Part shown: one piece after another, positions 1-64,000 of the stretch
Position numbering within the stretch: position 1 is the first letter of the stretch
How the letters are laid out: each line of letters opens with the position of its first letter
Source of the DNA: a virus
Taxonomy: Duplodnaviria; Heunggongvirae; Uroviricota; Caudoviricetes
Strand: one strand, 5' to 3'
DNA length: 64,000 bases
Virus record (IMG/VR): IMGVR_UViG_2698536484_000026
The notes under the pieces: generated by a model
Databases searched by the model: none
Seen by the model: only the letters and a program-made list of their open reading frames with translations
What the model was told of the DNA's origin: nothing
Made by a program: the position numbers and the translations under genes

Positions 1-34
1 TCTCTCAATAAATGCAAACTCACACAATGAATAA

Positions 35-1165
35 GTGGTTACTTATCTTTGTGAGGTTTTTGTGTCACTCCTTTTGAATCGTGAGCATACGAACGGTCAG
101 GTAACAAACGCATCGTATGCAAAAGTTATTGAGACGGTGCTTAAAAGCGGCGTGCAGGCTGATGATCGCACAGGCACTGGTACTTTAAGCACCTGCTACG
201 TTCCCTCTTACTACATGCTTACTGGTGGGACTGTGCCGCTTATTTCTGGAAAGGCGGTAAATCTTAAGCCACTACTTGTCGAACTTGAGTGGTATCTGAA
301 AGGCACGGGTAACATTCAATTTCTCAAGGATAACGGCGTTAAGATTTGGGATGCATGGGCCGATGAGAATGGCGATTTGGGGCCAGTTTACGGTAAGCAG
401 TGGCGTCGATGGGAAGATACCCGCATCGTGAGCCATAGTGAATATCTGAGCAAGATCGCTACTTTCCGTGAACGCGGGTACAAAGTCGAGGGATACCTAG
501 GTATCAGTGAAGATCGCGTAGTGCTGTCCCGTGAAATCGATCAGCTACAGCGTATTGTCGATACACTGCGCACGAACCCTACCGATCGTCGCATCATGCT
601 TAACGCATGGAACGTAGGCGAGCTTGAGGATATGAAACTGCCACCTTGCCACTTTGTCTTCTCTTTGTGGAGTCGTGAGCTTGATTTTGAAACCCGTTTA
701 ACGATGGCAACTGACATTGGTCTTCAACACAGTCGCCTCGGTTACGAGTCTATCTACACCAAGATGCTATACGATCTGGAGATGGACGGCAGTGTTACTG
801 AAGCTGAACTGGATGAACTTGGAATCCCCAAACGCATCCTCAACTCCTGCCTCGTACAGCGTAGCGTAGACACTTTTGTTGGTATGCCATTCAATATTGC
901 TGGTTATGGCATTCTCACTCATTTTCTCGCGAAGATTACGGGTCACATGGCCGGTGCCTTTGTGCATTTTGGCTTTGACGTGCATTTGTACAATAACCAC
1001 ATGGAAAGTGTGTGTGAGCTAATGAAACGACAGGCTCCAGAGCATTCAGATCCGGTCGTTATTTTCCCTCATGAATGGTCTGAGCTGGATGATTTCAAAT
1101 GGGACGATATTCTGATTCTTGGCTATGACCCTCTACCGTGGATCAAGGTTCCAGTGGCGGTGTGA
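35..1165 (+). CDS. thyA: Thymidylate synthase family protein (ThyA-like, two insertions; GTG start uncertain)
   Basis: Motifs DRTGTGT, GPVYGKQWR, NAWNVGELEDMKLPPCH, QRSVDTFVGMPFNIAGY, HLYNNH align to ThyA; 376 aa vs about 264 aa for E. coli ThyA. Confidence 0.7.
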   Translation: MVTYLCEVFVSLLLNREHTNGQVTNASYAKVIETVLKSGVQADDRTGTGTLSTCYVPSYYMLTGGTVPLISGKAVNLKPLLVELEWYLKGTGNIQFLKDNGVKIWDAWADENGDLGPVYGKQWRRWEDTRIVSHSEYLSKIATFRERGYKVEGYLGISEDRVVLSREIDQLQRIVDTLRTNPTDRRIMLNAWNVGELEDMKLPPCHFVFSLWSRELDFETRLTMATDIGLQHSRLGYESIYTKMLYDLEMDGSVTEAELDELGIPKRILNSCLVQRSVDTFVGMPFNIAGYGILTHFLAKITGHMAGAFVHFGFDVHLYNNHMESVCELMKRQAPEHSDPVVIFPHEWSELDDFKWDDILILGYDPLPWIKVPVAV

Positions 1166-1166
1166 T

Positions 1167-1580
1167 ATGGCAAGAGGTATGTATGTCTTATGCGAAATTG
1201 AAGGTGTGCTGGCAAATACCAGCCATCGTAAATCTGTATTTGACGCGGATGCAGGCCAGCTCATTGCCGGTGATGACCTCATTTTCCCCACCAGCCGTAT
1301 GTTGCGTGGTTTTGCTCGCTCAGGGGCTGAAGTGGTGCTTATCAGTAGCCGCTCTGAAACTCTTGAAGCGCCCACTAAACGATGGCTGAAAGATTTTGGT
1401 GTTGATTACGACTGGCTTCATCTCGTACCGAATGGCATCAGTTATGAGAAGCATATTAAGCGCACATTAGCGGAGCATAAAGGCGATCTGCTTATCGCTG
1501 CGCTGGTGCACGATCCTCGACTCCGTGCCGCTTTAGCTGACTCTCATCATAGACCGGTCATCTATGAGGTGGGCAAATGA
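1167..1580 (+). CDS. Hypothetical protein, coupled between ThyA-like and DHFR genes
   Basis: ATG at 1167 right after thyA-like stop; 3' end overlaps DHFR start (ATGA); no recognisable motif. Confidence 0.4.
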   Translation: MARGMYVLCEIEGVLANTSHRKSVFDADAGQLIAGDDLIFPTSRMLRGFARSGAEVVLISSRSETLEAPTKRWLKDFGVDYDWLHLVPNGISYEKHIKRTLAEHKGDLLIAALVHDPRLRAALADSHHRPVIYEVGK

Positions 1581-2053
1581 AGATGATAGCTGCTGTTGGC
1601 CGTAATTATGAGATCGGTATAGCGAACGAACTGCCCTGGCGTTGCTCTACCGATCTGAAGCTATTTAAGAGACTCACCAAAAACGCCACTGTCGTTATGG
1701 GACGTAAAACGATGGAAAGTCTCAAACGCCCTCTTCCAGAGCGTCATAATCTCGTTTTGACGCGCTCTCATGGCTTTGTACCAAATGGATTCTACCCTGC
1801 TGGTGTGGATGATGTGTTGCGATTACCAGAGCCTGTGTGGGTGATTGGCGGGGAACAAATTTACTCGCTATTCATGCCGCATGTTGAAGAGATTTGGCTC
1901 TCCCACATCGGCGTTGATGTACCAAACGCTGATGCATTCTTCCCGGCAAGCATGATGCGTAACTTAGGCTTTGTGTCTGTTGAAACAGCTTATACCCAAC
2001 GAGCCAGCGAGGAAGAGCCTGGCTTTTCGCAGATCGTATACAGAAGGTCGTAA
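1577..2053 (+). CDS. folA: Dihydrofolate reductase
   Basis: MIAAVGRNYEIG...LPW, VVMGRKTMESL, PLPERHNLVLTRS, VIGGEQIY match DHFR signature regions. Confidence 0.75.
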   Translation: MKMIAAVGRNYEIGIANELPWRCSTDLKLFKRLTKNATVVMGRKTMESLKRPLPERHNLVLTRSHGFVPNGFYPAGVDDVLRLPEPVWVIGGEQIYSLFMPHVEEIWLSHIGVDVPNADAFFPASMMRNLGFVSVETAYTQRASEEEPGFSQIVYRRS

Positions 2054-2697
2054 TGGATTACCGGATTGGGATCACTGGTGCTCAGGGCAGTGGGAAAACA
2101 ACCCTGGCTAAATATATCGACAAACATTACGGAATCCCTTACGTGGATGCTGGTGTCGGAAGTTTGATGAGCCGCCTCGGTGTTCGAGTAGGTGAGTCTA
2201 TGCCTCTATATGAGCGGCTTCAGATTCAAATGGAAATAGCAAAGCACATAGAGCTACTTACGCGTGGTGTTGAAGGCTTTGTTATCGATCGCACACCTGC
2301 TGATGTTATGGCCTACACGTTGGATTTGGTCGGCCATACAAATGAAGAGCGGTGTATTGAGTTAGCCCTCGATATCGAAAAGTTTTGCCACAAAACTGCC
2401 ATTTCAAACTTTAACGCCATTGCTGGCTTACGCCCGGGAGTCGCTCTCTCAGAGCGAGATTACTTGCGATCACAACGAGCATCATTAGACCGTCTGTATG
2501 TTGCTCGTATTGATGCGTTGATGTGCGGGGAACTGACAAAAATTCACCTGCATCCGCAAAGGGGAGATCTGCAAACCTTCGTCGTTTCCAACCGATATCG
2601 CACGGTTGAAGCAAGAGCCAGATCAGTGATGAGAATGCTAGATAACGCTGTAGAAAAGATAGAAAACCGGTTCTGTGGCCGAGTGACCGTTCATTAG
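2053..2697 (+). CDS. P-loop nucleotide kinase (putative dNMP kinase)
   Basis: Walker A GITGAQGSGKTT at N-terminus; sits in nucleotide-metabolism cluster. Confidence 0.5.
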   Translation: MDYRIGITGAQGSGKTTLAKYIDKHYGIPYVDAGVGSLMSRLGVRVGESMPLYERLQIQMEIAKHIELLTRGVEGFVIDRTPADVMAYTLDLVGHTNEERCIELALDIEKFCHKTAISNFNAIAGLRPGVALSERDYLRSQRASLDRLYVARIDALMCGELTKIHLHPQRGDLQTFVVSNRYRTVEARARSVMRMLDNAVEKIENRFCGRVTVH

Positions 2698-2758
2698 AAA
2701 TTGTTCGCCTCTTCTACATTGCGACAATAAAACTCTCAAAATGGGTTAAGGATAAAAA

Positions 2759-3178
2759 ATGTTTAGTGAAATGTTGCTTGAAGATGAACTGGATCGGAAA
2801 ACAACAGAGGCTTTGATTCGTGTAGCGGACGAACATTCCCGGTCGCTTATGAGCGATCGAGAGGCTCGTCTGGCTATTCGTGCCATATTCGAAACTGCGC
2901 AGGGGCTTGTTGGTACACAAGTGGGTGAAGCCATTAACATCGCCATGTCTCAGTTCAGTGAAGGCAGTAAAAAGCCTCTGTTTCCTATGCATTTGATGCT
3001 GGCTGGTGGCACGGTGCTTTATATCTCTGTTTGTCTGGATAGCAACCAAATCAATATTCTCAACACTGTGTCAGGTAAGTGGAAAGATCCGATTGTCTGT
3101 GAAACCAGTGAAGAAACTTTGAAAAAAGCGGCTCAATTTGTACGTAGCGCACTACTTAAGGGCGCTAAGAAGTTGTAA
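2759..3178 (+). CDS. Hypothetical protein
   Basis: ORF with AGGA-type RBS context, same strand as operon. Confidence 0.4.
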   Translation: MFSEMLLEDELDRKTTEALIRVADEHSRSLMSDREARLAIRAIFETAQGLVGTQVGEAINIAMSQFSEGSKKPLFPMHLMLAGGTVLYISVCLDSNQINILNTVSGKWKDPIVCETSEETLKKAAQFVRSALLKGAKKL

Positions 3179-3187
3179 GGAGTAGTA

Positions 3188-3982
3188 ATGGGACAACCGG
3201 TAGACATAACAGGTAAACGTTTTGGAAAGTTGGTTGCACTTAAATATTCCGGTATTTCAAACAAACAAGGGCGACTTTGGGATTGCATCTGCGATTGCGG
3301 CAACACCTGCCTGGTTAGTTACGGGAAGCTAAATCACGGGGCGACAATATCGTGTGGCTGTGTCTACAACGCACATCGCCGTAGCGTAAAGCCTCATGGT
3401 ATGAGTAAAACGCCAATTTATCGTATATGGCTGGGTATGCGGGAACGATGTGAAAAACCAACCCATCACGCCTATAAGTGGTATGGCGGCCGAGGTATCA
3501 AAGTCTGCGAGCGGTGGCAAATATTTGAAAACTTTTATGCTGACATGGGAGAGCGACCAGAGGGGATGTCTCTTGATCGCAAAGATGTGAATGGTGACTA
3601 CGAACCTGAAAATTGCAGATGGGCGACTTTTGAAGAACAGGCCAATAACACGCGTTCAAACTTAATTTTGGAGCATAAGGGGGAAAAGCTGACTCTCTCA
3701 CAATGGGCTAAAAGAGCCGGGATTCAGACATCAACTCTTCACTATCGAATCAAGAAAGGGTGGCCATTAGATCGCGCGCTTAACGCCAGCGTCGACACGT
3801 ATGCCAACCGAGATAGTAAGCGTCTGATCGAGTGTCGCGGCAGAACTCAGCGAATTACCGAATGGGCTAGAGAGGTTGGCTTGACTGCGACCATTATCTC
3901 GCAGCGAATTTTGAGGGGGTGGGATGTTGAAGCTGCCATCTTCACACCGTCCAAACGACCAGTAAAAGGAGATAAAAAGTGA
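3188..3982 (+). CDS. HNH endonuclease (phage homing-endonuclease type)
   Basis: YRIWLGMRERC and NGDYEPENCRWATFEEQANNTR motifs typical of phage HNH endonucleases. Confidence 0.65.
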   Translation: MGQPVDITGKRFGKLVALKYSGISNKQGRLWDCICDCGNTCLVSYGKLNHGATISCGCVYNAHRRSVKPHGMSKTPIYRIWLGMRERCEKPTHHAYKWYGGRGIKVCERWQIFENFYADMGERPEGMSLDRKDVNGDYEPENCRWATFEEQANNTRSNLILEHKGEKLTLSQWAKRAGIQTSTLHYRIKKGWPLDRALNASVDTYANRDSKRLIECRGRTQRITEWAREVGLTATIISQRILRGWDVEAAIFTPSKRPVKGDKK

Positions 3983-4527
3983 TTGCTACAGGGGTGGACA
4001 TCGAATCAACAGGTCTTGATTTCCTCTCAGGCCATAAAATCATTGAAATCGCAATGGTGAAGTACGAAATTGAGACACAGACAATGGTTGATAGTTTTGT
4101 AATGCGGTTCAACCCGCGTCGCAGTATCGATCCGAAAGCGCAAGCGGTACACGGCATCAGTCTTGAAGATTTAGCCGCCGAGCCGTTACTAGCCGATCAC
4201 GCTTCATCTGTCGCTTCGTATCTCTCTTCTTCCGATATTTGGATAGCCCACAACGGCGAAGCGTTCGATATTCCGTTTATTAGGCATGAGCTGAAAAGTT
4301 ACGGTTTTTCGCTTCCAGACATCCCATTGATTGACACTCTATTTTCCCTGTGGGCCACAGAAGACGGTAAACGTCCCCGCCTTGAAGAGTTGGCCTTCTC
4401 TCTTGGCTTTATATACGATCATGCCAAAGCACATAGTGCCTTATATGACACAAACTTAATGATGCAATGCTTCTTTAAGGCACGTAATAAGTACGGATTT
4501 TTTAAATTACCCTCTGAAATTGTGTAA
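3979..4527 (+). CDS. DnaQ-like 3'-5' exonuclease (DEDDh)
   Basis: Exo I DIESTGLD, Exo II IAHNGEAFDIPFI, Exo III HSALYDT. Confidence 0.7.
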   Translation: MIATGVDIESTGLDFLSGHKIIEIAMVKYEIETQTMVDSFVMRFNPRRSIDPKAQAVHGISLEDLAAEPLLADHASSVASYLSSSDIWIAHNGEAFDIPFIRHELKSYGFSLPDIPLIDTLFSLWATEDGKRPRLEELAFSLGFIYDHAKAHSALYDTNLMMQCFFKARNKYGFFKLPSEIV

Positions 4528-4533
4528 AACAAA

Positions 4534-4570
4534 AGCCTACTTTAAAAAGTTTAAAGTAGGCTTTCTTTTA
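4534..4570 (+). terminator. Rho-independent terminator-like hairpin
   Basis: agcctacttta/taaagtaggct stem followed by T-rich run. Confidence 0.5.
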
Positions 4571-4685
4571 AAGAACAGTCGCCTTTCAATCATTTCCTGC
4601 CTGTATTTAATACTTTTCCGCCTGATAGGTTTAGTCAAAATGTAGCCATCGAAACGCAAATGCAACTAAACAGAAGGAGACTTAC

Positions 4686-5495
4686 ATGAGTTCGGTTGAA
4701 AATGTAATGACAAATGATGATCTGGATGAGCTGACAGCCATGTTGCAATCACTTGATGAACCAGTAAAAAAAGCTGCACAGGTTGAAAATACTGATGATA
4801 TTGACGATCTGCTTCTCGGCCTCGATGCTGGCGTAGCCATGAGTTCTGATGATGTTGCCGAAGAACTGTTCAATGAAGAAAAAGCAGGTGATTTCAGCTC
4901 CGCTTTAAATGAGTTGGAGTTAGCTCATGAGCCTATAAACGTAATTAAGGCTGAAAGTGTTGAATCTGCCGAAAACGAGCCAGAACAATTGGGATTTATT
5001 GAGGTTGAAGAGTGTGTTGAGGTTAATGATGAATTAAAAGTTCAACAGTCAAATGATAGCAATACAAATAAAAAAGCTCGTACTGCAAGAGGTCCTCGTT
5101 TTACTTTAAGTGATAAAGATTATTTGTTTTTCAATAAAGCAGGCTTAGAAAAAGATATTTTCTTAGACGCTTACGAAAACGCGCCTGTCAAAGCAAAGGA
5201 TAAGATATTAAACCTTCTTAATTGGTTTAGCGGAGGTCCAGATATTAGTGTTTACACGGTAATTTCCATGAGACACCTTCTCACAGAAAAGAAGGCTACA
5301 AGTAATAGTATTAAGATTGCTTTAATGAGCAATCCAGAAAAACCGTATCCGCTTAACACTGCGTCAACTCAGGCTGGGCAAATGATGGCTGTATTTCCAG
5401 CTACAGGAATTGCTGTTAGAGACGGTGGAAATCTAACATTGAACGAAGAATCACCGATCGTTAAGAAGTTTGTCGCGGAGTACACTATTGGATGA
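4686..5495 (+). CDS. Hypothetical protein with highly acidic N-terminal half
   Basis: About 120 aa D/E-rich N-terminus, basic C-terminus; RBS GGAGA upstream. Confidence 0.45.
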   Translation: MSSVENVMTNDDLDELTAMLQSLDEPVKKAAQVENTDDIDDLLLGLDAGVAMSSDDVAEELFNEEKAGDFSSALNELELAHEPINVIKAESVESAENEPEQLGFIEVEECVEVNDELKVQQSNDSNTNKKARTARGPRFTLSDKDYLFFNKAGLEKDIFLDAYENAPVKAKDKILNLLNWFSGGPDISVYTVISMRHLLTEKKATSNSIKIALMSNPEKPYPLNTASTQAGQMMAVFPATGIAVRDGGNLTLNEESPIVKKFVAEYTIG

Positions 5496-5570
5496 CGTTC
5501 CCCTACTGAAAATAAAGCCCATAGAGAGCTTTATAGTGCTGGGTAAGCTAACCCATACCCAGCACCACAA

Positions 5571-5616
5571 AAACGCGCCAGAGAGCTTCTTGTTCGCATT
5601 TCTGGCGCGTTTTATT
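5571..5616 (+). terminator. Rho-independent terminator
   Basis: cgcgccaga...tctggcgcg stem followed by tttta. Confidence 0.5.
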
Positions 5617-5677
5617 TGATTGCCATACATAAAATCAAATGCAAAAATAGGTAATCACTTACCTATCGAGAAAGAAG

Positions 5678-6271
5678 ATGATTGCAGCCGAAAAAATCAA
5701 ACAGCGAAAGCGCGACAACTCTCTTCGTGACCTCTGGAGAACACCTGATTGGCTGTTTTCTGCCATTCAACGTTATCTTGGAGTGACATTTGATGTTGAC
5801 GTTGCCTGCAACAAGGACAACGCAAAGCTGCCTAATTTCATAGGCATTGAGCGTGATGCTTTGAAATCTGAATGGGGACAGCCAGGTACAATTGCCTTCC
5901 TCAATCCACCCTACTCCAAAATCTCCCCCTGGATTGATGCTGCTATACGTGAGCAGGCTCGCGGAGTTACAACAGTGATTCTAATTCCTCAATCCCTCGA
6001 TACAAAGTGGTATGAGCGTGCAACAGAGTATGCGAATGAGACGATTATTCTGTCTGGTGGCCGCGTAGCGTTTGTCGAGCCTGACGTCAATTTGGGTCAG
6101 GTAGAAGTAAACATCAACCCCGGTGGCAGTATGCTCGTTGTTTTTCGAGGATTCTGTCAGGACGCTGGGCACTCTATAAGCAAGATCCCTTTGGACGTCA
6201 TGAAAAGTCTGGGAGGGTATGATCCTGCGAATGTGGTCAGGAAAAAAAGACCATCAAAGAAGGCTGCTTAG
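5678..6271 (+). CDS. Phage Dam-like DNA N6-adenine methyltransferase
   Basis: DLWRTPDWLF and LNPPYS motifs. Confidence 0.7.
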   Translation: MIAAEKIKQRKRDNSLRDLWRTPDWLFSAIQRYLGVTFDVDVACNKDNAKLPNFIGIERDALKSEWGQPGTIAFLNPPYSKISPWIDAAIREQARGVTTVILIPQSLDTKWYERATEYANETIILSGGRVAFVEPDVNLGQVEVNINPGGSMLVVFRGFCQDAGHSISKIPLDVMKSLGGYDPANVVRKKRPSKKAA

Positions 6272-6292
6272 TTTGTTCTGGCGTCTGTAATT

Positions 6293-6351
6293 AGCCTGCT
6301 TCTGTATATATAAATAACTACATATTAATTATTAATATACGGAAGCAGGCT
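6293..6351. repeat. Large inverted-repeat element (copy 1 of a conserved element)
   Basis: Perfect 10-bp arms AGCCTGCTTC / GAAGCAGGCT around a 39-nt AT-rich loop containing CTGTATATATAAATAA; repeated at 37413-37461. Confidence 0.5.
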
Positions 6352-6456
6352 GTTTTGTATCAGAGACTCCAGACCTGAACATCACTACAGAATCCACTAG
6401 AACCCTTCCCAGACGCTTTAAAATCGATTTTATGAACCACTTTAAGGAAAACTAAC

Positions 6457-6687
6457 ATGCCATACCCGACCAATGTTGTTGCGCTCGTAGAGAGCGATTT
6501 TCTGGCTAAGGCTCGTGAAATGATGAAAGATCGCGAGCAGGCTTTCAACTTGTACGAATGGGCAATTAAGTGCTTGCATCTTGGGGAGCATCGCGAACTT
6601 GTTGAACAGCTTTTAGGTGAGTTGATCAACGAGGTGTTTGCCTTGAATGTTCAACTACATGGTCGAGAAAATAATCAATCGAAATGA
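6457..6687 (+). CDS. Hypothetical small protein
   Basis: ORF with RBS-like AAGGAAAA upstream. Confidence 0.35.
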   Translation: MPYPTNVVALVESDFLAKAREMMKDREQAFNLYEWAIKCLHLGEHRELVEQLLGELINEVFALNVQLHGRENNQSK

Positions 6688-7271
6688 TAGATAAGTACAA
6701 ACTATTCATAAGATGAATTGTAAGTGCTAAGATCTGATAGTTTCCAGTCGTAGACTGGAGACTCGACCTGATGGGTGGGGGTAAGCGTCACTGGCGTCAG
6801 GTTTAAAAAAGTTCACTACCAGCGTAGAACCGGTGCCGTTTAGGTGTCGGGGAAGGGGGAACCAAAGTGAGCGGAGACAAGGGTCACTTTATGATTGTCG
6901 AGTCTGGGGTGTTTCGAGAGGTTGAATCCAGTACTCCCCTTCATAAAGTGTGGGAAGATCTCGGTTCTGGGGTGCTGTCATCCATAACTTCCCAAGTCTA
7001 AGCTGGCAGTAGACTTAGACCATAACTTTTCAGGTTATGAAACGACCAGGTTGGTGAGGGATTTTTATACTCACCTCCCTGGGAGAGTATTACCTGAAAA
7101 GACAACCTCTCACTTCGTTCGAGGTGAACTTCACTCACTTCGTTCGTTCAGTTCAGGTTTATAAAAACCTGTTCTGGGAAGTAATTTGTTTATTTTAATA
7201 ATTATTAACACGCACGCGTGTGCGCACGCGCGAGGAAAAAAATCGGCGCGGCGCTTGATTCAGGAGTTTAT

Positions 7272-7865
7272 ATGACGACGAAGACACCAGCCCGATCGCA
7301 AGCAAAAACTCGCAAAAAAGCCAAAAACAAAAATTCTCCCCGCACCAATCCCACAACGCCTGTCGTAGAGTTCAATCCCCAGCTTAAAACCGTGAAAATC
7401 TTCAGTGATGGCTCTTGCCTTAAAAATCCGGGTGGCCCGGGCGGTTACGGTATCGTTCTTCAGTATCGTGGAGAGGAACGCGAGTTCTCAGATGGTTTTC
7501 ATAGCACCACCAATAACCGCATGGAGATGATGGGGGCACTTATCGGGCTGGAGCGTTTGAAATATCCATGCAACGTTATTTTACACTCTGATAGCCAGTA
7601 TCTGAAAAACGGCATGACACAGTGGATGAAATGGTGGAAACGCAATGGATGGATGACTTCTGACAAAAAACCGGTAAAGAATGTTGATCTGTGGAAGCGT
7701 CTGGATGAGGCCGCAAGTCGACATAATGTTCGCTGGAAGTGGGTTAAAGGTCACGCCGGGCATCGTGAAAATGAAATATGTGATCGACTCGCGAAGATCG
7801 CAGCTTTTTCAGCAGCAGATATGCCTCACAAGAAAGATATTGGTTTTGTTTATAACAAGCGGTAA
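7272..7865 (+). CDS. rnhA: Ribonuclease H (RNase HI-like) with basic N-terminal extension
   Basis: [52 protein letters not shown] match RNase HI. Confidence 0.75.
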
Positions 7866-8010
7866 GTAAGTGTTTACCTATCATTTTAAATCATGTATCT
7901 TATCGGCGTCAGGATGACAATGTGTCGGTAAGACACAGTTCCAGGATGGAACGAGAAAGGCGGCTGGCAATCGCCAGCCGCAACTCTTTCTGACACTGGA
8001 TGGAGTCCAC

Positions 8011-8505
8011 ATGGCACGTCAAACCTATTTCACTTCTGCAACTAAACGTCCTCGTTCTTTACGTCAAATTTTGGCCGAATTATTTAGCGGTCGTGTTATG
8101 TCACGTCTTGATGAACTAGAGACTACCGTTCGGTTGCTGAATGAACGTTTAGATAATCAAGCGTCAGTTGTTGCGAACGTGGGGGCGATTGTTGCCTCTG
8201 GTTCTTCACGCGAAGCGAAAAGTACACGGCCTTTAGTGAAGGAGAAAAACAACAAGGACAGTTCGAATGGAAAATTTTCAAAGAAAGAGGCTGAAACCAA
8301 TGGCCTACGTTCTCATTATAGTTTCACTGGCGACGGTAGCCGTTCCAGCCGGCCAGAGCCTTTTGATGCCGGATTCATCCATCACCACACCTTCGTCGAC
8401 GACAATTACCACCACTCCAGTGGAGCGTCCTGTCACTCTGGATGGGATGGCGGTGGATGCGATACCTCAAGTTCATCCAGTTACTCAGGATCATGCTGTG
8501 ACTAA
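8011..8505 (+). CDS. Hypothetical protein (C-terminal part questionable; overlaps next ORF in another frame)
   Basis: Good RBS and coiled-coil-like N-terminus; C-terminal 60 aa looks like out-of-frame low-complexity translation. Confidence 0.25.
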   Translation: MARQTYFTSATKRPRSLRQILAELFSGRVMSRLDELETTVRLLNERLDNQASVVANVGAIVASGSSREAKSTRPLVKEKNNKDSSNGKFSKKEAETNGLRSHYSFTGDGSRSSRPEPFDAGFIHHHTFVDDNYHHSSGASCHSGWDGGGCDTSSSSSYSGSCCD

Positions 8506-8518
8506 GGCGGTTGTATGA
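8267..8518 (+). CDS. Small membrane/secreted protein
   Basis: Hydrophobic segment MAYVLIIVSLATVAVPA; stop overlaps next start (ATGA). Confidence 0.35.
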   Translation: MENFQRKRLKPMAYVLIIVSLATVAVPAGQSLLMPDSSITTPSSTTITTTPVERPVTLDGMAVDAIPQVHPVTQDHAVTKAVV

Positions 8519-8703
8519 ACTGGTTTTCAAATCACTTTGGAAAAATTTGGCTGGCAATTCTTGCCCTCATGGCCGCCGGTTGGGTATCGAACATTATAAA
8601 ACTTGTTTGCTCTGGCGATCTCCAGTTTCAGGCTGGCATGACCTTGGCTCGTGTAGTTGGGATTTTTGTTTTTCCAGTTGGTTCGGTACTTGGTTATTTC
8701 TGA
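8515..8703 (+). CDS. Small membrane protein (two hydrophobic segments)
   Basis: IWLAILALMAAGWV and VVGIFVFPVGSVLGYF hydrophobic stretches. Confidence 0.4.
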   Translation: MNWFSNHFGKIWLAILALMAAGWVSNIIKLVCSGDLQFQAGMTLARVVGIFVFPVGSVLGYF

Positions 8704-8796
8704 CGGCTGTTAGTGCATATGCATTGACCATCTCTGCGTAAGCAATTTATGTAATTAGAAAACAACTTGTTTTGACAAATAATAAAAGGAAAACAC

Positions 8797-9222
8797 ATGT
8801 TAGGTTTCTTCAAAAAGAAAACTCGTAAAGCTGTTATCGAAGTCAAAAAAATGGAGAACCGTGATGCGGTTGAGGCCACCGTGTGGGGCGCGTACATGAT
8901 CTCCTATGCCGACGGCACATGTGACGCAAAAGAAATTGCCATTCTTGAGAAGACAATTGCAGCTCTGCCTGCGTTTTCTCCGTTTGCTGGTGAAATTGCC
9001 CAAATGAGCGCCAATATCCGTGCTCGTTACGAAGCGTCCCCTCGTTCTGCTAATGCACAGGCTATTCGTGAGCTGTCTGATATTGCGGGTACTCCAGAGG
9101 CGGTCGATGTTCTGTGTCTGTGCCTTGATATTGCCGATCAGGACGGCATTGGTGAACAAGAAGAGCAGGCACTGAAAAAGATCGCCCAGGCGCTTCAGTT
9201 GTCACTGGATGCTTATCTCTAA
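8797..9222 (+). CDS. TerB-like domain protein (tentative)
   Basis: YADGTCDAKEIAILE...DIADQDGIGEQEEQALKKIA resembles TerB-fold pattern; preceded by AAAACAA-N-TTGTTT motif. Confidence 0.45.
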   Translation: MLGFFKKKTRKAVIEVKKMENRDAVEATVWGAYMISYADGTCDAKEIAILEKTIAALPAFSPFAGEIAQMSANIRARYEASPRSANAQAIRELSDIAGTPEAVDVLCLCLDIADQDGIGEQEEQALKKIAQALQLSLDAYL

Positions 9223-9381
9223 TGCTTGAGAGATTCCGGCTTGTGATCGTCATTGCTCTTCTGGTGATGGCGGTGTTGGTGGATTTTACGGGAAAGATGA
9301 TGTCTGTCATTTCTGATGGCGTCCTCATTGGTTTGGCGATCTACTTCGCTTATCCGTTAGTTCGTAAAGCAAAGTGCTAAT
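9223..9381 (+). CDS. Small hydrophobic protein (52 aa)
   Basis: Mostly hydrophobic; ATG abuts previous stop; followed by terminator hairpin at 9383-9403. Confidence 0.3.
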
Positions 9382-9519
9382 GACAAGGGCCAAATGGCCC
9401 TTGTGTTTCGTTGACCGAAATAGAGAGTTTGCACCTTTACGTTTAGCTTGCTCCCCTTTTATGCCACATCACAATAAAGCCAATAAGAAAACAACTTGTT
9501 TAAGCATTAGGAAAAACAC

Positions 9520-10086
9520 ATGTGCAAGAAATGCAAAGCGATAGCTGATGAACAAAACGCCTTATTCGAAGAAATGGATGCTAATGAACTGGTCAAAATG
9601 TTAGCCATTCTTCGAGGAATAGAAGACGTTTCCATATTTGAGAGAGTGGTTACAGCACTTAATTATGAGTCCGCCTTTGAAGAGCCAACTCAGATTGTAG
9701 CTTTAGCACATCATTTCGGTGTTCATTATCTTGCTGAAAAAGAGAGAGCTGATAAGTTGCAAGCGACTTTGGATATGGTGAGCGAGACTCAAGGATCTCA
9801 TGACGGTAATAAAAGTGAGACGATTATTGCCAGCAAAGATCGTGAAATTGCCGGGCTTAAATCCTCTCTAACGATGTTGATGTCTGCAATTAACCTTATG
9901 TCTTCTAAAGCAGGTTATAAAATGCCATCACTAAACAGCGACGATCCGATGGCCGTTCGCCAGCTTTTAGGTGCAATGGCCGACCAGCTCGACGACACAA
10001 AGAGTCGCCTTGAAGACATGATGCGGGAGCTCACGCATCGCCATGACTTGAATAAGCAGCCGCACAAAACGCAATACGCACTCTAA
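9520..10086 (+). CDS. Hypothetical protein
   Basis: ORF preceded by conserved AAGAAAACAACTTGTTT motif and RBS; terminator hairpin 10104-10119 after it. Confidence 0.45.
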   Translation: MCKKCKAIADEQNALFEEMDANELVKMLAILRGIEDVSIFERVVTALNYESAFEEPTQIVALAHHFGVHYLAEKERADKLQATLDMVSETQGSHDGNKSETIIASKDREIAGLKSSLTMLMSAINLMSSKAGYKMPSLNSDDPMAVRQLLGAMADQLDDTKSRLEDMMRELTHRHDLNKQPHKTQYAL

Positions 10087-10227
10087 TACTGCACCAGTCG
10101 ACAGGGGGCGAAAGCCCCCATTTTTACGCCTTAAATCTGCTGTAACGCCTATGAATGCAGCTTTTATGCCTTTTCAAGTTTGCGATAATTACACCAATCA
10201 GAAAACAAATTATTTAATGGTGTAATT

Positions 10228-11913
10228 ATGAATACAGCCCTTTCTATCATCGACGATGCCAGCTCAAACACGGCTATCGACTATCGTCAGGAAATGAATG
10301 TCATCCACGAAATCGTGGCCGAGTGCGAGAAAGAGATCGCCTTCATGTATCAGGTACACGACTTCGTTTATGGCGACGAACGCCACAACATGATTAATCG
10401 CCTGCTGAGACTAAACCATCGACCAGATGAAGATCGCTCGCGTTTAAATCGAGGTTGGTTGGATAAAGTCGATCTGGAATGGGTGAAACAGAATATTTGG
10501 GCCGAGTACTGGAGGAAGGTCACGGACATGACTAACGTTTTGCTGATCATGCCAGCTTCCCGTCGAGATGAGTGGCGCGAGCAGTTTATAGAGGGCAAAC
10601 AGGAAGTCATCAAAACTGACAGAACCGGCTACCAGATGAAGGTTAAAGAGTTCGTTGGTGTACCGGAGTTCAAAGCAGAAACGGTCATACCCACGATGCT
10701 TAATTTGCTGAATGACAGGCACAAATATCTCTCTGAGCGCGTGTATGGCTTGTTTAAGGCGCTGAGTCCTGCGCACAAGACAAATAAGACAAACGGTTTC
10801 AGCGAGCGTCTGATAATCGCTGACTGCATTTCTGATTTCTGGCGGGACAGCGTTAGCGTGAACTATCGCAAAGAGGACTACATCGACGATCTGCGTGTCT
10901 TGCTTCATTTCTTCGCGCACAAAGAATTTATTACCATCAACCGCACTGCTGAGGTGCTATCAGCTGCGTATAGGGCAAACGACTGCCAGACCGGTGACTG
11001 GATGAACGTCGATGGAAATCTGATGCGCGTGAAGATGTTCAAGAACGGCAACGTTCACTTTGAAATACATCCTGACGTGGCCTGGAAGTTGAATGAGGTG
11101 CTGGCTTACAGTATGCCTGCTGCAATCCCCGCGCCATGCCGAACTGCGCCAAAAACACGGGCACCAAAGCAGTTCGGTTTAATCCAGAAGACGATCTCCG
11201 TGCCGGTTCGCACTGCGCTTCGTGACGGGCGATTGAGCAAAGACAAAGGCGTATGGTACTTCTCTGATTCAGCTCTCCAGAAGTCGCAGGTGGAAGAGCT
11301 TGAGCGCACACTTAGCTTCATTGGCGGCGTGCAGGAGAAAAAGCACTGGCAGTTCCCGTATGAGATCGGCCATACGCTAAATACGATTGTGGCTACCGGA
11401 TTAATACCGGATACAAAATCACACCAGTTCTACCCTACCCCACGCTTGATTGCTGAGTACGTTGCCAGAGCCACTGAATTGAAGCCTGGTGAGAAGCTGC
11501 TGGAGCCTCAAGCCGGACGTGGGGAGCTTCTGGCCTATATTAACGCCGATCTGGAAGATGTTACCTGCATAGAAATCGCACCTCTCTTCGCTGATATCCT
11601 GCGTGGAAAAGGGTATACGAACACGATTTGCTGCGACTTCATAAAGTGGTCTGAGGACAACGCAGGTTATCAGTTCGACAAAATCGTTATGAACCCGCCG
11701 TACTCGCTTGGTCGTCATAGAGAGCACACGATGGCTGCGCTGGGGCATCTGAAAGTCGGCGGGCGTCTTGTAGCAGTATTGCCGGGCACTGCGCCAATAC
11801 TGGACTGGATGACGATGGATAATTACGTTTATGCCAGAGGGAAGTCGTTTACCAACGAGTTTGAAGATACCGGGATCACAGTCAGCGTATACGTTTTCAA
11901 ACGCGTTAAATGA
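10228..11913 (+). CDS. Putative N6-adenine methyltransferase fused to a large N-terminal domain of unknown function
   Basis: C-terminal FYPTP, EPQAGRGELL and NPPYS motifs; N-terminal 380 aa unassigned. Confidence 0.6.
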   Translation: MNTALSIIDDASSNTAIDYRQEMNVIHEIVAECEKEIAFMYQVHDFVYGDERHNMINRLLRLNHRPDEDRSRLNRGWLDKVDLEWVKQNIWAEYWRKVTDMTNVLLIMPASRRDEWREQFIEGKQEVIKTDRTGYQMKVKEFVGVPEFKAETVIPTMLNLLNDRHKYLSERVYGLFKALSPAHKTNKTNGFSERLIIADCISDFWRDSVSVNYRKEDYIDDLRVLLHFFAHKEFITINRTAEVLSAAYRANDCQTGDWMNVDGNLMRVKMFKNGNVHFEIHPDVAWKLNEVLAYSMPAAIPAPCRTAPKTRAPKQFGLIQKTISVPVRTALRDGRLSKDKGVWYFSDSALQKSQVEELERTLSFIGGVQEKKHWQFPYEIGHTLNTIVATGLIPDTKSHQFYPTPRLIAEYVARATELKPGEKLLEPQAGRGELLAYINADLEDVTCIEIAPLFADILRGKGYTNTICCDFIKWSEDNAGYQFDKIVMNPPYSLGRHREHTMAALGHLKVGGRLVAVLPGTAPILDWMTMDNYVYARGKSFTNEFEDTGITVSVYVFKRVK

Positions 11914-11974
11914 TAGGTAAATACTTACTTAATTTGTGTAAGAATGTAGTAACTAAACGAGAAGAGAAAAACAC

Positions 11975-12679
11975 ATGAGCAACCTCCAGTTAGAGCATTT
12001 TAACGTCACAGGCCGTTCTGATTTTTCTTTCAAGTTTACATTGAAAGGTTATGCAGAGGATGCGGTAGGCCAGATCATTATTGATAAAGGCATCGTTAAG
12101 TTTGAGGGGGATTTTGATGAATCCGCGAAAACATTCATAGACTTCGTTGCCAAACGTTGGAGCGAGCAATGGAAAGACCTGGAAAAGCGCGCTAATGAGT
12201 TTGATCGGTTCATGGATGCAATGGATACAGCAAAAGAGGCTCTTGCTGCCGGGACTCCGTTAGATCTGGAGTCACTTTTCAACGGCGAAGTGGCCTCTGC
12301 GATGTTCGCCACCATGTTCGCGGGTGAGTTCGTCCGCAGCGGTGCCAAAAACTACCTTGAGCTGGATTACAACGTCCCTGCAATTGGCGATTTCGTCGTT
12401 ACCATCCAACGCAAAGAAGGTAAGACGCCAGGTGAACGCGTCGCAGAGCTTGAGGCTGTTGTGGATCAGCGTAACGGAGAGTGTGACCGTTTGATCAACG
12501 AGCTTCATGCACTTCGGGAAGAAAGAATATGCGCGGGTAGCAATACACGTAATGCTGCGGATATCTACTTCCAGTTAGTTGAGGAATGCCAGATTCCACC
12601 AGGTGGCTCTCTTGTCGATTACGTCAGACATTTAATGGCGGAAGTTAACTCCAGCCATAAAGATGGTGAGGTGCGCTGA
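11975..12679 (+). CDS. Hypothetical protein
   Basis: ORF with RBS; stop overlaps next start. Confidence 0.45.
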   Translation: MSNLQLEHFNVTGRSDFSFKFTLKGYAEDAVGQIIIDKGIVKFEGDFDESAKTFIDFVAKRWSEQWKDLEKRANEFDRFMDAMDTAKEALAAGTPLDLESLFNGEVASAMFATMFAGEFVRSGAKNYLELDYNVPAIGDFVVTIQRKEGKTPGERVAELEAVVDQRNGECDRLINELHALREERICAGSNTRNAADIYFQLVEECQIPPGGSLVDYVRHLMAEVNSSHKDGEVR

Positions 12680-13059
12680 TGTTTGGCATTGACGCACAGC
12701 GTATAGCCGCTTTTGCAAAAAGCCCTCTTGATAATCCCTTGTCTCGTAGTGAGCAAATGGAGCTGGCAAGGCTTTTTCTTCATATTCAAAAACAGGCAGA
12801 CGTTTTCAATAACATGCCTGATCAACCTATTCTGGATGGTCACATCCAGATGGTCATTAACAGTCATGAGAAAGGCTGGGCTGCAATCGTCCCCTGCACA
12901 ATTACATACAAGTTGGCGAAAGAGGTTCAAGAGTTTCGAAAAGCCAGTGTCGAATCGGAGTCTACCAAAGCCGCAATAAACACTCTTATTCGCATGGGGT
13001 TCACATGGGACGGTGGAGCTTACTGGCAAGCACCTCAACCCATTTTATCCGGCAATTAG
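12679..13059 (+). CDS. Hypothetical protein
   Basis: Coupled to preceding ORF; terminator-like hairpin 13090-13110 follows. Confidence 0.4.
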   Translation: MFGIDAQRIAAFAKSPLDNPLSRSEQMELARLFLHIQKQADVFNNMPDQPILDGHIQMVINSHEKGWAAIVPCTITYKLAKEVQEFRKASVESESTKAAINTLIRMGFTWDGGAYWQAPQPILSGN

Positions 13060-13178
13060 GCGCTACAAATCCTTCTGCATGAATAAATAAAGGCCATAAC
13101 TTATGGCCTTAAATAAATTGTTTTCTGCCTTTTCTTATTTGTGAAAATAACCACAACTAGAAAACAACGGAGTTAAGA

Positions 13179-13820
13179 ATGTCTAGTATTTCCGAAGCAC
13201 ATATGTTCGCCGCTGGCGCTCATGGTGGCGTTGGTCAGAAAAGAAAATATACAGGTGAAGATTATATAAATCATCCGGTTGCTGTCCGAGAGATCGTTGC
13301 ATTGCATGACGGAACCGTGGAGATGCAGATCGCGGCGCTTCTGCATGATGTGGTCGAAGACACAAATGTAACCATAGAGATGGTTCGTGATCACTTCGGT
13401 GAGCGCGTAGCTGAAATGGTTCTGGCTCTGACCAACATTGCAAGGCCAGAAGACGGCAATCGAATACAGCGTTTCATCATCAATGTCCGGGAGCTGGAGC
13501 AAAATCTCAACATGCAGACGCGCATGATCAAGCTGGCTGACCTGCTGGACAATACCTCTTCTATCGTGAGTCGCGATCCTGAGTTTTCAGCTATCTACCT
13601 TGCAGAGAAAGAACTGATGCTGGACGTACTCTTTAACGGCAAAGAGATTGGTGCCAATGCTGATGTTGTCGAGTACATGGAGAGGGTAGGTATAGAACAC
13701 CCGTTGCTATTAAGCGCAATGGCGAAAGTGACAGAAGGTATTGCGCTTCTGAAACCGGTACACATCAAACGTTATGAAAAACACAAATCGCTGATCTGGA
13801 GCGCGTGGGAGGCTGCATGA
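13179..13820 (+). CDS. RelA/SpoT-type HD-domain hydrolase (putative (p)ppGpp hydrolase)
   Basis: AHGGVGQKRKYTGEDYINHPVAV...AALLHDVVEDT matches RelA/SpoT HD hydrolase domain. Confidence 0.65.
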   Translation: MSSISEAHMFAAGAHGGVGQKRKYTGEDYINHPVAVREIVALHDGTVEMQIAALLHDVVEDTNVTIEMVRDHFGERVAEMVLALTNIARPEDGNRIQRFIINVRELEQNLNMQTRMIKLADLLDNTSSIVSRDPEFSAIYLAEKELMLDVLFNGKEIGANADVVEYMERVGIEHPLLLSAMAKVTEGIALLKPVHIKRYEKHKSLIWSAWEAA

Positions 13821-14359
13821 AGGTCGAAAAAATAGATGTTCTTTCCTTTGTGCTGACGGATCTGGAACGCCTCGATCCGGTTCGAGTGATGATTGAAAAC
13901 TACGAACCTGGTAAGGGAAGAATCACCATCACCTGCTACGGAAAAGCGTGGACTGCGGCTTGGTTTGCTATGGGCGGTGATGATGTGCAGACGTTCATCA
14001 AGCGAGTTAGCAACGACTATCTAATCGACAATTTCGACCCTCAACTGCTAAGCACGGTCGACGATGACAACGATGCAAATCTGCTTTTCGTGAAGTCAGA
14101 AATCATAAAGTTACGAAGAGAGAGAGAAATCGATGCTGTACAGGCTCGCGAAATGTGGGTCGAGGCGGAAAACGCAGATGATGTCAAAGAAAGCTGCTGT
14201 TGTCTCGGCATCGGTAACAAACTGCTGAATCTATTTGGTGATGATCCGTGGTATGCCGACTGGCCAACGATACCAAACCCGAAATACCAGTATCTGGAAC
14301 GCATTGTGAACGCGGTACGTGAAGGGCTGAAAGAGTTAGACAAGTTAGAGGCATCGTAA
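13817..14359 (+). CDS. Hypothetical protein
   Basis: ATG overlaps previous stop; part of coupled gene string. Confidence 0.4.
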   Translation: MKVEKIDVLSFVLTDLERLDPVRVMIENYEPGKGRITITCYGKAWTAAWFAMGGDDVQTFIKRVSNDYLIDNFDPQLLSTVDDDNDANLLFVKSEIIKLRREREIDAVQAREMWVEAENADDVKESCCCLGIGNKLLNLFGDDPWYADWPTIPNPKYQYLERIVNAVREGLKELDKLEAS

Positions 14360-14814
14360 TGAGAGAGAAAATCAAGAACCCGGTCGTCGTATTGTATAAA
14401 CGGGAAACCAGCGATTCTTATGCGGTATCCATCACTGATGGAAGCCAGAACATGCACGATGGTCTGCTAATGGCCTCCGTATCTCCTGATGATTCGGACT
14501 ACCCTTTCGCCACTTTCGCTATGGTTGGTTACTACATGGCTGCCGAAATTGAGAAGTTGCGGGCGCAGAGAGACGCATTAGCGGCGGAGAATGCAGCCCT
14601 GAAAGAATCTGAGCGAGCATTCGATGCGATGTGTGCCGAGGAACACGGAGATAATTGGGTTAGCGAATTAACGGAGACTCCAGCAACCGATGCTTTTCTG
14701 GCTGAAGTACGTGCGCAGGGCGTGGAGATGTTTGCTGAGTGCGCATACACACTTGAACATCATGATCACGCAGTAGCTTTTGCCGCTGAGCTTCGTACAG
14801 GAGCTAAACAGTGA
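14359..14814 (+). CDS. Hypothetical protein
   Basis: Coupled ORF. Confidence 0.4.
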   Translation: MREKIKNPVVVLYKRETSDSYAVSITDGSQNMHDGLLMASVSPDDSDYPFATFAMVGYYMAAEIEKLRAQRDALAAENAALKESERAFDAMCAEEHGDNWVSELTETPATDAFLAEVRAQGVEMFAECAYTLEHHDHAVAFAAELRTGAKQ

Positions 14815-15377
14815 ATGAGATTTACTACCTGACGTTACGTGAACGTTATTCACCAAAACCAGCGCCTAAATGCTCTGTTTGTGGCGAGGAAATGTCAATA
14901 CAGCGCATATCTGGAGCACATGTTGTTTATGCCTGTTCCGGTGAGGGTGATGACGGATATTTTAAGATAGGGCGTACTTTTGCAGACGAACATTATGAAA
15001 AATCACGCGTAACAGTAGTTGATGATAGTGATCCCGATGTGATTGCACTGCTGGACGAACTGGATAAAAGACAGCAACACATCCGACGTCTTGAGCAGGA
15101 GAACGTAGAGATGGCCCTAACGCTTGAGAAACTGCGTGTTGAGCTGGAGACCGTTAAACAGCGGGAAAAGGATCTGTTTATGGAAAATGTTCGACTTAAG
15201 TCAGGTATAGCAGGTCTGATACACCTCGGTATTCGATATGCGGATGTCGAAGTCATGAAAATAGCTGGAGATGCCCAGCTTTCTACTCCCTGTACTGACA
15301 GCATCATAAACAGTATTGCATCAGGCGTTTTCACCAAAGAGGGTCAGCATGATGAGAACAGTAGAAGTTCGCGCTGA
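14811..15377 (+). CDS. Hypothetical protein with CxxC...C zinc-ribbon-like N-terminus
   Basis: CSVCGEEMS...YACSG; coupled ORF. Confidence 0.4.
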   Translation: MNEIYYLTLRERYSPKPAPKCSVCGEEMSIQRISGAHVVYACSGEGDDGYFKIGRTFADEHYEKSRVTVVDDSDPDVIALLDELDKRQQHIRRLEQENVEMALTLEKLRVELETVKQREKDLFMENVRLKSGIAGLIHLGIRYADVEVMKIAGDAQLSTPCTDSIINSIASGVFTKEGQHDENSRSSR

Positions 15378-15537
15378 AGATGTAACCCCAGGTGATGTGG
15401 TCATAACATCTAAAGGCAAACGATGTGCGGTTAAATCTTTCTGGATGAACGGTGAAAAAGTGACTCTGTTCGGTACGGATGGTTCCGAAACTGATTATGA
15501 CTACGACGAATTGCTTGTTGTTGAGAGAGCTACCTAA
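15349..15537 (+). CDS. Hypothetical small protein
   Basis: Short ORF overlapping neighbours in operon. Confidence 0.3.
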   Translation: MMRTVEVRAEDVTPGDVVITSKGKRCAVKSFWMNGEKVTLFGTDGSETDYDYDELLVVERAT

Positions 15538-16073
15538 TGACCACCTTTACCAAAGAACAGTTAATCTCCCATGCACGCGAAAGCGTTAGTTATCTGGAAG
15601 ACTTGAAAGGACGTGTTAGTAAAGAAGGAGCGGACTGCAAAGTTGTTCATGAGATGGTTGAACGAGATCTAAAACTGGCTCGAATTGCACTGACCTCACT
15701 GGAGGCAGAGCCAGTGGCGTGGCTGGTAACACTCACAAAAAACGATCAGGAATCAGTCTCTATTATTTACCGTGACTGTGCAGAGAAAGATACATGGGTT
15801 CGGATACATGAGTCACTCGGTTCTGTCGCACATGTTGCCCCGCTTTACATGGCGCAGCCAGAACCGTCGAAGGAGGAGAAAGGACGTTCAGTCATCCAGG
15901 GTAAAGCCGATAATTCACCATTGCCGCGCTACCAGGTTATCGAATTAACAATGCTGGTTAAACAATTGGTCAGCCAACTGAAAAAAGCAAAACCTGATTG
16001 CAAATTACCGGATAGGGCAATGGATTATCTTTTGCGGAACGGACTGCTAAGTGTGGAGGATGCCTTACGATGA
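15537..16073 (+). CDS. Hypothetical protein
   Basis: Coupled ORF. Confidence 0.4.
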   Translation: MTTFTKEQLISHARESVSYLEDLKGRVSKEGADCKVVHEMVERDLKLARIALTSLEAEPVAWLVTLTKNDQESVSIIYRDCAEKDTWVRIHESLGSVAHVAPLYMAQPEPSKEEKGRSVIQGKADNSPLPRYQVIELTMLVKQLVSQLKKAKPDCKLPDRAMDYLLRNGLLSVEDALR

Positions 16074-16657
16074 TTGAAATGACAAAAGAAGAACTAACAC
16101 AGGCAACAAAGGATTACGGAAAAAAGCACATCGCACATCGTATGGCGAATGTGTTACTGGCCTTGTCTGAACAAAAGCCATCTGCGTTTGTAATGAAAGA
16201 TGATTTGGCCGATCCGGCAATTGTTTCGACTCCGGCATATTTAGATATTGAGGATGCGGAACAAAAAACGATTGGGGATATTGTCGCGCTTTATGCCGAT
16301 CCCTTTCCTGTCATCGGCGACACTACTGCTCTTGTGGACGATATTTTAAACATTCTCGCGCTTCTTGAGGCTGGCGATTGGTCAGAACATTGCACTAAAA
16401 CGGAGTTAGGCGGTCGGCTTGAAAGAGAGATTACACAACTTATTGGTGATGCCCAAAATGATTTGTCACCTGAGCATCTCCCCTGCGATGTAGTCCTTGT
16501 GCCAGGGATGAGGATACACGAAGGCGTCAGAACGAAAACATTATTAACCGCATTACAGAGAAGAGCCGAACTAAGCTCGCGGATAAAGTTGATGCCATCC
16601 AAAATATTTGATGTCGTCAAATTTACGCCATCGCAACATACTGAGAGAGATAAATGA
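16070..16657 (+). CDS. Hypothetical protein
   Basis: Coupled ORF. Confidence 0.4.
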   Translation: MIEMTKEELTQATKDYGKKHIAHRMANVLLALSEQKPSAFVMKDDLADPAIVSTPAYLDIEDAEQKTIGDIVALYADPFPVIGDTTALVDDILNILALLEAGDWSEHCTKTELGGRLEREITQLIGDAQNDLSPEHLPCDVVLVPGMRIHEGVRTKTLLTALQRRAELSSRIKLMPSKIFDVVKFTPSQHTERDK

Positions 16658-17286
16658 GCACGGTAGCGAAAGATCTCACAGAAGATATTCTCAATGAAAT
16701 TATTGCTGGTGCAAATACCTCGCTTGAGCAACTTCTTGCGTTAGCACTGAGAGCCGAACGTCGAGACAGAAATCGTTTTTATGAACGATTACCAGGGAAA
16801 CGACCAGATAGATCAGATGAAGAAGGTTGCGATATAGACTACATGGAGCCTTCAGAGATTTATCAACTTGGTAAAGATGACGGCTGGAACGCTTATCACG
16901 ATGCTGTGATGAAGTTGGATGAAAAAGTTAAACCTCTTTCTCGACCGGTAGATCACGGTTTCCGCGATAACTGCGAATGCTCTAGTTGCCAGACCACGGC
17001 CCGTATTTGTTCCGAATTGACAGATAAGTCCAGCCTAATCTACGAAGTTAATGTAGGCGGTAATACATGGGTCGAATGCACAAGAGCTGCATACGTAAGA
17101 GCAAAAGACAAGGGTGAATTAACCAGAGTTGTTGCCCATCACCCAAATAATGAGCTTAAAGATCACCAGATTAGAGAACTGGTGAATGAGTTGCGGGATA
17201 TTGCGGTTCAGTACCACGGAACGCAGCAATTGCGGGAGAAAATTGCCAGAGCAGTGAACAACTCAATTAGATCAGAAAGTATGTAG
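16654..17286 (+). CDS. Hypothetical protein (Cys-containing)
   Basis: Last gene of left + strand operon; hairpin 17302-17321 downstream. Confidence 0.4.
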   Translation: MSTVAKDLTEDILNEIIAGANTSLEQLLALALRAERRDRNRFYERLPGKRPDRSDEEGCDIDYMEPSEIYQLGKDDGWNAYHDAVMKLDEKVKPLSRPVDHGFRDNCECSSCQTTARICSELTDKSSLIYEVNVGGNTWVECTRAAYVRAKDKGELTRVVAHHPNNELKDHQIRELVNELRDIAVQYHGTQQLREKIARAVNNSIRSESM

Positions 17287-17720
17287 TCAATACAATAAAA
17301 TGGCCCCATTTGGATGGGGCCGGTAACAACTAGCATTATGGGCGCTGGTTGACGTACTCAATGATCGCTTCGATGATTGCGAACATAGGCGGCACGATTT
17401 TGAAAAGTAAGTTAAGCACTATAGGCCTCACTTAGTTTTATCGCACCTAGCTGCAAATACCTTTGAGCTTGCCTTTGCAGTTGCAATATCTGTAGTCGCC
17501 AGATACTTACGGCACGATTTCGAGTTAAGGTAAGGTTTTAGAGTCACCAAAAACCTGGACTTAAATCTTCTTTGAGAACAACGATGTTTGGTAAATGGTC
17601 ATTATTACCTAGCATGACGGCTCAACGTTTCTTGATGAATCCAGTACATTCGGTTAATCTTAGCTCAGTCGCCAGATACTTATGGCTCAGGAACAGAGGC
17701 GCAAACTCTGTTTCCTTTTA

Positions 17721-17753
17721 AAAAGCCCAGCCTAGTCAACTGGGCTTTTTTAA
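17721..17753. terminator. Bidirectional rho-independent terminator
   Basis: agcccag...ctgggct stem flanked by A-run upstream and TTTTTTA downstream. Confidence 0.5.
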
Positions 17754-18046
17754 TGTCCGTTTTTAACCAAATGTACCCACAATACCGCAACATCAGTGTC
17801 TTGCGAATTAAGATAGGATTTATAGAGACTATGTGCAAGTGCATAACTTTGTGGATAACTCGTAAAGGAAAAAGTGGTTTCCGCGGACATTAGTTCAGAC
17901 AAGGAGTCTGGGAAAGTCAATGGGAAGTAAAAATTTGTTAAAAATAACGTTTGTTGGAATTGTATATATTTATGCCTTTCAATAGTTAGCATCTTATTAA
18001 CATCTTTTTTAAGAGATAGAGTTCAAAAATATATAGCTTCAACATA

Positions 18047-18066
18047 TACTGTATGCATATACAGCA
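18047..18066 (+). promoter_or_regulatory. LexA (SOS) box
   Basis: TACTGTATGCATATACAGCA fits CTGT-N8-ACAG, 17 bp upstream of UmuD'-like start. Confidence 0.6.
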
Positions 18067-18082
18067 TTAAGAGGCGAGTATT

Positions 18083-18472
18083 ATGGGCTTCCCTTCTCCT
18101 GCGGCGGATTATGCTGAGAGCCGTATTTCTCTTGATCAGCAGATAATTAGACATCCTTCAGCGACCTACTTCATGAGGGCGGCTGATAGTCATCATCGTG
18201 AGGGAATATTGCAGGGTGCATTGCTGGTGGTCGATTCCTCACTGACTCCTGTTGATGGATCTCTTCTTGTATGTGCTCTGGATGGGGAATATCGCGTAAA
18301 AAGATACCGGAAGTATCCACGTCAGCATCTGGAGGATTTAAGAACTGGTAAGAAGGAAGCATTGCCAAAGGATGATGATGGATGCACGGGCAGCAATGCC
18401 GTGTTTGGTGTGATCACTCACATTATCAACGACGCAAGAAGTGGCGAGTTTGATGATTGTCCTGTGATGTAG
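18083..18472 (+). CDS. umuD: UmuD'-like S24 peptidase-fold protein, N-terminally truncated (P1 HumD-like); no umuC partner
   Basis: GFPSPAADY...HPSATYF...DS...VK aligns to UmuD from about residue 25 onward; in-frame stop 15 nt upstream fixes the start. Confidence 0.7.
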   Translation: MGFPSPAADYAESRISLDQQIIRHPSATYFMRAADSHHREGILQGALLVVDSSLTPVDGSLLVCALDGEYRVKRYRKYPRQHLEDLRTGKKEALPKDDDGCTGSNAVFGVITHIINDARSGEFDDCPVM

Positions 18473-18483
18473 GAGAACTGTTT

Positions 18484-18510
18484 AGGTGGTGCATTGCACC
18501 ACCTTTTTAT
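18484..18510 (+). terminator. Rho-independent terminator
   Basis: Perfect 9-bp stem aggtggtgc/gcaccacct followed by TTTTAT. Confidence 0.55.
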
Positions 18511-19610
18511 CACACTGCGCGGAATGCGATTTCGCCAGGTATTACTTCACCTTGCCAATACATTTGGGCAGCAACGCGATCTGCGAGGTCACGATAAATA
18601 GCCGTAAATTCGCTATCTGGACGACTAATAACGGTTGGTGTTCCGTTATCCAGATCTTCACGAAGAGAGATATGAAGTGGCATTTGGCCTAACAACTGCG
18701 TGTTGTATTTCTCGGCCAGTTTCTGTGCGCCACCGGTGCCAAAAATTGGCTCGTGATGACCGCAGTTACTGCAAATATGCACACTCATGTTTTCGACGAT
18801 ACCTAGTACCGGCACTTCGACTTTTTCGAACATCACAATGCCTTTCTTCGCATCGATCAGCGCGATGTCTTGCGGCGTAGTTACCACAACCGCACCAGTT
18901 ACAGGAATGTTCTGCGCCAGCGTCAATTGAATATCACCAGTGCCCGGCGGCATATCGAGAACGAGATAGTCCAGATCAGGCCACAGTGTTTCCTGCAACA
19001 TCTGCATCAACGCCTTGCTGGCCATCGGTCCACGCCACACCATTGCATTGTCGTCGGTGACCAGATAACCAATAGAGTTGGTTGCCAGGCCATGAGACAT
19101 GATAGGTGCCATGTGAGTACCGTCCGGTGAGGTTGGACGTTGGTTTTCCGCGCCCAGCATGGTTGGAATTGATGGACCATAGATATCGGCATCCAAAATA
19201 CCAACTTTCGCACCTTCAGCAGCCAAAGCCAGTGCCAAGTTTACTGCTGTGGACGATTTGCCTACACCGCCCTTGCCTGAGCTTACGGCGATAATATTCT
19301 TAACACCATTAATGCCTGGTTGGTTTTTGACGCGCTTAAGCGTGGCAATGTTGTACGACAGCTTCCAGTCAATAGCCTTTGCGCCAGTGATACGGAGCAG
19401 ATCACCACTACATTGCTCTTTCAGGTCTTCAAAAGGCTTATTCCACACGAAAGGCATGATTAGTTCGACATGCAGTGTGTCATCCATCAACGCAACATGG
19501 TGTAACGCTTTAAGCGTAGTCAGGTTGTGTTTCAGGGTTGGGTGCTGAAAATTAGCCAGCGTACCGGCTACCATTGCTCTCAGGGCATCCGGCGATTTGG
19601 ACTCGCTCAT
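18510..19610 (-). CDS. apbC: Iron-sulfur cluster carrier ATPase ApbC/Mrp
   Basis: Near full-length match to enterobacterial Mrp: AVSSGKGGVGKSSTAVNLALALA, MPPGTGD, C-terminal CSNCGH. Confidence 0.9.
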   Translation of the reverse strand: MSESKSPDALRAMVAGTLANFQHPTLKHNLTTLKALHHVALMDDTLHVELIMPFVWNKPFEDLKEQCSGDLLRITGAKAIDWKLSYNIATLKRVKNQPGINGVKNIIAVSSGKGGVGKSSTAVNLALALAAEGAKVGILDADIYGPSIPTMLGAENQRPTSPDGTHMAPIMSHGLATNSIGYLVTDDNAMVWRGPMASKALMQMLQETLWPDLDYLVLDMPPGTGDIQLTLAQNIPVTGAVVVTTPQDIALIDAKKGIVMFEKVEVPVLGIVENMSVHICSNCGHHEPIFGTGGAQKLAEKYNTQLLGQMPLHISLREDLDNGTPTVISRPDSEFTAIYRDLADRVAAQMYWQGEVIPGEIAFRAV

Positions 19611-19767
19611 CCCGTCTCCTTTATTTTAATTTGCGCAATTGTCGCCTTGTAGTGTACTCCAGCTGCGACATTTAATCATTTATGAGAAATGCTGTTATCA
19701 CATGGCAGACATAAGGCCATTTTGTTACTATCAAGCCCCTTTTCACTACAAAGAAGTAATGCCTACT

Positions 19768-21801
19768 ATGACCCAAGTCGCGAAGAAAATTCTGGTGACG
19801 TGCGCGCTGCCGTACGCTAACGGCTCAATCCACCTCGGCCATATGCTGGAGCACATCCAGGCTGATGTCTGGGTTCGTTACCAGCGAATGCGCGGCCACG
19901 AGGTTAATTTCATCTGTGCCGACGATGCCCACGGTACGCCGATCATGCTGAAAGCACAGCAACTTGGTATCACACCGGAGCAGATGATTGGCGAAATGAG
20001 TCAGGAACACCAGACTGATTTCGCAGGCTTTAACATCAGCTATGACAACTATCACTCGACGCACAGCGAAGAGAACCGTCAGTTGTCTGAGCTTATCTAT
20101 ACTCGCCTGAAAGAGAACGGTTTTATTAAAAATCGCACTATCTCTCAGTTGTACGACCCGGAAAAAGGCATGTTCCTGCCGGATCGTTTTGTGAAAGGCA
20201 CCTGCCCGAAATGTAAAGCGCCAGATCAATACGGCGATAACTGTGAAGTTTGCGGCGCGACCTACAGCCCGACTGAACTGATCGAGCCGAAATCGGTGGT
20301 TTCTGGTGCTACCCCGGTAATGCGTGATTCTGAACACTTCTTCTTTGATCTGCCCTCTTTCAGCGAAATGTTGCAGGCATGGACCCGCAGCGGTGCGTTG
20401 CAGGAGCAGGTGGCAAACAAAATGCAGGAGTGGTTTGAATCTGGTCTGCAACAGTGGGATATCTCCCGCGACGCACCTTACTTCGGTTTTGAAATTCCGA
20501 ACGCGCCGGGTAAATATTTCTACGTCTGGCTGGACGCACCGATTGGCTACATGGGTTCCTTCAAGAATCTGTGCGACAAGCGCGGCGACACTACCAGCTT
20601 CGATGAATACTGGAAGAAAGACTCCACCGCCGAGCTGTACCACTTCATCGGTAAAGATATCGTTTACTTCCACAGCCTGTTCTGGCCTGCCATGCTGGAA
20701 GGCAGCAACTTCCGCAAGCCGACCAACCTGTTTGTTCACGGCTATGTGACGGTGAACGGCGCGAAGATGTCCAAGTCTCGCGGCACCTTTATTAAAGCCA
20801 GCACCTGGTTGAATCATTTTGACGCTGACAGCCTGCGTTACTACTACACTGCGAAACTCTCTTCGCGCATTGATGATATCGATCTCAACCTGGAGGATTT
20901 CGTTCAGCGTGTGAATGCCGATATCGTGAACAAAGTGGTTAACCTGGCGTCCCGTAACGCTGGCTTTATCAATAAGCGTTTTGACGGTGTGCTGGCAAGC
21001 GAGCTGGCTGACCCGCAGTTGTACAAAACCTTCACTGATGCCGCTGAAGTGATTGGTGAAGCGTGGGAAAGCCGCGAATTTGGTAAAGCTATCCGTGAAA
21101 TCATGGCACTGGCTGACCTGGCTAACCGCTATGTCGACGAGCAGGCTCCTTGGGTAGTCGCAAAACAGGAAGGTCGCGATGCTGACCTGCAGGCGATTTG
21201 CTCAATGGGCATCAACCTGTTCCGCGTGCTGATGACTTACCTGAAACCGGTACTGCCGAAACTGACAGAACGTGCGGAAGCATTCCTGAATACGGAACTG
21301 ACCTGGGATGGCATCCAGCAACCGCTGCTGGGCCATAAAGTGAATCCGTTCAAAGCACTGTATAACCGTATCGACATGAAACAGGTGGAAGCACTGGTGG
21401 AAGCGTCTAAAGAAGAAGTGAAAGCTACTGCCGCGCCAGTTACTGGCCCGCTGGCAGACGACCCGATTCAGGAAACCATCACCTTTGACGACTTTGCCAA
21501 AGTTGACCTGCGCGTGGCACTGATCGAAAACGCAGAGTTTGTTGAAGGTTCTGACAAACTGCTGCGCCTGACGCTGGATCTCGGCGGTGAAAAACGCAAT
21601 GTCTTCTCAGGCATCCGTTCTGCTTATCCAGACCCACAGGCACTGATTGGTCGTCACACCATTATGGTGGCTAACCTGGCTCCGCGTAAGATGCGCTTCG
21701 GCATCTCCGAAGGTATGGTGATGGCTGCTGGCCCCGGCGGGAAAGATATCTTCCTGTTAAGCCCGGATGCTGGTGCTAAACCTGGCCACCAGGTTAAGTA
21801 A
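19768..21801 (+). CDS. metG: Methionine--tRNA ligase
   Basis: [26 protein letters not shown] (HIGH), KMSKS, CPKC...C zinc knuckles, C-terminal tRNA-binding domain; 677 aa from ATG 19768. Confidence 0.95.
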
Positions 21802-21820
21802 TTAAGCAACCTCTGTTCGC

Positions 21821-21850
21821 AATGCCCGGCAACACGCTGGGCATTTTCAT
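21821..21850 (+). terminator. Terminator-like hairpin after metG
   Basis: atgccc...gggcat stem followed by TTTT. Confidence 0.5.
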
Positions 21851-21962
21851 ATAGACACAATCCCTCCTGATTTACACAAGCCCTAAAACAATTTGTTTTC
21901 TACCTTTTGTTGATTGAGATAATAAGCCGCATAAGAAAACAAATTGTTTCGGAGTGGTTGAA

Positions 21963-22262
21963 ATGTTGAACATTACCCAAGCCTACCAGGTGGCATTGAT
22001 CAGTTCATCTCATACATCAGAGGAAGATGCTCGCCGATTCATGATCGCAAGCAATGAGCTGGATTGGGTTTCACAAATTGATGGCGGTTGTATTGTCCAC
22101 GCCGGGTTACAGGATGATGTCTGGAAAGACGACTTGCGTCGATATGGTATATCCGAAGGCGCGATTGCTAACATTCAGAAAGTACTTGATGTAGGCTTTG
22201 ACTCTGTACATTTTGATTGTGGTGCGCCGATCGTTGAAGGGCTTGAGTGCTGGTGTTGGTAG
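21963..22262 (+). CDS. Hypothetical protein
   Basis: Preceded by conserved promoter-like element and AAGAAAACAAATTGTTT motif. Confidence 0.4.
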   Translation: MLNITQAYQVALISSSHTSEEDARRFMIASNELDWVSQIDGGCIVHAGLQDDVWKDDLRRYGISEGAIANIQKVLDVGFDSVHFDCGAPIVEGLECWCW

Positions 22263-22393
22263 AGTGTATAAGCGGATCAATGAGTTACGGAAACAGTTAA
22301 TAATGAGGAGCTTGTAATAAGCTGTATACCCTAGAAAAGCTAGACTAGGGAATAAAATGACGTGAAACTGGGCGAGACAGTAAATAATTCCGA

Positions 22394-23623
22394 ATGATAA
22401 TTGAACAAATAACCCCTTGCTCGGAGCTTGGAATGACTGATACCGCTTTTTCAAAATCGTTACAAAAAGAAGTCGATCCTGAGCAGTACTTGGCGCTAAA
22501 GAATTTAGATGACAGCTCGGTTCATGCTATTGCCCGTGACGATATCATCTGCCCCATTTGCAAAGTTGGAGGTGGTTCGTTCGTTAGAGCCACAAGGAAT
22601 GGTGGCTATCACAAGAAGGCGCATTTCAGATTTACCGGTGAAGATGGTCAAGGCCATCATCCATCATGTGATTTCTATGGAGATAGACTAACATCTGAGG
22701 TGAAGCAGCACCTTGTCTCATTCACAAAAGATCGAACAAAGTATTCGCAGGTAATACGAAAGCTGGTCTGTGCCGGCATACAGGAAGGGATATTTACTCA
22801 AGAAAAAATGTGGCAGATGAGGGAATGGTTCTTCAATAAGCGAAAGGATTCCACATTTGAAATATGGTTAGAAAGCGAGCATTTAGACTGGCTTTATTAT
22901 ATTAGTGGGTTACGTGATGCATATCTAGCATGGACAACTCCTGATATTCTACCTTTCGCGCCCATTCAGGTTACTGTGCCTGGTTTTTCTTGGAAGCGTG
23001 CGATTGACAAAGAGGTGCTAAGAGTTCACATCAAGACTCTCCAGCAATTGCGTGAAATTTCAGTCTCACATAGAGACATTGCTGTAATCTTAGAACACAT
23101 AAACAATAATCGTGACCGCACAATTCTCGATCCATCGCATTTGGAGGACGAGATAAGTAAGACCTATAAGCTTACTAGTTTTGTGATGGGCAATTACATT
23201 GAGTTTCAGACAAAAACGGTTAGCGACAGAGCATACGGGGAAGCTAAGTTTCTGGCATTTGCAGCACTTTTGTTGTTCGTGTCAGATTGGGACCTCAACA
23301 TTGCTATTGGTAAGTTTTCTAAGATTGCCAGAGTGAAGGAGGTTGATGACATGCTGGCTGGTAATTTCATTGGTCTTAATCCTTACTTCCGATACGACCT
23401 GGCTAATGCAGTGAAGAGATTGCAGGATAACTGGCCGATTGAATACCAAGAGTTGGAGCATTGGAATGTTGAGAAATCCATGCGTGACGCATATGAAAAG
23501 TGGCGTGCGACAGAGCCTGAATTCGCTCCACCCCTATTGCCAGACTTGTATATTGCCAAACATGAGAAAGAAGTCGCACAAGACGAGCAAGTCAGGCAGT
23601 GGATTAAGAACGGGGATGTTTGA
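22394..23623 (+). CDS. Hypothetical 409-aa protein with CPICK...HHPSC zinc-ribbon-like motif
   Basis: Long ORF with AT-rich upstream region; no recognised family. Confidence 0.45.
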   Translation: MIIEQITPCSELGMTDTAFSKSLQKEVDPEQYLALKNLDDSSVHAIARDDIICPICKVGGGSFVRATRNGGYHKKAHFRFTGEDGQGHHPSCDFYGDRLTSEVKQHLVSFTKDRTKYSQVIRKLVCAGIQEGIFTQEKMWQMREWFFNKRKDSTFEIWLESEHLDWLYYISGLRDAYLAWTTPDILPFAPIQVTVPGFSWKRAIDKEVLRVHIKTLQQLREISVSHRDIAVILEHINNNRDRTILDPSHLEDEISKTYKLTSFVMGNYIEFQTKTVSDRAYGEAKFLAFAALLLFVSDWDLNIAIGKFSKIARVKEVDDMLAGNFIGLNPYFRYDLANAVKRLQDNWPIEYQELEHWNVEKSMRDAYEKWRATEPEFAPPLLPDLYIAKHEKEVAQDEQVRQWIKNGDV

Positions 23624-24689
23624 GTGTAATTAGCTTAATCAATCAGTTGATAATGGCGGTCACAATTTGATTCTTTTCTATAAGAATCCGTTGATCGCCA
23701 CTACTCTTCTTCCATACCTGCAATCACACCTTTAAATATCAATAGGTTAGCGTTGTTTATACCAATAAGAAAACAACTAAATAACAGATCAACGAAACGT
23801 CAACGCTTTCACCCGATTTGGTCTAAAAAATTGACGTTTTCACACATCACTGCTTATACCCGTAACTCTACGCAGCAGACAGCGCCACAGAGTCCAATTT
23901 TCACCACAGACGACTCAACACACTACCAACAAAAACACACGCTCAAAATCGCTCCCGCTGCGTTACACAACCATATAAACAACATATTTTCAGGTATAAC
24001 AAAACAACTAAATAACACATATGCCATTCCCCAAAACAACCAACCTCTTTATGGCAGGCTACCGAAAAGACCCACCTCTTCTCCCCAGGCTACTGGACAA
24101 CCAACCTAACTTTCACAGGCAATCCGAAAACATTCATACGCGCGATACCCACGACACGCCATTCCCCAAACAGCGAAGAAACACCAGAATCACTGAAACC
24201 CCAACGAAGCCTGTAACCGCAAGGATTCTCTCAATCCCAAAAGACTCGAAGCATAACAATCACGGGAAACGCCATTACCCAATACACGAATAACTACAAA
24301 AGCCTTTCACACACTCCAGACAAACAACTCAAACACAATAACGAAAGGAATCGCCCACCTGCCATTACTCCATACACGGAGAAGAACAATCACCAAAACG
24401 ACGAGAACACCCCATAGAAGAACCACCGCAAAACGAACGAAACCACATACACCGACAGAGAAAACAACACACCCAATTCACCAACAGAAATAGTCGCCGT
24501 ATAGAACATTCTGGAAGGAGTGAGCATTAACGCCTATAGAGAGGTTGAGACAGATAAAACACAACATGTATAGCGAAGAAGCCAGGTATGTATAAGTGGG
24601 GAGGGAAGGAGGGGTGTCGCCTCCTTTTTCGTATTTATTCAACTCCTGATTTTATCCCCCCGTAACACCCCTACGGTCAGCCTTCGGTC

Positions 24690-24835
24690 CATACAGGGAA
24701 AAGGCTGCATCCCGCTACAGAAACGGCTGGGTTGCCTTCGGGGAACGGCTGGAGGTTTTCAGGGAAACGGTCGAGTTGCCTGTGTGGATTTCGGGAAAAG
24801 GCTCGATGCCGGTTCAGGAACGGTGGCGTACCGGT
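24690..24835. repeat. Iteron-like direct repeat array A (GGGAAACGGCTG-type units)
   Basis: Six degenerate copies of GG(G)AA(A)(A/C)GG(C/T)NG at about 24696, 24720, 24741, 24761, 24792, 24816. Confidence 0.45.
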
Positions 24836-25185
24836 ATAGCGAGAGGGAGAGTTGCGGCTACCCACCTGTAATGTGCGGGAAGAAGAGAGGCGCTCACGTA
24901 GGCGGACTTGCTTACCGCTGGATTCCCTCTGAATGCCCAGCTACAGCGTAATTGTGCCAGACAGCCAACGGGTCACAATCGATTTCAGTAGGTTTTCGGG
25001 GAGAGGATTATTCTGCCCACCAGCCACCTTCGGCCACTAAATCAGAATAATGTAAAAAGTATACTCGGTACTGAACCTGAAAACTCACTGCCAAAACCAT
25101 ATTCACCGGAATAAAATCCTTTTTCGCCTGTGCGTTATTGCGATAATAACACCATCAAGAAAACATGTTGTTTAAGGATTGCTTT

Positions 25186-25515
25186 ATGTTTGCAAATATC
25201 GACATCAACCAAATCAAGAAATTAACTCAAAAAGAGTTTGATCAGTTTTATGAGTTAGAAGGTTGGTCTTCCACTCTGATCAATTCAAGATGGGTGCTGG
25301 AACTGATGACTCGTGATGACGCACCTGCTTTGATAATTTGCGACATGGGTGAAGATGCTGACTTTATGGATATGAGCGAATTTTGTGTGGACACATACAA
25401 CCGCAGCCAGAAGTACTACTTCACATGCGATAGCGAAAATGACGTGATTTCTAAGGTCTATCTTCACCTCGTCCAGCATTGGGACGTTCAGGAGTTTCTT
25501 GAAGTATTCGAGTAA
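25186..25515 (+). CDS. Hypothetical protein
   Basis: Preceded by CAAGAAAACATGTTGTTTAAGG motif; terminator hairpin follows. Confidence 0.4.
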   Translation: MFANIDINQIKKLTQKEFDQFYELEGWSSTLINSRWVLELMTRDDAPALIICDMGEDADFMDMSEFCVDTYNRSQKYYFTCDSENDVISKVYLHLVQHWDVQEFLEVFE

Positions 25516-25668
25516 CCCCAACCAAAGCCAGCAATGCTGGCTTAATTTCTCTATAGCCGCAGGGAAGAACCTGCATATCGCTCATGCACCTGATCAATAT
25601 GCTTTGTAGCCGTTTTCTTACTGGTATTATTTACGCCATTGAGAAAACAAGTTGTTTACGGAGTTGTA

Positions 25669-25980
25669 ATGAAAAAATCATTGGTTCTTGGTCTGGACAA
25701 AGACCAGAAGAGAAAAGAGAAGCCTGCGCTGGTTGCTCAATTAACTTTGCTGGACATCGTTGCCAATGGAACCTCTATTCGTCTGTTCCGTGAAACAGCG
25801 GTGTCTTTCGATAAAAACACCTTTACTCGTTATGTAATGAATGTTCGTCGCCAGCGTGGAAAAGGCTGGGTGGCATTTCAAAGAATGTGGCCGGAACATC
25901 AGCTCGAACTGGCTTTGATGGAAGTTAACCGCGTGGCCCAGCAAGAGATTCAGAGAGCATCAGTGATGGCAATAGCCTGA
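25669..25980 (+). CDS. Hypothetical protein
   Basis: Preceded by GAGAAAACAAGTTGTTTACGG motif; terminator 26015-26044 follows. Confidence 0.4.
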   Translation: MKKSLVLGLDKDQKRKEKPALVAQLTLLDIVANGTSIRLFRETAVSFDKNTFTRYVMNVRRQRGKGWVAFQRMWPEHQLELALMEVNRVAQQEIQRASVMAIA

Positions 25981-26106
25981 TAATGTGCAAGTGGCAATTA
26001 GTCGACAGTACGACAGCCCCGCCATCCTTACGGGGCTTTTTTGTATTGTAAGTACATACTTACGATCATAGAATATAAAAATAACCAATACACTACGGAG
26101 AGTGAA

Positions 26107-26502
26107 ATGACCGTTAAACGCGAAAAACTGACAGTTGATGTTTACTATGCCTCTGAAACCGCCGAAGGTAAGAATGTGGCAAAAATCACCGTTGTTACGT
26201 ACAACACCGAAACTGGTGCCGAAGTCCAGGCCAGTACGATCGTGCGTAAAGGTGATGCCTCCGGCGGCGAGTACGCGACTCAATACCAGTCCATTCTCGA
26301 TGCAACTGACCCGCTGCTGCTGAAAATCGAGAACTACTTCCGCCAGGTTGATGAAGAGGTGTTTGAAACCATGATGAATATGGTTAACACCGTATTCGCC
26401 TCCAGCCTGAATACCAACACTACCTGGATTGGTCAGTACGGCCTGCGCATTACCTCTGGCATTCCTGCCGACACCTTAATCCCTGAAAGCGTATTCGCTT
26501 AA
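26107..26502 (+). CDS. Hypothetical protein
   Basis: ORF with GGAG RBS; terminator 26511-26538 follows. Confidence 0.4.
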   Translation: MTVKREKLTVDVYYASETAEGKNVAKITVVTYNTETGAEVQASTIVRKGDASGGEYATQYQSILDATDPLLLKIENYFRQVDEEVFETMMNMVNTVFASSLNTNTTWIGQYGLRITSGIPADTLIPESVFA

Positions 26503-26577
26503 TCCTCTTTAAATGGCGCGTAAACCGCGCCATTTTATTAAGCCCGATAACAATTTGTTTTCTGCCTTATCTGATTT

Positions 26578-26994
26578 GTGAAAATGATTTCACTGAAGCA
26601 ACTTAATAAGGAAACCATCATGGGACTTGATATCTATATCGAGACACAGCCTAAAAACGATCTGAATAACGAGGCATCCAGAAAGCAGGTTGCTTACTTC
26701 CGTAAGTTCAATGCGCTCGTTGGGTGGATGGAGCGCAACGTAGGTGAAGTCGAAAATTGTGAGCTTTTAGAATTAACGATGAATGACATTTGTTTTCTGA
26801 AGGCTCATTTGATGCACATAAACGAAAGTAATTGCGAAGAGTACTTGCCTACCCGGGAAGGTTTTTTCTTCGGCAGTCAGGAGTACGATGAAGGTTACTG
26901 GCATGATGTGGGGCAGTTGAAAGAGCTTGTGGAAGATCTGATTAAGAACCACGACTTTCACAATAACAGACTGACCTTCTGCGCCTGGTGGTAA
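26578..26994 (+). CDS. Hypothetical protein
   Basis: Preceded by conserved AACAATTTGTTTTCTGCC...TGTGAAAAT element. Confidence 0.4.
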   Translation: MKMISLKQLNKETIMGLDIYIETQPKNDLNNEASRKQVAYFRKFNALVGWMERNVGEVENCELLELTMNDICFLKAHLMHINESNCEEYLPTREGFFFGSQEYDEGYWHDVGQLKELVEDLIKNHDFHNNRLTFCAWW

Positions 26995-27344
26995 ATATGG
27001 GCGATTTCAAGAAACGCCTGAAGGAAAGAGCCGAGATGGTCAGAAAGCAAAACGCCTCTTCTGTCATCAGATACGCAAGGCAGTTTAGTCGCAACAACAA
27101 ATCAGTTGAGGAAAAGATCCTTAGCGTAATCGTGCGATAATTATTAAGGCCATCAGCATTGGTGGCCTTAAATGACCATCTTGTTTCCCGCAGGCTAAAA
27201 ACACCAACCTCTTACCTCCAGGCAACCGACAAACCCACCTGTTCCCGTCCGGCTACCGCAACTTTCCACTTTGACGCCTTATTCGTACAACGATAATTAA
27301 CACCAACAAGAAAACAATTTGTTATTTACGATAAGGAATTAATC

Positions 27345-27827
27345 ATGAATTTTATCGCTACTGTAAACGCACCCGCACATGGCAATATCGCTGTAACGTT
27401 CTCTGACATTGAAAAACGAGTACTTGGTGCATGGCGCGACAATGAGACGGTAGAACTGTCAGCACAAGAAAAATGCATTATTGCACGCGACATCATTGGC
27501 AATCGTCGTTACTCGCGGGTATTTGAGAAAGCGTATGTGGTAAATTCTGGATTCGGAACGTTCGTCTTTCCGGTGCGCTCCGGGCGATTCTGCCAGTCCA
27601 AGCTGATTGAGTTCGCTACGCAGATTTCTGTCTGGATTAAAACTCAATCGTCGTTCAAATTTTCCGACGATGAAGCAGTATCGCAGGGGATGCGGATCGC
27701 CAACAATGCAATTAAATGCAAAAACATTACGTATACCGCTGGCGTTGATACATGGAAACTGTTTTGCGCTAACTTTATGCTGAATGTATACGCAAGCAAC
27801 CGCATCCACATCCTTGATGGCGTGTAA
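27345..27827 (+). CDS. Hypothetical protein
   Basis: Preceded by CAAGAAAACAATTTGTT motif; hairpin 27830-27858 follows. Confidence 0.4.
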   Translation: MNFIATVNAPAHGNIAVTFSDIEKRVLGAWRDNETVELSAQEKCIIARDIIGNRRYSRVFEKAYVVNSGFGTFVFPVRSGRFCQSKLIEFATQISVWIKTQSSFKFSDDEAVSQGMRIANNAIKCKNITYTAGVDTWKLFCANFMLNVYASNRIHILDGV

Positions 27828-27869
27828 CTGAGAAGAGGGCCAGAAACGGCCCTTTCTCTATAGCCACCA

Positions 27870-28040
27870 GCTGCCGCAGGGAAATTTTCAGAAGCGGCGA
27901 GGAACGTATTCATGAGCCGACGGGGAACGGCCAGGATTTTTTCGGGAAACGGCTGCATTTGCCTTTGTGTAGAAAAAAACATCGGGAAGCTGGTGGAATC
28001 CAACCAGCGGTTGTCGGACAGGTGAGCGGGGAAAATTATG
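27870..28040. repeat. Iteron-like direct repeat array B (GGGAAACGGC-type units)
   Basis: Six degenerate copies (cagggaaatttt, gaggaacg, cggggaacggccagg, cgggaaacggctgcat, cgggaagctgg, cggggaaaatt). Confidence 0.4.
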
Positions 28041-28434
28041 ATGACTTTCGTCACCTGAGACATCCAGATTTCTTTCGTAGCATAATCACATACGTGATTA
28101 AGTGGTGTGATTATGTGAAAAATCACGCGCACATAATACGCGAGCGGATACGGAACAAAACAAAATGCCGATCCGCGCCGACAAATAAACGCGGATCATA
28201 AAGCAAGACTAAAAGCCAATGATTAACTATGCGCTATAACGCGTTTTAAGCGCGTTAATGTGTTAAGTAATGGGTATGTACTGGCAAGGATATAAAAGCG
28301 CGTCTATGGCGTTATTTTGGCGCTTATTTTTATGTTGTTGGAGTGAGTTAAAGACAATAAAAAACGCGCCATCAATGGCGCGTTATTGTGGAAGTATTGG
28401 AAACGAAAAAAGCGCCCATAGTGGGCGCTCGATT

Positions 28435-28665
28435 TTATTTGTGTAAACTGATTTTAAATCCCATTTCTACGAACGCTTTTAACATTAAAAATATATCAGC
28501 GTCGTTCACGTCTGCTTTTTTTCGCTCCTGGTCGCTCAATAAGTCAATTTTGCGCGTCGTTTCATCTATAAGCTCGACTACGCGCCCAGCGTAACCAGCG
28601 ATCCCAGCGATGCGATTAACATAATATTCATTATGGACGTTAACGCCAGCGATAAGAACAAACAT
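28435..28665 (-). CDS. Hypothetical small protein (AT-rich cassette)
   Basis: Minus-strand ORF bounded by GCGCCCATAGTGGGCGC hairpins. Confidence 0.35.
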   Translation of the reverse strand: MFVLIAGVNVHNEYYVNRIAGIAGYAGRVVELIDETTRKIDLLSDQERKKADVNDADIFLMLKAFVEMGFKISLHK

Positions 28666-28685
28666 GATTAAGCTCCTTAAAAAAA

Positions 28686-28889
28686 TTAAATAGAATTTTG
28701 AAGTTTTCCGATTAATGCGCTTAAACGTAAGTATTCACGTTTGCGCTTGCAATCTCGCTTGCTGTTAAGCAAATCAGAAAACGTAAAATTTAATTGGTCG
28801 CGTTGCGCGATTAAATCATCGATTAATTCTAGTTTATAAGCGCGATACTTTGCGCGATATTCCGCGCGGATCTTGTCATAGCTGACCAT
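28686..28889 (-). CDS. Hypothetical small basic protein
   Basis: Minus-strand ORF in same cassette. Confidence 0.35.
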   Translation of the reverse strand: MVSYDKIRAEYRAKYRAYKLELIDDLIAQRDQLNFTFSDLLNSKRDCKRKREYLRLSALIGKLQNSI

Positions 28890-28938
28890 TTTTCAAAGCT
28901 CCTTTAAAGCGCCCATAGTGGGCGCTTGATTCCATTAA

Positions 28939-29589
28939 TTACGCTTTGAAAGCATCAGCTAAATAATTGTAGAAATCATTTTTAATGAAGCGATATTGCT
29001 GAGTACCAGCTTTTGCACTCCCAGCTCCTTTGACTTTTTCAACAAGTCCAAGACGTTCGCAAAGATTGATCAACTGGTTGGCTTGAGTATAGCCAGCGTC
29101 CAATTTAATTTCACACGCTTTTTTAGCTTCATTCATTAAATCGAAAACAGCGCCATTGGTGAACGTGTCGATCTCGTCGTTAATCATATCGATTAAAGCG
29201 AATACACGAGATCCTGACATATCAGCGACGGAATAAACACATTTACCAGCTTTAATGGATTTAACCAGATAAACCAGTTTTTCCAGTGAATAACTATTAG
29301 TCATTGCATCACGGAAAAATACTTCTGGCGCTTGTTTGCTTGCTTTAATCGCATAGTAGAAAACAGAGCATAATTTTTCGTCTTCTACTGCGTTTACGAC
29401 GTTGTTGATGAAGTAAGCAAGTTTAGTGGTCGCAGCTTGCATATTTGCTTTGTCTGCTTTAGTGTGCGTACCATTTTTATAATGTTCGTTATATGTTTGA
29501 GTTGCCAGATCTGCTTTTTCGCGCAGCTCGTCGGATACAATAGATGCAGCTTCAATGATGGACTTTTTAGAAATGATAATGTTAGCCAT
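28939..29589 (-). CDS. Hypothetical protein
   Basis: ATG at 29589 with AAGGA RBS 9 nt upstream. Confidence 0.45.
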   Translation of the reverse strand: MANIIISKKSIIEAASIVSDELREKADLATQTYNEHYKNGTHTKADKANMQAATTKLAYFINNVVNAVEDEKLCSVFYYAIKASKQAPEVFFRDAMTNSYSLEKLVYLVKSIKAGKCVYSVADMSGSRVFALIDMINDEIDTFTNGAVFDLMNEAKKACEIKLDAGYTQANQLINLCERLGLVEKVKGAGSAKAGTQQYRFIKNDFYNYLADAFKA

Positions 29590-29882
29590 GATAATATCCT
29601 TACGAAAAATTAAAATGAATTTATTTTTTACTGTCGTTAGCCAGCTCGCTTTCGACGAGTTCAATTATCGATACGTGAAAAAAGATTGCAAGTGTTTTTT
29701 TAAATTTTTTGCAGGGGTGAAAGCCCTAGAAATAAAAGAGAGAGCGTCGAAGGTGTTCCCTAAATAAATAATCAATTCGGGCCTTTAACCTTATATATTT
29801 ATACGGGGTGGCATTGAAAGAGTTTTAAATGAATGGCATGTAAAATAATAACCGGACTTAGCCGGTTATTACCCTTATAGAT

Positions 29883-30407
29883 TTAAAATGGAAGGATTCG
29901 TTCAACCCAATCGAAGAAAACAAGTATTTTTCTGCCGTCTTCTAACTTAAGAGTGACCTGGCAAGCATCAACGCCTCTTGACACCCCTTCAATTTCACGA
30001 CCGTCTGCCATGTAGACCCTTATAGATTGGTCGTTTTGATAAGCCTTGCGACATATCGCAAAAAAGTCACGGCGTGATGGCTGATTGTCAACATAGTCTG
30101 GATGTATTGTTAGCCTACCTTTGAACTCGCGAGCAATGCCATCGATTACACCTGATTCAATTGTGCTAATGCGCTCAAGTGGGAGTCTTATACGATTTTC
30201 TTTATCATATGGAAGCGGGCATAAATCTAGCTTATTGCGGGAAGGCATTGTCCCCTGAACGTACATGCAAAACACCTGACCGTCTTCAAGCGTGACTCTT
30301 ACAGGAATGTTGTTCTTCCGCCAGAACATAAGTATGTTTTCAGCATGTTCGTAGTCTCGCGGCCAGACTTCAGCCGGTATGCCGTAGGTGATGTCCGATG
30401 TTCTCAT
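29883..30407 (-). CDS. Hypothetical protein (last gene of three-gene AT-rich operon)
   Basis: Start overlaps stop of upstream gene by 4 nt. Confidence 0.45.
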   Translation of the reverse strand: MRTSDITYGIPAEVWPRDYEHAENILMFWRKNNIPVRVTLEDGQVFCMYVQGTMPSRNKLDLCPLPYDKENRIRLPLERISTIESGVIDGIAREFKGRLTIHPDYVDNQPSRRDFFAICRKAYQNDQSIRVYMADGREIEGVSRGVDACQVTLKLEDGRKILVFFDWVERILPF

Positions 30408-31018
30408 TCTGATACTCTTAGAGGTGTTTTCAGCAACCCAAATTTAAATTCTTTGTTACCAACGACAAAGAAGGGAACCTCAACATAGATTTTTTTATCG
30501 ACGGATTTAGAGTTCGCTGTTTTCTGTATGTCACGAACGATACGTTTTGAGGTATTTTCATCGATAAACAATACCTTTCCACTTGTATTCCCTTCAGCCT
30601 TGGCGTAAGTAACGATAGGGTCTTCATTGCCAACCCTAATGTTTACTTGGCAACCTGTTGTAGCCATTTCATCACAGTAAAGTGTGCCGTCTTGAACTTC
30701 TAAAACAATTCCAGATGGCTTCATGGCTTCGTCAGAGCTTACATTAACGTTTTCTGGTACAGCGGTCCCGTTAATTTGCAACCGTAATCTTTCTTTTCCT
30801 CCATTAAGTATTGTTTCTTCTGCGTTGTCTGAGAATCTGAACCAAACTGGCTGATTCAGACCTCGTGATTTGTATTCTACTACATCTTCGGAGGTAAACA
30901 TGCTGTACGTTTTTTGCATGTCAGAGGCGAAATCTGATAATGCGTTGGCGGAAAACGCCGGGAGGCATATACAAGCAAGGAGTAACGAAAGTTTCATTTT
31001 CATATCATGATAATCCAA
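30404..31018 (-). CDS. Secreted or lipoprotein-like protein of unknown function
   Basis: N-terminal MKMKLSLLLACICLPAFSANA signal peptide with possible lipobox LLAC. Confidence 0.5.
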   Translation of the reverse strand: MDYHDMKMKLSLLLACICLPAFSANALSDFASDMQKTYSMFTSEDVVEYKSRGLNQPVWFRFSDNAEETILNGGKERLRLQINGTAVPENVNVSSDEAMKPSGIVLEVQDGTLYCDEMATTGCQVNIRVGNEDPIVTYAKAEGNTSGKVLFIDENTSKRIVRDIQKTANSKSVDKKIYVEVPFFVVGNKEFKFGLLKTPLRVSE

Positions 31019-31507
31019 TTATTTAACATCACACTTTCTAAGTTTTTCTATTTGTTCTAATTTTTCATGATCATCATTTAGATTTCCTTCGACTATCTCC
31101 GTTTCAAGTTTGCTGATTAGCATGTTAAGTGCGTTGTAGTTATTGCATTTTACTTTGTAGGCGTAGTATGACCTTGTCCCTGGTTTTTGTACACCCATAT
31201 CATTAAAGTTAGAGCTTAAAGTATAACCTTCAAGTTCAACCCCTTTTATTGTTGGAAGAATTATATTTAATGGTTCTAATTTAAATGGGTAGATATAAAT
31301 ATGTGATATGAAGTACTCTTCTGAAGAGATTTTCTTCATGTCTTTTGTGATTGAAACTGAATATTTACGGTTCCGAGTGATATAAAATTTTGTGCATCTG
31401 TACAGCTCTAAGTTGAATAGATAATATTTGTCTTTAAAAAGAACATCTTTTCCATGTGATATTTTATGTCGTAAAGAGTTAATTATTTTGTTTATGGAAA
31501 TACTCAT
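31019..31507 (-). CDS. Hypothetical protein (K/I/N/Y-rich)
   Basis: Directly abuts downstream gene; very AT-rich coding sequence. Confidence 0.4.
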   Translation of the reverse strand: MSISINKIINSLRHKISHGKDVLFKDKYYLFNLELYRCTKFYITRNRKYSVSITKDMKKISSEEYFISHIYIYPFKLEPLNIILPTIKGVELEGYTLSSNFNDMGVQKPGTRSYYAYKVKCNNYNALNMLISKLETEIVEGNLNDDHEKLEQIEKLRKCDVK

Positions 31508-31652
31508 CTACAGTATCCGACCTTAGTTATCAATTGAAAAGCCTACAAATATCGTTCTGCCAATCAAGAAATTTTTTCAGCCGGAGGTGTGTACTTCAAA
31601 AAATGTGATGGATGTCACATGCAGGTGCTCTCATACACCTGCATGTAGACTA

Positions 31653-32252
31653 TTAATCATTCAATAATCTATATTTTCTTTTGATTAAATCTTCACCTTT
31701 TTTGGTGAACACAAAACCAAATTGCGATTTTTTGTTCAGCCTCAGTACTCTGTTATCCAACGCATCGGTTGATGGAATCAATGTTTGATCATCTATCCAA
31801 TTAAGTAGCGTAAGAAAGTTCAGCAGCCTCAACGTTGTTGTGCGAAGCTCTTTCGATATATTTTCAATGCTGGCAATTCGTCTTTCTTTTTTCTCAGGTG
31901 GTACAGATAATTGTTCTTGAGGTTTCGTGGATAGATAATCAATTTCGTTTGCTGCATCGAATGATATGTGTGGCGTAATTTTGCTAAAAAAGCCTTTCGC
32001 TGACTCACTTGATAATAAACCAGACCTATTCATATCGTTTGTTATTCTGTACAGGAGTGGACTGTGTTTCATTTCAGGATAACGTTGATAAAAGTTAAGC
32101 AATTCAAAAGCAGCATTAGCACCAACAATAAAATCAGAAGGATCGCTGACTTTCCAGAAAGAATGATTTTTCTTAGCGCCAGTGGTGTCAACAAATGATA
32201 ATTCTTTTAACCAACTCATGATGTGCTCCTTTCTAACAAGTGAGCACATCAT
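31653..32252 (-). CDS. Hypothetical protein
   Basis: Followed on minus strand by a perfect 10-bp inverted repeat CATGCAGGTG/CACCTGCATG. Confidence 0.45.
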   Translation of the reverse strand: MMCSLVRKEHIMSWLKELSFVDTTGAKKNHSFWKVSDPSDFIVGANAAFELLNFYQRYPEMKHSPLLYRITNDMNRSGLLSSESAKGFFSKITPHISFDAANEIDYLSTKPQEQLSVPPEKKERRIASIENISKELRTTTLRLLNFLTLLNWIDDQTLIPSTDALDNRVLRLNKKSQFGFVFTKKGEDLIKRKYRLLND

Positions 32253-32284
32253 AGAATTAGTAGATAGGGGGTAAATATAAAATG

Positions 32285-32563
32285 TTACGGCAACCTGCTC
32301 AGTATTTCCTCTAAATCTTTTTTTGTCATATTGGAGTTTTCATAGATGCGCATGATTTTCTCACGCGTCTTAGCGGAAACCCCAACGGCAGATGTGACTT
32401 TGTCAAATTCAGCCATAGTCATCGTCTCCAGAATGGCATTGATAACTTCAGCCTTAGACATCTTGATTTTTTTCTCTTTGAGTTTTATTTGGAATTTTCC
32501 AAGTTTTTCATTGGCCTTATCAGACAATGCCACTTGGCAATAAGTTGTTTTCTTTTCGCTCAT
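32285..32563 (-). CDS. Hypothetical small protein
   Basis: Coupled to helicase gene stop. Confidence 0.4.
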   Translation of the reverse strand: MSEKKTTYCQVALSDKANEKLGKFQIKLKEKKIKMSKAEVINAILETMTMAEFDKVTSAVGVSAKTREKIMRIYENSNMTKKDLEEILSRLP

Positions 32564-32565
32564 AA

Positions 32566-34125
32566 CTAATCTCGTTTCAGAACTCCAAAATCGAATGCGC
32601 CATCAATAGGCAATACACCTTCCGCAAAGCCAGGTGTGGTGTCGATGATGTGTTTTCGCTCATAAGAGTGAGACAACAGGTATTTGTTGCTAATGTCAAT
32701 GAAATCAGTGATAAAACACACGTTTGCCTGATTCTTCTTGGCTCGTAAGCCACGACCGACACGTTGTCTCATTTCAACTTCTGCTTTCCCACCACCAGCA
32801 AGAATGACCGCACCAACGCTTGGCACATCAACACCGACATCCAGAATAGTCGAGCCTATTAAAACATCTATTTCGCCAGACGCTAAACTGTTCAGCTTTG
32901 CTTGTCTTGTCGCCTGGTTCGATTCCCCATAGATAAAGTCAACTCTAAGGCCTGACTCCTTCATCATCTCCATCAGGATTTGCCCGTGGCGTTTAAGACG
33001 AACTAGAGTCATACAATTGAGAGAATGTTGCTTATAGAGCAATGCCTCGCGCACTATGGCCTCGTTACGTCCCAAATTATACACGATCCCCAACTGATAA
33101 GCCTTTTGGTAGGCGGTGCTCATACCAACTCTAAAATTGAGGTGTTTGTTGGCAAGTTCGGCCTTGATTCTGGCCTCGTCTGGCTTGTAGGCAACTTTAT
33201 GATAAAGGAAGTACGGCTTTGCCAGAATGCCTCGATCAATCAGGTACTTTTCTGTGACTTTAATTTCAATTCGCCCGGCCACCGCCATCAGACGCATGTT
33301 GGCTTCCGTCGAATCCTTCATGAACGGCGTGGCCGTAAGCGCCAGACGATAGTCTGCGTTCACACATAATCTGGCAATGTCATAGAAATTAGAACCTGAA
33401 GACTCATGCGCCTCTTCCAGAATAAGCAGAGACACACTTGAAAGGAAGCGTTTCACCAAGTCCCGACGTTTGAGGTGGTAGCTCTTCTTATCTGGAGTTG
33501 CATCGCGTGGTGGTTCTTCAAGGAAACTTGCCAGAGTTTGAACTGTAGCGACGTTGATATGTCGTGATACCTGGAACTCACCCGAGCCAATGACTCCAAC
33601 CTTTTGGTCTTTTAACCACGGTTCGCCATTTTTGGCGCGGTAGTCGATGGATCTCTGGAAGTTTTCGGCCATTTGAAACATCAGAACAGAGCGGGTTGTT
33701 AAAAATAATGTCATTCGACCGATACGTGCAGCTGCTTTACAGGCAACGTTAGATTTCCCGCCACCAGTAGCGATTTGCGCAATCATCATTCCCTCTCGAA
33801 CTAGTGTTTCCACAGTCTGATCCTGATACGCATAATCAGGATTGTATGGGAATGGGTTAACCGCCGGATTTGGTTTACCAAGCGCCGGGGCTTTGTCTTT
33901 GCGGATATGAACACATCTGATGCCCGCCTTGTTCAAGTTCGCCGCTACAGGCTTGGCAAAGCCAGCAGGGAACGAGTTTTTACTCCAGTTGAACATCGTG
34001 CTTGTGCCCTTCCAGTCGCCAGTCTCGACTTCGTAGCTCAACATTTGCTGCACCAGTTGCTTTACCTTGTCATCTGCGCCAGAAATAAGCGCATTTACTG
34101 CGTTAGATACAATCCGAACAGTCAT
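32566..34125 (-). CDS. Superfamily 2 DEAD/DEAH-box type helicase
   Basis: Walker A ATGGGKS, LILEEAH, LALTATP, RVGRGLR helicase motifs. Confidence 0.7.
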   Translation of the reverse strand: MTVRIVSNAVNALISGADDKVKQLVQQMLSYEVETGDWKGTSTMFNWSKNSFPAGFAKPVAANLNKAGIRCVHIRKDKAPALGKPNPAVNPFPYNPDYAYQDQTVETLVREGMMIAQIATGGGKSNVACKAAARIGRMTLFLTTRSVLMFQMAENFQRSIDYRAKNGEPWLKDQKVGVIGSGEFQVSRHINVATVQTLASFLEEPPRDATPDKKSYHLKRRDLVKRFLSSVSLLILEEAHESSGSNFYDIARLCVNADYRLALTATPFMKDSTEANMRLMAVAGRIEIKVTEKYLIDRGILAKPYFLYHKVAYKPDEARIKAELANKHLNFRVGMSTAYQKAYQLGIVYNLGRNEAIVREALLYKQHSLNCMTLVRLKRHGQILMEMMKESGLRVDFIYGESNQATRQAKLNSLASGEIDVLIGSTILDVGVDVPSVGAVILAGGGKAEVEMRQRVGRGLRAKKNQANVCFITDFIDISNKYLLSHSYERKHIIDTTPGFAEGVLPIDGAFDFGVLKRD

Positions 34126-34189
34126 AAACCTCTTTCCTTAGTGCCTTTTGTATGTTATTTGGCTATTATAATAAGTAAGTGATTACTTA

Positions 34190-34888
34190 GTGGATTGTAG
34201 CAATAAAATGGATGTAAAAATCACGATTTTGCAGGTTGATGTTGCCAACCTTCGCCCGAATACCTGGAACACCAATTCGGTTGGTGCGCAGAATTTTGAA
34301 AAACTGAAAGGTTCTATCGAAAAATTGGGCTTTTTTAAGCCAATTTTGGCTCGTGAACTTGAAGATGGATTTTTTGAAATCCTCGGCGGCGAACATCGCT
34401 GGCGTGCCGCTATTGAGCAAGGAATTTCAACGGTTCCGGTGCTTTCTGTGGGCAAAATTAGCGATGTCGTAGCTAAACAGATGTCACTGGTGGACAACGA
34501 GCGATACGGTGAAGACGACCAAATCGCATTGCAACGCTTCATTGAAGAAATTCAGTCAGAACTTGACTATCAACTGTCTGAAATCGCCCCGTATGACGAC
34601 GAAATCTCGATGGTTTTAGCAAAAGAGGCGGCAATCGACCTTGAAGCACTGGAGGCGTTGTCTCGTGGTAGTGATGAGCCTGTCGATACCGACAAACGAG
34701 AGAAAACCGAACGTGTGGGTGCGGAACATCAGACCATGCGCTTCAAAGTAACTTTCGATGCGTCAGATCGTGTTGCAGAAACCATAAAAAACATCATCAA
34801 AGAGCAGGCTATTAACACCGGTAATGAAATGGAGAACGCTGGTGAGGCTCTGGTGTGGCTGGTCGACTACTACAAGGAGCGTATGTAA
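34190..34888 (+). CDS. ParB N-terminal domain (ParB/Srx fold) protein
   Basis: FEILGGEHRWRAAIEQGISTVPVL. Confidence 0.6.
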   Translation: MDCSNKMDVKITILQVDVANLRPNTWNTNSVGAQNFEKLKGSIEKLGFFKPILARELEDGFFEILGGEHRWRAAIEQGISTVPVLSVGKISDVVAKQMSLVDNERYGEDDQIALQRFIEEIQSELDYQLSEIAPYDDEISMVLAKEAAIDLEALEALSRGSDEPVDTDKREKTERVGAEHQTMRFKVTFDASDRVAETIKNIIKEQAINTGNEMENAGEALVWLVDYYKERM

Positions 34889-35556
34889 TGACCAAAAAGT
34901 TTGAAATCGTATATCGCGACCCGGCAGATCTTATTCCCTATGAGATGAATGCCAAAAAGCATGATGAACAGCAGATCCGAGATCTGGCCGCAGCCATTAA
35001 AAAGCGCGGATTTGACCAGCCAATTACGGTCGATAAGAACGACGTAATTATTACTGGCCACGGCCGCCGTGAGGCTGCAATTTTTGCTGGACTTGAGCGC
35101 GTACCGGTTATTGTTCGCGATGATCTCAGTGATGACGAGGTTCGTGCGAAGCGCCTTGAAGATAACCGACTTGCCAGCATTGATTACGATGCAATTAAGC
35201 TACAGAAAGAGCTTGAGTCGCTTGTTCTGGACGATATCGAGGTTTTCGGCTTTGAAGAGCGTGAGTTGAATGTTCTCGTTGGCAGTATGACAGAAGAAAT
35301 GGACACCGACTCGCTAGTTATCGATCTTGGCGAAGAAACTAAACGACAGAAGGATGAACACACCGAGATCAGTCGTGAAGTTGCAGCGGAAGAAGTACGT
35401 GTTGTCGACGTATTGGGCTTTAAAACGCTCCCTGCTGGCTCTGCCATTGTTGTTGGTGATTTGCTTGCCCACATGGAAGAAATGACGGGAGAAAGCGGGG
35501 TAGACGCATTTGTGGCATATGCGGAGAAGATCTCTTCTGGGGAGATGGCTGCATGA
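34888..35556 (+). CDS. ParB N-terminal domain protein (second tandem copy)
   Basis: ITGHGRREAAIFAGLERVPVIV; ATG overlaps previous stop. Confidence 0.6.
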   Translation: MTKKFEIVYRDPADLIPYEMNAKKHDEQQIRDLAAAIKKRGFDQPITVDKNDVIITGHGRREAAIFAGLERVPVIVRDDLSDDEVRAKRLEDNRLASIDYDAIKLQKELESLVLDDIEVFGFEERELNVLVGSMTEEMDTDSLVIDLGEETKRQKDEHTEISREVAAEEVRVVDVLGFKTLPAGSAIVVGDLLAHMEEMTGESGVDAFVAYAEKISSGEMAA

Positions 35557-36218
35557 GCAAATACATCATCAACGTATCGTTTCAGACACGCGTAAATAAA
35601 ACCACGCGCACGTTGGAAATCGCTGAGTCGTTCGGGCTTGGCCTGGACGAAAAAGAGTGGACGCTTTACGACAATCTGGAGCTGGAAGTGAAGCAGGGCG
35701 ATGTGGTGTATATCACCGGCCAATCCGGTTCCGGCAAATCCGTTGTGCTGCGCGAGTTGCAACGACAGATGAAGGATGAAGGGCTGTCTGTAGCCTCCAT
35801 CGATGATTTTACCTTCGATAATGAGGTTAACGTCATCGATCAGTTGGGCAAAACGACCAGCGATGCGCTTGGGTTGTTATCTATGGCTGGTCTGAACGAT
35901 GCATATCTGTTTGTTCGCAAGCCTTCTGAAATGTCAGACGGTCAGAAATATCGTCTCAAGATTGCCAAACTGATTGAGTCAGGCGCTAAAGTGTGGGCTG
36001 CTGACGAGTTCGGTGCTGTTCTAGACCGTGTAACCGCTCAGGTTGTGGCATCTAACCTCCAGCGTGCCGCTCGAAAGGTTGGTGCGACGGTAATGGTGGC
36101 GACGACTCACGAAGACCTGAAGAACGCGCTGCGCCCGGATATGCAGATCACCAAGCACTACAAAGAACGCGTGAAGGTGGAATATCACAATGGTAGTCAT
36201 GATGAGGTCCATTCATGA
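35553..36218 (+). CDS. ABC-type ATPase domain protein
   Basis: Walker A GQSGSGKS, signature-like SDGQKYRLKIA, Walker B AADEF, H-loop TTHED. Confidence 0.55.
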   Translation: MSKYIINVSFQTRVNKTTRTLEIAESFGLGLDEKEWTLYDNLELEVKQGDVVYITGQSGSGKSVVLRELQRQMKDEGLSVASIDDFTFDNEVNVIDQLGKTTSDALGLLSMAGLNDAYLFVRKPSEMSDGQKYRLKIAKLIESGAKVWAADEFGAVLDRVTAQVVASNLQRAARKVGATVMVATTHEDLKNALRPDMQITKHYKERVKVEYHNGSHDEVHS

Positions 36219-37105
36219 CGGACATCATCATCAAACGCTACCGCCCTGAAGAGTTTCCGCGTCATCTGGACTTTCTGGAGCGAATGACTGTCACAAAGGG
36301 AACTGTAGAGGACTGGCACGCTCTTAAGTCGCTTCACTACAAAACAGACGGCAAACCTTTCGCGCCAACATACTATCGCTGCGAACTGGATGACCGTCTG
36401 GTGGGCGTCGTGGTTATGGCTTACCCGAAACTACTGTTGGCACCTCGCCACCGCATGTTTCCTAAGTTGAAACCAACCACTAATACCACCGTGGCTAACC
36501 AGTACTGGGGTCGGTACGTGAATAACAACTTTGCGGTGATCAGTCGCTCAGTTGTGGATACTCAGTATCGTGGCGTAGGCGTCTCTTATCGAATGATTAA
36601 CCTGGTTAGCAGGATGCATGACCGGCCAATCATTGAGATCCAGTCCTCGATGAGCAAATACAATCCCTTCGCCATGAAAGCAGGGTTTAAGTTCATCCGC
36701 CCTGAGCGACCGAAGAGCTATGAAAGTGCACTGCGTGTGTTCCAGCGCCATTTCCGCTCCGACCCGGGTGATAACGAGGCGATCGTCAAAGAGTTGTTCG
36801 CTATGAGCGAGTCTCGTCGTCGCCGTGCGCTGCGCGATTTGGTGGCGGACTACCATAAGAACAGTTCCCTGGCAAAAGCTGGGCGGAATCGTGGCACGAC
36901 GATTCAGGACATTGCCGACAGTCTGGTGGACGAGGCCAGCATTGTGAAGCTGCTCAAGGACATTCACAACCTGAGCTTTACGTCTCCGTTGTATGGTGTG
37001 TACCGAAACCCTGACTTTGGCCGTCGACTGCCTGACACGCTGCCACTGCTGGCATTCGACAAACAACCTTTGGATAAACCGTTAGAAATTGCTTTACCGG
37101 CATAA
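36215..37105 (+). CDS. Hypothetical protein, possible GNAT-like acetyltransferase fold
   Basis: QYRGVGVSYRMI weakly resembles GNAT motif A; coupled to ATPase gene. Confidence 0.4.
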   Translation: MTDIIIKRYRPEEFPRHLDFLERMTVTKGTVEDWHALKSLHYKTDGKPFAPTYYRCELDDRLVGVVVMAYPKLLLAPRHRMFPKLKPTTNTTVANQYWGRYVNNNFAVISRSVVDTQYRGVGVSYRMINLVSRMHDRPIIEIQSSMSKYNPFAMKAGFKFIRPERPKSYESALRVFQRHFRSDPGDNEAIVKELFAMSESRRRRALRDLVADYHKNSSLAKAGRNRGTTIQDIADSLVDEASIVKLLKDIHNLSFTSPLYGVYRNPDFGRRLPDTLPLLAFDKQPLDKPLEIALPA

Positions 37106-37114
37106 GGATTTGCC

Positions 37115-37381
37115 ATGACGTTAACCGATAAACAAAAGGACATCATCAAAACGCTCAATCTCGGTTATGAGCGAGGTCATCTACTTGACCTGGACGAATT
37201 GCTTGAAGTTTTGCCGTACAAGACAACCAAGCAAAGTATCCAGTTCTCAATTCGCGCTCTGATAAAAAAGGGGCTGGTGGAGAAAGGGCATACGCGCCAA
37301 CGCAGTGACAATCGCTATCACCGCCGAACTCTTGGGTTAACCACTTTAGGTCGAGCCAAAGCGAAGTTACTGGTGATGTAA
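37115..37381 (+). CDS. Small basic protein, possible winged-helix DNA-binding
   Basis: 88 aa, basic; follows GNAT-like gene. Confidence 0.35.
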   Translation: MTLTDKQKDIIKTLNLGYERGHLLDLDELLEVLPYKTTKQSIQFSIRALIKKGLVEKGHTRQRSDNRYHRRTLGLTTLGRAKAKLLVM

Positions 37382-37412
37382 TCGGTCTGGGAGCTTATTT
37401 AAAGACCTGCAT

Positions 37413-37461
37413 CTGTATATATAAATAATAAGTAACTTATTAAATATATACGGAAGCAGGC
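37413..37461. repeat. Conserved element, copy 2 (CTGTATATATAAATAA...TATACGGAAGCAGGCT)
   Basis: About 50-bp match to 6302-6351; both followed by CCAGACCT within 30 bp. Confidence 0.5.
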
Positions 37462-37576
37462 TTCGTAAGACATGCCAGACCTAATTAAACACCCCAGAAA
37501 ACAAGTTGGTTAGCAGATGCAGTAAACAAGTTGTTTTAGAGCGCATGGACGCGCTCTGTGTGTTTTAGAGGGATCT

Positions 37577-38209
37577 ATGACGGTCGAAAAAGACGAGGTA
37601 AAAACTCGCCTGACACCAGCGGAGTGGGCCGAAGCTGAAGCCAAATGGACGTCAGGCGAATATACACTCTCAAAGCTTGAGGAAGAGTACGGCATTCGTC
37701 GTGAAACACTCTCCAGACATTTCAAAAAGCGAGGATTAGAGAAAGGCGCGGACTCTGTTGGGAAGATGGTTCGTGAGTCTCTTAAATCTGACGCAGAGCT
37801 TCGCGCTAAAGCCCGTGCGGAAAAGATAGAAGAACGTCGTACACGTTATGACGGCTGGGCGTATGCGTTGGGGCAGATGGTGATGGTCGAAGTCACTACG
37901 GCCAAACGTGAGGGTAAGCCTTTAGGGGCGATTGAGGATTCTCTCAAGAGCTTACAGAGAGCCAGTAATACCCTTGCAAAATGCTTTGAAGTTTCGTCCA
38001 AAGCATTGGGCATGGATCATGCGGAAAATGACGAGGAAGAAATTCCGAACCTGGTATTTGGTGAGCTTACGCCTTCCCAGGTGGCGAAATTACGTCAGGA
38101 AGACGACGAGCCTGAAATCATCGATGACGAATTGCTTGAGACGTTGGAAGAAGAAGCTCTAAGCGAATTTGATGCGACAGATGATGGAAGTGAAGGGGAG
38201 GACGAATAA
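37577..38209 (+). CDS. Putative terminase small subunit
   Basis: HTH-like N-terminus, acidic C-terminal tail; stop overlaps TerL start. Confidence 0.5.
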   Translation: MTVEKDEVKTRLTPAEWAEAEAKWTSGEYTLSKLEEEYGIRRETLSRHFKKRGLEKGADSVGKMVRESLKSDAELRAKARAEKIEERRTRYDGWAYALGQMVMVEVTTAKREGKPLGAIEDSLKSLQRASNTLAKCFEVSSKALGMDHAENDEEEIPNLVFGELTPSQVAKLRQEDDEPEIIDDELLETLEEEALSEFDATDDGSEGEDE

Positions 38210-39465
38210 TGGCAATCCCGTCCTCGCTCAGTCTTGTGCAACTGCATTCTGGACAGATGAAAGTCTTCCAGTCTCCGCATCGATTTAAAGTTGTTTGTGC
38301 TGGTCGACGCTGGGGAAAATCCCGGTTGTCGATCTCCACTATTATTCGTGCGGCGGCAAAGGAAAAAAAGCAAAGGGTCTGGTATGTCGCTCCTACTTAC
38401 CAGATGGCTCGCCAGATTTTGTGGGACGATCTACAGGAAGTTCTGCCTCGTAAGTGGGTTAGGAAAAAGAACGACACCACGATGACAATCGTGTTGAAGA
38501 ACGGTTCGGAGATCGCCCTCAAAGGTGCTGATAAGCCTGACACTCTGCGCGGCGTAGCGTTGCATTTTGTAGTGCTTGATGAATTTCAGGATATGAAGGC
38601 TGACACCTGGTACAAGGTGTTACGACCTACTCTTTCATCGACACGCGGCGGTGCACTGATCATTGGTACGCCAAAAGGCTTCTCGGAATTTCACAAACTG
38701 TGGACTATAGGCCAGAACGTAGAGCTGCAAAGAAAGGGACAGTGGAAGAGCTGGCAGTTTGTAACTGCCGATTCTCCGTTTGTACCTACGGCGGAAATTG
38801 AAGCTGCTAAGAACGATATGGACCCCAAATCGTTCGCTCAGGAGTACCTGGCCAGCTTTGAGAACATGTCCGGGCGCGTTTACTACCCGTTCGATCGTAA
38901 CGTGCATGTAAAACCGCTTCAGTTCAACCCTCGGTTGCCTATATGGGTAGGGCAGGACTTCAACATTGACCCGATGTCTTCAGTAATTTTGCAACCTCAG
39001 CCAAATGGTGAGCTATGGGCAATTGATGAATTGGTGCTCTTTTCCTCTAACACGGCAGAAGTTTGTGATGAGCTTGAGAGACGCTTCTGGCGCTGGAAAT
39101 CACAGGTAACGGTATTTCCAGATCCGGCAGGTGCTTATCGCCAACATGCTCGTGGGGAGTCTGACGTAGACATATTCAAAGAGAAGGGATTCTTACGTGT
39201 CGATTATTCGAAAAAGCACCCGCCAATTGCGGATCGTGTTAATGCTGTTAACCGAATGCTGATGTCCGCATCTGGAGATATCCGGCTGTATATCGATCCG
39301 AAGTGCAAGCATTTGATTGATTCACTGGAAAAAGTCATCTACAAGCCTGGAACACGAGATATGGATAAGACGGGTGGCATTGAGCATAGTGCAGACGCAT
39401 TGGGCTATCCAGTACATCGTAGGTATCCAGTCAAAAACCGTGTTATTCTTGGTGGTTCTAGATAG
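38209..39465 (+). CDS. Terminase large subunit
   Basis: Walker A CAGRRWGKS and Walker B VVLDEFQDM; upstream of portal. Confidence 0.8.
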   Translation: MAIPSSLSLVQLHSGQMKVFQSPHRFKVVCAGRRWGKSRLSISTIIRAAAKEKKQRVWYVAPTYQMARQILWDDLQEVLPRKWVRKKNDTTMTIVLKNGSEIALKGADKPDTLRGVALHFVVLDEFQDMKADTWYKVLRPTLSSTRGGALIIGTPKGFSEFHKLWTIGQNVELQRKGQWKSWQFVTADSPFVPTAEIEAAKNDMDPKSFAQEYLASFENMSGRVYYPFDRNVHVKPLQFNPRLPIWVGQDFNIDPMSSVILQPQPNGELWAIDELVLFSSNTAEVCDELERRFWRWKSQVTVFPDPAGAYRQHARGESDVDIFKEKGFLRVDYSKKHPPIADRVNAVNRMLMSASGDIRLYIDPKCKHLIDSLEKVIYKPGTRDMDKTGGIEHSADALGYPVHRRYPVKNRVILGGSR

Positions 39466-39491
39466 GTAAGTAATTACCTAAGGTTATTCAA

Positions 39492-41066
39492 ATGGAATTG
39501 AACGACAAACAAATTAAGGATCTGGTGGCGCGACGCCACCCGGAATACGAAAAGAAAAAAGAACATTGGGACTTCCTCGCCAGCACTTACGCTGGCGGGC
39601 GTGGTTGGTTTACAGACAATATCTTTCGTTACTTTAAAGAGGGAGATCAGGAGTTTAAGGAGCGAGTTGAACGTGCTTATCGCTTCAACCACACTCGTGA
39701 GGTGGTAAACCTCATCAACAAATATCTCTTTAAAGAAGACATTCATAGAAATATCGAAGAGGCACCAGAGCAGATCCGCAATTTCTGGAAACGTGCGACT
39801 CGCCAGAATGCCTCTATTGACTCATTTATGGCCGCTATTGATTTGCAGTCGTCTATTTACGGTCGCATATGGGTTGTTGTCGATAGCACGATGAGTGGTG
39901 ATGTTGAGTCAGTAGCTGACGAGAAAAAGAAAGATGCTCGCGCCTACGCCTACTGGATTTCACCTCAGCAAATGCTGGATGTGGCATGGGACGACGACGG
40001 GAATATGTTGTGGGCGTTAATTGTGGAAGTCGCTCGTGATGACGCAGATCCTTTTACTTCTACAGGTCAGGAATACCAACGTTATCGTCTGTGGACACAA
40101 AACGAGTGGTATCTGTTCCGTGAGGAAGTGAAGAAGGGCGCTGGTGGAGCAGGTCGCCGTCAGGCAAAAGTTATTTTAGAGGATAGCGGTGAGCATAATC
40201 TCGGCGTAGTTCCTGTGTTTCCTGTTGATTGTATTGGAGAAAGTGAATCACCGTATTTCAGCCCATCGTTGATCGATGATATCGCTTATCTTGATCGTGC
40301 GGTTGCAAACTATCTGTCAAACCTTGATGCCATTATTCAGGATCAGACATTTAGCCAGTTGGCTATACCGGTACAGTCGCTTTTACCTGGTGATGAAAAC
40401 CACACTAAAGTGCTTGAAATGGGCACAAAGCGAGTCTTCACCTACGATTCTGAAGGTGGAAACCAGCCGTTTTATCTGTCACCAGACCCGAAACAAGCTC
40501 AGATGATCATCACTACGATTAAGACGGTGATTAACGAAATCTACCATTCAGTTGGTGTAGCTGGTGAGCGAACGAAGCAGGACAACGCACAGGGAATCGA
40601 TAATTCATCTGGTGCCGCAAAAATGTATGACTTCCAGCGTGTAAATAGCTTGCTTGTCACAAAAGCAGAGCGTCTGGAAAGGGCTGAACGCCAAATCATG
40701 CTACTGGTTGCGAAATGGATGGGGGTAGATCTGGACGAAGACCACTCTTTAATTGCGTATCCAGAAAGTTTCGATATTCGTGGCCTTACTGATGAATTTT
40801 CTGTTGCCGAGAAACTGTCATTACTTCAGGCACCGGACTCTGTACGTCGTCACCAGATGGAAATGCTTATTGAGAAGATTTTCCCGAACATTACTGAGGC
40901 GATGAAAAAGGAATTTGATAAAGATCTCTTGAATTTTCCTCCAAAAAATGATCTAAACACCCTTGAAAATAAGTCGGTGCTTACTTATGATCGTGGTGCA
41001 GCCCAAGAAAGCGGGCAAGATCAACCCCGAGGGAATGGGGACTCATCTACTCAAGAGAACGAGTGA
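39492..41066 (+). CDS. Portal protein
   Basis: 524-aa ORF immediately after TerL; acidic C-terminus; assignment by position and size. Confidence 0.65.
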   Translation: MELNDKQIKDLVARRHPEYEKKKEHWDFLASTYAGGRGWFTDNIFRYFKEGDQEFKERVERAYRFNHTREVVNLINKYLFKEDIHRNIEEAPEQIRNFWKRATRQNASIDSFMAAIDLQSSIYGRIWVVVDSTMSGDVESVADEKKKDARAYAYWISPQQMLDVAWDDDGNMLWALIVEVARDDADPFTSTGQEYQRYRLWTQNEWYLFREEVKKGAGGAGRRQAKVILEDSGEHNLGVVPVFPVDCIGESESPYFSPSLIDDIAYLDRAVANYLSNLDAIIQDQTFSQLAIPVQSLLPGDENHTKVLEMGTKRVFTYDSEGGNQPFYLSPDPKQAQMIITTIKTVINEIYHSVGVAGERTKQDNAQGIDNSSGAAKMYDFQRVNSLLVTKAERLERAERQIMLLVAKWMGVDLDEDHSLIAYPESFDIRGLTDEFSVAEKLSLLQAPDSVRRHQMEMLIEKIFPNITEAMKKEFDKDLLNFPPKNDLNTLENKSVLTYDRGAAQESGQDQPRGNGDSSTQENE

Positions 41067-41087
41067 TAAGTAACAAAAGGAATTTTT

Positions 41088-41975
41088 ATGAATCTGTGGC
41101 AAATGCTTTTGGCCCGTCGTGGTCTGATGGATGTCGCTGAAGCGCATGAGCGTGGAGGCGCTGGCGGTGTAGCTGCTGATAATGAGCAGAGTACACAAGA
41201 TCCTGACAAACAGGGTGAACAAAAAGAGCAGCCGAAGGGCGATGACGAATACGCTGGCATGACTCAGGAAGAGTTACTGGCCGAACTTCGTAAAACCAAG
41301 AAAGCTGGTGCTGAACTGCTGAAGGAGAACATGAAGCGCAAAGAGAAAGAGCGCACATTGGCCGATCAGCTTGCTCAGTACGGTGATATCGATCCGGCTC
41401 GTGCTCGCCAGCTTTTAGAAGCTGAACAGGCCGCAGAAAACGCACGTCGTGAGGCGGAGCAAGCTGAACTGGAGCGTCGTGGTGAGTTCGATGCTGTTAA
41501 AAAACAGATGATCGAAGCACACCAGGCAGAGCTGGCACAGCGTGACGAACGTTATGCAGCACTGGAAAGTGAAAACGCATCACTGAAATCTCAATTAGTC
41601 GAGATGACCGTGGGCGCTTCCTTCAGTAACTCTCTCTTCCTACGTGACAAAGTTCTGATGACCCCGGCAAAAGCCCGCGTGATCTACGGTTCTCATTTTG
41701 AAGTGGGTGAAGACGGTAGCGTAGTGGGTTATGACAAACCGGCAGGTCACAAAGAACGAGCTGTTCTGGTTGACGGTGAAGGTAAGCCGTTGCCGTTTGA
41801 ATCCGCGATTGAACGCATTGTGCGGGCAGATCCGGAAGCTGACGCATTGATGCGTAGCGAAGCCAAGCAGGGTGTAGGCTCACATTCCAAATCGACCTAC
41901 ACAATATCCCAACCGAAGAACAAGTCGACTATGGATAAGTTGGCCTCCGGTCTGGGGAAAATTGGACTTAAGTAA
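41088..41975 (+). CDS. Scaffolding protein
   Basis: Charged coiled-coil-rich protein between portal and capsid genes. Confidence 0.55.
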   Translation: MNLWQMLLARRGLMDVAEAHERGGAGGVAADNEQSTQDPDKQGEQKEQPKGDDEYAGMTQEELLAELRKTKKAGAELLKENMKRKEKERTLADQLAQYGDIDPARARQLLEAEQAAENARREAEQAELERRGEFDAVKKQMIEAHQAELAQRDERYAALESENASLKSQLVEMTVGASFSNSLFLRDKVLMTPAKARVIYGSHFEVGEDGSVVGYDKPAGHKERAVLVDGEGKPLPFESAIERIVRADPEADALMRSEAKQGVGSHSKSTYTISQPKNKSTMDKLASGLGKIGLK

Positions 41976-42000
41976 CATCTAAATCAAAGGGAATTGATAG

Positions 42001-42876
42001 ATGCCATTACTGCGTGAAGAAGCTGAAAAGCTGTCTAACAACGAACTTGAACAGGGTGTGATCGAAACTATCATCGATCGCGATGACCTGTTTGCCATCC
42101 TGCCTTTTATGAAAATTAATTCAAAGGCATATCTGTACAACCGTGAAAAAACGCTGAGTGAAGCTACCTTCATCGACGTTAACGACACCATCCCTGAAGG
42201 TGCAGCAACCTTCGAAGAATGCGTTGCGAAACTGCGTATTCTGGCTGGTGACGTAGACGTTGATAAATTCCTGGCGACCACTATGGCCGACACCAACAAC
42301 CAGTTGGCTATTCAGGTTCGTCAGAAAGTTAAAGGTCTGGCTCGTGCGTTCCGTCGCAACCTGATTTTGGGTGACTCCAGCTCCAACAACAAGGCGTTTG
42401 ACGGCATTCCACGCCTGATGCACGCAGATCAGAAGATCGATATCGCCGGTGCATCTATGACTTTCTCTATGTTCGACGAACTGGTCGATGCGGTGAAAGA
42501 TCTTGGTGCTGACTGCATCATGATGCGTTCAGAGCACCTGCGTGCTTACCGTGCGCTGCTGCGTACAGTAAATGTAGGTCCGTCTGAAATCATGATGGAG
42601 AACTTCGGTCGTCCGATGCTGTGTCATAACGGCGTTCCGTTCATCATCAACGACTTCATCCCGACCGATTCTGGCAAAGCAAGCATCTACTGCCTGCATC
42701 TGTCAGAAGAGAACGGCGTTACTGGTCTGTATGGCGGCGACAACGCAGGTATCGTTGTTGAAAACATTGGTACTGTACAGAACAAAGACGCAGTACGTAC
42801 CCGTGTGAAGTGGTACTGCTCTCTGGCGAATAAGCACGATAAGGCTATCGCTGCACTGACCAATGTAAAAATTTAA
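42001..42876 (+). CDS. Major capsid protein
   Basis: Position after scaffold; followed by strong terminator. Confidence 0.6.
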   Translation: MPLLREEAEKLSNNELEQGVIETIIDRDDLFAILPFMKINSKAYLYNREKTLSEATFIDVNDTIPEGAATFEECVAKLRILAGDVDVDKFLATTMADTNNQLAIQVRQKVKGLARAFRRNLILGDSSSNNKAFDGIPRLMHADQKIDIAGASMTFSMFDELVDAVKDLGADCIMMRSEHLRAYRALLRTVNVGPSEIMMENFGRPMLCHNGVPFIINDFIPTDSGKASIYCLHLSEENGVTGLYGGDNAGIVVENIGTVQNKDAVRTRVKWYCSLANKHDKAIAALTNVKI

Positions 42877-42908
42877 TCAGTGAAGTAGATAGGTAATTAT
42901 CTATGTTA

Positions 42909-42937
42909 AAGGGTGGGCTATACGCCCACCCTTTTTG
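42909..42937 (+). terminator. Rho-independent terminator after capsid gene
   Basis: gggtgggc...gcccaccc stem followed by TTTTT. Confidence 0.55.
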
Positions 42938-42949
42938 TAGGAGCGAGAA

Positions 42950-43870
42950 ATGCCAGAACAAAAGATGAAGATTACGGAAGAGGCATTTTCGGATTTTACG
43001 GGGCATATGTGCCGTGCCGGATTTACCAATTCTATCTCCGATGAACCTTTAACCGAGCGGCAACAAAGTCAGCTATCTGCTTGTTTGCAGGCGGTTCCCC
43101 TCTCCCAATCCGTAAACATAACCCCGGCTTCACCGTCAGTTTTGGTTGGGAAAACTGTTCAACTTAGTGCAGGTATTAGTATGGGTAAGAGTGCCAGTTC
43201 ATTCACCTGGAAGTCAGCAAATGACCAAATTGCAACCGTTAATGGCACTGGATTAGTAACTGGCGTAGCACCAGGCAAAGTAAAAATTACTGCAACTGAT
43301 CAGGAAACCCAGCTTTCCGCGTCAGTGGAAGTCACCGTAAATCCGGTAGCCGTTCAATCCGTAACGGTAACGCCAGACTCAACCTCTGTTGAGAAAGGGA
43401 AATCAGTCAGTCTGAAAGCGAATGTTCAGCCGTCAAATGCGACGAATAAGGCAGTTACTTGGTCTTCCAAAAATGAAGACAAGGCAACGGTAGACCAGAG
43501 CGGGAACGTTACTGGTGTAGAAGTTGGCACTGCGACGATTGAGATCGTTTCCCAAGATGGCAGCAAAAAGGGAACTGCAACGGTGGAAGTAACTGCGCCT
43601 GTTGTGGCTGTTACCGGCGTCGAAATCGACCCAAATAGCACAACCGTTGAGGCAAACAAAACTGTTCAGCTGACCGCAAATGTCGAGCCGGCAGGAGCAA
43701 CAAATAAAACCGTTACTTGGGAATCCAAAAATACCGAGTTTGCAACGGTGGATAGCGAAACCGGTGTTGTAACTGGCGTTGCGGCTGGTACTGCCACAAT
43801 CGAGGTTACTACCCAAGATGGTAGCCACAAAGCGACAGCGACCGTAGAAGTCACTGCTGCACAGGAATAA
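42950..43870 (+). CDS. Ig-like (Big_2-type) repeat protein, probable capsid decoration protein
   Basis: Three tandem Ig-like repeats of about 90 aa (VTVTPDSTSVEKGKSVSLKANV...ATV... pattern). Confidence 0.6.
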   Translation: MPEQKMKITEEAFSDFTGHMCRAGFTNSISDEPLTERQQSQLSACLQAVPLSQSVNITPASPSVLVGKTVQLSAGISMGKSASSFTWKSANDQIATVNGTGLVTGVAPGKVKITATDQETQLSASVEVTVNPVAVQSVTVTPDSTSVEKGKSVSLKANVQPSNATNKAVTWSSKNEDKATVDQSGNVTGVEVGTATIEIVSQDGSKKGTATVEVTAPVVAVTGVEIDPNSTTVEANKTVQLTANVEPAGATNKTVTWESKNTEFATVDSETGVVTGVAAGTATIEVTTQDGSHKATATVEVTAAQE

Positions 43871-43914
43871 TCAATATTGGGCGGCGAAAGCCGCCCATGT
43901 AGAGAGAATGCGTT

Positions 43915-44349
43915 ATGAAACCAGCAAAAATTGTTTTATTAGAACCGCAATTTTCCGGTTATTCGGGAATGTTGTGCGGCGTTCAGTTCGAGAACGGGGT
44001 GTCCGTAGCGGAGTTGCCTTTTATCGATCAGCAAAGGATTTGTGCCTCAATGCGAGCATCAACAGTCGAGGGCAAAAATGTTTCTCCGTCTGCCGCATAC
44101 AGTGATCGTGGCGAGTTGACCGCAGACCTGATTACCGAGCCAGCAGCACCTGACATTGTGCCAATGAAACGTGGGACACCAGATGAACCGGCCAAACAGA
44201 TTCAGACTTTCACACGAGAAGAGTTGGAGTCAATTGCAGACAATGAAGGCATTGCCGGTCTACGTGTGATTGGTAATCAGGTTGGTGTCAAAGCGAAAGG
44301 AATTGTCGAGATGATTGAAGGCATCCTGAAAGCACAAGGCGGTGAGTAA
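43915..44349 (+). CDS. Hypothetical structural-module protein
   Basis: ORF in head-tail joining region. Confidence 0.4.
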   Translation: MKPAKIVLLEPQFSGYSGMLCGVQFENGVSVAELPFIDQQRICASMRASTVEGKNVSPSAAYSDRGELTADLITEPAAPDIVPMKRGTPDEPAKQIQTFTREELESIADNEGIAGLRVIGNQVGVKAKGIVEMIEGILKAQGGE

Positions 44350-45182
44350 TGGCGCAGATCGACTCGTATCGTAGCGGTGAAGCTGTTTCCCTTTCATTTG
44401 CCTTCAACGTGCTGGATATCGAATCTGCTACCTACACAGTAAAGGACAGCACCGGGGCTATTCTCGTTGATGGCGAGCCGCTAGAAATTACCAGCGGTCA
44501 AATGTCGATTCCGGTTGTCGTGTCGGCTGAATATAACCAGCTCTCTGAGAAAGAACGCGATCTGCGGTACGTCATTGTGAAGGCTGTTGCATCGGGTCTG
44601 ACGCATGAAGAGCGGCAAATGTATGTTCTGCTGAATAGTTTTGAACTGTCGATACCAGAACAGTCGTTTGCAACTGTCGCTGATGCTCAAATGCAGGCGA
44701 TCGATATGCTGAATGGGGACACTTTGCTGTCGGATGGTGAAGGCTTAATGCGCAAGCGTCTCATTGAGGCTACCAGACGAATTAAAACTTTACCGTTCTC
44801 AATCCGCAAAATTCTACGTATCGACTTTGACCGATACGATCGCCCTCAAAATATGCTGAATGTGTATGACATTCCGTGGGGAGCAGATGGAGCGTACCGG
44901 CATGATTTAGTCGATTGGGAAAAGATGACGCAGGAGAAGTTTGAAGAGTTCCCTGACTACTTCAAAGAAGCGTTGATGCTTGCCGTTGTCAACGAAGCGT
45001 GTGAGATCGCAAATGGCAATGATGTTGCCGCAGCACGAGAGGATGGCATTTTGTCAGAGTCAATCGGTGAAACAACCAACATGTACCGTACCGGTAAAGC
45101 TGCAAACGTTCATGTGGCTCGCAGTACCTGGCGCTTGCTGGTCAGTTACATCAACAACCGTATGATTGTTCGCCGTGCGTAA
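44349..45182 (+). CDS. Hypothetical head-tail connector region protein
   Basis: Coupled ORF in structural module. Confidence 0.4.
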   Translation: MAQIDSYRSGEAVSLSFAFNVLDIESATYTVKDSTGAILVDGEPLEITSGQMSIPVVVSAEYNQLSEKERDLRYVIVKAVASGLTHEERQMYVLLNSFELSIPEQSFATVADAQMQAIDMLNGDTLLSDGEGLMRKRLIEATRRIKTLPFSIRKILRIDFDRYDRPQNMLNVYDIPWGADGAYRHDLVDWEKMTQEKFEEFPDYFKEALMLAVVNEACEIANGNDVAAAREDGILSESIGETTNMYRTGKAANVHVARSTWRLLVSYINNRMIVRRA

Positions 45183-45261
45183 CGCCAGTCGCATTATTTA
45201 CTTTTGGTCGAAAGGGTTTTTGGCCAGTAATGAGAGCGACCGACAACAACAGAGAGAGAGC

Positions 45262-45606
45262 ATGAATATTTCGTGGCAAACAGAAATTGCGATCTACCGC
45301 TTTGGCGCAAAGAACGTTTACGGCGAGGCACAATTACAATTCGTCAGGAAGACGAATGTCGGCGTGGTTAAGTTCGAACAGAGTAATGAGAAATCGTCAG
45401 TTCGTGCTGATAGCTCTGGTAGTCGTGGTAAGGCGAGTCTGGAGCTGTTTGATGCTGTGTTAGTTGTCCCTTTAGAAGCGGCTGTACAACTTGATGATGT
45501 GCTGATCCTTGAAGGTCAAAAATTAAAGGTGTCCAGTGTTCATCGCCGCTGGGGGCTACGAGGAAGACCTGGGCATCTTGAAGTGGGGGCGAATATATGG
45601 GTCTGA
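45262..45606 (+). CDS. Hypothetical head-tail joining protein
   Basis: ATG at 45262 within ORF 45166-45606. Confidence 0.35.
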   Translation: MNISWQTEIAIYRFGAKNVYGEAQLQFVRKTNVGVVKFEQSNEKSSVRADSSGSRGKASLELFDAVLVVPLEAAVQLDDVLILEGQKLKVSSVHRRWGLRGRPGHLEVGANIWV

Positions 45607-46070
45607 AATACGATGCGCATCAGTTCAAACGTGCGGGGAATAGACTCAATAACAGCCAGAAAGCATTTAAGCGATATCTTATTCGGGACATGGAAAAGCT
45701 GGCGCGTTTGGTTGAGCGTCTCAGCCGTGCAATGGCCCCGCTGGAAACCGGATCTCTGGAGACAGCCATCTTTGCCAGGGTGATTAAAGAAGGTTATTCA
45801 GGGCTGCGCATTGAGCTTTCTGTGTCTGGAGCAAAACCACGTCAGGGGCATCCGGGCGTAGAAGTCGGTGACTATGCTAAGTACATGGAGCTGGGTAAAT
45901 ACCGACTCGGTTATCTTTCTCGAATGAAGAACGTGACAAACCCACCAATTGCCGGTGTTAAACCTCGTGTTGGGCCACACTTTCTGGAAAGAGCGGTGGA
46001 AATTAGCGAGAAGCAGTTCTCAGAAGCGATTCTTGAGGCTGCCAGAAAAGCCGGTTTTACGAGAGGTTAA
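45597..46070 (+). CDS. Hypothetical head-tail joining protein
   Basis: Coupled ORF. Confidence 0.4.
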   Translation: MGLKYDAHQFKRAGNRLNNSQKAFKRYLIRDMEKLARLVERLSRAMAPLETGSLETAIFARVIKEGYSGLRIELSVSGAKPRQGHPGVEVGDYAKYMELGKYRLGYLSRMKNVTNPPIAGVKPRVGPHFLERAVEISEKQFSEAILEAARKAGFTRG

Positions 46071-46071
46071 T

Positions 46072-46455
46072 GTGTTTATTGAAGCGTTTGCAAGTTTGAT
46101 GCAGAAGGCAAAGATTGGCACGGTCGGGACTGACATTTTCTGTCACTACTTGCCTGCCAATGTGAAATCTGGCGTCCTGCTTATTAACCCAAATACCGGT
46201 ATCAGCATCGATCATGAGCTACAGGGCTTTTACCACGAATCATTCACAATAATTGTGCGTGGTTCGTCAATTACTACGACGGTTGAGAAAGCCAATAAAA
46301 TCATTGAGATGTTTCCAGTAGAGGAAACGGAATCTGGTGGTGTTTATTTTCGACTGGTACGACCGATTGCGATGCCAATCATTTATCCCAAAAATGATGG
46401 AGCATTAATAGAAGCAGGCATTCCTGTTGAATTTGCTGGCTATTTATTGAATTAA
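46072..46455 (+). CDS. Hypothetical tail completion/terminator-like protein (GTG start)
   Basis: ORF immediately upstream of major tail gene. Confidence 0.35.
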   Translation: MFIEAFASLMQKAKIGTVGTDIFCHYLPANVKSGVLLINPNTGISIDHELQGFYHESFTIIVRGSSITTTVEKANKIIEMFPVEETESGGVYFRLVRPIAMPIIYPKNDGALIEAGIPVEFAGYLLN

Positions 46456-46529
46456 GTTAATAGGTAAGCATATACTTACTATTAGCGCAATGAATGCGTA
46501 GAATTAACGGAAAAAGGAGTTTTCCATCA

Positions 46530-47276
46530 ATGTCTAATACCCATGTAAAAAACATCAAACTTGGTGCCTGTAAGGTGTCGTTTGGTGGTGTGGATTTGGG
46601 TTACACCAAAGGTGGTGTTCAGGTTGAAGTAGCCACTGAAACGCTGAAAGTCACTGTCGACCAGCACGGCCAGACAATTATGTCCGAGCTGGTGCAGGGT
46701 CGTAACATTACCATTACTGCGCCGCTGGCCGAGTCTGTGTTGAAAAATATGGTTGATCTGATGCCGGGGTCTACTCTGAACGAAGACGACAACGCTGTGA
46801 CCATCACTTCCGCACAGGGTGTCAACCTGATCGACGTAGCCAAAGAGCTGGTTCTGACTCCGCAGGACACTACCGACTACGTTCTGACCATCCCGAAAGC
46901 TGCGACCGCAGGTAACTTCACCATGACTTACCAGTCTGATGATGTTCGTGTGTTCTCTGTTCAGTTCAGTGCGTACCCTGATGACGAAGGCGTTCTGGGA
47001 AGAATGAGCGGCCCTAAACCGGTAAAAACCGTGTCGATCAAACCGGAATCTCCAACTGTAAAAGCAGGGGAGACTGTGCAACTGACAGCAGAAATCACTC
47101 CAGATGATGCCGCAGATAAAACCGGTGTTTGGGAATCCGAAGACCAGGAAAAGGCCACGGTAGATCAAACGGGTCTGGTACGTGGTGTGGCGCAGGGTAC
47201 TGCAAACATCTCCTTCACCAGCAATAGCGGCGCTAAGAAGACAACTAAGTCAGTAACGATTAACTCCGCAGATTAA
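46530..47276 (+). CDS. Major tail protein (lambda gpV-like) with C-terminal Ig-like domain
   Basis: Size and C-terminal Big_2-like domain as in lambda V; followed by terminator hairpin. Confidence 0.7.
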   Translation: MSNTHVKNIKLGACKVSFGGVDLGYTKGGVQVEVATETLKVTVDQHGQTIMSELVQGRNITITAPLAESVLKNMVDLMPGSTLNEDDNAVTITSAQGVNLIDVAKELVLTPQDTTDYVLTIPKAATAGNFTMTYQSDDVRVFSVQFSAYPDDEGVLGRMSGPKPVKTVSIKPESPTVKAGETVQLTAEITPDDAADKTGVWESEDQEKATVDQTGLVRGVAQGTANISFTSNSGAKKTTKSVTINSAD

Positions 47277-47331
47277 TCAGTAATTAAGCAGAGGCTCAGG
47301 ATGAGCCTCTCTTTTAAAAGGATTTAAACCA

Positions 47332-47649
47332 ATGACCAAATTACTCGATCTCGATTCCATTCTGCCTCCGAAGAAAAGCATCAAATTTGGCGGTCAGGAA
47401 TATCCCATCGTTGAAATGACGGTAGGTTTGTTCGTTTCCATCAAGCAGATGGAAGGCAAAGATCTCATGAACATGTCTCCTGTTGAGCAAGTGACAGCTT
47501 ATGCAGATCTGGTTCGTAAGGTTATCCCTTCAGTGCCTGATGAAGTTCTTGAAAAACTGACTGTTCCGCAACTCCAGCAGATCTTCACCTTCGCTATGGA
47601 AGTGATTGATGAAGAAAACGAAAAAGCGGCTGGCGAAGGGGCAAAGTAA
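47332..47649 (+). CDS. Tail assembly chaperone (gpG-like)
   Basis: Small acidic protein between major tail and tape measure genes. Confidence 0.5.
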   Translation: MTKLLDLDSILPPKKSIKFGGQEYPIVEMTVGLFVSIKQMEGKDLMNMSPVEQVTAYADLVRKVIPSVPDEVLEKLTVPQLQQIFTFAMEVIDEENEKAAGEGAK

Positions 47650-47729
47650 TTTCCCGCGATGAATCCGGGACAAGGACCGTCTCAATAGATCTCGGATTCT
47701 ATTTCAGTCGTGTAGTTGCTCACTACGCC

Positions 47730-47999
47730 GTGTCGCCATTAGAGCTACTGAACGTTCCTCTCACGATGTTCTGGATGCTCAGTCGCAATATAGACCGTCT
47801 GCGTGCGGAAGAGGATGTCCGCAACTTACAAGTCGCTCGTGCGTCCCAGGCGGATGGCGAGGCTGTGAAGGCGTTCATGGAGGGTTTGCAACTCAGGATT
47901 GGAAGACCAGTCGTAACAGATAAAGTCTACGATCCAAGCCAGGATAAGGCAGACCCTGACGCCAAAGAGCAACTGATGCAAATATTTGGCAGAGGATGA
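47730..47999 (+). CDS. Possible gpT-like segment of a G/GT frameshift product
   Basis: -1 frame relative to 47332-47649 is open from 47613; overlaps tape measure start. Confidence 0.35.
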   Translation: MSPLELLNVPLTMFWMLSRNIDRLRAEEDVRNLQVARASQADGEAVKAFMEGLQLRIGRPVVTDKVYDPSQDKADPDAKEQLMQIFGRG

Positions 48000-50900
48000 C
48001 AAGGGAATGTCACAAAACGTAGAGTTTATCCTGTCGCTGGAAGACAAACAGTTTACAGCGTCAATCGATCGTGCGGGGAAACTGCTTACTCGATTTGGTG
48101 AGCAGGTAACAAAGCCTGCTCAAAAAATCCAAACCTTTGAACGCTCTTTGGGTTCGGTCGCCCGTATCATTGGCGTTCTGGAAAGCAAGCTCGATTCTAC
48201 GGCAGATAAACTACAGGATGTAGCTGCCGGTTTTGAGCTTGCTTCAGATGCTACGCGTAAAATGCGTGGCAACATCACCAGCCTCAATTCTGGTCTTAAA
48301 GCCCTGATTGAGCGCGTCGATACGACAACTTCTTCAGTAGATAAACTCACCGCGTCATTACGTAAAGTGCAATCAGAGCTAAATGATTTCTCTGATTGGG
48401 CGACCTATGCAAGCAAAAGCGCAAGCCGCTTTGGTACGGAGGTCAAAGAAGCCTCTGCGTCCGTGAGTGGCATGAATACGCGCCTTAATACCACGACGAA
48501 GCGACTCAGTAATTGGGGTGTCACAACGAGTCAGGCTGCCGAGGGACTGAAAAAGGTTCGTGAGCAGATGGACGAAGTTATCGGACGTCAGCAACTGATT
48601 AGCAAGCCGGTACGCGTTCGTACATCTGGAAGTGGCGATGGTGGTAGCGGGCGGCGTAGCGGCGCTTCTGGCCATAGCGGTAAAAGTAACGAAGGAGGTA
48701 TGTTCTCTGGCCTTCGTGGCAACATTTTCCTGCTTGGCGAGATCGGAGATGCAGCCAGAACGGTTACTGACATCATGTTTGGGTGGCAGAAGCCTATTGT
48801 TGAAGCTGCGGCCGAAATGGAACGTATGCGGGTGATGCTTCGAGGGTTGAATAAGGAGAAGTCCAACCCGGGCCAGGCTGCCGCTGATGATATGAAGTAC
48901 ATCGTAGACATGGCTCAAAATGCGCCGTTCGCGATGCAGGCGTTAACAGACTCCTTCGTGAAGTTTCGTTCTGCTGGCTTAGATCCAACCGATGGTTCTC
49001 TGAAGGCGCTGGTGGACTCCGTTGCTCGTTTTGGTGGTGATAGTGAGCTGTTGAAACGTGCGGCTGTGGCCGTTCAGCAGATGTCCGGTAAGGGCGTTGT
49101 GTCAATGGAAGAGCTACGTCAGCAATTAGGTGAAGCCGTTCCTAACGCGATGCAGGCAATGGCAGACGCCGCAGGCATCACTATGGGGGAACTGACTAAA
49201 GCCGTTGCCAGCGGTACGGTTGAGGCAAAACAGGCGTTGTCTCTGATGTTTGTTGGTCTGCGTGCGGAGAATGAGAACGCAGCGAAAGACATGATGCAAA
49301 CCTACACAGGTGCGCTGGCGCAACTTCAGACGTCATTCACGTTATTTGCTGATCGGGTTGGTCAGGCCGGATATCTGGATTCTCTATCGAAGGGGATGAA
49401 AGAACTGGCTTCAATCATGAATAGCGCCGAAGGGATTTCGTTTGCCAATTCTTTAGGTTCGGGGTTAACAACGGCAATCGATGGGTTGCGTCAGCTTGCT
49501 CAATGGTTAGCAAAGAACCAAGAGCTGGTAATTAATCTCGGTAAGGTCGTGGCCGCGATGGTTGCGTTCAAACTGATGCGAGCAGGGATCATGGGGGTAG
49601 TTGGCGCAGGCAGCCAGATGGTTAGCACCTTTGCCACGATGGCGACAGCCATACAGACTCCATTTAACCTCGGCGCTACAGCAGTAACCCGATTCAATCG
49701 TGCGGCACGTATGGAGCTGGCTCCGATCCCCTCTCTTATTTTCGCCATCCGTGGGGCGATTACGGGGCTTAAAGGCGCTTTTGCTGGATTAACGGCGTTC
49801 ATTGCAGCAAACCCTATAGGGGCAGCATTTACAGTTGCCACTGTAGCTGTTGCTGGCCTAATCACGTACATGACCATGCTCCGCAGCGAAACTTCAAAGG
49901 TCGTTGACGAGATTAGGAAAATACCAGAAGCGATGACAGCGGCCAAACGTGCACAGATGGCGGAGTATAAAGCGCGTCTTGAGCAACAAATCACGCAAAA
50001 GGAACAAGAGTTAAAATCTGGCGAAAAGGTGGTTTATGGGCCGGGTATGGCCGGAACTACAGTAAAGATTAATCAGGATGAACGTAAGCGTATAGAAAAT
50101 GAGCTAAATGACCTTCGTAAGAAACGCGATAAAACTACTGGGGCAATTGAACGCGGAGACATTGCTGTAGCCAAACGTCTTGCAAAAGATGCGGCAGAAT
50201 CACAGATAGAGAAAATACGGGAAGAGAATAGAGACTTTGCGGCAACATTCGTGAAAGCCCGGCAGGAGGCTCTGGATAAGATCCAGAAAATCAATGATGA
50301 CGGTTCACTTTCAGATGACGAAAAGAACAAGCTATTGGCACCGTTACGTGAAACGGTAAACAAAAGCTATCTGGAGCCTGCGCAAAAACTGGTTGATTCA
50401 CTTTCTTCTCGTAAGAATGCGACCGAGAAGCAAATTGCGACTCTTAATGATCAGCTTGAAAAAGCCAAAAAGGATGGAAATACCGAGCAGATCCAGAAAC
50501 TGCAAGGCAGTATTCGTGGTTATCAGGAGCATTTGGAAGCCGTTGCTCAGGAGCTGACTCAGGCAGAGTTCGAGAGAGATAACGCGGCCAAAACTGGTAA
50601 GGGCGTAATGTCAAACCAGGGGACTGTTCTTGGGTTAGGTACAACTGATAAAGCTGCTCAGAAGGCGCTGGCGCAATATATGCGAAACCAGATGGATTCT
50701 GCGACTTATCAACGTACTTTGCCTGACGGCACTCCGATGATGGACTTCGAAGGTAAGCCGATTATTGGGCCTAAACAACTCAAGACGCAGCTTAATTTGC
50801 AGAAAGCATCCAGCGCCAGCTCTCTGGAGAAAATGAGCGATGAAGAGCGTGCCGCAGCTATTGCTGCACTGACTAAAGCTCGTGAACAGGATGCAGCAGC

Positions 50901-52584
50901 TGCCGAGAAAGCAGCCCAACGATCAGCTAACGCCTCGCAGCGTGCGGCCAAGAAGGAACAGGCAGCGCAACAGAAACTGGCAGCCGGATACCAGAAGGCT
51001 CTGGACAAAGCCGATCAGCTTATGGGGCAAATGGGTGAAAGCTCTAAGGCTACGGTATCGTTTGATCAGTCTCTTCGCGATACAACGAAATCGCTGACAG
51101 ATTTGGCTAATGCGGTTCCTAACGAGTTCATCACTCAAGAGATGATCGACAAGGCGAAAAAACGTCTTGAAGACCTCAAAAATGCGACACCTGAATATCG
51201 CGAGATGTTTAATCGCCGCAATGTTGAGCAGATGATCTCCACCTGGGCACCGGAGTCGGATTCCATTATTAGTGCTGGCTATACGCCGTCTCGCGAAGAT
51301 AAAGTTGCTGATTTCGAAGACACCTACAACCGCAATCTCAAAGCGTTGATAGAACTTCGTGATAAGGCGTCTGATCCTAAAGTTGTGGCGCTTTATACAA
51401 AGAAAATCAATCAACTGATTGCTGCTGGCAATACCGCGCTTATTAAAGAGACGGGGACTGCGACGCAGAAGTTGGCACTGGAATACGAAAACCTGGCAGA
51501 GCAGATCGAAAGCACCTGGACTGATTTGTTTAGTGGCTTAACTGATGTCCTGACTGATTTCGTTATTAACGGGAAGATGAGCTTCTCCAGCCTATCTCAG
51601 TCCATTTTGAAAGATATCACCAATATGGTCGTGAAGTCGCAGATCACGCTGCCTCTAATGAACATGTTGGGAATGGGAACCACCGCAGCTGGTAGTTCAC
51701 AGAGTGGTAATTTGCTCACCGGGGTTGCTTCCGCAGTTGCCAATCAAGGTGTGCGCATAAGCAACACTGTTAATGGCGACAAGTCGGTAGGAGAAGCCAC
51801 GAAGGAGACGTCCAGTTCGGTAACTGGATTGGGGCAAACGACACAGCAGACCACCAGCGCAATTGGCACAGCAACAAATGCGATTGGTAGCTGGGTATCA
51901 GGGCTATTTAATAGCACCGAAGCCAAAGATGCTGAGACAAAAGCAGTGAAGGACTCCATCTTCTCGATGCAGAACCTCAGCTCTGTTACCGGCGCTCTGT
52001 CTGCCGCGTTTGCAATGCTTGGAGCTAATGCTTCCGGCTCTGGTAATAAGTGGTTGAATTTCGGCGCGACAGTTGCATCTGGTTTGGTTTCAGTATGGGC
52101 TGGTGGTGGATTCGATGGATTGATGTCCGGTTCTTCTGGCTCAACTTCCGGGTTCAACAATCTGACCAGTTCTGCTGCCGATGGCACGAATGGTATTCCT
52201 GCAATTCCGAAGTTTGCAAATGGTGGCATATTCGGAAAAGACGGCGTGATCCCGCTCCGGGCATACCAGAAAGGCGGTATCGCCAACTCACCTCAATTGG
52301 CGTTGTTTGGGGAAGGCGATATGAATGAGGCGTATGTTCCATTGCCTGATGGTCGAACAATCCCTGTAACGCTCAGTACCGATGGTATGAGTGGAGGAGG
52401 AAATGTTCTTTCTCCTGTATCAATTGAGATCAACGTCCATAGTGACGGTAGCACAACTGAATCCGGCGATACAGAAAGCATATGGAACAATGCCGCTCAA
52501 CGGATGAAAGCAATCGCGCTTGAGACTATCGCTCAAGAGAAACGCCCTGGCGGATCACTCAACCCAAACACTCAACGTAACTAA
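47986..52584 (+). CDS. Tail tape measure protein
   Basis: 1532 aa, coiled-coil and Gly/Ala-rich hydrophobic segments, upstream of M/L/K/I/J. Confidence 0.85.
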   Translation: MAEDDKGMSQNVEFILSLEDKQFTASIDRAGKLLTRFGEQVTKPAQKIQTFERSLGSVARIIGVLESKLDSTADKLQDVAAGFELASDATRKMRGNITSLNSGLKALIERVDTTTSSVDKLTASLRKVQSELNDFSDWATYASKSASRFGTEVKEASASVSGMNTRLNTTTKRLSNWGVTTSQAAEGLKKVREQMDEVIGRQQLISKPVRVRTSGSGDGGSGRRSGASGHSGKSNEGGMFSGLRGNIFLLGEIGDAARTVTDIMFGWQKPIVEAAAEMERMRVMLRGLNKEKSNPGQAAADDMKYIVDMAQNAPFAMQALTDSFVKFRSAGLDPTDGSLKALVDSVARFGGDSELLKRAAVAVQQMSGKGVVSMEELRQQLGEAVPNAMQAMADAAGITMGELTKAVASGTVEAKQALSLMFVGLRAENENAAKDMMQTYTGALAQLQTSFTLFADRVGQAGYLDSLSKGMKELASIMNSAEGISFANSLGSGLTTAIDGLRQLAQWLAKNQELVINLGKVVAAMVAFKLMRAGIMGVVGAGSQMVSTFATMATAIQTPFNLGATAVTRFNRAARMELAPIPSLIFAIRGAITGLKGAFAGLTAFIAANPIGAAFTVATVAVAGLITYMTMLRSETSKVVDEIRKIPEAMTAAKRAQMAEYKARLEQQITQKEQELKSGEKVVYGPGMAGTTVKINQDERKRIENELNDLRKKRDKTTGAIERGDIAVAKRLAKDAAESQIEKIREENRDFAATFVKARQEALDKIQKINDDGSLSDDEKNKLLAPLRETVNKSYLEPAQKLVDSLSSRKNATEKQIATLNDQLEKAKKDGNTEQIQKLQGSIRGYQEHLEAVAQELTQAEFERDNAAKTGKGVMSNQGTVLGLGTTDKAAQKALAQYMRNQMDSATYQRTLPDGTPMMDFEGKPIIGPKQLKTQLNLQKASSASSLEKMSDEERAAAIAALTKAREQDAAAAEKAAQRSANASQRAAKKEQAAQQKLAAGYQKALDKADQLMGQMGESSKATVSFDQSLRDTTKSLTDLANAVPNEFITQEMIDKAKKRLEDLKNATPEYREMFNRRNVEQMISTWAPESDSIISAGYTPSREDKVADFEDTYNRNLKALIELRDKASDPKVVALYTKKINQLIAAGNTALIKETGTATQKLALEYENLAEQIESTWTDLFSGLTDVLTDFVINGKMSFSSLSQSILKDITNMVVKSQITLPLMNMLGMGTTAAGSSQSGNLLTGVASAVANQGVRISNTVNGDKSVGEATKETSSSVTGLGQTTQQTTSAIGTATNAIGSWVSGLFNSTEAKDAETKAVKDSIFSMQNLSSVTGALSAAFAMLGANASGSGNKWLNFGATVASGLVSVWAGGGFDGLMSGSSGSTSGFNNLTSSAADGTNGIPAIPKFANGGIFGKDGVIPLRAYQKGGIANSPQLALFGEGDMNEAYVPLPDGRTIPVTLSTDGMSGGGNVLSPVSIEINVHSDGSTTESGDTESIWNNAAQRMKAIALETIAQEKRPGGSLNPNTQRN

Positions 52585-52626
52585 CTATCGACTGCCCCGA
52601 CCGGGGCAGTCTCACAAGGATGTGAG

Positions 52627-52962
52627 ATGGAAAGACAAACGTTTAATTGGTATCCAGATTACGAATCTGAAAAAAGCGTAAAACCGAATGTAACGGTACT
52701 TAATTTTGGTGATGACTACGAGCAGCGACAGGCTCAAGGTCTTAATCGTATTAAAGAAGAATGGTCGTTAACCTTTACCAGATCATACAACGAAATTAAT
52801 GCAATCGATGACTTCCTGACTGAGCGAGCAGGCGTTGAGTCGTTCTATTGGGTTAATCCAAGAGGAAAACGGATTGTAGTTGTATGTGACAGTCATACGG
52901 TCAAGCGATATCAGGGGTACTGTGTCTTAACTGCTACATTCAGACAAGTATTTGAGGCTTAA
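52627..52962 (+). CDS. Minor tail protein (lambda gpM-like)
   Basis: FGDDYEQR and SFYW align with lambda M (FGDGYSQR, SFLW); 111 aa. Confidence 0.75.
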   Translation: MERQTFNWYPDYESEKSVKPNVTVLNFGDDYEQRQAQGLNRIKEEWSLTFTRSYNEINAIDDFLTERAGVESFYWVNPRGKRIVVVCDSHTVKRYQGYCVLTATFRQVFEA

Positions 52963-53011
52963 GTATCTGGATAAGTAAGTACTAATTTACTATCATTGTG
53001 GCGCTGACAGG

Positions 53012-53743
53012 ATGTTAGCGCCTACTTATTTCAAGGATGAAACAATGGGAATTAAAGCTGATATTCAGAGCTTATCTCCCTCTGCACTCATTGAGTTGTT
53101 CGTACTGGATATGTCGAACACAACTTCAGGGGGGAAGTTATTCTTCCACGCCGGAACAAACGAACTGATGCAACCGGTCGTCTGGCAAGGAGTGACATAC
53201 GAGCCGTGGCCAATCAAAGCATCAGGCTTTGACAAAACTGGCCAGGGAACGTTGCCACGTCCAAAAATTCAGGTATCGAACTTTGCCGGAACCGTCTCTG
53301 CGGAAGTTCAGGCGAACGACGATCTTGTTGGCTGCCGCATTATTCGCAAGATGACGCTGGCTCGCTTCCTCGATGCCGTTAATTTTAAAGACGGCAACCC
53401 AACAGCAGATCCAAACCAACATTTCCCGGATGAAATGTGGTTTATCGAACAGAAAACTCTCGAAACTCATCAGGTTGTCGAGTTTGAATTGTCCAGTGTG
53501 TTCGATTTGATGGGGGTGCAACTGCCGTATCGTCAGATCATTAAAAACACCTGCCCGTGGAAATACCGAGGGCCAGAATGCGGCTATACCGGTCCATATT
53601 TCGACAAAAATAACCAGCAGACGTCTATGTCTGGTGCTGATTACTGCACAAAACGTTATGACGCCTGTAATGCGCGTCGGAATTATTTTGCCAACGGAGT
53701 GATCCATTTTGGCGGGTTTATTGGAGCTACGCGATATGGGTAA
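53012..53743 (+). CDS. Minor tail protein (lambda gpL-like)
   Basis: WQG.TY.P.PI..SGF, ARFLDAVNF, NTCPWKYRGPECGY, FGGF align with lambda L. Confidence 0.8.
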   Translation: MLAPTYFKDETMGIKADIQSLSPSALIELFVLDMSNTTSGGKLFFHAGTNELMQPVVWQGVTYEPWPIKASGFDKTGQGTLPRPKIQVSNFAGTVSAEVQANDDLVGCRIIRKMTLARFLDAVNFKDGNPTADPNQHFPDEMWFIEQKTLETHQVVEFELSSVFDLMGVQLPYRQIIKNTCPWKYRGPECGYTGPYFDKNNQQTSMSGADYCTKRYDACNARRNYFANGVIHFGGFIGATRYG

Positions 53744-54533
53744 TAAAGCAATCCCTGAGCTTGGCTCTGATGTTATGCAGCAAATCTATCTCTGCGCCAT
53801 AAATCGCTACCCTAATGAAGCGTGTGGCTTTCTGGTGAGAACTAATGGCGACAAATATCGCTTTATGGAAGCGCGAAATGTTTCGGAGAACCCGCAGAAC
53901 ACTTTTGTAATGCACGTTGACGACATTATGGCGGCAGAGGATGCAGGTGACGTAATCGCAATCTGGCATTCACATACTGATGAATCAGCAGAAGCATCTG
54001 ATGCCGATCGTGCAGGCTGTGAAGCGACGGAAGTTCCGTGGATGATTCTGGCTATTCGCAAGAATGTTGAGGGAGATGCCCCTTTCCATTTTAGCGAGAT
54101 GAATGTGATCACACCTGATGGTTTCGAAATGCCATACCTGGGTAGACCGTATGTATTTGGCGTATTCGATTGCTGGATGTTGTGTCGGGACTATTTGAAG
54201 CGTGAGTTTAACGTCGAGCTTAACCCGAACGCACACCTGCATATTCCATCGTGGTACACCGGCGATAACGACATTCTCGACCAGAACTACCGAAACGAGG
54301 GATTGGTACGGCTTGCACCTGGAACAGAGCCTCAACGTGGGGACGTCTTCTTTATTCAATACGGGAAAATGCCAGATCACTGCGCGGTTTATATCGGCGA
54401 TGGAATGATTCTTCATCACCAGATCGACCGTCTTAGTTGTCGTGCTTATTACGGCGGAATGTATCAGAAACATACGACGCATCACTTGCGTCACAGAGAC
54501 TTGCTCAAGGGAGATGAGACGTGTCTGAGTTAG
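53709..54533 (+). CDS. Tail tip assembly protein (lambda gpK-like, MPN/JAB plus NlpC/P60)
   Basis: YPNEACGFLV and AIWHSHTDESAEASDAD (JAB/MPN); C-terminal Cys/His domain. Confidence 0.75.
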   Translation: MAGLLELRDMGNKAIPELGSDVMQQIYLCAINRYPNEACGFLVRTNGDKYRFMEARNVSENPQNTFVMHVDDIMAAEDAGDVIAIWHSHTDESAEASDADRAGCEATEVPWMILAIRKNVEGDAPFHFSEMNVITPDGFEMPYLGRPYVFGVFDCWMLCRDYLKREFNVELNPNAHLHIPSWYTGDNDILDQNYRNEGLVRLAPGTEPQRGDVFFIQYGKMPDHCAVYIGDGMILHHQIDRLSCRAYYGGMYQKHTTHHLRHRDLLKGDETCLS

Positions 54534-55114
54534 TTCATGTGCAGCTTGGCGGCCCTATGGCCAAACATTTTGGCCGCCACTGGCATCTAAAGGTGCGCAA
54601 TACAAAACAGGCTCTGGATTTAATTGAGGCCAACAAGCCTGGGTTTAAAGCATGGATGAAGCGCAATATCAAAACCTATGACCGTTACCACATCCAGATC
54701 ACCAATAAACAGGGCCACAAGTGGTCTGTTGACGAAAGTGAATATCAGATGATGGGGCAGTCTGACAACATTGCCAAAATCCGCATTACACCTGTTCCGC
54801 GAGGAAGCGGTGGATCTGCTTTTGGGTGGTTTCAGACGGTAGTAGGGGCCGCTTTGTTGGTTGTATCGGCGGTAGTGATGCCTGCTTTAGCACCTCTCGG
54901 TTTGTCACTGATGATGGGCGGCATATCACAAATCATATCGCCGCAAGCCACTAACGAAAGTGTGAGACAGGCAGATAACTCGAACTCTTATTATTTCGAC
55001 GGCCCTCAAAATACAGAAAACCAGGGCAACCCAGTACAACTTATCTATGGCGAGGAAATTCTGGTTGGCTCACAGGTTGTGAGTTCTTCAATCACGATTG
55101 ACCAGCTAATGTAA
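54521..55114 (+). CDS. Tail assembly protein (lambda gpI-like)
   Basis: Position between K and J; hydrophobic segment VVGAALLVVSAVVMPALAPLGL. Confidence 0.65.
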   Translation: MSELVHVQLGGPMAKHFGRHWHLKVRNTKQALDLIEANKPGFKAWMKRNIKTYDRYHIQITNKQGHKWSVDESEYQMMGQSDNIAKIRITPVPRGSGGSAFGWFQTVVGAALLVVSAVVMPALAPLGLSLMMGGISQIISPQATNESVRQADNSNSYYFDGPQNTENQGNPVQLIYGEEILVGSQVVSSSITIDQLM

Positions 55115-55125
55115 ACAAGGATTTT

Positions 55126-58100
55126 TTGAACATGGAACAGTTCAAGAAGAAAAAGCTACCGCTGTTTATTGCCGGTGCGGGTGGTAAAAAAAGCAGCAAA
55201 AGCTCCAGCCGTACACCGGTTGAAGCCGACGATACCGTAAATTCTCGTGCAATGGCCGCTATCCTCGATCTTCTTGGGGAAGGGGTAATTGGCGGCTTAG
55301 TAAATGGCGCAAGATCTATTTTTATCGACGATCTGCCGATTGTAAATGAAGACGGTTCCTCCAACTTCAGCGGAATCACATGGGATTTTCGCGACGGTTC
55401 ACAAGACCAGACTCCAATGTCTGGCTTTGATTTCGTTGAAACGCCTAAATCCGTCAATATCCAGTTAAAAAAAACACATTATGTAACGGTTTCAATCGAT
55501 AACGATGAAGCTGATCGGGTTCGTGTCATCATGAAGTTTCCTTCTTTGCGAAGCATAGATAAAAAAACTGGTGACACGAACGGTACGACTGTTGAGTACA
55601 AGTTCCAGATAGCAAATGGCGACTCAACATTTGTAGATGTGGTCGCGGAAGGTGAAAAAAGCGTTGGCATTAAGCTAACAGCAAAGAAGACCGGCGTTTA
55701 TTACCGTAGCTACGAGCTGAAGCTGCCTAAGCCTGGACGCGCATACAAGGTTCGTGTAGTCCGTATTACCGATGATAACAGTAGCCAGTATCTCTATAAC
55801 GATACATGGGTGGATTCAATCGGGGAAATTGTCGATACACCGATGAACTATCCAAACTCTGTTTTGGTTGGATTGAAGGTAAACTCTGAGCAATTCGGCA
55901 GCACCATGCCATCTCGCTCTTATCTGGTGCGTGGCCTAAAAATTCGAGTACCTTCAAACTATAACGAGTCAAGTAACACTTACGCTGGGGTATGGGATGG
56001 TACTTTTAAGCTGTTGTCTTCTTCGAACCCCGCGTGGATTCTCTTTGATTTGCTGACCAATGCTCGATATGGCCTTGGTCAGTATGTGTCGGAATCTATG
56101 ATTGACCTTGGCCAGTTGTACCAGATTGGTCGATATTGTGACGAAGAGGTCGATGATGGCTTTGGTGGCAAAGAGAAACGCTTTGCAATCAATACGCAGA
56201 TCACCAGTCGACAGGACGCATACCGGCTAATTCAGGATATTGCTGGAGCATTCCGCGGCATGGTGTTTTGGGCTGGTGGGATGGTTAACATCATGCAGGA
56301 TAGCCCATCAGATCCGGTAATGATGTTTACCAACTCTAACGTCAAAGATGGATTGTTTACCTATAAAGGTTCTGCGCGTAAAGATCGCCCATCCGTTGCG
56401 CTCGTAACCTACAACAACAAGGAGGACGGTTATAAGCAAAACATCGAGTACGTTGAAGATCAGGACGCAATGCGCCGTTATGGTGAGCGTAAGACAGAAG
56501 TCGTAGCATTTGGCTGTACAAGCCGAGGGCAGGCTCACCGAGTTGGTTTATGGCTTTTATATACCGCCAGAATGGAGTCGGATGTAATTACATTTACTGC
56601 CGGCTTAGACGCGTCATTTCTGATGCCTGGTGAAACCGTTCTGATTCAGAACAAATATCGCGCAGGCAAACGTAACTCAGGTCGAATTGTGGCGTTTACC
56701 AAAAACAGCGTCACACTCGATGCGCCTGTGTCGTTAGCCAAAGGCGGCTGCTTTATTCGAATACTGAATCAGGAAGGCAAAATCGTTGAACGCGATGTTC
56801 TTGAAACTGGCGAAAATATAACAAAAGTTACGTTTTCAAAAGCCCTGTCTTCGGCTGAAACGCCTGTTTTGAACGGCGTCTGGACTATTACAGAACCAGA
56901 CCTCGAACCTATGCGCGTTCGCATCGTTAACATCGCGCAGGGGGAAACGCCGGGTAGCTTTGACATCACCGCTGTTGAGAACAATCCGTCTAAATATGAG
57001 GCGATCGACAATGGTGCAACGCTTATCCCGCAAAATACGACGGTATTGGACCCGACTTACTCCAAGCCGTCTAATTTGCAAATCACCGAAGGGACTTATC
57101 TCTCAAGCCCTGGCAACCTGTCAGTAAAACTGACTGCAACATGGGAAGGGAAATCTCCAGAGTATTGGATCAGTTGGCGACGTTCTGATGAAAACAATGT
57201 ATCGAACTGGCAATCGGCGCGTGTAACCGAAGAGCAATACGAAATCGTTAATGTTGCGGAGAATGGACGCTACGACTTCCAGCTGTATGCGGTTTCATTC
57301 AACGGTAAAAAAACAGAGATTATCAGTACCGTTTATCAGGTGCTGGGCACAATGACACCGCCAGATGCCCCAACGTCATTAACGGCCGTTGGAGACTATC
57401 GTAATGTGATACTGAATTGGGTTAATCCAGATTCGGTAGACCTTGATCACATTAATGTTTACGCGTCCCAGACCAATAATCTGGATACGGCGAAACTGAT
57501 CGCAGAGTCTGCAAGCACCACCTTTACACATGCTGGTCTTGGGGATAGCGAAACGTGGTATTACTGGGTTCGAGCATCGAACAAGCGAGGTATGTTAAGT
57601 CCTCCGAACTCAAACTTGGGTACAGAGGCGACAACTCGCGATGTACTGTCGTTCCTGACTGGCAAAATTACATCTTCCGAGCTTGGTCAGGCTCTGCTTG
57701 AGGACATCAACAGCAAAGCCTCTCAAGAAGCCGTTGACGAGTTAAATGAGCATATCAACCAGAGCGTCGAATCTTTGGAGGGGGCGGTAAACGACGTTAA
57801 GGAAGATATAGCTGAATTAGATAAGCAGTTCAGCGATAACCTCGCGGATTTTGAAATAAAATTCAACGAGCGTAGCGATGCTTTGGAGAACGCACAAACC
57901 GAGCTTAAAGGTGAGGTTTCGGCAACGATCGACAAGGTCAATGAAGCGTTTGAAAAAATTGATGCTACTGATGCTGCAATTGTTGAAATCGAAAATACCG
58001 TATCTGAACACGATAAAGCTCTCGCTAATACAGTCGAGGCAATAAAGGCTGCAAGAGATGAAGCGGCGGCTCTTATTGCTAAGGAAAGCGAGGCTCGTGT

Positions 58101-59859
58101 TGAAGGTGATGCTGCAAACGCTAAACAACTGGAAGTGTTGCAGTCAACGGTAGAGGAAAGCTCCGCTGCCGTTGAAGAAATGAAAAAGACGGTTGCAGAG
58201 GTCGATCGTGCCAGTGCAGAACTGACTACGAACATTGAGGCTTTGGCCAAAACAAATATTGACCTGGCTCTTCGTCAAGATGAAGACCAGCACAAGCAGA
58301 TGGTCAATAACGCGAAGATCGCAACAACACAGAAAACCTTTGCTGATGATATGTCTGCAATGGCCACGAAGGTTGAGGAAATTCGCGTAGAAATTGGCGA
58401 AGACATTAAGGCCAGTATTCTGGAAGAGTCCACCGCTCGTGCCGATGGCGATGAAGCGTTGGCAAAGCGTGTCACTCAGCTGCAATCTAAGTTTGAAGGA
58501 GATATCAGCGCGGCGATTAGTACAGAGCAGGAGGCTCGTACATCTGCCGATGAAGCTCTGACGACACAGATCACTCAGCTTGAGTCGAAAGTAAGCAACG
58601 ATATCGTCGCAGCTATTAAGGAAGAGCAAGAAGCCCGAGCAACGGAAGATTCGGCTCTGGCAAGCCAGATCACCCAACTTCAGGCAAAGGTTGATGATGA
58701 TATTTCTGCTGCAATACGTAGTGAGCAGGAGGCCCGAGCAAGCGGGGACTCTGCGTTAGCCAAACAAATAAACCAGCTTCAGTCAAAGGTTGACGGTGAT
58801 ATATCCGCTGCCATCACTCAGGAGCAGGAGGCCAGAGCAAGTGCTGACCAGGCGCTCTCACGAGAAATTAACAGCCTGCGAGCACAAACCGGAACTGATA
58901 TTGCCGCAGCGGTTGCTGTAGAGACAAAGGCAAGGACTGATGCCGATAGTGCATTGTCCACTCAGATTTCGTCTCTTACAGCAAAAGCTAATGATCTCGA
59001 GGCATCTCTTGCCAGAGAAACAACGGCTCGTGCTGATGGTGATACCGCTTTAACAAAAGAGGTTTCAAGTTTAAAAGCACAGACAGCGAAAGATATTAGT
59101 GCGGCCGTTGCAGTTGAAACGCAGGCTCGAACTGATGCTGACTCGGCGTTGTCGTCTCAGATCACCAAGCTGACCTCTCAATACAAAGAGGATATTAAAG
59201 CGGCTGTAGCAACCGAAACGAAAACGCGTACAGAGCAAGATGCTGCATTGGCGACTCAAATCACAAACTTAGAGTCTCAAACGGCAGCCAACATTTCCGC
59301 GGCGGTAACAACTGAAACGACAGCGAGAACGCAGGCAGATAATGCTCTGAGTGGGCGAATCGATACTCTGAAAGCAGAGGTGGATGGAAATACCGCGACA
59401 ATTCAACAGCAGGCAACAGCTATTGCTGATACCAACAAAAAAGTGTCAACCGCGTGGACGTTGAAAATGGAGACTTCAACGAGCGGAGGGCAGAAGTATG
59501 TTGCCGGTATTGCGCTTGGTATTGACACCACTGGGCTATCTCAGTTTTTGGTTCAGGCGGACAGGTTTGGTTTGGTCAACTCTGTTAACGGGAAGATCAC
59601 AACGCCATTTGTTATCGAAAACAGTATCGCCTATATGAATGGAGCGTATATCAAGGATGGCACAATCACCAATGCAAAAGTAGGCGATCTGCAATCTACC
59701 AATTTTGTTAGCGGTAGATCTGGATGGCGATTCGGCAAAAATGGAACGCTTGAGATCAACGGTAATAGCGGCGGCAATGGGCGACTGGTCATAAATGGTC
59801 AGCGGATTGACGTTTATGACGATAACAACGTCCTACGAGTAAGAATTGGCCTTCTGTAA
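55126..59859 (+). CDS. Tail tip/host specificity protein (lambda gpJ-like) with C-terminal tandem coiled-coil repeats
   Basis: YPNSVLVGLKVNSEQFGS, GVWDGTFK, FGCTSRGQAHRVGLWLL, GQKYVAGIALGIDTTGLSQFLV align with lambda J. Confidence 0.85.
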   Translation: MNMEQFKKKKLPLFIAGAGGKKSSKSSSRTPVEADDTVNSRAMAAILDLLGEGVIGGLVNGARSIFIDDLPIVNEDGSSNFSGITWDFRDGSQDQTPMSGFDFVETPKSVNIQLKKTHYVTVSIDNDEADRVRVIMKFPSLRSIDKKTGDTNGTTVEYKFQIANGDSTFVDVVAEGEKSVGIKLTAKKTGVYYRSYELKLPKPGRAYKVRVVRITDDNSSQYLYNDTWVDSIGEIVDTPMNYPNSVLVGLKVNSEQFGSTMPSRSYLVRGLKIRVPSNYNESSNTYAGVWDGTFKLLSSSNPAWILFDLLTNARYGLGQYVSESMIDLGQLYQIGRYCDEEVDDGFGGKEKRFAINTQITSRQDAYRLIQDIAGAFRGMVFWAGGMVNIMQDSPSDPVMMFTNSNVKDGLFTYKGSARKDRPSVALVTYNNKEDGYKQNIEYVEDQDAMRRYGERKTEVVAFGCTSRGQAHRVGLWLLYTARMESDVITFTAGLDASFLMPGETVLIQNKYRAGKRNSGRIVAFTKNSVTLDAPVSLAKGGCFIRILNQEGKIVERDVLETGENITKVTFSKALSSAETPVLNGVWTITEPDLEPMRVRIVNIAQGETPGSFDITAVENNPSKYEAIDNGATLIPQNTTVLDPTYSKPSNLQITEGTYLSSPGNLSVKLTATWEGKSPEYWISWRRSDENNVSNWQSARVTEEQYEIVNVAENGRYDFQLYAVSFNGKKTEIISTVYQVLGTMTPPDAPTSLTAVGDYRNVILNWVNPDSVDLDHINVYASQTNNLDTAKLIAESASTTFTHAGLGDSETWYYWVRASNKRGMLSPPNSNLGTEATTRDVLSFLTGKITSSELGQALLEDINSKASQEAVDELNEHINQSVESLEGAVNDVKEDIAELDKQFSDNLADFEIKFNERSDALENAQTELKGEVSATIDKVNEAFEKIDATDAAIVEIENTVSEHDKALANTVEAIKAARDEAAALIAKESEARVEGDAANAKQLEVLQSTVEESSAAVEEMKKTVAEVDRASAELTTNIEALAKTNIDLALRQDEDQHKQMVNNAKIATTQKTFADDMSAMATKVEEIRVEIGEDIKASILEESTARADGDEALAKRVTQLQSKFEGDISAAISTEQEARTSADEALTTQITQLESKVSNDIVAAIKEEQEARATEDSALASQITQLQAKVDDDISAAIRSEQEARASGDSALAKQINQLQSKVDGDISAAITQEQEARASADQALSREINSLRAQTGTDIAAAVAVETKARTDADSALSTQISSLTAKANDLEASLARETTARADGDTALTKEVSSLKAQTAKDISAAVAVETQARTDADSALSSQITKLTSQYKEDIKAAVATETKTRTEQDAALATQITNLESQTAANISAAVTTETTARTQADNALSGRIDTLKAEVDGNTATIQQQATAIADTNKKVSTAWTLKMETSTSGGQKYVAGIALGIDTTGLSQFLVQADRFGLVNSVNGKITTPFVIENSIAYMNGAYIKDGTITNAKVGDLQSTNFVSGRSGWRFGKNGTLEINGNSGGNGRLVINGQRIDVYDDNNVLRVRIGLL

Positions 59860-59951
59860 TGTAGAAAAAAATATTTATATCGGTAAAAATAAGTAGGTAC
59901 ATACTTAATGGTGGGCAAGGATAGCCCACCAAATCAAGGAGCATATTCAAC

Positions 59952-62900
59952 ATGTGGTACAGGGAAGGTACTATCACATTTACACAGGGCAGCAATACTC
60001 TGGTTGGGGCAGGGACAGCCTGGAACGTAACAGCTAATGGTGTGTTGCCGGGGATGATCGTCATTGGCCCCGACAATAAGCTGTATGAGATCAAGCGCGT
60101 AACCAGTGATACGAACATTGTTCTCTCAGAACCTTATACCGGCGAAACTCAGTCTGAAGTTCCGTGCCGAATCATTACGACCTATGAAGGCGACTTAACA
60201 CAGTTTAGCGCGCGCTTTACTGCACTAATGTCGCGTATGTCGGCTGATTCCAAGTCCATGCGCAGTTGGTTGACTGCTCTGGATGAGGTGACAATCGAGC
60301 GTGAAGACGGTACAGAAGTGACCGTTAAGCCGCTAATGCAGATCGTCAACGAGCACAACGAAAACGTTGAGTGGTATAAAAATAACACTGACGCGATTGA
60401 TGCTGCTGGCGACAAAGCTCGTGAGGCGGCGGCCAGTGCTGCCGCAGCAGCAGAAAGCGCCAATACCGCTGGAGAAAAAGCCTCTCAAGCGTCTCAAAGT
60501 GCATCCGCTGCGGCATCCTCACAAAGTGCTGCAAGTGCGAGCGCAACTGCTGCGAAAAAATCTGAAACGAACGCACAAGCCGCAAAAGAAGCGGCAGCAG
60601 AATCAGCATCTGTAGCGTCGGCCAAAGCATCGGAGGCAGCAACATCTGCGTCCAGTGCCTCTGCATCTAAGGATGCAGCCAAAGCATCAGAGACTAACGC
60701 TTCATCGAGCGCAAACGCGGCAGCATCATCGGCAACAGAAGCTGCAAATTCGTCTAAGGCAGCAAAAACGTCAGAGGCAAACGCAAAAGCATCTGAAACG
60801 GCAGCCGAACAGAGTGCATCGTCTGCAAACAGTTCGAAATCTGCGGCAGAAGCGTCAGCAAGCGCAGCCTCAGCAAGTGCGGATAGTGCTTCATCAAGTG
60901 CAACAGCGGCAGGAAAATCTGCGGATAGCGCATTGTCATCAGCGACAACAGCTACCACAAAAGCGACAGAGGCGACGAGTCAGGCTACAGCTGCTAAAAA
61001 TTCAGCATCGGCAGCAAAAACCTCTGAAACAAATGCAAAGACTTCAGAAGACAATGCTGCTTCCTCTAAGGCGGCAGCTGCTGAATCTGCAAGTTCTGCG
61101 TCTGCATCAGCCTCCTCAGCATCCGCTTCAAAAGATGAGGCGACCAAGCAGGCATCAGAAGCGAAGGGCAGTGCTTCAACGGCATCCACGAAAGCAACAG
61201 AGGCGGCAGGCAGTGCGACGGCTGCATCTCAGAGCAAAACTGCTGCTGAATCCGCTGCGACCCGTGCGGAAGCTGCTGCTGATCGTGCTGAAGAGATTGC
61301 CGGTGCAGTTGCGATGGAAGACGCAAGCCTTACAACTAAAGGTGTTGTGAAACTTAGCAGTGCTGTCGATAGCACCAGTGAATCGCTGGCCGCAACGCCA
61401 AAAGCAGTTAAAGCAGCCAATGACAATGCGAATAGCAGGGTGCCATCTAACCGAAAAATTAACGGAAAAGCACTGACTGCGGATATAACATTAACGCCGA
61501 AAGATATTGGTACTTTAAATTCAGTAACGATGTCTTTCTCTGGCGGGGCTGGGTGGTTCAAACTGGCTACGGTTACCATGCCACAAGCGAGTTCCATCGT
61601 TTACATCACATTGATTGGTGGTGCTGGATATAATGTTAACTCCCCTATGCAGGCTGGTATATCTGAACTTGTTCTTCGTGCGGGAAATGGAAATCCAAAA
61701 GGTCTTACTGGTGCGTTATGGCGAAGGACATCGGTTGGATTTACTAATTTTGCATGGGTGAATACATCCGGCGATACATATGATATTTATGTTGAGATTG
61801 GCAATTATGCGACGAGTGTAAATGTCCACTGGGATTGTACTGCAAATGCGTCAGTTTCTATTTATACATCGCCAACATATTCAGCGAGTAAGCCTGCCAG
61901 CGTTACCGATGGTGTTGTTTATACGATGTATAGCTCACATCAGAAACCTACGCCATCAGATATTGGAGCACTGCCAACAACCGGAGGAACAGTTTCTGGT
62001 CCGTTGTCTGTTACAGGCGGATTAACTGGTTCATTGAATGGTAATGCAAGTACAGCAACGAAATTACAGACGACAAGAACTATCGGTGGAGTTGGTTTCG
62101 ACGGTTCTGCCAATATTAATCTTCCAGGTGTAAACACTACGGGTAATCAGAACACCACTGGTAATGCCGCAACTGCTACAAAACTACAGACGGCAAGAAC
62201 TATCGGCGGCGTGAGCTTTGATGGTACTGCAAATATTAATTTGCCAGGTGTTAATACGACTGGTAATCAGAATACAACAGGTAATGCGGCTACTGCTACG
62301 AAGTTGCAGACTGCGCGTACTATCAATGGGGTGTCGTTTGACGGCTCGGCAAATATTTCCTTGTCGCCAGCAAATATAGGTTGCCCGGCATCTCCTACTG
62401 GTTGGTTAACTACAGGAAGTAATGGCGGAGCAATAACAACAGCCCAGTTAGTGACGTTATTGCAAAATAATGGAGCCTTTAACACAAAGGCATGGATTGC
62501 TCGATGTGCGTGGGCCTATGCCAATAGCGCAACCATACCAAATAGTGAAACTGGTTGTGGCGTTATTCCATTGGCAGGAGCTGTTATAGAAGTATTTAAT
62601 AACGGTAGTAGTTCAAATAATTATACGATCCGCATAACAACGGCCACAACGACAAGTGTTTCCGGTGCTCTCACTAATGCGGAGTTTATCTATGTATTTA
62701 ATGGCACAGATTATTCTCCAGGATGGCGAAGAGTATATAACACGAAAAACAAACCAACTGCATCTGACGTTGGTGCATTACCTCTTACCGGTGGTACATT
62801 ATCTGGAGGTTTGACATCTTCTGGTGAGATCGTTTCAAAATATGCAAATGGTTTCCGCATTGCTTACGGTAGCTTTGGGTTCTTTATCCGTAATGACGGC

Positions 62901-64000
62901 GGCAGCACATATTTCATGCTAACAGCATCAGGAGATACGTTAGGTTCATGGAACGGCTTGCGACCGATTACAATTAATAATACTAGCGGTGTTGTGTCTA
63001 TTGGTAATGGACTAAATGTTACTGGTGGCATAAATGGTAGTTTGAACGGTAATGCTTCAACAGCTACGAAGTTGCAAACAGCGAGAAACATCAATGGTGT
63101 TAAGTTTGATGGCTCAGGCGATATCAACATTAATACATTGGTATCTCGTGGCCGAGTTACGGCGTTAAGCGGCTCTACTCAAGGCACTGCTGGCATTCAA
63201 ATGTACGAGGCGTACAACAATAGCTATCCGACCACGTATGGCAACGTATTGCACATGAAAGGTGCGAGTGCTGCTGGCGAGGGTGAGTTGCTTATTGGCT
63301 GGAGTGGTACGAGCGGTGCACATGCGCCGGTTTTCATTCGCTCCCGAAGAGATACCACTGATGCAGCATGGTCAGCGTGGGCACAGGTATATACCGCTAA
63401 GGATTCAATCCCTGGTGTGAATACAACTGGTAATCAGAACACTACTGGTAATGCCGCAACCGCCACAAAATTGCAGACAGCAAGGAAAATTGCTGGTGTG
63501 GCGTTTGATGGCTCTGCCGATATCAACCTGCCGGGTGTAAACATTGCTGGTAACCAGAACACAACCGGTAATGCAGCGACAGCGACCAAGTTGCAGACAG
63601 CATGTACTATCAACGGCGTCTCGTTTGATGGTTCTAAAAATATTGAGCTAACGGCGGAAGATTTAAATCTTGAGCAAACCGTAGAATTAGCCGCTGGATC
63701 ATTGCAAAAAAACCAGAACGGCGCGGATATTCCTGATAAAGATCGCTTCCTGAGTAACATTAATGTTTACAGCAAAGGCGAAGTGGATAAGAAAAAAGGA
63801 ATGCGGCAGTACGCATTTAATGCGCCGTCTAATGCAGTTGGTGGAAAGTGGTATCCAGTTATTTTCCGGCGTTCCACAGGCAGCACTGGCGAGCTGGCTT
63901 CCAGAGTGATTATAACGACCACATCTGCCGGTGGTAATTACGAAATGAATAACTGCGAATTCAATGGAATGGTAATGCCTGGTGGCTGGACTGATCGTGG
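59952..64000 (+). CDS. Side tail fiber protein (partial, 3' end beyond window)
   Basis: No stop through window end; Ala/Ser-rich region, KGVVKLSSAVDSTSESLAATPKAVK motif, repeated GNAATATKLQTARTINGVSFDGSANI units. Confidence 0.75.
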   Translation, partial: MWYREGTITFTQGSNTLVGAGTAWNVTANGVLPGMIVIGPDNKLYEIKRVTSDTNIVLSEPYTGETQSEVPCRIITTYEGDLTQFSARFTALMSRMSADSKSMRSWLTALDEVTIEREDGTEVTVKPLMQIVNEHNENVEWYKNNTDAIDAAGDKAREAAASAAAAAESANTAGEKASQASQSASAAASSQSAASASATAAKKSETNAQAAKEAAAESASVASAKASEAATSASSASASKDAAKASETNASSSANAAASSATEAANSSKAAKTSEANAKASETAAEQSASSANSSKSAAEASASAASASADSASSSATAAGKSADSALSSATTATTKATEATSQATAAKNSASAAKTSETNAKTSEDNAASSKAAAAESASSASASASSASASKDEATKQASEAKGSASTASTKATEAAGSATAASQSKTAAESAATRAEAAADRAEEIAGAVAMEDASLTTKGVVKLSSAVDSTSESLAATPKAVKAANDNANSRVPSNRKINGKALTADITLTPKDIGTLNSVTMSFSGGAGWFKLATVTMPQASSIVYITLIGGAGYNVNSPMQAGISELVLRAGNGNPKGLTGALWRRTSVGFTNFAWVNTSGDTYDIYVEIGNYATSVNVHWDCTANASVSIYTSPTYSASKPASVTDGVVYTMYSSHQKPTPSDIGALPTTGGTVSGPLSVTGGLTGSLNGNASTATKLQTTRTIGGVGFDGSANINLPGVNTTGNQNTTGNAATATKLQTARTIGGVSFDGTANINLPGVNTTGNQNTTGNAATATKLQTARTINGVSFDGSANISLSPANIGCPASPTGWLTTGSNGGAITTAQLVTLLQNNGAFNTKAWIARCAWAYANSATIPNSETGCGVIPLAGAVIEVFNNGSSSNNYTIRITTATTTSVSGALTNAEFIYVFNGTDYSPGWRRVYNTKNKPTASDVGALPLTGGTLSGGLTSSGEIVSKYANGFRIAYGSFGFFIRNDGGSTYFMLTASGDTLGSWNGLRPITINNTSGVVSIGNGLNVTGGINGSLNGNASTATKLQTARNINGVKFDGSGDININTLVSRGRVTALSGSTQGTAGIQMYEAYNNSYPTTYGNVLHMKGASAAGEGELLIGWSGTSGAHAPVFIRSRRDTTDAAWSAWAQVYTAKDSIPGVNTTGNQNTTGNAATATKLQTARKIAGVAFDGSADINLPGVNIAGNQNTTGNAATATKLQTACTINGVSFDGSKNIELTAEDLNLEQTVELAAGSLQKNQNGADIPDKDRFLSNINVYSKGEVDKKKGMRQYAFNAPSNAVGGKWYPVIFRRSTGSTGELASRVIITTTSAGGNYEMNNCEFNGMVMPGGWTDR

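Follow-up and report, generated by a model that had tools for sequence, protein, structure and literature searches.

The thyA-like gene at the start of the window (the whole 64,000-nucleotide stretch of viral DNA that we analysed, IMG/VR record IMGVR_UViG_2698536484_000026) very probably encodes a working classical thymidylate synthase (TS) within the nucleotide-supply module of a phage-plasmid, and its two large internal inserts would leave the chemistry unaffected. Neither the gene nor its neighbours nor the element is new: all have been catalogued from pHCM2 (2002) onward, the gene under a routine thymidylate synthase annotation, and thyA, dhfR and nrdAB of pHCM2 and pLF82 have been listed previously in the literature. 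We found no published description of the inserts, and the searched literature contained neither an enzyme assay nor a nucleoside analysis of any two-insert ThyA. A structure or deletion study of this widespread phage and phage-plasmid lineage, with its two conserved inserts, would tell something new about a textbook enzyme. Coordinates of all features are collected in Table 1.

Table 1 Positions of the thyA gene, its motif and inserts, and the neighbouring genes in the window.
Feature	Position	Strand	Basis
thyA, classical (ThyA-type) thymidylate synthase, 367 aa	62..1165	+	PF00303, TIGR03284, AF2 model
Insert 1, residues 119-155, +34 aa, replaces E. coli 103-105	416..526	+	HMMER alignment breaks, anchor distances
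PPCH motif: catalytic Cys196 (E. coli Cys146), His197 (His147)	641..652	+	Invariant in 56 ThyA sequences
Insert 2, residues 204-260, +51 aa, replaces E. coli 154-159	671..841	+	HMMER alignment breaks, anchor distances
HAD/PNKP-phosphatase-like protein, 137 aa	1167..1580	+	PF25109 (below cut-off), phrog_5387, Pnkp1 (4xrp)
Dihydrofolate reductase, DfrA51 type, 158 aa	1577..2053	+	PF00186 (120 bits), NF047324; ATGA overlap upstream
P-loop kinase, dNK/TMPK fold (AAA_28), 214 aa	2053..2697	+	PF13521, phrog_2107; TAATG overlap with dfr

Gene start and family assignment

The program-made list of open reading frames opened the gene at an alternative upstream start, GTG 35, giving 376 aa, whereas GTG 62 appears the likelier start on the sequence. 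A GAGG lies 5-9 nt upstream of GTG 62, the related phage PhiR41_1 has an ATG at the equivalent codon and an annotated length of 1104 nt, RefSeq matches in E. coli cover 62..1165 exactly, and homologues in the databases have a length of 367 aa. Because the gene would begin at 62, its excess over E. coli ThyA is 103 aa (367 vs 264 aa), somewhat less than the approximately 110 aa given in a preliminary description of this DNA. That description was right in reporting a ThyA-family reading frame with two large internal insertions, followed further on, on the same strand, by a dihydrofolate reductase (DHFR) and a P-loop kinase.

The translated protein scored far above the cut-off of the Pfam family PF00303 (266.7 vs 24.3 bits) and of the TIGR03284 equivalog model (223.3 bits vs a curated cut-off of 108.35), and matched phrog_160, 'thymidylate synthase', with 321 bits. 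Four NCBIfam ThyA equivalog models, including NF002497 (265 vs 327 bits), NF002499 and NF002496, stayed under their cut-offs; these models are narrower, and the shortfall probably arises because the inserts split the alignment. The protein aligned to E. coli ThyA with 44% identity, and its AF2 monomer model (pLDDT 94.5) matched the E. coli enzyme in Foldseek with a TM(target) of 0.94 (E 3e-30).

Conservation of the active site

We aligned 56 ThyA sequences, canonical 264-aa enzymes included. R21, K48, E58, I79, W80, W83, Y94, R126, R127, L143, C146, H147, R166, S167, D169, F176, N177, H207 and Y209 (E. coli numbering) were invariant. All dUMP ligands (R21, R126′, R127′, R166, S167, D169, N177, H207 and Y209) are present together with the catalytic PCH cysteine, as are the folate-binding and hydride-transfer residues E58, I79, W80, W83, Y94, L143 and F176, and the C-terminus, KVPVAV, keeps the closing PVA(I/V). 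The Cys (PPCH), Tyr and Asn recognised earlier are thus retained along with every other TS active-site residue. Positions 147 and 177 of the E. coli enzyme are His and Asn here (His197 and Asn278), which are the uracil-specific states (PMC8670742).

The E. coli enzyme (PDB 2TSC, 1TYS) accordingly shares all catalytic, dUMP-binding and folate-binding residues and the C-terminus with the window protein; it differs in lacking the 34 additional residues at 103-105, the 51 at the 154-159 hairpin and about 15 more at the N-terminus. Judged from sequence and predicted fold, we consider the protein a true thymidylate synthase rather than a base-modifying variant: the preference for this reading in the preliminary description is borne out by the retained TS residues, the TIGR03284 score and the structural match to E. 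coli TS.

Organisation of the nucleotide-supply module

The gene lies in a tightly packed module ordered nrdA, nrdB, MazG-like, thyA, HAD-like, dfr and kinase; the same order occurs in SSU5, Cyrano, and Providencia and Photobacterium relatives. From thyA to the kinase, the genes are 1 nt apart at the first junction and overlap at the next two (ATGA, then TAATG), and we saw no promoter-like site inside this four-gene run. The DHFR gene had been placed directly next to thyA: it does belong to the same operon-like run, but a 137-aa HAD-like gene, missed earlier, lies between the two and starts 1 nt past the thyA stop. ThyA chemistry yields dihydrofolate, and a DHFR is needed only when dihydrofolate is made. 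The presence of a DHFR in the same operon therefore indirectly supports the assignment as thymidylate synthase, and the use of this neighbour as an argument gains from its belonging to a family experimentally shown to be functional.

The HAD-like protein scored slightly under the PF25109 cut-off (25.9 vs 27.6 bits). Its motif I reads EIEG instead of DxDG and aligns with DLDG of Pnkp1 (4xrp), so that the DxD pair is absent; relatives carry EIEG, EIDG/EIDN/EIDD or TIDG, with DLDG only in the Photobacterium member. Because DxD is replaced by ExE, the protein is unlikely to be a dTMPase; to go by its motif, a protein without the catalytic aspartates may serve as a non-enzymatic partner.

The kinase retains the conserved motifs GAQGSGKTT (Walker A P-loop) and DRTPxD. 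Its AF2 model (pLDDT 88.7) found deoxyadenosine kinase, dNK and TMPK as best Foldseek matches (TM ~0.55-0.65, E ~1e-5 to 1e-6). The match to phrog_2107, 'thymidylate kinase' (E 2e-10), is a weak hint at the substrate, and the kinase reached the cut-off of no NCBIfam model.

Taken as a pathway, ribonucleotide reductase (NrdA, NrdB) would supply deoxynucleotides, and dUMP would probably come from the MazG-like NTP pyrophosphatase. ThyA would convert dUMP and methylene-tetrahydrofolate to dTMP and dihydrofolate, the co-translated DHFR would regenerate tetrahydrofolate, and the dNK/TMPK-like kinase would probably carry dTMP, or thymidine, onward. The module as a whole would thereby raise the amount of dTTP available when the element replicates.

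The thymidylate synthases of SSU5, pHCM2, pLF82 (Cyrano) and Klebsiella ST13-OXA48phi12.3-type elements share 77-99% identity and the same 367-aa architecture, and these elements share the order thyA, HAD-like, dfr, kinase. We found no substantial difference between the window enzyme and these proteins, which are already annotated as thymidylate synthase.

Structure and distribution of the two inserts

In the AF2 model, analysed with DSSP, insert 1 is predicted to enlarge a small hairpin to a sheet of three strands plus two short helices (pLDDT 90-98), and insert 2 to place three helices at the tip of a beta-hairpin (pLDDT 96-98). All 60 PDB TS matches listed break into three stretches, and none aligns across either insert; against solved TS structures, Foldseek gave TM(query) values of at most 0.71. 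The inserts had been described as lying near the dUMP-binding region, which is correct in the linear sequence only: insert 2 falls between Cys196 and Arg267/Ser268, the residues where the hairpin starts and ends, but in the modelled fold it sits at the hairpin tip. The inserts would thus form conserved surface sub-domains, one a sheet plus helices and the other a three-helix unit, on loops away from the active-site residues.

The small-domain region of L. casei and eukaryotic TS accepts inserts without a change in chemistry. The 50-aa insert of L. casei and eukaryotic insert 1 both map to the interval between residues 84 and 88 of the E. coli enzyme. The site of our insert 1 is also occupied by a small eukaryotic insert, which comprises only about 8 aa; for the 154-159 hairpin, no insert-bearing characterised TS is known to us. 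We considered an L. casei-type insert and rejected it, since the spacing at E. coli 84-88 was unchanged in the window ThyA and in all measured homologues, and the site is therefore a different one.

Both inserts were present in 64 of the 112 measurable top homologues, jumbo-phage enzymes included, and a single insert in 10 and 3; shared ancestry may be partly behind this excess. The jumbo-phage enzymes (SPN3US; Erwinia phages Machina and Huxley; Pseudomonas phage 201phi2-1) are ~38-41% identical to the window ThyA, carry inserts at the same two sites and gave the best structural matches across the inserts (TM(query) 0.83-0.85, BFVD). Their insert lengths differ, and the 201phi2-1-type enzymes are longer still (457-471 aa). 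The inserts would mark a phage-associated ThyA lineage that the window element has in common with SPN3US-like and 201phi2-1-like jumbo phages.

Constraint on the inserts and their possible role

We compared the window with SSU5, a pair in which synonymous sites are near saturation, and obtained pN 0.035 and pS 0.63 for insert 1, pN 0.125 and pS 0.83 for insert 2, and pN 0.057 for the thyA core. Purifying selection on the two inserts matches, or nearly matches, that on the core. The insert-edge motifs DTR(I/V)V, RGY, SRELxxxxR and LDxxxIPxR are kept down to 40% identity.

Protein-protein contact or dimer stabilisation is the most likely role that we infer for such surface elements. A more specific proposal, which we put forward tentatively and with clear reservations, is that the inserts are docking or regulatory modules of the phage ThyA lineage, for example in a dTTP-synthesising complex or an altered dimer; partners in such a complex might include the co-translated DHFR, the kinase and the degenerate HAD-like protein. 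If true, the family would amount to a phage-specific thymidylate synthase with a distinct structure.

A similarly doubtful possibility is that the enzyme is a normal TS whose inserts are lineage-specific decoration, with a role limited to folding stability rather than interaction or regulation. Several results are in keeping with this: the inserts range widely in size from one homologue to the next (site 1, 16-42 aa; site 2, 29-74 aa), and alignment between clades is poor in the central part of insert 2. Searched alone, insert 2 had no match among Pfam and PDB sequences, and among 1.84 billion representatives it returned essentially itself plus two short, multi-stretch, spurious-looking matches, which leaves no homologue outside ThyA; insert 1 alone had no match in Pfam. 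Within 5 kb of the two-insert thyA, no DHFR was annotated or detected at three loci (SPN3US and two metagenomic jumbo-phage-like contigs), and the gene surroundings there are unlike the SSU5 module, so that a constant partner did not emerge. Mere decoration is harder to reconcile with the pN values of the inserts relative to the core, with edge motifs conserved across such divergence, and with the inserts occurring together far oftener than singly, the last possibly in part through shared ancestry.

The companion DHFR and trimethoprim

The DHFR exceeded the curated cut-off of the NCBIfam DfrA51 resistance model NF047324 (335.2 vs 322 bits) and is 90% identical to SSU5 DfrA51. The SSU5 protein is a functional DHFR that binds trimethoprim weakly, and when cloned it raised the trimethoprim MIC to 256-512 mg/L (PMC12217456), whereas the DHFR from the SSU5-like plasmid of E. 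coli O104:H4 (CP003298) gave an MIC of only 2 mg/L (PMC7725336). Published trimethoprim phenotypes thus conflict within the DfrA51 clade.

These data raise the alternative that the thyA-dfr pair is kept chiefly for the benefit of the host, through an antifolate-insensitive thymidylate cycle yielding trimethoprim-tolerant lysogens, rather than as an aid to replication. We regard this as unlikely. The model score and the high MIC of the cloned SSU5 enzyme speak for it, but the window allele is 90% identical rather than identical to that tested protein, the O104:H4 homologue conferred little, and the pair sits within a replication and nucleotide-supply module (nrdAB, exonuclease, RNase H), as in lytic phages. 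This alternative bears on what selection favours and is compatible with the enzymology. The DHFR of the window falls into the DfrA50/51 group, a name introduced recently, and is carried by an element found in ~4% of complete E. coli genomes.

Comparison with pyrimidine hydroxymethylases

The preliminary description had also allowed for a variant producing a modified pyrimidine, and we therefore aligned the window protein with SPO1 gp29 (dUMP hydroxymethylase) and T4 gp42 (dCMP hydroxymethylase) as well as E. coli ThyA. Identity was 20% to gp29 and 23% to gp42, against 44% to E. coli ThyA. The two hydroxymethylases belong to the same superfamily and share the catalytic Cys and several dUMP-phosphate ligands, but lack most TS folate-binding and hydride-transfer residues. 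Neither has DRTGTGT, the Trp80/Trp83 pair or the C-terminal PVA(I/V), all of which occur in the window ThyA; both lack PCH (PCN in gp29), gp42 also lacks Asn177, and neither carries insert 1 or insert 2. In overall length gp29 is similar (383 aa, ~120 aa longer than ThyA), but what it has in excess extends the C-terminus and is not inserted internally. Hydroxymethylase identity was rejected on motifs, identity and the location of the gp29 extra length; the hallmarks of these enzymes are absent from the window protein.

Cytosine-specific ThyA homologues carry Asp in place of Asn177 and an altered residue 147 (PMC8670742); the window enzyme keeps Asn278 and His197 at these positions, which excludes a cytosine specificity of the T4 gp42 type. 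A gp29-type function agrees no better with the low identity and the retained TS motifs, and over the 48 kb covered in the Cyrano record, which is 98% identical, the annotation showed no companion genes for dTTP depletion or hypermodification, whether 5-HMUDK, aGPT-Pplase or glycosyltransferase.

In 5-hmdU phages, a dTMPase and a dNMP kinase accompany a ThyA homologue (PMC8989533), and because the HAD-like protein and the kinase here loosely resemble that pair, the gene set alone does not single out a thymine pathway. It is nevertheless highly improbable that the enzyme is a dUMP hydroxymethylase or other pyrimidine modifier, with the HAD-like protein clearing dTMP, the kinase phosphorylating the modified nucleotide and the DNA containing modified thymine: what favours it is the length of gp29 and the phosphatase-like gene and kinase flanking thyA, as in the 5-hmdU phages, whereas the sequence comparisons above, the ExE motif of the HAD-like protein, a translationally coupled DHFR in the same operon (hydroxymethylases release tetrahydrofolate and need none) and the residence of the element as a plasmid in E. 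coli genomes all stand against it.

Identity and spread of the element

By its sequence, the window is an SSU5/pHCM2/pLF82-type phage-plasmid of E. coli. The Escherichia phages Cyrano, PhiR41_1 and CMS-2020a are 98% identical to it, and SSU5 is related. An HNH endonuclease gene further downstream in the window is absent from Cyrano and PhiR41_1. The gene, annotated "thymidylate synthase", was carried by 230 of 5,426 complete E. coli genomes, in which the element is present as a plasmid, and it was also found in 403 PLSDB plasmids.

Start, length and inserts of the ThyA homologue

Between the two candidate starts of thyA, GTG 62 is better than GTG 35, because GAGG lies 5–9 nt upstream, the related phage PhiR41_1 carries ATG at the corresponding codon of an annotated 1104-nt gene, RefSeq annotations span exactly 62..1165, and database homologues are 367 aa long. 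The HMMER alignment of this 367-aa query with E. coli ThyA was split into three blocks, which, together with anchor-distance measurements, placed two internal inserts (Table). With these and ~15 further residues at the N-terminus, the query is 103 aa longer than the E. coli enzyme. The preliminary description was thus right about the large insertions and the greater length, although its excess of about 110 aa was slightly high.

Table. Features of the thymidylate region
Feature	Window coordinates	Strand	Length	Details
thyA, mechanical ORF	35..1165		376 aa	start GTG 35
thyA, preferred start	62..1165		367 aa	start GTG 62
Insert 1	416..526		+34 aa	residues 119-155; replaces E. coli 103-105
Insert 2	671..841		+51 aa	residues 204-260; replaces E. 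coli 154-159
HAD/PNKP-phosphatase-like gene	1167..1580	+	137 aa	between thyA and dfr
dfr (DHFR)	1577..2053	+
P-loop kinase	2053..2697	+	214 aa	Walker A GAQGSGKTT; conserved DRTPxD
HNH endonuclease	3188..3982		264 aa	phrog_374, E 2e-79
Dam-type N6-adenine DNA methyltransferase	5678..6271			PF05869, E 4e-37

Thymidylate synthase or base-modifying homologue

As judged from sequence and model, the query is a true ThyA in a known thyA-dfr nucleotide module. Methylating thymidylate synthases (TS) are told from hydroxymethylases by the residues that bind folate and close the site. An alignment of 56 sequences, from SSU5-type proteins through canonical 264-aa bacterial ThyAs, revealed invariant R21, K48, E58, I79, W80, W83, Y94, R126, R127, L143, P145-C146-H147, R166, S167, D169, F176, N177, H207 and Y209 (E. 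coli numbering); the Cys (PPCH), Tyr and Asn reported earlier are all present, and the C-terminus reads KVPVAV versus KAPVAI in E. coli. Among these kept features are those needed to bind folate and to close the site so that hydride can be transferred. The query exceeded the PF00303 and TIGR03284 equivalog cut-offs, its best PHROG match was PHROG 160 'thymidylate synthase', and an AlphaFold2 model derived from the alignment (mean pLDDT 94.5) superposed on E. coli TS with a TM of 0.94 relative to the length of the E. coli chain.

The alternative raised beforehand, a variant making a modified pyrimidine, was evaluated by aligning the query with SPO1 gp29 (dUMP hydroxymethylase, 383 aa) and T4 gp42 (dCMP hydroxymethylase). 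The query sides with ThyA, at 44% identity to the E. coli enzyme versus 23% to gp42 and 20% to gp29. The DRTGTGT phosphate loop, the Trp80/Trp83 pair and the TS C-terminus are missing from both hydroxymethylases. In gp29 PCN replaces PCH, and gp42 has Asp at position 177; the extra length of gp29 is a C-terminal extension of ~120 aa and does not come from internal inserts. In a metagenomic association study, positions 147 and 177 separated cytosine-modifying homologues from TS (PMC8670742); the query holds the TS state at both. No hypermodification gene, such as a 5-hmdU DNA kinase, aGPT-Pplase or glycosyltransferase, was found in the 48 kb of Cyrano annotation read, and near the thymidylate module the only gene for DNA modification observed was the Dam-type adenine methylase a few genes downstream. 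A modified-pyrimidine synthase therefore has essentially no support, and the thymidylate synthase favoured from the outset is upheld by its residues, family cut-offs, fold and DHFR context: coupling DHFR to a ThyA homologue is sensible only if dihydrofolate is made, which implies a reductive methylase.

Conservation and structure of the two inserts

We measured inserts in 112 of the 120 best matches: both were present in 64, insert 1 only in 10, insert 2 only in 3, and neither in 35. The inserts are not peculiar to the window element; holders comprise SSU5-like elements of Salmonella, Klebsiella, Enterobacter, Raoultella, Providencia, Morganella, Xenorhabdus and Photobacterium, together with SPN3US-like and Erwinia jumbo phages (38–41% identity). 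Jumbo-phage enzymes such as that of 201phi2-1 were the best viral structural matches spanning the inserts (TM(query) 0.83–0.85).

In the model, the small hairpin that follows Trp101 (E. coli numbering) is extended by insert 1 to three strands (117-124, 141-146, 152-159) plus two short helices. Insert 2 makes the Cys-strand hairpin longer and contributes three helices (209-225, 231-242, 247-253), all insert strands and helices having pLDDT 90–98. Insert 2 sits at the distal tip of this hairpin, the first strand of which starts at Cys146 and the second of which ends at Arg166, and so should, from TS topology, be remote from the active site. Purifying selection acts on both inserts: when the window is compared with SSU5, synonymous differences approach saturation (pS 0.63–0.83), and non-synonymous differences are 0.035 in insert 1, 0.125 in insert 2 and 0.057 in the core. 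The edge motifs DTR(I/V)V, RGY, SRELxxxxR and LDxxxIPxR are kept down to 40% identity.

No solved TS covering either insert was found, the 60 listed PDB sequences all aligning in three pieces, and Foldseek of the query model against solved TS gave a TM(query) of at most 0.71. Insert 2 searched alone returned no Pfam, PDB or other homologue. The well-known insert of L. casei and eukaryotic TS, at E. coli 84-88, differs in site, as spacing there is unchanged in the query; insert 1 shares the site of a short eukaryotic TS insert. The two inserts, conserved across a broad lineage of phage ThyAs and structurally uncharacterised, pose a minor structural question and do not amount to a new system.

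Operon organisation and neighbouring enzymes

The thyA and HAD-like genes are 1 nt apart, the HAD-like gene and dfr overlap at ATGA, and dfr and the kinase gene at TAATG; no promoter-like site was found inside this run, and terminator-like matches there were no more frequent than in shuffled sequence. The DHFR described as adjacent is separated from thyA by the HAD-like ORF, which had been overlooked. Directly upstream of thyA, PhiR41_1, SSU5 and Cyrano carry nrdA, nrdB and a MazG-like NTP pyrophosphohydrolase. The order nrdA, nrdB, PRA-PH/MazG, thyA, HAD-like, dfr, AAA_28 kinase, small ORF, exonuclease also recurs in a plasmid-sized contig from Providencia and in a relative from Photobacterium with a ThyA only 50% identical to the query. 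This run is a deoxynucleotide-supply module.

The window DHFR, which shares 90% identity with its SSU5 counterpart, scored 335 bits on the NCBIfam DfrA51 model (cut-off 322). Expressed and purified, the SSU5 enzyme had an about ten-fold lower affinity for trimethoprim than that of E. coli, and its allele raised the MIC to 256–512 mg/L (PMC12217456). The allele of an E. coli O104:H4 plasmid gave 2 mg/L (PMC7725336); the published phenotypes of the DfrA51 clade thus disagree.

The P-loop kinase noted previously was recovered, and occurs only in SSU5-like elements. Its model (pLDDT 88.7) is closest to deoxyadenosine, deoxynucleoside and thymidylate kinases (TM 0.55–0.65). Either dTMP or thymidine is a plausible substrate. 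Aligned to the Pnkp1 phosphatase domain, the HAD-like protein has EIEG at the catalytic DLDG; motif I in its family is EIEG, EIDG/EIDN/EIDD or TIDG, with DLDG only in the Photobacterium member, and most members have therefore lost the nucleophile aspartate. An ordinary phosphatase is unlikely on this motif, and the gene may be a pseudo-phosphatase under selection inside the thymidylate operon.

Database annotations of the thyA-dfr-kinase module are inconsistent. In Cyrano (OV696614, 12631-15266) the ThyA-family gene is labelled 'ThyX Thymidylate synthase', and the HAD-like gene 'polynucleotide kinase'; the kinase is an 'ABC transporter ATP-binding protein' in that record, an 'AAA family ATPase' in PGAP and a 'dephospho-CoA kinase' in one source.

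On one side of the HNH endonuclease gene lies the conserved small ORF, on the other the gene for the DnaQ-like exonuclease. The HNH gene has the look of a free-standing homing endonuclease that inserted here. Cyrano and PhiR41_1 lack it at this place, with the flanking genes adjacent and window 1-6500 covered only 82%, and Klebsiella GArcari phage-plasmids carry it at 94.7% identity.

The element and its distribution

The window derives from an SSU5/pHCM2-type phage-plasmid, because its first 6.5 kb align at 98% identity with Escherichia phages CMS-2020a, Cyrano and PhiR41_1 (Salmonella phage SSU5, 76.5%) and the remainder contains the kinds of replication, partition and tail genes that such elements usually have. 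Cyrano equals plasmid pLF82 (E. coli LF82, NC_011917) in length, at 108,379 bp. Phage-plasmids carrying this module are very common: the 2.7-kb region was present in 403 PLSDB plasmids (Escherichia 195, Enterobacter 87, Salmonella 49, Klebsiella 28, Citrobacter 25, others), and thyA, annotated 'thymidylate synthase', in 230 of 5,426 complete E. coli genomes, plasmid-borne at 232 of 234 places. The module was already known; according to PMC12928451, citing Kidgell et al. 2002, pHCM2 and pLF82 gene lists since 2002 include thyA, dhfR, nrdAB and rnhA. In Photobacterium CP071326.1 (2.03 Mb record) the nrdAB-thyA-dfr-kinase-exonuclease module lies at 1569-9715 of a 2-Mb replicon rather than on a ~100-kb plasmid; this relative of the SSU5-type element may therefore be integrated or borne on a chromid.

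Follow-up and report, generated by a model that had tools for sequence, protein, structure and literature searches.

A phage winged-helix protein whose acidic arm carries gp32-type SSB tail-tip motifs, a candidate adaptor or competitor in phage replication

[quoted passage not shown] The tip of the bacterial SSB reads DDDIPF. To our knowledge, a free-standing mimic of the SSB tail is not among the described ways of regulating phage replication. In T4, the Dda helicase is contacted by an amphipathic acidic helix at the C-terminus of gp32 (…VADDLDAF…), and as long as no DNA is bound, the acidic end of gp32 is thought to fill the ssDNA-binding site (PMC11551737). In T7 gp2.5, replisome partners are bound through the acidic tail, which also competes with DNA (PMC10359462). 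An acidic part is present as well in Gp44, an early host-shutoff protein of Bacillus phages that binds the beta and beta' subunits of host RNAP (PMC8208478), and the small anti-restriction DNA mimics Ocr (T7 gp0.3) and ArdA are rich in D/E.

We examined the ORF at 4686-5495 in a 64,000-nucleotide stretch of viral DNA, here called the window. The window is an SSU5-like phage-plasmid that shares 98% identity over bases 4350-6400 with the Escherichia phages Cyrano (OV696614) and PhiR41_1. Clinical Enterobacteriaceae commonly carry phage-plasmids of this type, whose replication biology has hardly been studied. The ORF corresponds to CYRAN_78, annotated in Cyrano as a 'hypothetical protein', and it is 'hypothetical' in every source consulted. 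The features of the locus are as follows.

3979-4527, plus strand: DnaQ/RNase_T-type 3'-5' exonuclease gene, the upstream neighbour conserved family-wide
4527-4569, plus strand: strong hairpin followed by a T-run, 3' of the exonuclease gene, terminator-like (-17.9 kcal/mol, z -4.5)
4597-4641, plus strand: conserved upstream non-coding element, CTGCCTG-N10-CTTTTCCGCCTGATAGGTTTnGnCAAAAT
4674-4679, plus strand: ribosome-binding site AAGGAG, kept in relatives
4686-5495, plus strand: complete ORF of 269 aa with an ATG start, equivalent to CYRAN_78 of phage Cyrano
4686-5078, plus strand: acidic N-terminal arm, aa 1-131 (27% D/E, net charge -28)
4719-4754, plus strand: gp32-tip-like motif 1, aa 12-23, DLDELTAMLQSL (11.7 bits with the SSB-tip matrix; predicted helix 10-32)
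4788-4823, plus strand: gp32-tip-like motif 2, aa 35-46, NTDDIDDLLLGL (DDIDDLLLGL; 13.9 bits; predicted helix 37-50)
4926-5078, plus strand: disordered spacer, gappy and variable, aa 81-131 (pLDDT below 50)
5070-5099, plus strand: short basic linker KKARTARGPR, aa 129-138
5103-5483, plus strand: conserved C-terminal domain, aa 140-266, three helices followed by the winged-helix core at aa 189-252
5570-5613, plus strand: strong GC-rich hairpin followed by a T-run, 3' of ORF 4686-5495, terminator-like (-25.5 kcal/mol, z -5.0)
5678-6271: Dam-family N6-adenine methyltransferase gene, next gene downstream (PF05869, E=4e-37)

With terminator-like hairpins on both sides, ORF 4686-5495 looks like its own transcription unit. 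The element at 4597-4641 occurs once in the window and is kept in SSU5-like relatives whose flanking sequences have diverged; it is probably the promoter or operator of the ORF. In the transcriptome of an LF82 lysogen, the genes expressed in the plasmid state do not include CYRAN_78 (PMC9928086). A second methylase gene, a DUF4942 fusion, also lies near the ORF.

The N-terminal half of the protein is strongly acidic. Residues 1-120 contain 34 D/E and 5 K/R (28% acidic, net charge -29), and residues 132-269 are neutral with a net charge of +3. The six frames of the window contain 66 ORFs that reach 120 aa; when these were ranked by their most negative 120-aa stretch, ORF 4686-5495 came first at -30, compared to -24 for the runner-up; by plain D/E fraction its lead is small (0.29 versus 0.275). 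An earlier reading made from the sequence only had described an acidic N-terminus of about 120 residues and a position just upstream of a Dam-like methyltransferase, and both descriptions were borne out, the gap to the methylase gene being 183 nt. The acidity is no quirk of a single sequence, since it was also found in 140 distant representatives of the family. With the arm taken as the N-terminal part minus the last 30 residues before the domain, the median net charge in these proteins was -20.5, and 90% of them were at -10 or lower. The 30 aa that precede the domain had a median net charge of +2 across the same set. Because the acidic arm, the basic linker and the winged helix are common to these representatives, it is the layout that appears to be under selection and not the sequence of the arm.

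Three zones were evident in alignments of close homologues: an N-terminal zone with conserved short motifs (DDLDELTAMLQSLDEP, IDDLLxGLD and GDLxxVxEELE), a gappy zone at aa ~81-131, and a strongly conserved zone of ~130 aa at the C-terminus in which K169, K173, N176, T225 and Q232 are invariant. In the full-length AlphaFold2 model, pLDDT exceeded 90 over aa 140-266, ranged from 50 to 79 over aa 1-80 and dropped under 50 over aa 81-131; residues 11-20 reached 79. The C-terminal domain modelled alone from a 48-sequence alignment reached a pLDDT of 95.4 and a pTM of 0.88. Its secondary structure by DSSP (H58-70, E72-73, H75-83, H92-108, E112-115 and E118-121 in domain numbering) has the winged-helix topology, and the three-helix cap at the N-terminus of the domain carries the invariant PxKxxxKxxN helix. 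Foldseek searches of the PDB with the full-length and domain-only models returned almost only winged-helix proteins (MecI/BlaI, MarR, BigR, CRP/FNR, AspA, F93, E2F-DP and MukE/Nse). All of these matches were weak, with a best E of 0.18 and query-normalised TM of 0.45 or less; TM of 0.65-0.70 was reached only with normalisation to short targets, and no match had E<=0.001. A fold search of BFVD gave unnamed viral proteins only, one of them at E=6e-4. Like the winged-helix domains of MecI/BlaI, MarR, AspA, F93 and the MukE/Nse kite proteins, the domain has an H-S-H-H-hairpin wing, predicted with high confidence. It differs from them by its extra N-terminal three-helix cap and by having no match to a sequence family, and the best E values in this comparison were 0.18-0.25. 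The conserved polar residues sit at canonical DNA-contact positions, namely the N-termini of H2 and H3 and the wing, and the recognition helix is without basic residues. These positions and the basic linker hint indirectly at DNA binding, which is not assured, given the weak winged-helix match and this lack of basic residues in the recognition helix. The C-terminal end would serve as an anchor, with nucleic acid as its most likely target and a protein as a possible one.

The arm changes faster than the domain to which it is joined. The whole protein is 54-59% identical where neighbouring genes are 73-90% identical, and dN of the arm is ~3x that of the C-terminal domain. Synonymous sites were saturated in most pairs, so that only close pairs were usable for dN/dS; where measurable, omega of the arm was about 0.1-0.2, indicating purifying selection with no sign of positive selection.

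The arm carries one to three short amphipathic motifs with the consensus D-E-L-D-A-L-L-x-D-L-D. A strict form, [LIMV][DENQTS][AS][LIMF][LIMF], was present in the first 60 aa of 55 of the 140 representatives, compared to 3.9 +/- 1.9 in composition-preserving shuffles. Its median position was residue 16, and the logo around it reads D-E-L-[DE]-A-[LIM]-L-x-[DG]-L-[DE]. A looser form was found in at least two copies in 30 proteins, where 4 were expected. This motif resembles the tip of gp32-type SSB tails. T4 gp32 itself ends in …ADDTDLDDLLNDL, with DLDDLLNDL as its last residues. Since the SSB gene of the window's phage lies outside the window, the key comparison rests on its 98%-identical relative Cyrano, in which the gp32-type SSB is CYRAN_53 (PF08804, E=2e-66). 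The C-terminus of CYRAN_53 is …ATEDEGLDDLLRELDSL, and the end compared with motif 2 is EGLDDLLRELDSL. Four SSBs with only 29-34% identity to one another all have the tip [LI]DD[LF]L, and of the 61 different SSB tails collected from related IMG/VR contigs, 53 contain a tip motif within their last 14 residues. Such tails typically end in GDPELDALLAGL or DELDDLLGDL; ELDALLAGL and GLDDLLRELDSL also occur. Another 0-6 variable residues come after the tip, suggesting that a free carboxylate is dispensable. In ORF 4686-5495 and its homologues the motif is near the N-terminus, whereas in SSBs it is at or near the C-terminus, and equivalent binding is assumed in our comparison.

The likeness was quantified with a position matrix that was trained on 57 SSB tips only and then scored on the arms of the ORF 4686-5495 family. 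The score exceeded the shuffled 95th percentile in 105 of 140 arms (7 expected) and the 99th percentile in 82 (1.4 expected). The window has 150 ORFs of 60 aa or more, and among them the same matrix ranked ORF 4686-5495 first, with 13.9 and 11.7 bits for its two motifs versus 8.6 bits for the next ORF. The loose motif occurs five times in the six-frame ORF set of Cyrano (44,142 aa), and two of the five are CYRAN_78 and the SSB tail. In several lineages, the arm and the SSB tip encoded on the same contig are alike: DEIDDLLAGLD and DEGLDDLLAELDAL, IDELDALFSELE and LDDLDALLEG, LLDELLAKLDD and DDELSKLLADLK. About a quarter to 40% of family members fall below the matrix thresholds, and the arm of the BUCTxx99-like lineage is weakly acidic and its motif is poor. 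ORF 4686-5495 had no PF08804 match to the gp32-type SSB core (OB-fold / zinc-binding), and its arm has the features of a gp32-type tail, being acidic and disordered with a tip of the form [DE]-[LI]-D-x-L-L. Within the libraries that were searched, a gp32-tail-tip motif in such an arm is not previously described. The likeness could be convergence on a generic acidic amphipathic helix.

ORF 4686-5495 belongs to a family with no assigned function. It matched phrog_5235 over its full length (E=1e-147) and phrog_3932 over aa 169-265 (E=4e-15), and all 60 diverse members examined matched both of these uncharacterised phage families. A Pfam scan at E<=0.1 gave two sub-threshold chance matches only. 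No match was obtained in NCBIfam, none among the PADLOC models at E<=1 with the full protein or the C-terminal domain, and nothing in sequence searches of the PDB with the single sequence and two profiles. A search of 5.8 billion proteins with names gave 'hypothetical' throughout. Each of the 55 close homologues comes from an Enterobacteriaceae contig of ~100-120 kb and is labelled 'hypothetical'. When 1.84 billion representatives were searched with a profile of the C-terminal domain, 639 clusters at 50% identity were recovered. Nearly all of these are proteins of 220-340 aa that have the domain at the C-terminus, and in 183 of 197 retrieved sequences the domain comes after 80 aa or more. About 30 cultured phages have a homologue, all of them siphoviruses of 103-122 kb that fall into SSU5-like, Pseudomonas nickie-like, Rhizobium RHEph10-like and Stenotrophomonas BUCTxx99/ANB28 groups. 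The distant group is nearly missing from 185,579 bacterial genomes, with one match in a MAG. This near-absence indicates that the distant relatives are lytic phages, and the gene is therefore not a plasmid or lysogeny function. The gene content of the clade includes DnaE, helicase, primase, a gp32-like SSB, UvsX/Y/W and RNase H.

The order DnaQ, ORF 4686-5495 homologue, Dam was found in 76 of 77 SSU5-like IMG/VR loci. Dam was found in none of 30 distant loci, and a DnaQ-like exonuclease gene lies 1.1-3.2 kb upstream in 28 of these 30. L117, which is 47% identical and lies outside the 30-locus set, has a Dam gene ~0.8 kb downstream. Since Dam is present in nearly all close loci and in no distant one of the set, adjacency to Dam is a clade-specific accident of gene order. 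The lasting association is with a nucleotide-metabolism/replication module, in which nucleotide metabolism and exonuclease genes are represented more than the core replisome.

The observed architecture, conservation, synteny and motif identity form the basis for a proposal about the binding partners of the protein, the DNA binding of its winged helix and its biological role. Among siphoviruses of ~100-120 kb, the clade formed by the SSU5-like phage-plasmids and the lytic nickie-, RHEph10- and BUCTxx99-like phages has ORF 4686-5495 as one of its core genes. We propose that the product of the ORF is an SSB-tail-mimicking adaptor or competitor in the phage replication/recombination machinery, and we give this reading a probability of about one half. 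Tails of the SSB type bring in proteins of replication and recombination, and that of gp32 is reported to fold back onto the ssDNA-binding site of the SSB. We therefore propose, as the simplest interpretation, that the arm is an SSB tail copied onto a separate protein and that it would occupy the docking sites of the SSB tail. These would lie on proteins of the phage replication/recombination machinery or on the SSB core. A second attachment, probably to nucleic acid, would come from the linker and the winged helix. As an adaptor, the protein would bring SSB-tail clients to where its winged-helix end sits; as a competitor or regulator, it would modulate SSB-tail interactions during lytic DNA replication and recombination. 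The tip motif is unlike the bacterial SSB tip and is kept across phages of very different hosts, which suggests that the partners are phage-encoded. A more specific version is tentative and, in our estimate, rather doubtful. In it the winged helix would either tether several copies of the gp32 tail tip to DNA in multivalent form or act as the tip's own receptor. As a dedicated 'SSB-tail decoy/adaptor' found throughout a clade of ~110-kb, DnaE-using siphoviruses and phage-plasmids, the protein would organise or gate the access of clients such as helicase, recombinase, nuclease and polymerase to SSB-coated DNA.

Several described proteins share part of this design. The arm is acidic and disordered with an amphipathic D/E-L-D-x-L-L motif, as are the 'A domain' of T4 gp32 and the tails of PF08804 SSBs. 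Unlike in gp32-family SSBs, the acidic segment of ORF 4686-5495 is N-terminal, is ~130 aa long, often has several copies of the motif across the family and is fused to a winged helix. T7 gp4 resembles the proposed case in being a second replisome protein with a copy of the SSB tail motif, but there the copy is on an enzyme of known function and here it is on a small winged-helix protein, and the two have no sequence relationship. SPO1 Gp44 likewise joins a DNA-binding motif, small and helical, to a flexible acidic stretch for which mimicry of ssDNA has been proposed (PMC8208478), the DNA binding of ORF 4686-5495 being presumptive. In Gp44 the order of the domains is reversed, and its acidic part has 57% D/E without basic residues compared to 27% in the arm of ORF 4686-5495. 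The NMR structure of Gp44 (6L6V) is in the PDB library searched; there was no sequence match of it to ORF 4686-5495 and no Foldseek match.

The sequence-only reading had gone on to suggest a DNA mimic of the anti-restriction type. In that role the arm would fill the DNA-binding groove of a nuclease of the host, for example a Type I R-M enzyme or RecBCD, and so shield phage DNA on entry or during replication. It could do so either as a folded mimic or as a flexible one tethered to DNA in the manner of SPO1 Gp44, a known case in which an acidic mimic that is flexible is coupled to a DNA-binding motif (PMC8208478). The D/E composition is comparable to that of known mimics, the arm is fast-evolving as judged by its dN and by the low identity of the protein relative to its neighbours, and in SSU5-like genomes the gene lies between an exonuclease and a Dam methylase with the second methylase nearby. 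The arm is nonetheless under purifying selection where omega could be measured. Ocr and ArdA have a similar D/E content and small size, but they are rigid folded dimers whose carboxylates trace B-DNA, whereas the acidic part of ORF 4686-5495 is predicted to be disordered and its best-conserved part is a neutral winged helix, a domain that DNA-mimic decoys lack. The acidic half was modelled as low-confidence helices and the disordered stretch at 81-131; as such it offers no rigid scaffold for a DNA-like charge array, which speaks against the claim on the structural ground that the sequence-only reading had itself chosen. No similarity to Ocr, ArdA or any PADLOC, Pfam, NCBIfam or PDB entry was found: Foldseek gave no match of our models to the structure of Ocr or of ArdA, and the family profiles PF08684 (Ocr) and PF07275 (ArdA) had no match among 60 members of the ORF 4686-5495 family. 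Anti-defence genes are usually patchy and host-specific. The distribution here is that of a core gene with fixed synteny across hosts, the Dam link is limited to one clade, and the DnaQ neighbourhood is kept in Rhizobium, Pseudomonas, Stenotrophomonas and enteric phages. The match of the motif to a phage-specific SSB tip likewise suggests phage-encoded rather than host partners. Thus composition and position were upheld, the Ocr/ArdA-type mimic was not, and we regard an anti-restriction or anti-defence role as quite improbable. As gp32- and T7 gp2.5-type tails are reported to compete with ssDNA for the surface on which the SSB binds it (PMC10359462; PMC11551737), any mimicry by the arm would be flexible and electrostatic, SSB-tail-like, and aimed at phage replication proteins and not at host restriction enzymes.

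We also considered that the protein may be a transcription factor or RNA-polymerase modulator, with the winged helix on promoter or operator DNA and the arm on RNAP, either as an activation region or as an inhibitor like sigma70 region 1.1 or Gp44, so that it would act as a lytic expression switch. Most Foldseek matches are wHTH repressors (MecI/BlaI, MarR, BigR, CRP/FNR), the conserved polar residues are where DNA contacts are expected, the unique conserved element upstream could be an autoregulatory operator, and modular IDR-containing factors of SPO1 act on RNAP (PMC8208478; PMC13401047). On the other hand, the domain is neutral with no basic residue in its recognition helix, and no clade-wide DNA motif was present in the intergenic regions of 31 distant loci, where a word search for promoters and operators returned only terminator tails and Shine-Dalgarno words. 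A palindrome of the SSU5-like genomes is missing in the distant relatives despite the same recognition helix, and the arm's copy of the SSB tail tip would be left unexplained. This makes a role in transcription unlikely in our view. Self-regulation, in which the arm folds onto its own basic linker and winged-helix surface for autoinhibition or solubility, would make the SSB-tip likeness a by-product of selection for acidic amphipathic helices. It would agree with the conserved charge layout (arm -28, linker positive, domain neutral) and with the pLDDT at residues 11-20, which may reflect docking onto the domain; D/E-rich disordered regions beside DNA-binding domains are known autoinhibitors (PMC10250230). 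However, charge effects alone need no positionally conserved motif, and a matrix derived from the tail of another protein would not then single out ORF 4686-5495 in the window. We therefore do not favor self-regulation, which has a small chance of being the explanation, over the proposed SSB-tail-mimicking adaptor or competitor.

Should the arm prove to be an SSB-tail mimic, 639 sequence clusters that now form an orphan family would acquire a function open to testing. In that case, arm peptides could serve as baits for phage proteins that read the gp32-type tail tip, and SSB-tail docking motifs would be movable onto separate adaptor proteins. For annotation, the locus shows that an acidic composition beside a methylase is insufficient to call an anti-restriction protein.

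Several other candidates at the locus were examined and set aside. The idea of a replication origin, with an initiator and iterons in or near its own gene, found no iterons and no AT-rich or skew feature at ~3900-8100. The palindrome TAGGTAA-N4-TTACCTA, conserved in SSU5-like genomes, was considered as a target of the winged helix; it is absent upstream of ORF 4686-5495 and from distant relatives. A 'CAAATGCAA' box common to the regions upstream of ORF 4686-5495 and upstream of Dam showed no enrichment, and the word 'TACTGACT' from the intergenic DNA of distant loci did not hold up. An Rfam scan of 4300-7300 gave sub-threshold chance matches only. The arrangement next to the exonuclease gene varies in spacing, with only 23 nt between that gene and the ORF 4686-5495 homologue in RHEph10. 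Two more metagenomic contigs have the order DHFR, AAA kinase-like gene, small ORF, RNase_T and ORF 4686-5495 homologue.

A palindrome, TAGGTAA-N4-TTACCTA, recurs across the window in the following places.

5648-5665, 7863-7880, 11914-11931, 34172-34189, 39463-39480, 42886-42903 and 46461-46478: copies of the palindrome
37429 and 49127: weaker copies

The copies sit in short intergenic gaps, in the early and structural modules alike. Allowing up to three mismatches, the window holds 9 matches versus 1.4 expected, a number that was reached in none of 100 shuffles. The copy between the acidic-arm ORF (the CYRAN_78 homologue) and the Dam-family methylase gene is present in 74 of the 80 SSU5-like loci, where its arms are conserved and its 4-nt spacer is variable. 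A search of distant relatives did not find the palindrome. One possibility is that a dimeric regulator uses it as an operator; another is that it forms a 7-bp RNA hairpin adjoining ribosome-binding sites.

Upstream of the acidic-arm ORF there is another non-coding sequence.

4597-4641: conserved non-coding element, single copy

This element includes a TTGnCA box as well as two GCCTGnTA half-repeats at a distance of 21 nt from each other, and relatives still keep it where the DNA around it has diverged. Promoter calling placed no sigma-70 consensus promoter at these positions.

The coding neighborhood on this side includes three further ORFs.

2053-2697: AAA_28/kinase-like ORF, with weak PHROG matches to clamp loader and thymidylate kinase
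2759-3178: 139-aa ORF, uncharacterised (phrog_5373)
3188-3982: HNH endonuclease ORF (phrog_374, E=2e-79)

The first two, together with the DnaQ-like exonuclease gene and the acidic-arm ORF, form a four-gene block that is conserved in many of the distant relatives. The HNH endonuclease ORF is an insertion in this block: it separates the DnaQ-like exonuclease gene from the 139-aa ORF, and is absent from Cyrano and PhiR41_1. The DnaQ alleles of HNH-carrying loci are 92-100% identical to that of the window, while those of loci lacking the HNH ORF are 72-79% identical, with the single exception of L020 at 93%. Other neighboring genes do not mirror this split. The pattern looks like co-conversion by a homing endonuclease.

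Downstream, two more ORFs deserve mention.

6867-7001: 44-aa ORF (CYRAN_81), inside a long, largely non-coding stretch (6688-7217)
10228-11913: DUF4942 domain fused to an N6-adenine methyltransferase (phrog_6263; PADLOC match to 'mad2', E=4e-16)

The fusion and Dam (5678-6271) make two orphan methylases, and both are more plausible as anti-restriction devices than the acidic-arm ORF. Since CYRAN_81 expression in an LF82 lysogen was reported at 12-fold over local background (PMC9928086), the 44-aa ORF may encode a small regulator or represent a moron.

Weaker versions of the SSB-tip-like motif were seen in two other ORFs, listed here with the Cyrano SSB.

9520-10086: 188-aa ORF (CYRAN_87)
14892-15377: Ead/Ea22-like protein, motif SDPDVIALLDEL, 8.6 bits
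L007:2763-3791: gp32-type SSB of Cyrano, outside the window

In Cyrano, the C-terminal RLEDMMREL of CYRAN_87 matched the loose motif; the copy in the window reads RLEDMMRELTH. Both proteins might also tap SSB-tail docking sites. The C-terminal tip [DE]-L-D-[DA]-L-L-x-x-L is common to T4 gp32 and the gp32-type SSBs of the clade (Cyrano; L122-L201), and it is kept despite strong divergence in the rest of these proteins. The Dda-binding helix demonstrated for T4 gp32 comes before this extreme tip (PMC11551737).

Follow-up and report, generated by a model that had tools for sequence, protein, structure and literature searches.

Introduction

ParB-family proteins act at dispersed DNA targets such as the KorB OB operators, the Noc sites and the SopB sites of N15, through which they affect transcription or division and segregation, and in T4-type phages promoter stem-loops are an example of linker sequences for module shuffling. 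In cluster A mycobacteriophages, lytic genes are silenced through stoperators, at which elongation is blocked (PMC9283540), and D29, a repressor-less derivative, keeps these sites (PMC5712189). In phage P1, Lpa binds a 9-bp inverted repeat found in each of 11 late promoters (PMC10695390). The SlmA-binding sequence (SBS) of the host nucleoid-occlusion factor SlmA, known from E. coli and further gamma-proteobacteria, is a 12-bp palindrome, GTRAGYRCTYAC, each half of which has G, T, A and G at positions 1, 2, 4 and 5, a purine at position 3 and a pyrimidine at position 6 (PMC3020112), and SlmA bound to a strong SBS can repress a reporter (PMC5519180). Here we describe a palindrome array in SSU5-type phage-plasmids, of which we found no description in the searchable literature.

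Results

A conserved palindrome family at gene junctions

The window, the whole 64,000-nucleotide stretch of viral DNA analysed here, derives from an SSU5-type phage-plasmid with about 97% identity to Escherichia phage Cyrano. All nine palindromes listed by a first-pass annotation were found in its sequence and belong to a single family with the consensus ATARGTAAGTACTTACYTAT. Two coordinates required correction: the site placed at 34181-34201 moved to 34171-34190, and the one starting at 42887 was best registered at 42885-42904. A symmetrised 20-bp weight matrix, trained on SSU5, Cyrano and pJN2-26 only, with the window left out, gave 15 window sites at ≥14 bits against 0.0 expected from 30 first-order Markov simulations, confirming that the family is real. 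With the same matrix, SSU5, Cyrano and pJN2-26 carried 27 sites each at ≥12 bits and 26 at ≥14 bits, and phage lambda (48.5 kb) yielded one match only, of 12.2 bits. The octamer ATAGGTAA was likewise enriched: 8 copies were counted over both strands where dinucleotide-preserving shuffles predict 1.0, and none of the shuffles (0/100) reached 8. Family members absent from the first list were those at 27-46, 6687-6706, 26044-26063 and 40969-40988; two more matrix matches, at 6310-6329 and 37421-37440, form the AT-rich middle of a longer inverted repeat of another kind, and their membership is doubtful (Table 1).

Table 1 Palindromic sites and ParB-like genes in the window
Feature	Position	Strand	Location or domain match	Matrix score (bits)	Relatives and remarks
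ATGAATAAGTGGTTACTTAT	27..46		upstream of thymidylate synthase (ThyX) gene	17.7	in Cyrano two sites flank the MazG/ThyX intergenic region, this being the second; orthologues Cyrano 72599, SSU5 72511, pJN2-26 9789, pFF979_1 10614
ATAGGTAATCACTTACCTAT	5647..5666		11 nt upstream of adenine methyltransferase ATG	26.2	one mismatch to SlmA 12-mer rule; kept in Cyrano, SSU5, pJN2-26, pFF979_1
Doubtful member	6310..6329		centre of inverted repeat CCTGCTTCTGTATAT...ATATACGGAAGCAGG (6295-6349)	19.0	4 mismatches to 12-mer core
ATAGATAAGTACAAACTATT (weaker)	6687..6706		begins at small gene's stop codon	15.6	orthologue SSU5 78709, ATCGGTAAGTACTTACCATT
GTAAGTAAGTGTTTACCTAT	7862..7881		overlaps RNase H gene stop codon	24.1	orthologues SSU5 79904, pJN2-26 16842, pFF979_1 17889
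ATAGGTAAATACTTACTTAA	11913..11932		at DUF4942 methyltransferase gene stop	25.7	extended -10-like TGTAAGAAT downstream; orthologues SSU5 84178, pJN2-26 20935
TATTGTAAGTACATACTTAC	26044..26063		directly 3' of terminator hairpin (26013-26039), upstream of small gene	14.6	one mismatch to SlmA 12-mer; orthologues SSU5 93165, pJN2-26 28031
ATAAGTAAGTGATTACTTAG	34171..34190		divergent region, helicase gene (-) / ParB-like operon (+)	20.4	position occupied in every lineage examined, including Acinetobacter and Cupriavidus
ParB-like protein 1	34208..34888	+	Pfam ParB_N, E = 3e-13
ParB-like protein 2 (paralogue, same operon)	34888..35556	+	Pfam ParB_N, E = 1.5e-8
Doubtful member	37421..37440		centre, second copy of same inverted repeat (37406-37460)	15.7	5 core mismatches; located where Cyrano record begins
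ATAGGTAAGTAATTACCTAA	39462..39481		fills 26-nt TerL/portal junction	25.9	overlaps TerL stop codon and portal Shine-Dalgarno sequence
ATAAGTCGGTGCTTACTTAT	40969..40988		inside portal gene, 78 nt before its end	21.3	flanked by TTGAAA-N17-TATGAT, sigma-70-like promoter match 10/12; same position in Cyrano, SSU5, pJN2-26, pFF979_1
GTAGATAGGTAATTATCTAT (degenerate)	42885..42904		3' of major capsid gene, then terminator 42908-42934	19.4	orthologue in pJN2-26 (44026) is perfect consensus
ATAGGTAAGCATATACTTAC(TAT)	46460..46482		tail-completion gene / Ig-domain tail protein gene (CYRAN_12, probably major tail protein)	21.6	insertion shifts right arm; orthologues Cyrano 9018, SSU5 9067, pJN2-26 47136, Acinetobacter 87122
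ATAAGTAAGTACTAATTTAC(TAT)	52971..52993		between tail genes M and L; hairpin 53000-53022 next	22.8	orthologues SSU5 15589, pJN2-26 53621
ATAAGTAGGTACATACTTAA	59889..59908		J gene / tail-fibre gene; abuts GC-rich hairpin 59909-59931	22.8	orthologues Cyrano 22448, SSU5 21937

Crude gene calls placed 12 of the 15 sites in intergenic DNA, which makes up 10.4% of the window (binomial P = 6e-10). Comparison with the Cyrano annotation showed that the "coding" calls at sites 27 and 26044 were over-extended start codons, so that 14 of the 15 sites are intergenic, as the proposed location at gene junctions had implied. Rather than occurring equally often inside genes, the family has a single intragenic site in the window (40969, in the portal gene), and this one is conserved in all relatives. 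Since the consensus holds stop codons in two of the three frames on both strands, scarcity inside genes is partly forced. The further claim that most palindromes lie between late structural genes did not hold: the late region contains 6 of the 13 firm window sites, about half of the sites lie outside late genes, and in complete genomes sites are also found upstream of replication, recombination and nucleotide-metabolism genes.

Sites were retained at orthologous junctions while the adjoining spacer diverged. In a seven-genome alignment of the TerL/portal junction, for example, the palindrome was kept and the spacer to the portal ATG varied in both length and sequence. The same junctions carry lineage-specific variants in pFF979_1, Acinetobacter (ATTAGTAAGCGCTTACTAAT) and Cupriavidus (GTCAGTCAGCGCTGACTGAC), with T2, G5, T6, A8 and G9 invariant across lineages, and the Acinetobacter relative has 32 sites per 100 kb. 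SSU5-type phage-plasmids keep dispersed sites at gene junctions, at about 27 copies per 100-110 kb genome.

Such elements might be by-products with no binding protein, serving as multi-frame stop cassettes or as recombination linkers for module shuffling. The consensus of every lineage does carry stop codons in two of three frames on both strands, and the sites often overlap the stop codon of the upstream gene. Conservation nevertheless extends across lineages to bases that add nothing to a stop codon, namely G5, G9 and their symmetric C's, the breakpoints of the window/Cyrano mosaic do not coincide with sites, and an identical 20-mer is a TetR operator elsewhere, leaving this explanation very improbable. 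The same breakpoints give no support to the annotation's idea of a homing-endonuclease target.

Palindromes with the properties of DNA sites

The first-pass annotation had described two arms around a free loop. The element is instead a continuous 20-bp palindrome, whose centre, GTAC, is also palindromic at the consensus level. Each half-site consists of two tetramers offset by 4 bp plus the centre (xTAx GTAA GY); judged by sequence, this layout is the operator architecture of the SlmA/TetR type, which is bound by a dimer of dimers. The flanks are nearly symmetric as well (A/T 54%/41% on the left versus 59%/59% on the right), even though nearly every gene has the same orientation. Many sites have TATYAT at positions 18-23, and TATYAT-like extensions are found on both sides.

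We examined the pairing of the arms, which are complementary at an average of only 6.4-7.1 of 10 positions. Watson-Crick pair counts equalled the expectation for independence at all 10 pairs, and at the variable pair A.C mismatches (16) were as common as G.T (13). Because the arms vary independently, without base-pair covariation, the palindromes are better understood as protein-binding sites in DNA than as RNA hairpins, which speaks against the annotation's suggestion of RNA processing sites. No Rfam family matched the palindromes, nor did they show the signature of an intrinsic terminator, their arms being AT-rich and without a T tract.

Stem-loops in polycistronic mRNAs, acting as processing or stabilising hairpins or as translational operators for an FljA-like protein, have some appeal, as many sites lie close upstream of ribosome-binding sites and the element carries a strong FljA-family gene (PF03614, E = 5e-81), a family whose members block translation of fliC (flagellin) mRNA (PMC2652032). 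Besides the missing covariation, the palindromic centre is not needed for a loop, the FljA-like gene of pFF979_1 is only 34% identical and yet the arms are unchanged, and no FljA-like gene was detected in the Acinetobacter plasmids, which retain the motif. We therefore give an RNA-level function very little credence.

Relation to promoters and terminators

At several sites only 10-16 nt separate the palindrome from the next ATG. Promoter-like elements overlap several sites, and their spacing varies, which suits a repressor better than an activator. Several sites stand directly in front of a terminator hairpin (within 4-10 nt), and an elongation roadblock seems redundant at such sites, an observation that counts against an operator function.

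Activator-dependent lytic promoters of the P1 Lpa type, in which the palindrome would replace the -35 element and bind an element-encoded activator while the TAT of a TATNAT -10 would come from its right end, account for part of this picture. The P1 box as annotated, AAGTTACTT, is similar to the centre of the motif, AAGTACTT, TATYAT stands at positions 18-23 in many sites, the late region has few sigma-70-like matches and three of them fall on sites, and sites precede highly expressed genes (portal, tail, fibre and holin). The geometry is difficult to reconcile with such promoters. A -10 at positions 18-23 would put the start at or beyond the next Shine-Dalgarno sequence wherever the gap is 10-16 nt, leaving no leader; the other candidate -10 elements lie at variable distances (28-33 or 33-38), which an activator would not tolerate; the terminators that follow several sites after 4-10 nt also speak against it; and the extension past the palindrome is nearly symmetric although almost all genes are co-oriented. 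The sites thus do not have a directional -10 at a fixed distance with a usable leader. In addition, tblastn with P1 Lpa against four genomes revealed no homologue (best E about 1). Activator-dependent promoters are accordingly unlikely, and so, on the same spacing and terminator evidence, is the annotation's general reading of the palindromes as late transcript starts.

Genes expressed in Cyrano lysogens lie mostly in site-free stretches (PMC9928086), and one site is located 41 nt after the expressed par operon. This pattern fits an operator function, but it would be equally expected if the sites were lytic promoters.

Match to SlmA-binding sequences

The invariant positions of the phage motif include the four bases that SlmA requires, and its variable positions 7 and 10 are those that SlmA tolerates (PMC3020112). 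The consensus core GTAAGTACTTAC fits the SBS rule exactly, and this G3-to-A variant is bound with a Kd of about 60 nM, the same as the SBS consensus (PMC3020112). In the window, no site matched the 12-mer exactly, 6 had one mismatch and 11 of 15 had at most two, the number also found in each of the validated sites SBS12 and SBS17. Exact 12-mers numbered 3 in SSU5 and 6 in the 100 kb of pJN2-26 (0.1 expected). The phage motif also follows the extended SBS consensus with its outer tetramers: scored in the same register on the phage matrix, the E. coli SBScons AAGTAAGTGAGCGCTCACTTACGT reached 12.4 bits and SBS17 11.6 bits (sequences from PMC4423959), where a random 20-mer attains 12 bits with P about 5e-6, whereas SBS12 scored -8.4. 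The gene slmA is present in E. coli K-12, and the SlmA recognition helix is reported to be conserved in Salmonella, Klebsiella and Enterobacter. By this comparison of sequences, the consensus of the enterobacterial members matches the SlmA binding site, the palindromes as a family match the SlmA/TetR recognition code, and host SlmA, the only protein with a demonstrated matching specificity, is a candidate binder.

Considering this match, the sites may serve to recruit SlmA for a purpose other than transcription control. Each plasmid copy would then form a dense patch of FtsZ antagonist that stops septation over unsegregated copies, and on induction hundreds of genome copies would draw SlmA off the chromosome and block host division. 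Several observations point in this direction, namely the consensus-like affinity of the core, the mismatch counts in the window and the excess of exact 12-mers in pJN2-26. Moreover, an E. coli cell has only 24-52 SBS and 300-400 SlmA molecules (PMC4423959), SBS on multicopy plasmids delocalise SlmA and block Z rings (PMC4117426), Cyrano is kept at about 5.5 copies per cell (PMC9928086), and the enterobacterial elements encode no TetR-like protein of their own. Other features fit poorly. The motif persists, altered, in the Acinetobacter and Cupriavidus relatives, and at SBS position 3, for which SlmA reportedly accepts purines, the Cupriavidus variant carries a C; pFF979_1 sites often do not have the G of SBS position 5, which is the least conserved core base of the phage motif, while the outer TA of that motif is strongly conserved; the exact 12-mer is absent from the window; and chromosomal SBS are mostly intragenic (2/24 intergenic; PMC5519180), unlike the sites described here. 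Plasmid-borne recruitment of SlmA is thus possible but not probable.

If SSU5-type phage-plasmids do carry about 27 strong putative SlmA sites, which we suggest only tentatively, the array would be a protein-free hijack of nucleoid occlusion, packing as many sites as the chromosome has SBS into 2% of the DNA. With a few plasmid copies there would already be competition for most of the 300-400 SlmA molecules in the cell, and once the element replicated upon induction, the chromosome would be stripped of SlmA. The element would then control host division, or escape septum closure, without encoding a division inhibitor.

Candidate regulators

The annotation's proposal to look for a cognate regulator was a sensible lead. 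Six unrelated bacteria have the exact 20-mer ATAAGTAAGTACTTACTTAT in front of TetR_N genes, at a distance of 2-18 nt. In the phage-plasmids themselves, no TetR-family ORF was found in the window, Cyrano, SSU5, pJN2-26 or the part of pFF979_1 that was searched, in a search whose positive control worked; the Acinetobacter relative has one TetR gene (nemR), in an accessory aldehyde-detoxification island, with no motif copy upstream.

Two ParB_N proteins are encoded by the element and conserved in all lineages (Table 1). Protein 1 aligns to Spo0J, ParB and Noc structures (residues 7-154 for Spo0J) and has a GGEHRWRAA box; a site lies just upstream of its gene in all lineages, and its distribution over genera, including Acinetobacter, follows that of TerL. 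Its AlphaFold model (pLDDT 39) was unusable, and the helix-turn-helix region could not be confirmed from it. Protein 2 gives weak matches to ParB and KorB structures and is conserved in the Acinetobacter and Cupriavidus relatives. We infer that, among the proteins encoded by the element, protein 1 is the leading candidate for the binder.

In Cyrano and pJN2-26, the XRE repressor gene next to the integrase is also preceded by a core site, at about 30 nt. Elements from E. coli and Klebsiella have the motif in common although their XRE repressors are only 56% identical, and SSU5 lacks this repressor while keeping the sites, both of which weigh against an operator function.

Discussion

The palindromes form one family, statistically real, conserved at the same positions across lineages and free of RNA covariation. 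The explanation that we favour, with confidence about evenly balanced, is that they are operators for a two-fold symmetric helix-turn-helix protein and serve to silence or insulate lytic transcription units; we infer the occupancy of the sites, this role and the identity of the binding protein. The sites mark the borders of transcription units, where they coincide with the stop codon of the preceding gene or come shortly before the ribosome-binding site of the following one, and when occupied could act both as promoter-occluding operators and as elongation roadblocks. Co-directional lytic genes would in this way stay silent and be shielded from the small number of genes that are expressed in the plasmid state, in a mode like that of L5-type mycobacteriophage stoperators or of the RK2 KorB operators. 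SlmA is constitutive and therefore cannot alone be a lysis/lysogeny switch.

Compared with known systems, single TetR autoregulatory operators are identical in sequence but occur in one copy beside their own regulator gene, whereas the phage-plasmids have about 27 copies and the searched enterobacterial elements no TetR gene. The P1 Lpa promoters likewise place a conserved inverted repeat in the position of the -35 element before many late operons of a phage-plasmid. Their repeat, however, is 9 bp long with a central base, lies further from the -10 and is present in 11 copies at late genes only; the element described here has no Lpa homologue, and its geometry is incompatible with the leaders of several downstream genes.

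The sites of KorB (OB, RK2), Noc (B. subtilis) and SopB (N15 centromeres) are, like these, palindromic and scattered over the replicon, and the operon for the element's two ParB-like proteins is immediately preceded by a site, although the ParB-like proteins are not adjacent to a ParA. The parS and OB sequences do not resemble the consensus of the family. Nor does the Noc-binding consensus, ATTTCCCGGGAAAT (PMC3020112).

Chromosomal SBS share with the array the consensus of the 12-bp core, the outer tetramers offset by 4 bp, a layout of the dimer-of-dimers type and tens of dispersed copies. They differ in that the phage-plasmid sites are about 50-100 times denser and almost all intergenic, with A instead of G as the outermost base and a weakly conserved G at SBS position 5. 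The cluster A stoperators (L5, Bxb1, D29) are asymmetric, 13 bp long, oriented with transcription and bound by a monomeric repressor, in contrast to 20-bp palindromes with near-symmetric flanks. Stoperators nonetheless resemble the array in number and placement: a single repressor site recurs two to three dozen times across the genome, in narrow gaps between genes where these start or stop, just as the 27 sites per genome found here often overlap stop codons, and SSU5, without the XRE repressor, has kept its sites as D29 has kept its stoperators.

The window and its SSU5-type relatives

Sequence comparison identified the window as an SSU5-type phage-plasmid. Its 38000-46000 segment was 99.3% identical to Escherichia phage Cyrano (which E. 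coli LF82 carries as a plasmid prophage), 81.5% identical to Salmonella phage SSU5 and ~79% identical to Klebsiella elements; across the full window, identity to Cyrano was 84-99% (mostly 95-99%), with several segments replaced. Gene identities were carried over from the Cyrano annotation, in which position 1 corresponds to window position 37444, and nearly all window genes lie on the plus strand. A search of 72,556 plasmid records placed about 1,000 in the SSU5-type group, with hosts in Klebsiella, E. coli, Enterobacter, Salmonella (pHCM2), Yersinia pestis (pMT1) and Acinetobacter; resistance genes are carried by some of these elements. Acinetobacter (196 records) and Cupriavidus plasmids of 100-110 kb carried TerL homologues of ~60% identity and retained the gene order.

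A continuous 20-bp palindrome recurs at gene junctions

All nine AT-rich palindromes of the first-pass annotation were found in the window, although the one placed at 34181 lies at 34171-34190. They had been described as arms separated by a spacer; in scans of Cyrano, SSU5 and the relative pJN2-26, however, the dominant form had 8-bp arms spaced by exactly 4 bp with the central four bases mostly GTAC, which makes the motif a continuous 20-bp palindrome, ATARGTAAGTACTTACYTAT. Its enrichment was borne out by the octamer ATAGGTAA, present eight times against 1.0 expected. Using a symmetrised weight matrix trained on Cyrano, SSU5 and pJN2-26 only, we detected 15 window sites of at least 14 bits versus 0.0 in simulations, and in each of the three training genomes 27 sites scoring 12 bits or more and 26 scoring 14 bits or more. 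The lambda control yielded one match (12.2 bits). Shuffles, Markov simulations and this control ruled out chance or AT-richness as the origin of the sites.

Site frequency was not equal in coding and intergenic DNA, since 14 of the 15 window sites were intergenic, a count reached after mending two over-extended start codons; the remaining site lies within the portal gene and is kept in every relative. The earlier reading that most palindromes fall between late structural genes did not hold, as about half of the sites are outside late genes. Nor do the sites mark recombination boundaries, because mosaic breakpoints relative to Cyrano fall elsewhere.

The matrix scan also picked up a different long inverted repeat, composed of CCTGCWTCTGTATAT, ~25 AT-rich bases and ATATACGGAAGCAGG. 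Three copies per genome are present in Cyrano, SSU5 and pJN2-26, one of them upstream of the small terminase gene at the start of the Cyrano record, and the repeat may function in packaging, as an origin or in recombination.

Positions of palindromes, candidate regulators and neighbouring features (window coordinates unless a genome is named)
Feature	Position	Strand	Description
Palindromes additional to the first-pass list	27, 6687, 26044, 40969		Matrix scan of the window
Matrix matches within the long inverted repeat	6310, 37421		Centres of the repeat copies at 6295-6349 and 37406-37460
AGAAAACAA motif	8757, 9486, 10200, 13159, 21934, 23768, 24459, 25642, 27309, 29915, 37496	+
AGAAAACAA motif	13118, 21893, 26555, 26790, 32545	-
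LexA-box-like palindrome ATACTGTATGCATATACAGCAT	18046-18067		Directly ahead of the gene for a UmuD-like S24 peptidase (18083-18472); layout as humD in phage P1
Mrp/NBP35-type P-loop ATPase gene	18510-19610	-	"MinD" in Cyrano, not MinD by Pfam (PF10609, E = 2e-102); among genes expressed in lysogens
Methionyl-tRNA synthetase gene	19639-21801	+	Name from Cyrano annotation
Segment without homology to Cyrano	22253-23647		Long ORF holds motif-like ATAAGTAAGACCTATAAGCTTACTA at 23153
FljA-family gene	29883-30407	-	"Repressor of phase-1 flagellin"; PF03614, E = 5e-81
ParB-like protein 1	34208-34888		ParB_N domain; alignable to structures of Spo0J, Noc and ParB; GGEHRWRAA box
TGGTAAGTRCTTACCGATATTACA core site	L003 15596-15625 (Cyrano 42596-42625); L007 40499-40520 (pJN2-26)		Conserved between E. 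coli and Klebsiella despite 56% repressor identity
Exact 20-mer ATAAGTAAGTACTTACTTAT	Unrelated bacterial genomes L049, L051, L052, L056, L057, L060		2-18 nt upstream of TetR-family genes

Half-sites are selected for sequence rather than for pairing

We compared the two arms of 81 sites. Watson-Crick pair counts at each of the ten positions matched the expectation for independent half-sites, and the variable pair 4/17 was occupied by A-T (24), G-C (16), A.C (16) and G.T (13). Individual sites paired at a mean of only 6.4-7.1 of the ten positions, changes between orthologous sites were uncompensated, and the centre was itself palindromic, which a loop does not need. No Rfam family matched the sites. 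On the pair statistics and the absence of any Rfam family we rejected an RNA hairpin, and together with the uncompensated changes and palindromic centre these results indicated that each half-site is selected for its sequence. Half-sites of this kind are the signature of a putative two-fold symmetric DNA-binding protein.

The 20-mer resembles a TetR-type operator and the SlmA-binding sequence

Within IMG/VR, the exact consensus occurred only in SSU5-like contigs: for 38 of 39 loci at least 57% of the length aligned to SSU5-type genomes, and for the remaining locus 17%. Among bacteria, represented by one genome per species, it occurred 13 times, as singletons, in phyla from Planctomycetota to Streptomyces and at GC contents of 30-75%. 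Six of these 13 singletons preceded, by 2-18 nt, a gene encoding a Pfam TetR_N domain. The exact 20-mer ahead of TetR_N genes in six genomes thus marks a TetR-type operator, and by its sequence the phage-plasmid 20-mer is a putative operator of the same type. The six genomes belong to Planctomycetota, Deltaproteobacteria, Nitrospirae, Solibacteraceae, Streptomyces and an uncultured bacterium, and ATAAGTAAGTACTTACTTAT is an operator of SlmA-like specificity that is unusually well conserved across phyla.

The host nucleoid-occlusion factor SlmA binds GTGAGTACTCAC (PMC3020112). It needs G, T, A and G at positions 1, 2, 4 and 5, accepts any purine at position 3, where the A variant binds with a consensus-like Kd of ~60 nM, and tolerates any pyrimidine at position 6 (PMC3020112). 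The phage core GTAAGTACTTAC fits this base rule exactly. With the phage matrix, the extended SlmA-binding sequence (SBS) consensus of later work, AAGTAAGTGAGCGCTCACTTACGT, scored 12.4 bits and the natural site SBS17 scored 11.6 bits, both in identical register. No more than two core mismatches to the SlmA rule were present in 11 of the 15 window sites, and likewise in the validated sites SBS12 and SBS17.

Motif variants follow the lineages

Acinetobacter and Cupriavidus relatives carry a 20-bp palindrome of lineage-specific sequence at the same junctions. The Acinetobacter variant ATTAGTAAGCGCTTACTAAT accounted for 32 sites in 100 kb and the Cupriavidus variant GTCAGTCAGCGCTGACTGAC for 12 sites in 37 kb (2.3 expected); in pFF979_1, from a divergent Klebsiella lineage, the arms ATAAGTAA...TTACTTAT were kept and the centre varied. 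T2, G5, T6, A8 and G9 were invariant across lineages and include the four bases that SlmA requires, and the positions that differed between lineages, 7 and 10, are those at which SlmA tolerates variation. The Cupriavidus motif changed in parallel in both tetramers (GTCA GTCA), which would fit a pair of identical reading heads set 4 bp apart, the arrangement of a dimer of dimers. At the sequence level, this co-variation shows the element and its putative binder apparently evolving together, be the binder a product of the element or of its host. The enterobacterial, Acinetobacter and Cupriavidus variants constitute a natural experiment for discovering the binder by co-variation.

Candidate binding proteins

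ParB-like protein 1 has a site immediately upstream of its operon in every lineage, and its distribution tracks that of TerL, Acinetobacter included. Its structure model was unusable (pLDDT 39) because the 120 homologues listed were all at least 85% identical. The FljA-like gene belongs to the core gene set of enterobacterial SSU5-type elements (831 plasmid records), but its product is disfavoured as the binder, being only 34% identical in pFF979_1 despite unchanged arms and not detected in Acinetobacter elements. The XRE repressor adjoining the integrase is expressed in lysogens, and a core site with the unusual flanks TGGTAAGTRCTTACCGATATTACA lies ~30 nt upstream of its gene; the repressor is absent from SSU5 and shares 56% identity between E. 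coli and Klebsiella elements having the same motif, leaving it a possible but weak candidate.

An HMM built from SlmA and the six TetR proteins whose genes follow the exact 20-mer recovered SlmA at 1e-61 as a positive control and detected no element-encoded TetR repressor in the enterobacterial phage-plasmid genomes searched. The TetR gene nemR of an Acinetobacter plasmid was rejected, being cargo and lacking the motif upstream, and PHROGs and Pfam scans of the small neighbouring proteins assigned no regulator. Host SlmA is a candidate binder as judged from the base match, and no other protein has a demonstrated specificity for this sequence.

Placement of the sites relative to genes and promoters

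Two placement classes were observed. The site starts -8 to +30 nt from the upstream stop codon in the first, and in the second it closes a 150-180 nt spacer, ending 1-16 nt ahead of the next start codon; some long spacers hold a site at both ends. A terminator hairpin abuts the downstream side of the sites at 42885, 52971 and 59889 and precedes those at 26044 and SSU5 55695. A few sites occupy the spacer of a sigma-70-like promoter, such as TTGAAA-N17-TATGAT at 40963-40991, and extended -10-like elements lie downstream of others at differing distances. The sequence immediately outside the palindrome (ATR...YAT) is near-symmetric. A fixed-geometry activator site such as the P1 Lpa box is disfavoured because of the variable spacing, the symmetric flanks and the 10-16 nt gaps to the next ATG, and a P1 Lpa-type promoter was rejected given that we found no Lpa homologue here and that there is no space for leaders.

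The 40963-40991 element surrounds the portal-gene site and is the best sigma-70-like match of the late region. The scaffold and capsid genes lie ~100 nt downstream of it, and it may act as an internal promoter controlled by the palindrome. A second repeated motif, AGAAAACAA, often lengthened to AAAACAAnTTGTTT, occurred 11 times on the plus strand versus 0.9 expected, usually preceded by a -10-like gATAAT and followed ~15-45 nt downstream by start codons. It clusters in the accessory/early region (8.7-30 kb), from much of which the 20-bp palindrome is missing; a possible role is that of an early promoter carrying an operator or leader hairpin.

A proposed operator array and its parallels

The most likely mechanism is that the sites form an operator array at the borders of lytic transcription units, bound by a symmetric protein, such that occupied sites would occlude overlapping promoters and stop read-through elsewhere. 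We infer both occupancy and silencing. Genes expressed in the Cyrano lysogen lie mostly in site-free stretches, and the expressed par operon is followed by a site 41 nt after it.

The main rival holds that the sites recruit SlmA for division control. SBS on multicopy plasmids delocalise SlmA and block Z rings (PMC4117426), a cell has only 24-52 chromosomal SBS and 300-400 SlmA molecules, and the copy number of Cyrano is 5.5 per cell; we judge this role less likely than the operator array. In the searchable literature we found no account of the motif or of SlmA being connected with phage-plasmids.

Phage-plasmids of the SSU5 type are very common, and their ~27 conserved sites offer a concrete handle on how a 100-kb, near-unidirectional element stays silent in the plasmid state. 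The match to SlmA sites also raises the question of whether a mobile element exploits the host nucleoid-occlusion system. The closest functional parallels to the site array would be the stoperators of cluster A mycobacteriophages (PMC9283540) and, in RK2, the operators of KorB. Dispersed arrays of operators have precedents, and a palindromic one of SlmA/TetR type, on a phage-plasmid without a TetR gene of its own, would be a new variation on them.

Follow-up and report, generated by a model that had tools for sequence, protein, structure and literature searches.

What role would keep the same palindromic sequence at separate gene boundaries of one phage genome? The question arises from a stretch of 64,000 nt, referred to here as the window, which is an SSU5-like phage-plasmid. 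The initial annotation had described two copies of an 80-nt element with a large inverted repeat, one following the Dam gene and the other preceding the terminase operon, and had listed a promoter, an origin and a packaging signal as possible roles. Our analysis upholds its view that the repeat has a function in cis and is not due to chance. The explanation that we favour, still tentatively, is that the elements are sequence-conserved hairpin terminators or insulators between gene blocks, which would also be recognised by a phage factor. The element would thus represent an undescribed regulatory element of modest interest.

A repeated palindrome after stop codons

The kinship of the two copies is real. 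They share 81% identity in an ungapped 57-nt core (repeat family D10), and pairwise alignment of the full spans originally claimed gives 71 identities in 96 columns (74%), above the 70% line set for refutation, whereas shuffled controls give 50±3% with a maximum of 59%. Both loci contain CTGTATATATAAATAA (6302-6317 and 37413-37428) and ATATACGGAAGCAGGCT (6335-6351 and 37446-37462), with no further exact copies of either within the window; when up to 3 mismatches are allowed, each pattern has 4 matches, whereas none of 100 shuffles gives as many. The perfect 10-bp arms of copy 1, AGCCTGCTTC and GAAGCAGGCT, were found as first described, with 39 nt between them, and so was the CCAGACCT motif common to the downstream side of both loci. 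The copy 1 arms extend to 17 nt (6293-6309 and 6335-6351) around a 25-nt spacer, with one T·G mismatch and 94% complementarity, and copy 2 is an almost full palindrome. In scans with a position weight matrix (PWM), the half-sites score 39.9 and 32.4 in copy 1 and 42.5 and 33.2 in copy 2, true sites ranging from 28 to 47 versus noise below 20 (below 12 is quoted beside copy 1). The length of 80 nt has to be revised, as the conserved core measures ~57 nt, or ~100 nt together with the outer repeat GGTCTGGGAG...CCAGACC, the SSU5 counterpart of which is a perfect 9-bp repeat (GTCTGGGAG...CTCCCAGAC).

Regarding the gene context (Table 1), copy 1 starts 22 nt after the Dam stop codon and 115 nt separate copy 2 from the terS-like/terL pair downstream, in agreement with the positions first assigned. 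The count of two is correct for the window, but close relatives have a third copy, outside it, immediately upstream of a gene for a 249-aa protein that is followed by a DnaB-like helicase and a primase. Each copy follows the stop codon of a co-directional gene, with the core palindrome starting 15-25 nt past that codon in this lineage, and all three have identical orientation relative to the genes. Beside copy 2, the small winged-helix gene is conserved; its product, p88, gives weak matches to Sta1, Lrs14, LexA-N and RosR, and the terS-like protein carries an N-terminal HTH. The operator-like motifs between copy 2 and terS belong to a separate promoter/operator family of the window, the same motif being present at the parA promoter, and the terminator-like hairpin next to them is conserved in SSU5, with a similar one in the Acinetobacter lineage.

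Table 1. Coordinates of the two element copies and neighbouring features in the window
Feature	Position	Strand	Evidence or remark
Dam methyltransferase gene	5678..6271	+	Pfam PF05869, E 4e-37
Copy 1 core palindrome (left and right half-sites flanking an AT-rich centre)	6293..6351	+	Family D10, RNA fold, PWM
Copy 1 left half-site	6293..6309	-	Minus-strand reading ATATACAGAAGCAGGCT
Copy 1 right half-site, ATATACGGAAGCAGGCT	6335..6351	+	
T-rich tract GTTTTGT, directly 3' of copy 1 hairpin	6352..6358	+	Terminator-type U tract
CCAGACCT, right member of copy 1 outer inverted repeat	6369..6376	+	Left partner GTTCTGG upstream of core
76-aa protein, first gene after copy 1	6457..6687	+	phrog_5343; synteny conserved
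88-aa winged-helix-type DNA-binding protein (p88)	37115..37381	+	phrog_900; stop codon precedes copy 2
GGTCTGGGAG, left member of copy 2 outer inverted repeat	37384..37393	+	
Copy 2 core palindrome	37404..37462	+	RNA fold, PWM; linear SSU5 position 1 = window 37443, in loop
CCAGACCT, right member of copy 2 outer inverted repeat	37475..37482	+	
Operator-like motifs AGAAAACAAGTTGG and GTAAACAAGTTGTTTTAG, between copy 2 and terS	37497..37539	+	Families D3-D6, D9
Terminator-like hairpin and T run, just upstream of terS ribosome-binding site	37537..37558	+	
terS-like DNA-binding protein	37577-38209	+	
Terminase large subunit (terL)	38209-39465	+	

Three syntenic copies and possible roles in packaging and replication

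The third copy reveals a family with fixed syntenic positions, one downstream of Dam, one ahead of terS and one ahead of the DnaB-primase block, with members in elements of E. coli, Salmonella, Klebsiella, Yersinia and Kluyvera. Both CP054387.1 and SSU5 contain three copies per genome; the loop of CP054387.1 copy 3 equals that of window copy 2, and few core positions differ. When the window is compared with SSU5, the core is more conserved than the surrounding spacer DNA.

The vicinity of copy 2 to the terminase genes brings up the packaging signal of the initial annotation, in which the elements would be terminase recognition or cleavage sites, with copy 2 acting as pac or cos and the other copies as extra or auxiliary packaging sites. 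It is the sole role proposed there that finds any support, and this concerns copy 2 only. Apart from its location, the linear SSU5 record starts and ends exactly in the copy 2 loop, an ambiguous observation, and joining the two SSU5 ends restores the sequence of circular relatives exactly, with no base missing or duplicated. The two-fold symmetry around an AT-rich centre and the HTH of the terS-like protein point in the same direction. In addition, TerL is closest to the terminases of Jersey-like, Dhillonvirus-like and T5-like phages. Such phages package by headful or direct-terminal-repeat (DTR) mechanisms, so that several pac sites would be tolerated. On the other hand, the presence of three near-identical copies in CP054387.1 and SSU5 excludes a unique cos site, and copies 1 and 3, ~31 kb away from the terminase, are unconnected with packaging genes. 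Moreover, of 24 IMG/VR contigs with copy 2, none has its first base within the palindrome, the ends of contigs gather around each of the three copies, as assembly breaks at repeats would give, and the start of the Cyrano record is not independent evidence. No report of SSU5 termini was found in the literature. Altogether, packaging as the function of the elements seems quite improbable, though copy 2 itself may have such a role.

An origin, the second of the roles initially listed, is less plausible still. According to this possibility the elements would be lytic replication origins, three per genome, built of inverted initiator boxes around an AT-rich unwinding element. Such a centre does lie between the inverted boxes and copy 3 precedes the replication genes, and genomes with several origins are known in SPP1 (oriL/oriR), T4 and HSV (oriS/oriL). 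Nevertheless, the cumulative GC skew of SSU5 is monotonic, without an inflection at any copy, and the 249-aa protein has no detectable homology, nor was an initiator found. The relatives do not fit either: in Klebsiella, copy 1 consists of one box alone, and at copy 3 two convergent boxes flank a separate terminator, without an AT-rich centre between them. An origin is therefore very unlikely.

An asymmetric module that changes with the lineage

Divergent elements help to define the unit that is being conserved. In Moellerella, a second Klebsiella lineage and Xenorhabdus, the element is located at the same syntenic positions with lineage-specific arms common to all copies of a genome (TATGGGAGCTAGGC in Moellerella, ATAGGAGCCAGGC in divergent Klebsiella and TATGGGAGCAAGGC in Xenorhabdus), and single half-sites are present in Moellerella and Klebsiella. 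Because divergent lineages have their own arms and some single half-sites, the basic unit is, as judged by comparing these sequences, an asymmetric module of ~25-30 bp composed of an AT-rich flank, TATAC-GGAAGCAGGC and often a T-rich tail. In this lineage two inverted modules abut, forming what reads as a near-perfect ~57-bp palindrome.

The pattern of variation suggests that this module is kept for its sequence. In a set of 29 distinct cores, 9 of the 15 arm pairs are invariant, and the covariation score of 0.058 is equal to the mean of the shuffled controls, 225 of 500 of which score as high; within the E. coli/Salmonella clade the arms do not covary. Arm pair 9 (CG 6, TA 4, TG 15, CA 5) is close to independence of the arms, and the arm mismatches on the sense strand are not always G·U, with C·A in copy 1 of SSU5 and of Klebsiella. 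Arms that stay constant without covariation, in copies that differ jointly from one lineage to the next, make it probable that a phage-encoded factor reads the sequence of the half-site as such. We infer that p88 is a candidate reader and that the terS-like protein is the other, although the putative DNA-reading helices of both are almost invariant across lineages with different boxes.

The same evidence feeds an alternative in which a phage transcription regulator would bind the half-sites only as DNA, as operators or activator sites at lytic operon heads, the hairpin being a by-product of back-to-back sites. The lack of arm covariation and the joint variation of all copies by lineage argue for it, as does the asymmetric unit, which occurs single or paired, in either orientation and with unphased spacing of 43-105 bp. 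In Moellerella, single sites are intergenic, with 100-130 nt between them and the genes downstream, and two directly follow terminator-like hairpins; the winged-helix gene adjoining copy 2 is conserved. Precedents for dispersed sites are the P1 C1 operators and the RK2 KorB sites. However, no gene-strand sigma-70 promoter lies in or beside the elements: a search for -35/-10 hexamers at 16-18 nt spacing gave no plus-strand match in 6100-6600 or 37200-37700 and one weak minus-strand match in copy 1. The same result speaks against the promoter role considered in the initial annotation. In addition, the distance from the box to the downstream conserved motif varies from 8 to 43 nt between lineages, and one site is inside nrdA. 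The conservation of hairpin potential and the apparent transcription stop at copy 3, both described below, also stand against sites that act on DNA alone, which we regard as an unlikely explanation.

Hairpins and transcription across the elements

On the gene strand, the elements fold into stable RNA hairpins, with z values of -5.9 for copy 1, -8.0 for copy 2 (-44.2 kcal/mol) and -7.0 for the third copy. Copy 3 of Cyrano, a phage 97-99% identical, reaches -35.1 kcal/mol (z -9.1), and Moellerella copies 1 and 3 reach z values of -7.2 and -7.7; no hairpin is formed in divergent Klebsiella and Xenorhabdus copy 2 (z -0.4). Most copies and lineages have a T-rich tail behind the GC box. Copy 1 has GTTTTGT and the third copy TCTTTC or TCTTTT, while the GCTTCGTAAG after copy 2 is not a U tract; even in Moellerella, copies 1 and 3 retain their T tails and a strong potential to form hairpins. 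A consensus terminator scanner called no copy, because the loops exceed its 3-8 nt limit. No match at the Rfam gathering threshold was obtained anywhere in the window, and no Rfam family or paper describes the element.

Long dsRNA-like stems after stop codons would also suit RNase III processing sites or mRNA-stabilising 3' hairpins. This RNA-level role and that of dispersed centromeres of a type Ib ParA/RHH system form a further alternative, to which we give very little credit. Single half-sites and hairpin-free lineages argue against a pure RNA structure, as do the lack of covariation and of Rfam matches. With respect to a centromere, a ParA plus ribbon-helix-helix (RHH) cassette is located upstream of copy 3 and directly adjoins the sites in the divergent Klebsiella lineage, and N15 possesses dispersed palindromic centromeres. 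Nonetheless, the parA promoter has another motif family, GAAAACAAnTTGTTT, which is a likelier RHH operator, and no partition genes are associated with copies 1 and 2.

Experimental data come from a Cyrano lysogen, in which RNA-seq values, given per gene as log2(fpkm+5) with no mapped 3' ends, drop at least 100-fold across copy 3 (PMC9928086 S1 Table). Upstream of this copy, CYRAN_28, 29 and 30 reach 5.2-10.8, and downstream CYRAN_31 is at 2.3-4.2, near baseline (PMC9928086). The sole hairpin in the 194-nt spacer that contains Cyrano copy 3 is the element itself, with 18-bp perfect arms and TTTT. Expression falls only ~2-3-fold across Cyrano copy 2, in keeping with the absence of a U tract there, and across copy 1 there is no drop because the upstream gene is silent (PMC9928086). 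The at least 100-fold drop concerns the third copy of a relative and not the two copies of the window. This datum points to a transcription stop, a role absent from the list of the initial annotation.

In the insulating terminator that we favour, the element would be transcribed with the genes and fold as a long hairpin, followed by a U tract in copy 1 and the third copy. The hairpin would stop or strongly attenuate read-through and so insulate three boundaries: nucleotide metabolism genes through Dam from the RNase H block, ParB/ABC/p88 from the terminase and virion genes, and the partition genes from the DnaB-primase-replication genes. The two window copies are presumed to act like the third copy, and copy 2 is probably leaky given that it is devoid of a U tract. 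A phage factor would plausibly let lytic transcription pass or restart; alternatively, at copy 2 it might mark the packaging entry site. Hairpins alone cannot account for the single half-sites or the Klebsiella convergent pair around a separate terminator, and the Moellerella element spacers of 55-95 nt are atypical for intrinsic terminators.

The closest known systems share some of these traits. Like intrinsic (Rho-independent) terminators that serve as operon insulators, such as the long-stem or bidirectional ones between phage gene blocks, the elements show a stable GC-anchored hairpin just after a stop codon, a U tract after copies 1 and 3, and the at least 100-fold drop across Cyrano copy 3. 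They differ from such terminators in their unusually long stems (17-25 bp), in spacers of up to 95 nt in Moellerella, in the missing U tract of copy 2 and in the existence of single half-sites; moreover, it is the sequence, and not pairing alone, that is conserved across copies and species, without covariation. T7 RNase III sites and bacterial REP/BIME elements are likewise families of similar intergenic hairpin repeats at gene 3' ends, oriented with transcription, BIMEs being inverted pairs around a linker. The elements described here are also a hairpin-forming intergenic repeat family at gene 3' ends, but they have no sequence similarity to those families and no Rfam match, only three strictly syntenic copies per genome and no evident RAYT transposase. 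In lambda cosB, with gpNu1 R sites around an IHF site, and in SPP1 pacL/pacR, the sites belong to the terminase small subunit. Copy 2 resembles them in that inverted or flanking boxes enclose a bendable AT-rich segment just before terS, and in that the SSU5 record ends in its centre; it differs in that three copies exist per genome, two of them far from the terminase, and in that TerL is not of the lambda type. Finally, P1, with dispersed asymmetric operators for its C1 repressor, and N15, with dispersed palindromic centromeres, are both phage-plasmids. As in them, a phage-plasmid here carries a few dispersed conserved sites at lytic operon heads, single or paired and co-evolving with the element, but with a different motif, strong terminator-type hairpin potential and a measured drop in transcription.

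A palindromic element at three positions of SSU5-like phage-plasmids

Two loci of the window, one after the Dam gene (copy 1) and the other before the gene of a terS-like protein (copy 2), share a repeated element, as the initial annotation had proposed and as was confirmed by reading both. An ungapped core of 57 nt is 81% identical between the copies according to the repeat finder, and global alignment of the full spans claimed for the element gave 71 identical columns out of 96, that is, 74%, against 50±3% (maximum 59%) in shuffled controls; the identity thus lies above the value of about 70% below which the repeat would have been given up. The exact strings CTGTATATATAAATAA and ATATACGGAAGCAGGCT occur in both copies and nowhere else in the window, and with up to three mismatches allowed each of these patterns has four matches there, a count reached in none of 100 shuffles. 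The shared downstream string CCAGACCT is also present, about 18 nt after the core of copy 1 and 13 nt after that of copy 2. Copy 1 has, as described, perfect 10-bp arms around 39 nt; if one T·G mismatch is allowed, the arms lengthen to 17 nt and enclose 25 nt. Copy 2 is a nearly complete palindrome. The core is bracketed by an outer inverted repeat (GGTCTGGGAG...CCAGACC), so the entire unit measures about 100 bp: the repeat is real, but not of the 80 bp first assigned to it. Exactly four half-sites, or single arms of the palindrome (ATATACGGAAGCAGGC in the window clade), were found in the window by PWM scan, and these make up the two palindromes.

The window is an SSU5-like phage-plasmid, 98-100% identical to Escherichia phage CMS-2020a across the searched regions, about 97% identical to PhiR41_1 and Cyrano (pLF82), and about 79% identical to Salmonella phage SSU5. 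CMS-2020a has a third copy (copy 3) outside the window-homologous part. It is oriented to the genes as the other two are and is preceded by a KAP-NTPase gene; downstream of it come a 249-aa gene and then one for a DnaB-like helicase. The three copies recur in SSU5, one before terS, one in front of the helicase-primase block (33.46 kb) and one following Dam (78.3 kb). A pattern scan of IMG/VR returned more than 100 instances, and every one belongs to one of these three positional classes; the elements come from E. coli, Salmonella, Klebsiella, Yersinia and Kluyvera. Each copy begins 15-25 nt past the stop codon of a gene read in the same direction, with the next gene about 100-130 nt further on. 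A MITE or other mobile element was ruled out, since nearly all IMG/VR pattern matches have an SSU5-type core and the positions are syntenic; the few matches without such a core are unrelated sequences, as are 49-nt matches in metagenome 3300045988, and two scans with too-short patterns gave matches that look like chance. Assembly breaks are frequent in SSU5-type plasmids because of the repeats. The family is a real, conserved cis-element and, as far as the tools show, apparently undescribed before; a literature search for SSU5 termini, cos, pac, origin, operators and palindromes found nothing.

In divergent members of the family, found via terS homologues, the genes keep the same order: two for ParB-N proteins, one for an ABC-type ATPase, one for a protein of about 296 aa that some records also label an ABC-type ATPase, one for an 88-aa protein, then the element, terS and terL. 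The element occupies the same three intergenic positions, and its arms are lineage-specific and common to all copies of a genome: TATACGGAAGCAGGC in the window clade (E. coli, Salmonella and relatives), TATGGGAGCTAGGC in Moellerella pW1-b, ATAGGAGCCAGGC in Klebsiella pRHBSTW-00636_4 and TATGGGAGCAAGGC in Xenorhabdus. In Moellerella the half-sites form three inverted pairs with 55-95 nt between the arms, and four more stand singly. In the divergent Klebsiella lineage the site after Dam is a lone half-site, the left arm at terS is degenerate, and the parA cassette adjoins a convergent half-site pair that flanks a separate terminator-like hairpin. The single half-sites, the convergent pair and the PWM scans, in which true sites reached 28-47 bits against a background below 20, show that the building block is an asymmetric module of about 25-30 bp, in which a GC box follows an AT-rich flank and usually has a T-rich tail behind it; two such modules back to back make up the palindrome. 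In a distant Acinetobacter relative the module is absent altogether.

Transcription across the element in the Cyrano lysogen

Per-gene RNA-seq of lysogenic cells, expressed as log2(fpkm+5), is available from the LF82 study for Cyrano, a phage-plasmid 97-99% identical (PMC9928086 S1 Table). The parA-RHH-CYRAN_30 genes upstream of copy 3 reach 5.2-10.8, and the next gene past it, CYRAN_31, lies at 2.3-4.2, near baseline. The palindrome is the sole hairpin in the 194-nt spacer between CYRAN_30 and CYRAN_31, with perfect 18-bp arms followed by TTTT (-35 kcal/mol). These values indicate that transcription is stopped with high efficiency at copy 3 in Cyrano, one member of the family. Across copy 2 the drop is about 2-3-fold, from up to 6.6 for p88, the 88-aa winged-helix-type protein encoded upstream, to 4.9-5.6 for terS (PMC9928086 S1 Table), which fits the missing U tract. 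The Dam gene upstream of copy 1 is silent in the lysogen (PMC9928086 S1 Table), so per-gene RNA-seq is uninformative on a stop there. By homology and structure, copies 1 and 2 of the window would have the same stop function. Our best explanation, held tentatively, is that the element is a long-stem terminator or insulator at gene-block boundaries whose half-site sequence is also constrained, probably by a phage-encoded reader.

CYRAN_81 is expressed 12-fold above prophage background in LF82 lysogens (PMC9928086 Table 1, S1 Table); its homologue in the window may be a small RNA or a moron.

Sequence constraint and alternative functions

Among 29 distinct aligned cores of the window clade, 9 of the 15 arm pairs counted are invariant, and the covariation score of 0.058 equals the shuffled mean, with 225 of 500 shuffles as high. 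The most variable arm pair (CG 6, TA 4, TG 15, CA 5) is near independence of the two arms. Between the window and SSU5, conservation is higher in the core than in the spacer around it, and box spacing is without helical phasing (43-47 bp in the window clade; 65, 98 and 105 bp in Moellerella). The complementarity of the arms therefore stems from both being conserved copies of a single sequence and not from compensatory pairing, which points to sequence-specific recognition besides any structure. As a pure operator or activator site the palindrome would serve such recognition only, which we consider unlikely; the hairpin potential of copies 1 and 3 is strongly conserved (z -6 to -9 in E. coli, Cyrano and Moellerella). 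That of copy 2 is much more variable: strong in the window, it is weak in Moellerella and is lost in the divergent Klebsiella lineage and in Xenorhabdus. An Rfam scan of the whole window gave no match, and a role in RNA processing or as a centromere appears very improbable.

A packaging signal, an origin and a promoter had each been suggested for the element. The three near-identical copies per genome exclude a unique cos site, and for a pac site we see little likelihood. On its side, the linear GenBank record of SSU5 is cut inside the loop of copy 2, its joined ends matching circular relatives base for base, so that copy 2 could have a pac role; the cut could mark a physical end, or it could have been placed at a palindrome during assembly or by the authors, and none of 24 IMG/VR contigs carrying copy 2 starts at this position. 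The Cyrano record starts 1 nt from the SSU5 cut, and was rejected as an independent physical end, its virome coverage being plasmid background with no termini determined. TerL is of the Terminase_6N/3 type, with P74-26 as nearest solved relative, and is about 25% identical to the terminases of Jersey-like, Dhillonvirus-like and T5-like phages. These phages use headful or terminal-repeat packaging, a kinship that allows a pac role for copy 2. The origin fared worse and is highly improbable, as single or convergent half-sites do not fit it. The GC skew of SSU5 is monotonic and hence uninformative on an origin.

Nor was the promoter borne out, a sigma-70 scan finding none on the gene strand. A T4-late-type promoter, suggested by conserved TATAAATA, was dropped: the enrichment of this motif in the window is marginal (6 observed vs 1.9 expected), it faces one way or the other with respect to the GC box depending on the lineage, and the annotation has no sigma-like gene. 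Resemblances to the T4 MotA box (TGCTTC) and a T7-like promoter (TATGGGAGC) were likewise discarded, since the lineages do not share the motif and the annotation includes no phage RNA polymerase. The central palindrome AATAAGTnACTTATT is not enriched in enteric genomes and was rejected as a separate operator family.

Neighbouring features and a possible reader

Coordinates of the element and of other features in the window and its relatives
Feature	Location	Details
Copy 1	6293-6351	AGCCTGCTTCTGTATATATAAATAACTACATATTAATTATTAATATACGGAAGCAGGCT
Copy 2	37404-37462	Stretch equivalent to copy 1
44-aa ORF	about 6870-7000	Homologue of CYRAN_81 (78657-78791); 530-nt gap from 76-aa gene to RNase H
Second repeat family	8744-28794	e.g. 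9473-9501, 10162-10215, 13121-13174, 21896-21949, 25120-25173, 25604-25657, 26538-26585, 27296-27324; also 37497-37539
Direct-repeat arrays, ~30-31 bp	24033-24129; 27197-27262	AAAACAACCAACCTC...CAGGCTACCG; three and two copies
Terminator-like hairpin + T run	37537-37558	~20 nt before terS start
Hairpin AAAGCGCCCATAGTGGGCGCT + T-rich sequence	28409-28439; 28906-28936	Two copies, 90% identical, 497 nt apart
Diverged 120-nt coding repeats, tandem or dispersed	62004-63647	GGTAATGC...AAGTTGCAGAC...GATGG; tail-fibre region
Type Ib partition cassette	CP054387.1 32521-33548, minus	ParA/MipZ-type ATPase + ribbon-helix-helix (RHH) protein; Cyrano CYRAN_28, CYRAN_29
TTAGTAAGCGCTTACTAA palindromes	NZ_CP107594.1 30299, 32309, 34955, 39350, 65717, 99904, 102761	Examples

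The second repeat family, of at least 12 copies, has an extended -10 promoter (TTGCGATAAT) and, after it, ACACCA...AGAAAACAAnTTGTTT, which is a palindromic operator-like site of 15 bp. Copies stand before many window genes and before terS, as well as at the parA promoter of relatives, and the family is probably the regulon of a global regulator. The direct-repeat arrays look like plasmid replicon iterons; they flank ORFs at 25-27 kb. The AAAGCGCCCATAGTGGGCGCT hairpins lie near minus-strand maintenance genes. The ends of the window have no match in CP054387.1, so the tail-fibre region is variable between close relatives. The partition cassette is located upstream of the third palindrome and expressed in lysogens, and the Cyrano annotation of its RHH protein as a RelE/ParE toxin looks wrong.

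The hairpin before terS is conserved in SSU5 and has an analogue in the distant Acinetobacter lineage, suggesting attenuation or antitermination control of the packaging/virion operon. In some relatives (P0077, P0078; cf. window 34190-34888) the first ParB-N protein has an acidic C-terminal tail, PNLVFGELTPSQVA...EEEALSE, common to these proteins and the terS-like protein (window 37577-38209). The shared tail hints at a common docking partner, e.g., TerL, and at a role of the ParB/ABC genes as packaging accessories. When a shared DNA-binding domain was sought in the window, no similarity was seen between the terS-like protein and the ParB-like proteins.

The half-site might be the recognition sequence of a dedicated phage-encoded reader, with p88 and the terS-like protein as candidates; a search for reading helices of either that co-vary with the box was uninformative, the helices being nearly invariant. 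During lytic growth, such a reader would act on the three insulating palindromes as a switch, through antitermination or through restart of the three lytic blocks, and, alternatively or in addition, could use them as multiple packaging entry points. That half-sites and reader form a co-evolving, genome-wide 'punctuation code' specific to SSU5-type phage-plasmids is a conjecture more doubtful than the terminator/insulator itself. These phage-plasmids occur commonly in clinical E. coli, Klebsiella, Salmonella and Yersinia; some of them bear resistance genes, and their regulation is almost unstudied. The element offers a handle on how about 100 kb of lytic genes are silenced while plasmid-maintenance genes stay expressed and, if a dedicated factor reads it, would bear on the switching-on of lytic development or packaging. 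The Acinetobacter SSU5-like plasmid NZ_CP107594.1 carries more than 25 intergenic copies of the palindrome TTAGTAAGCGCTTACTAA, often followed by TATAAT, which are a different, genome-wide promoter/operator code of that lineage.
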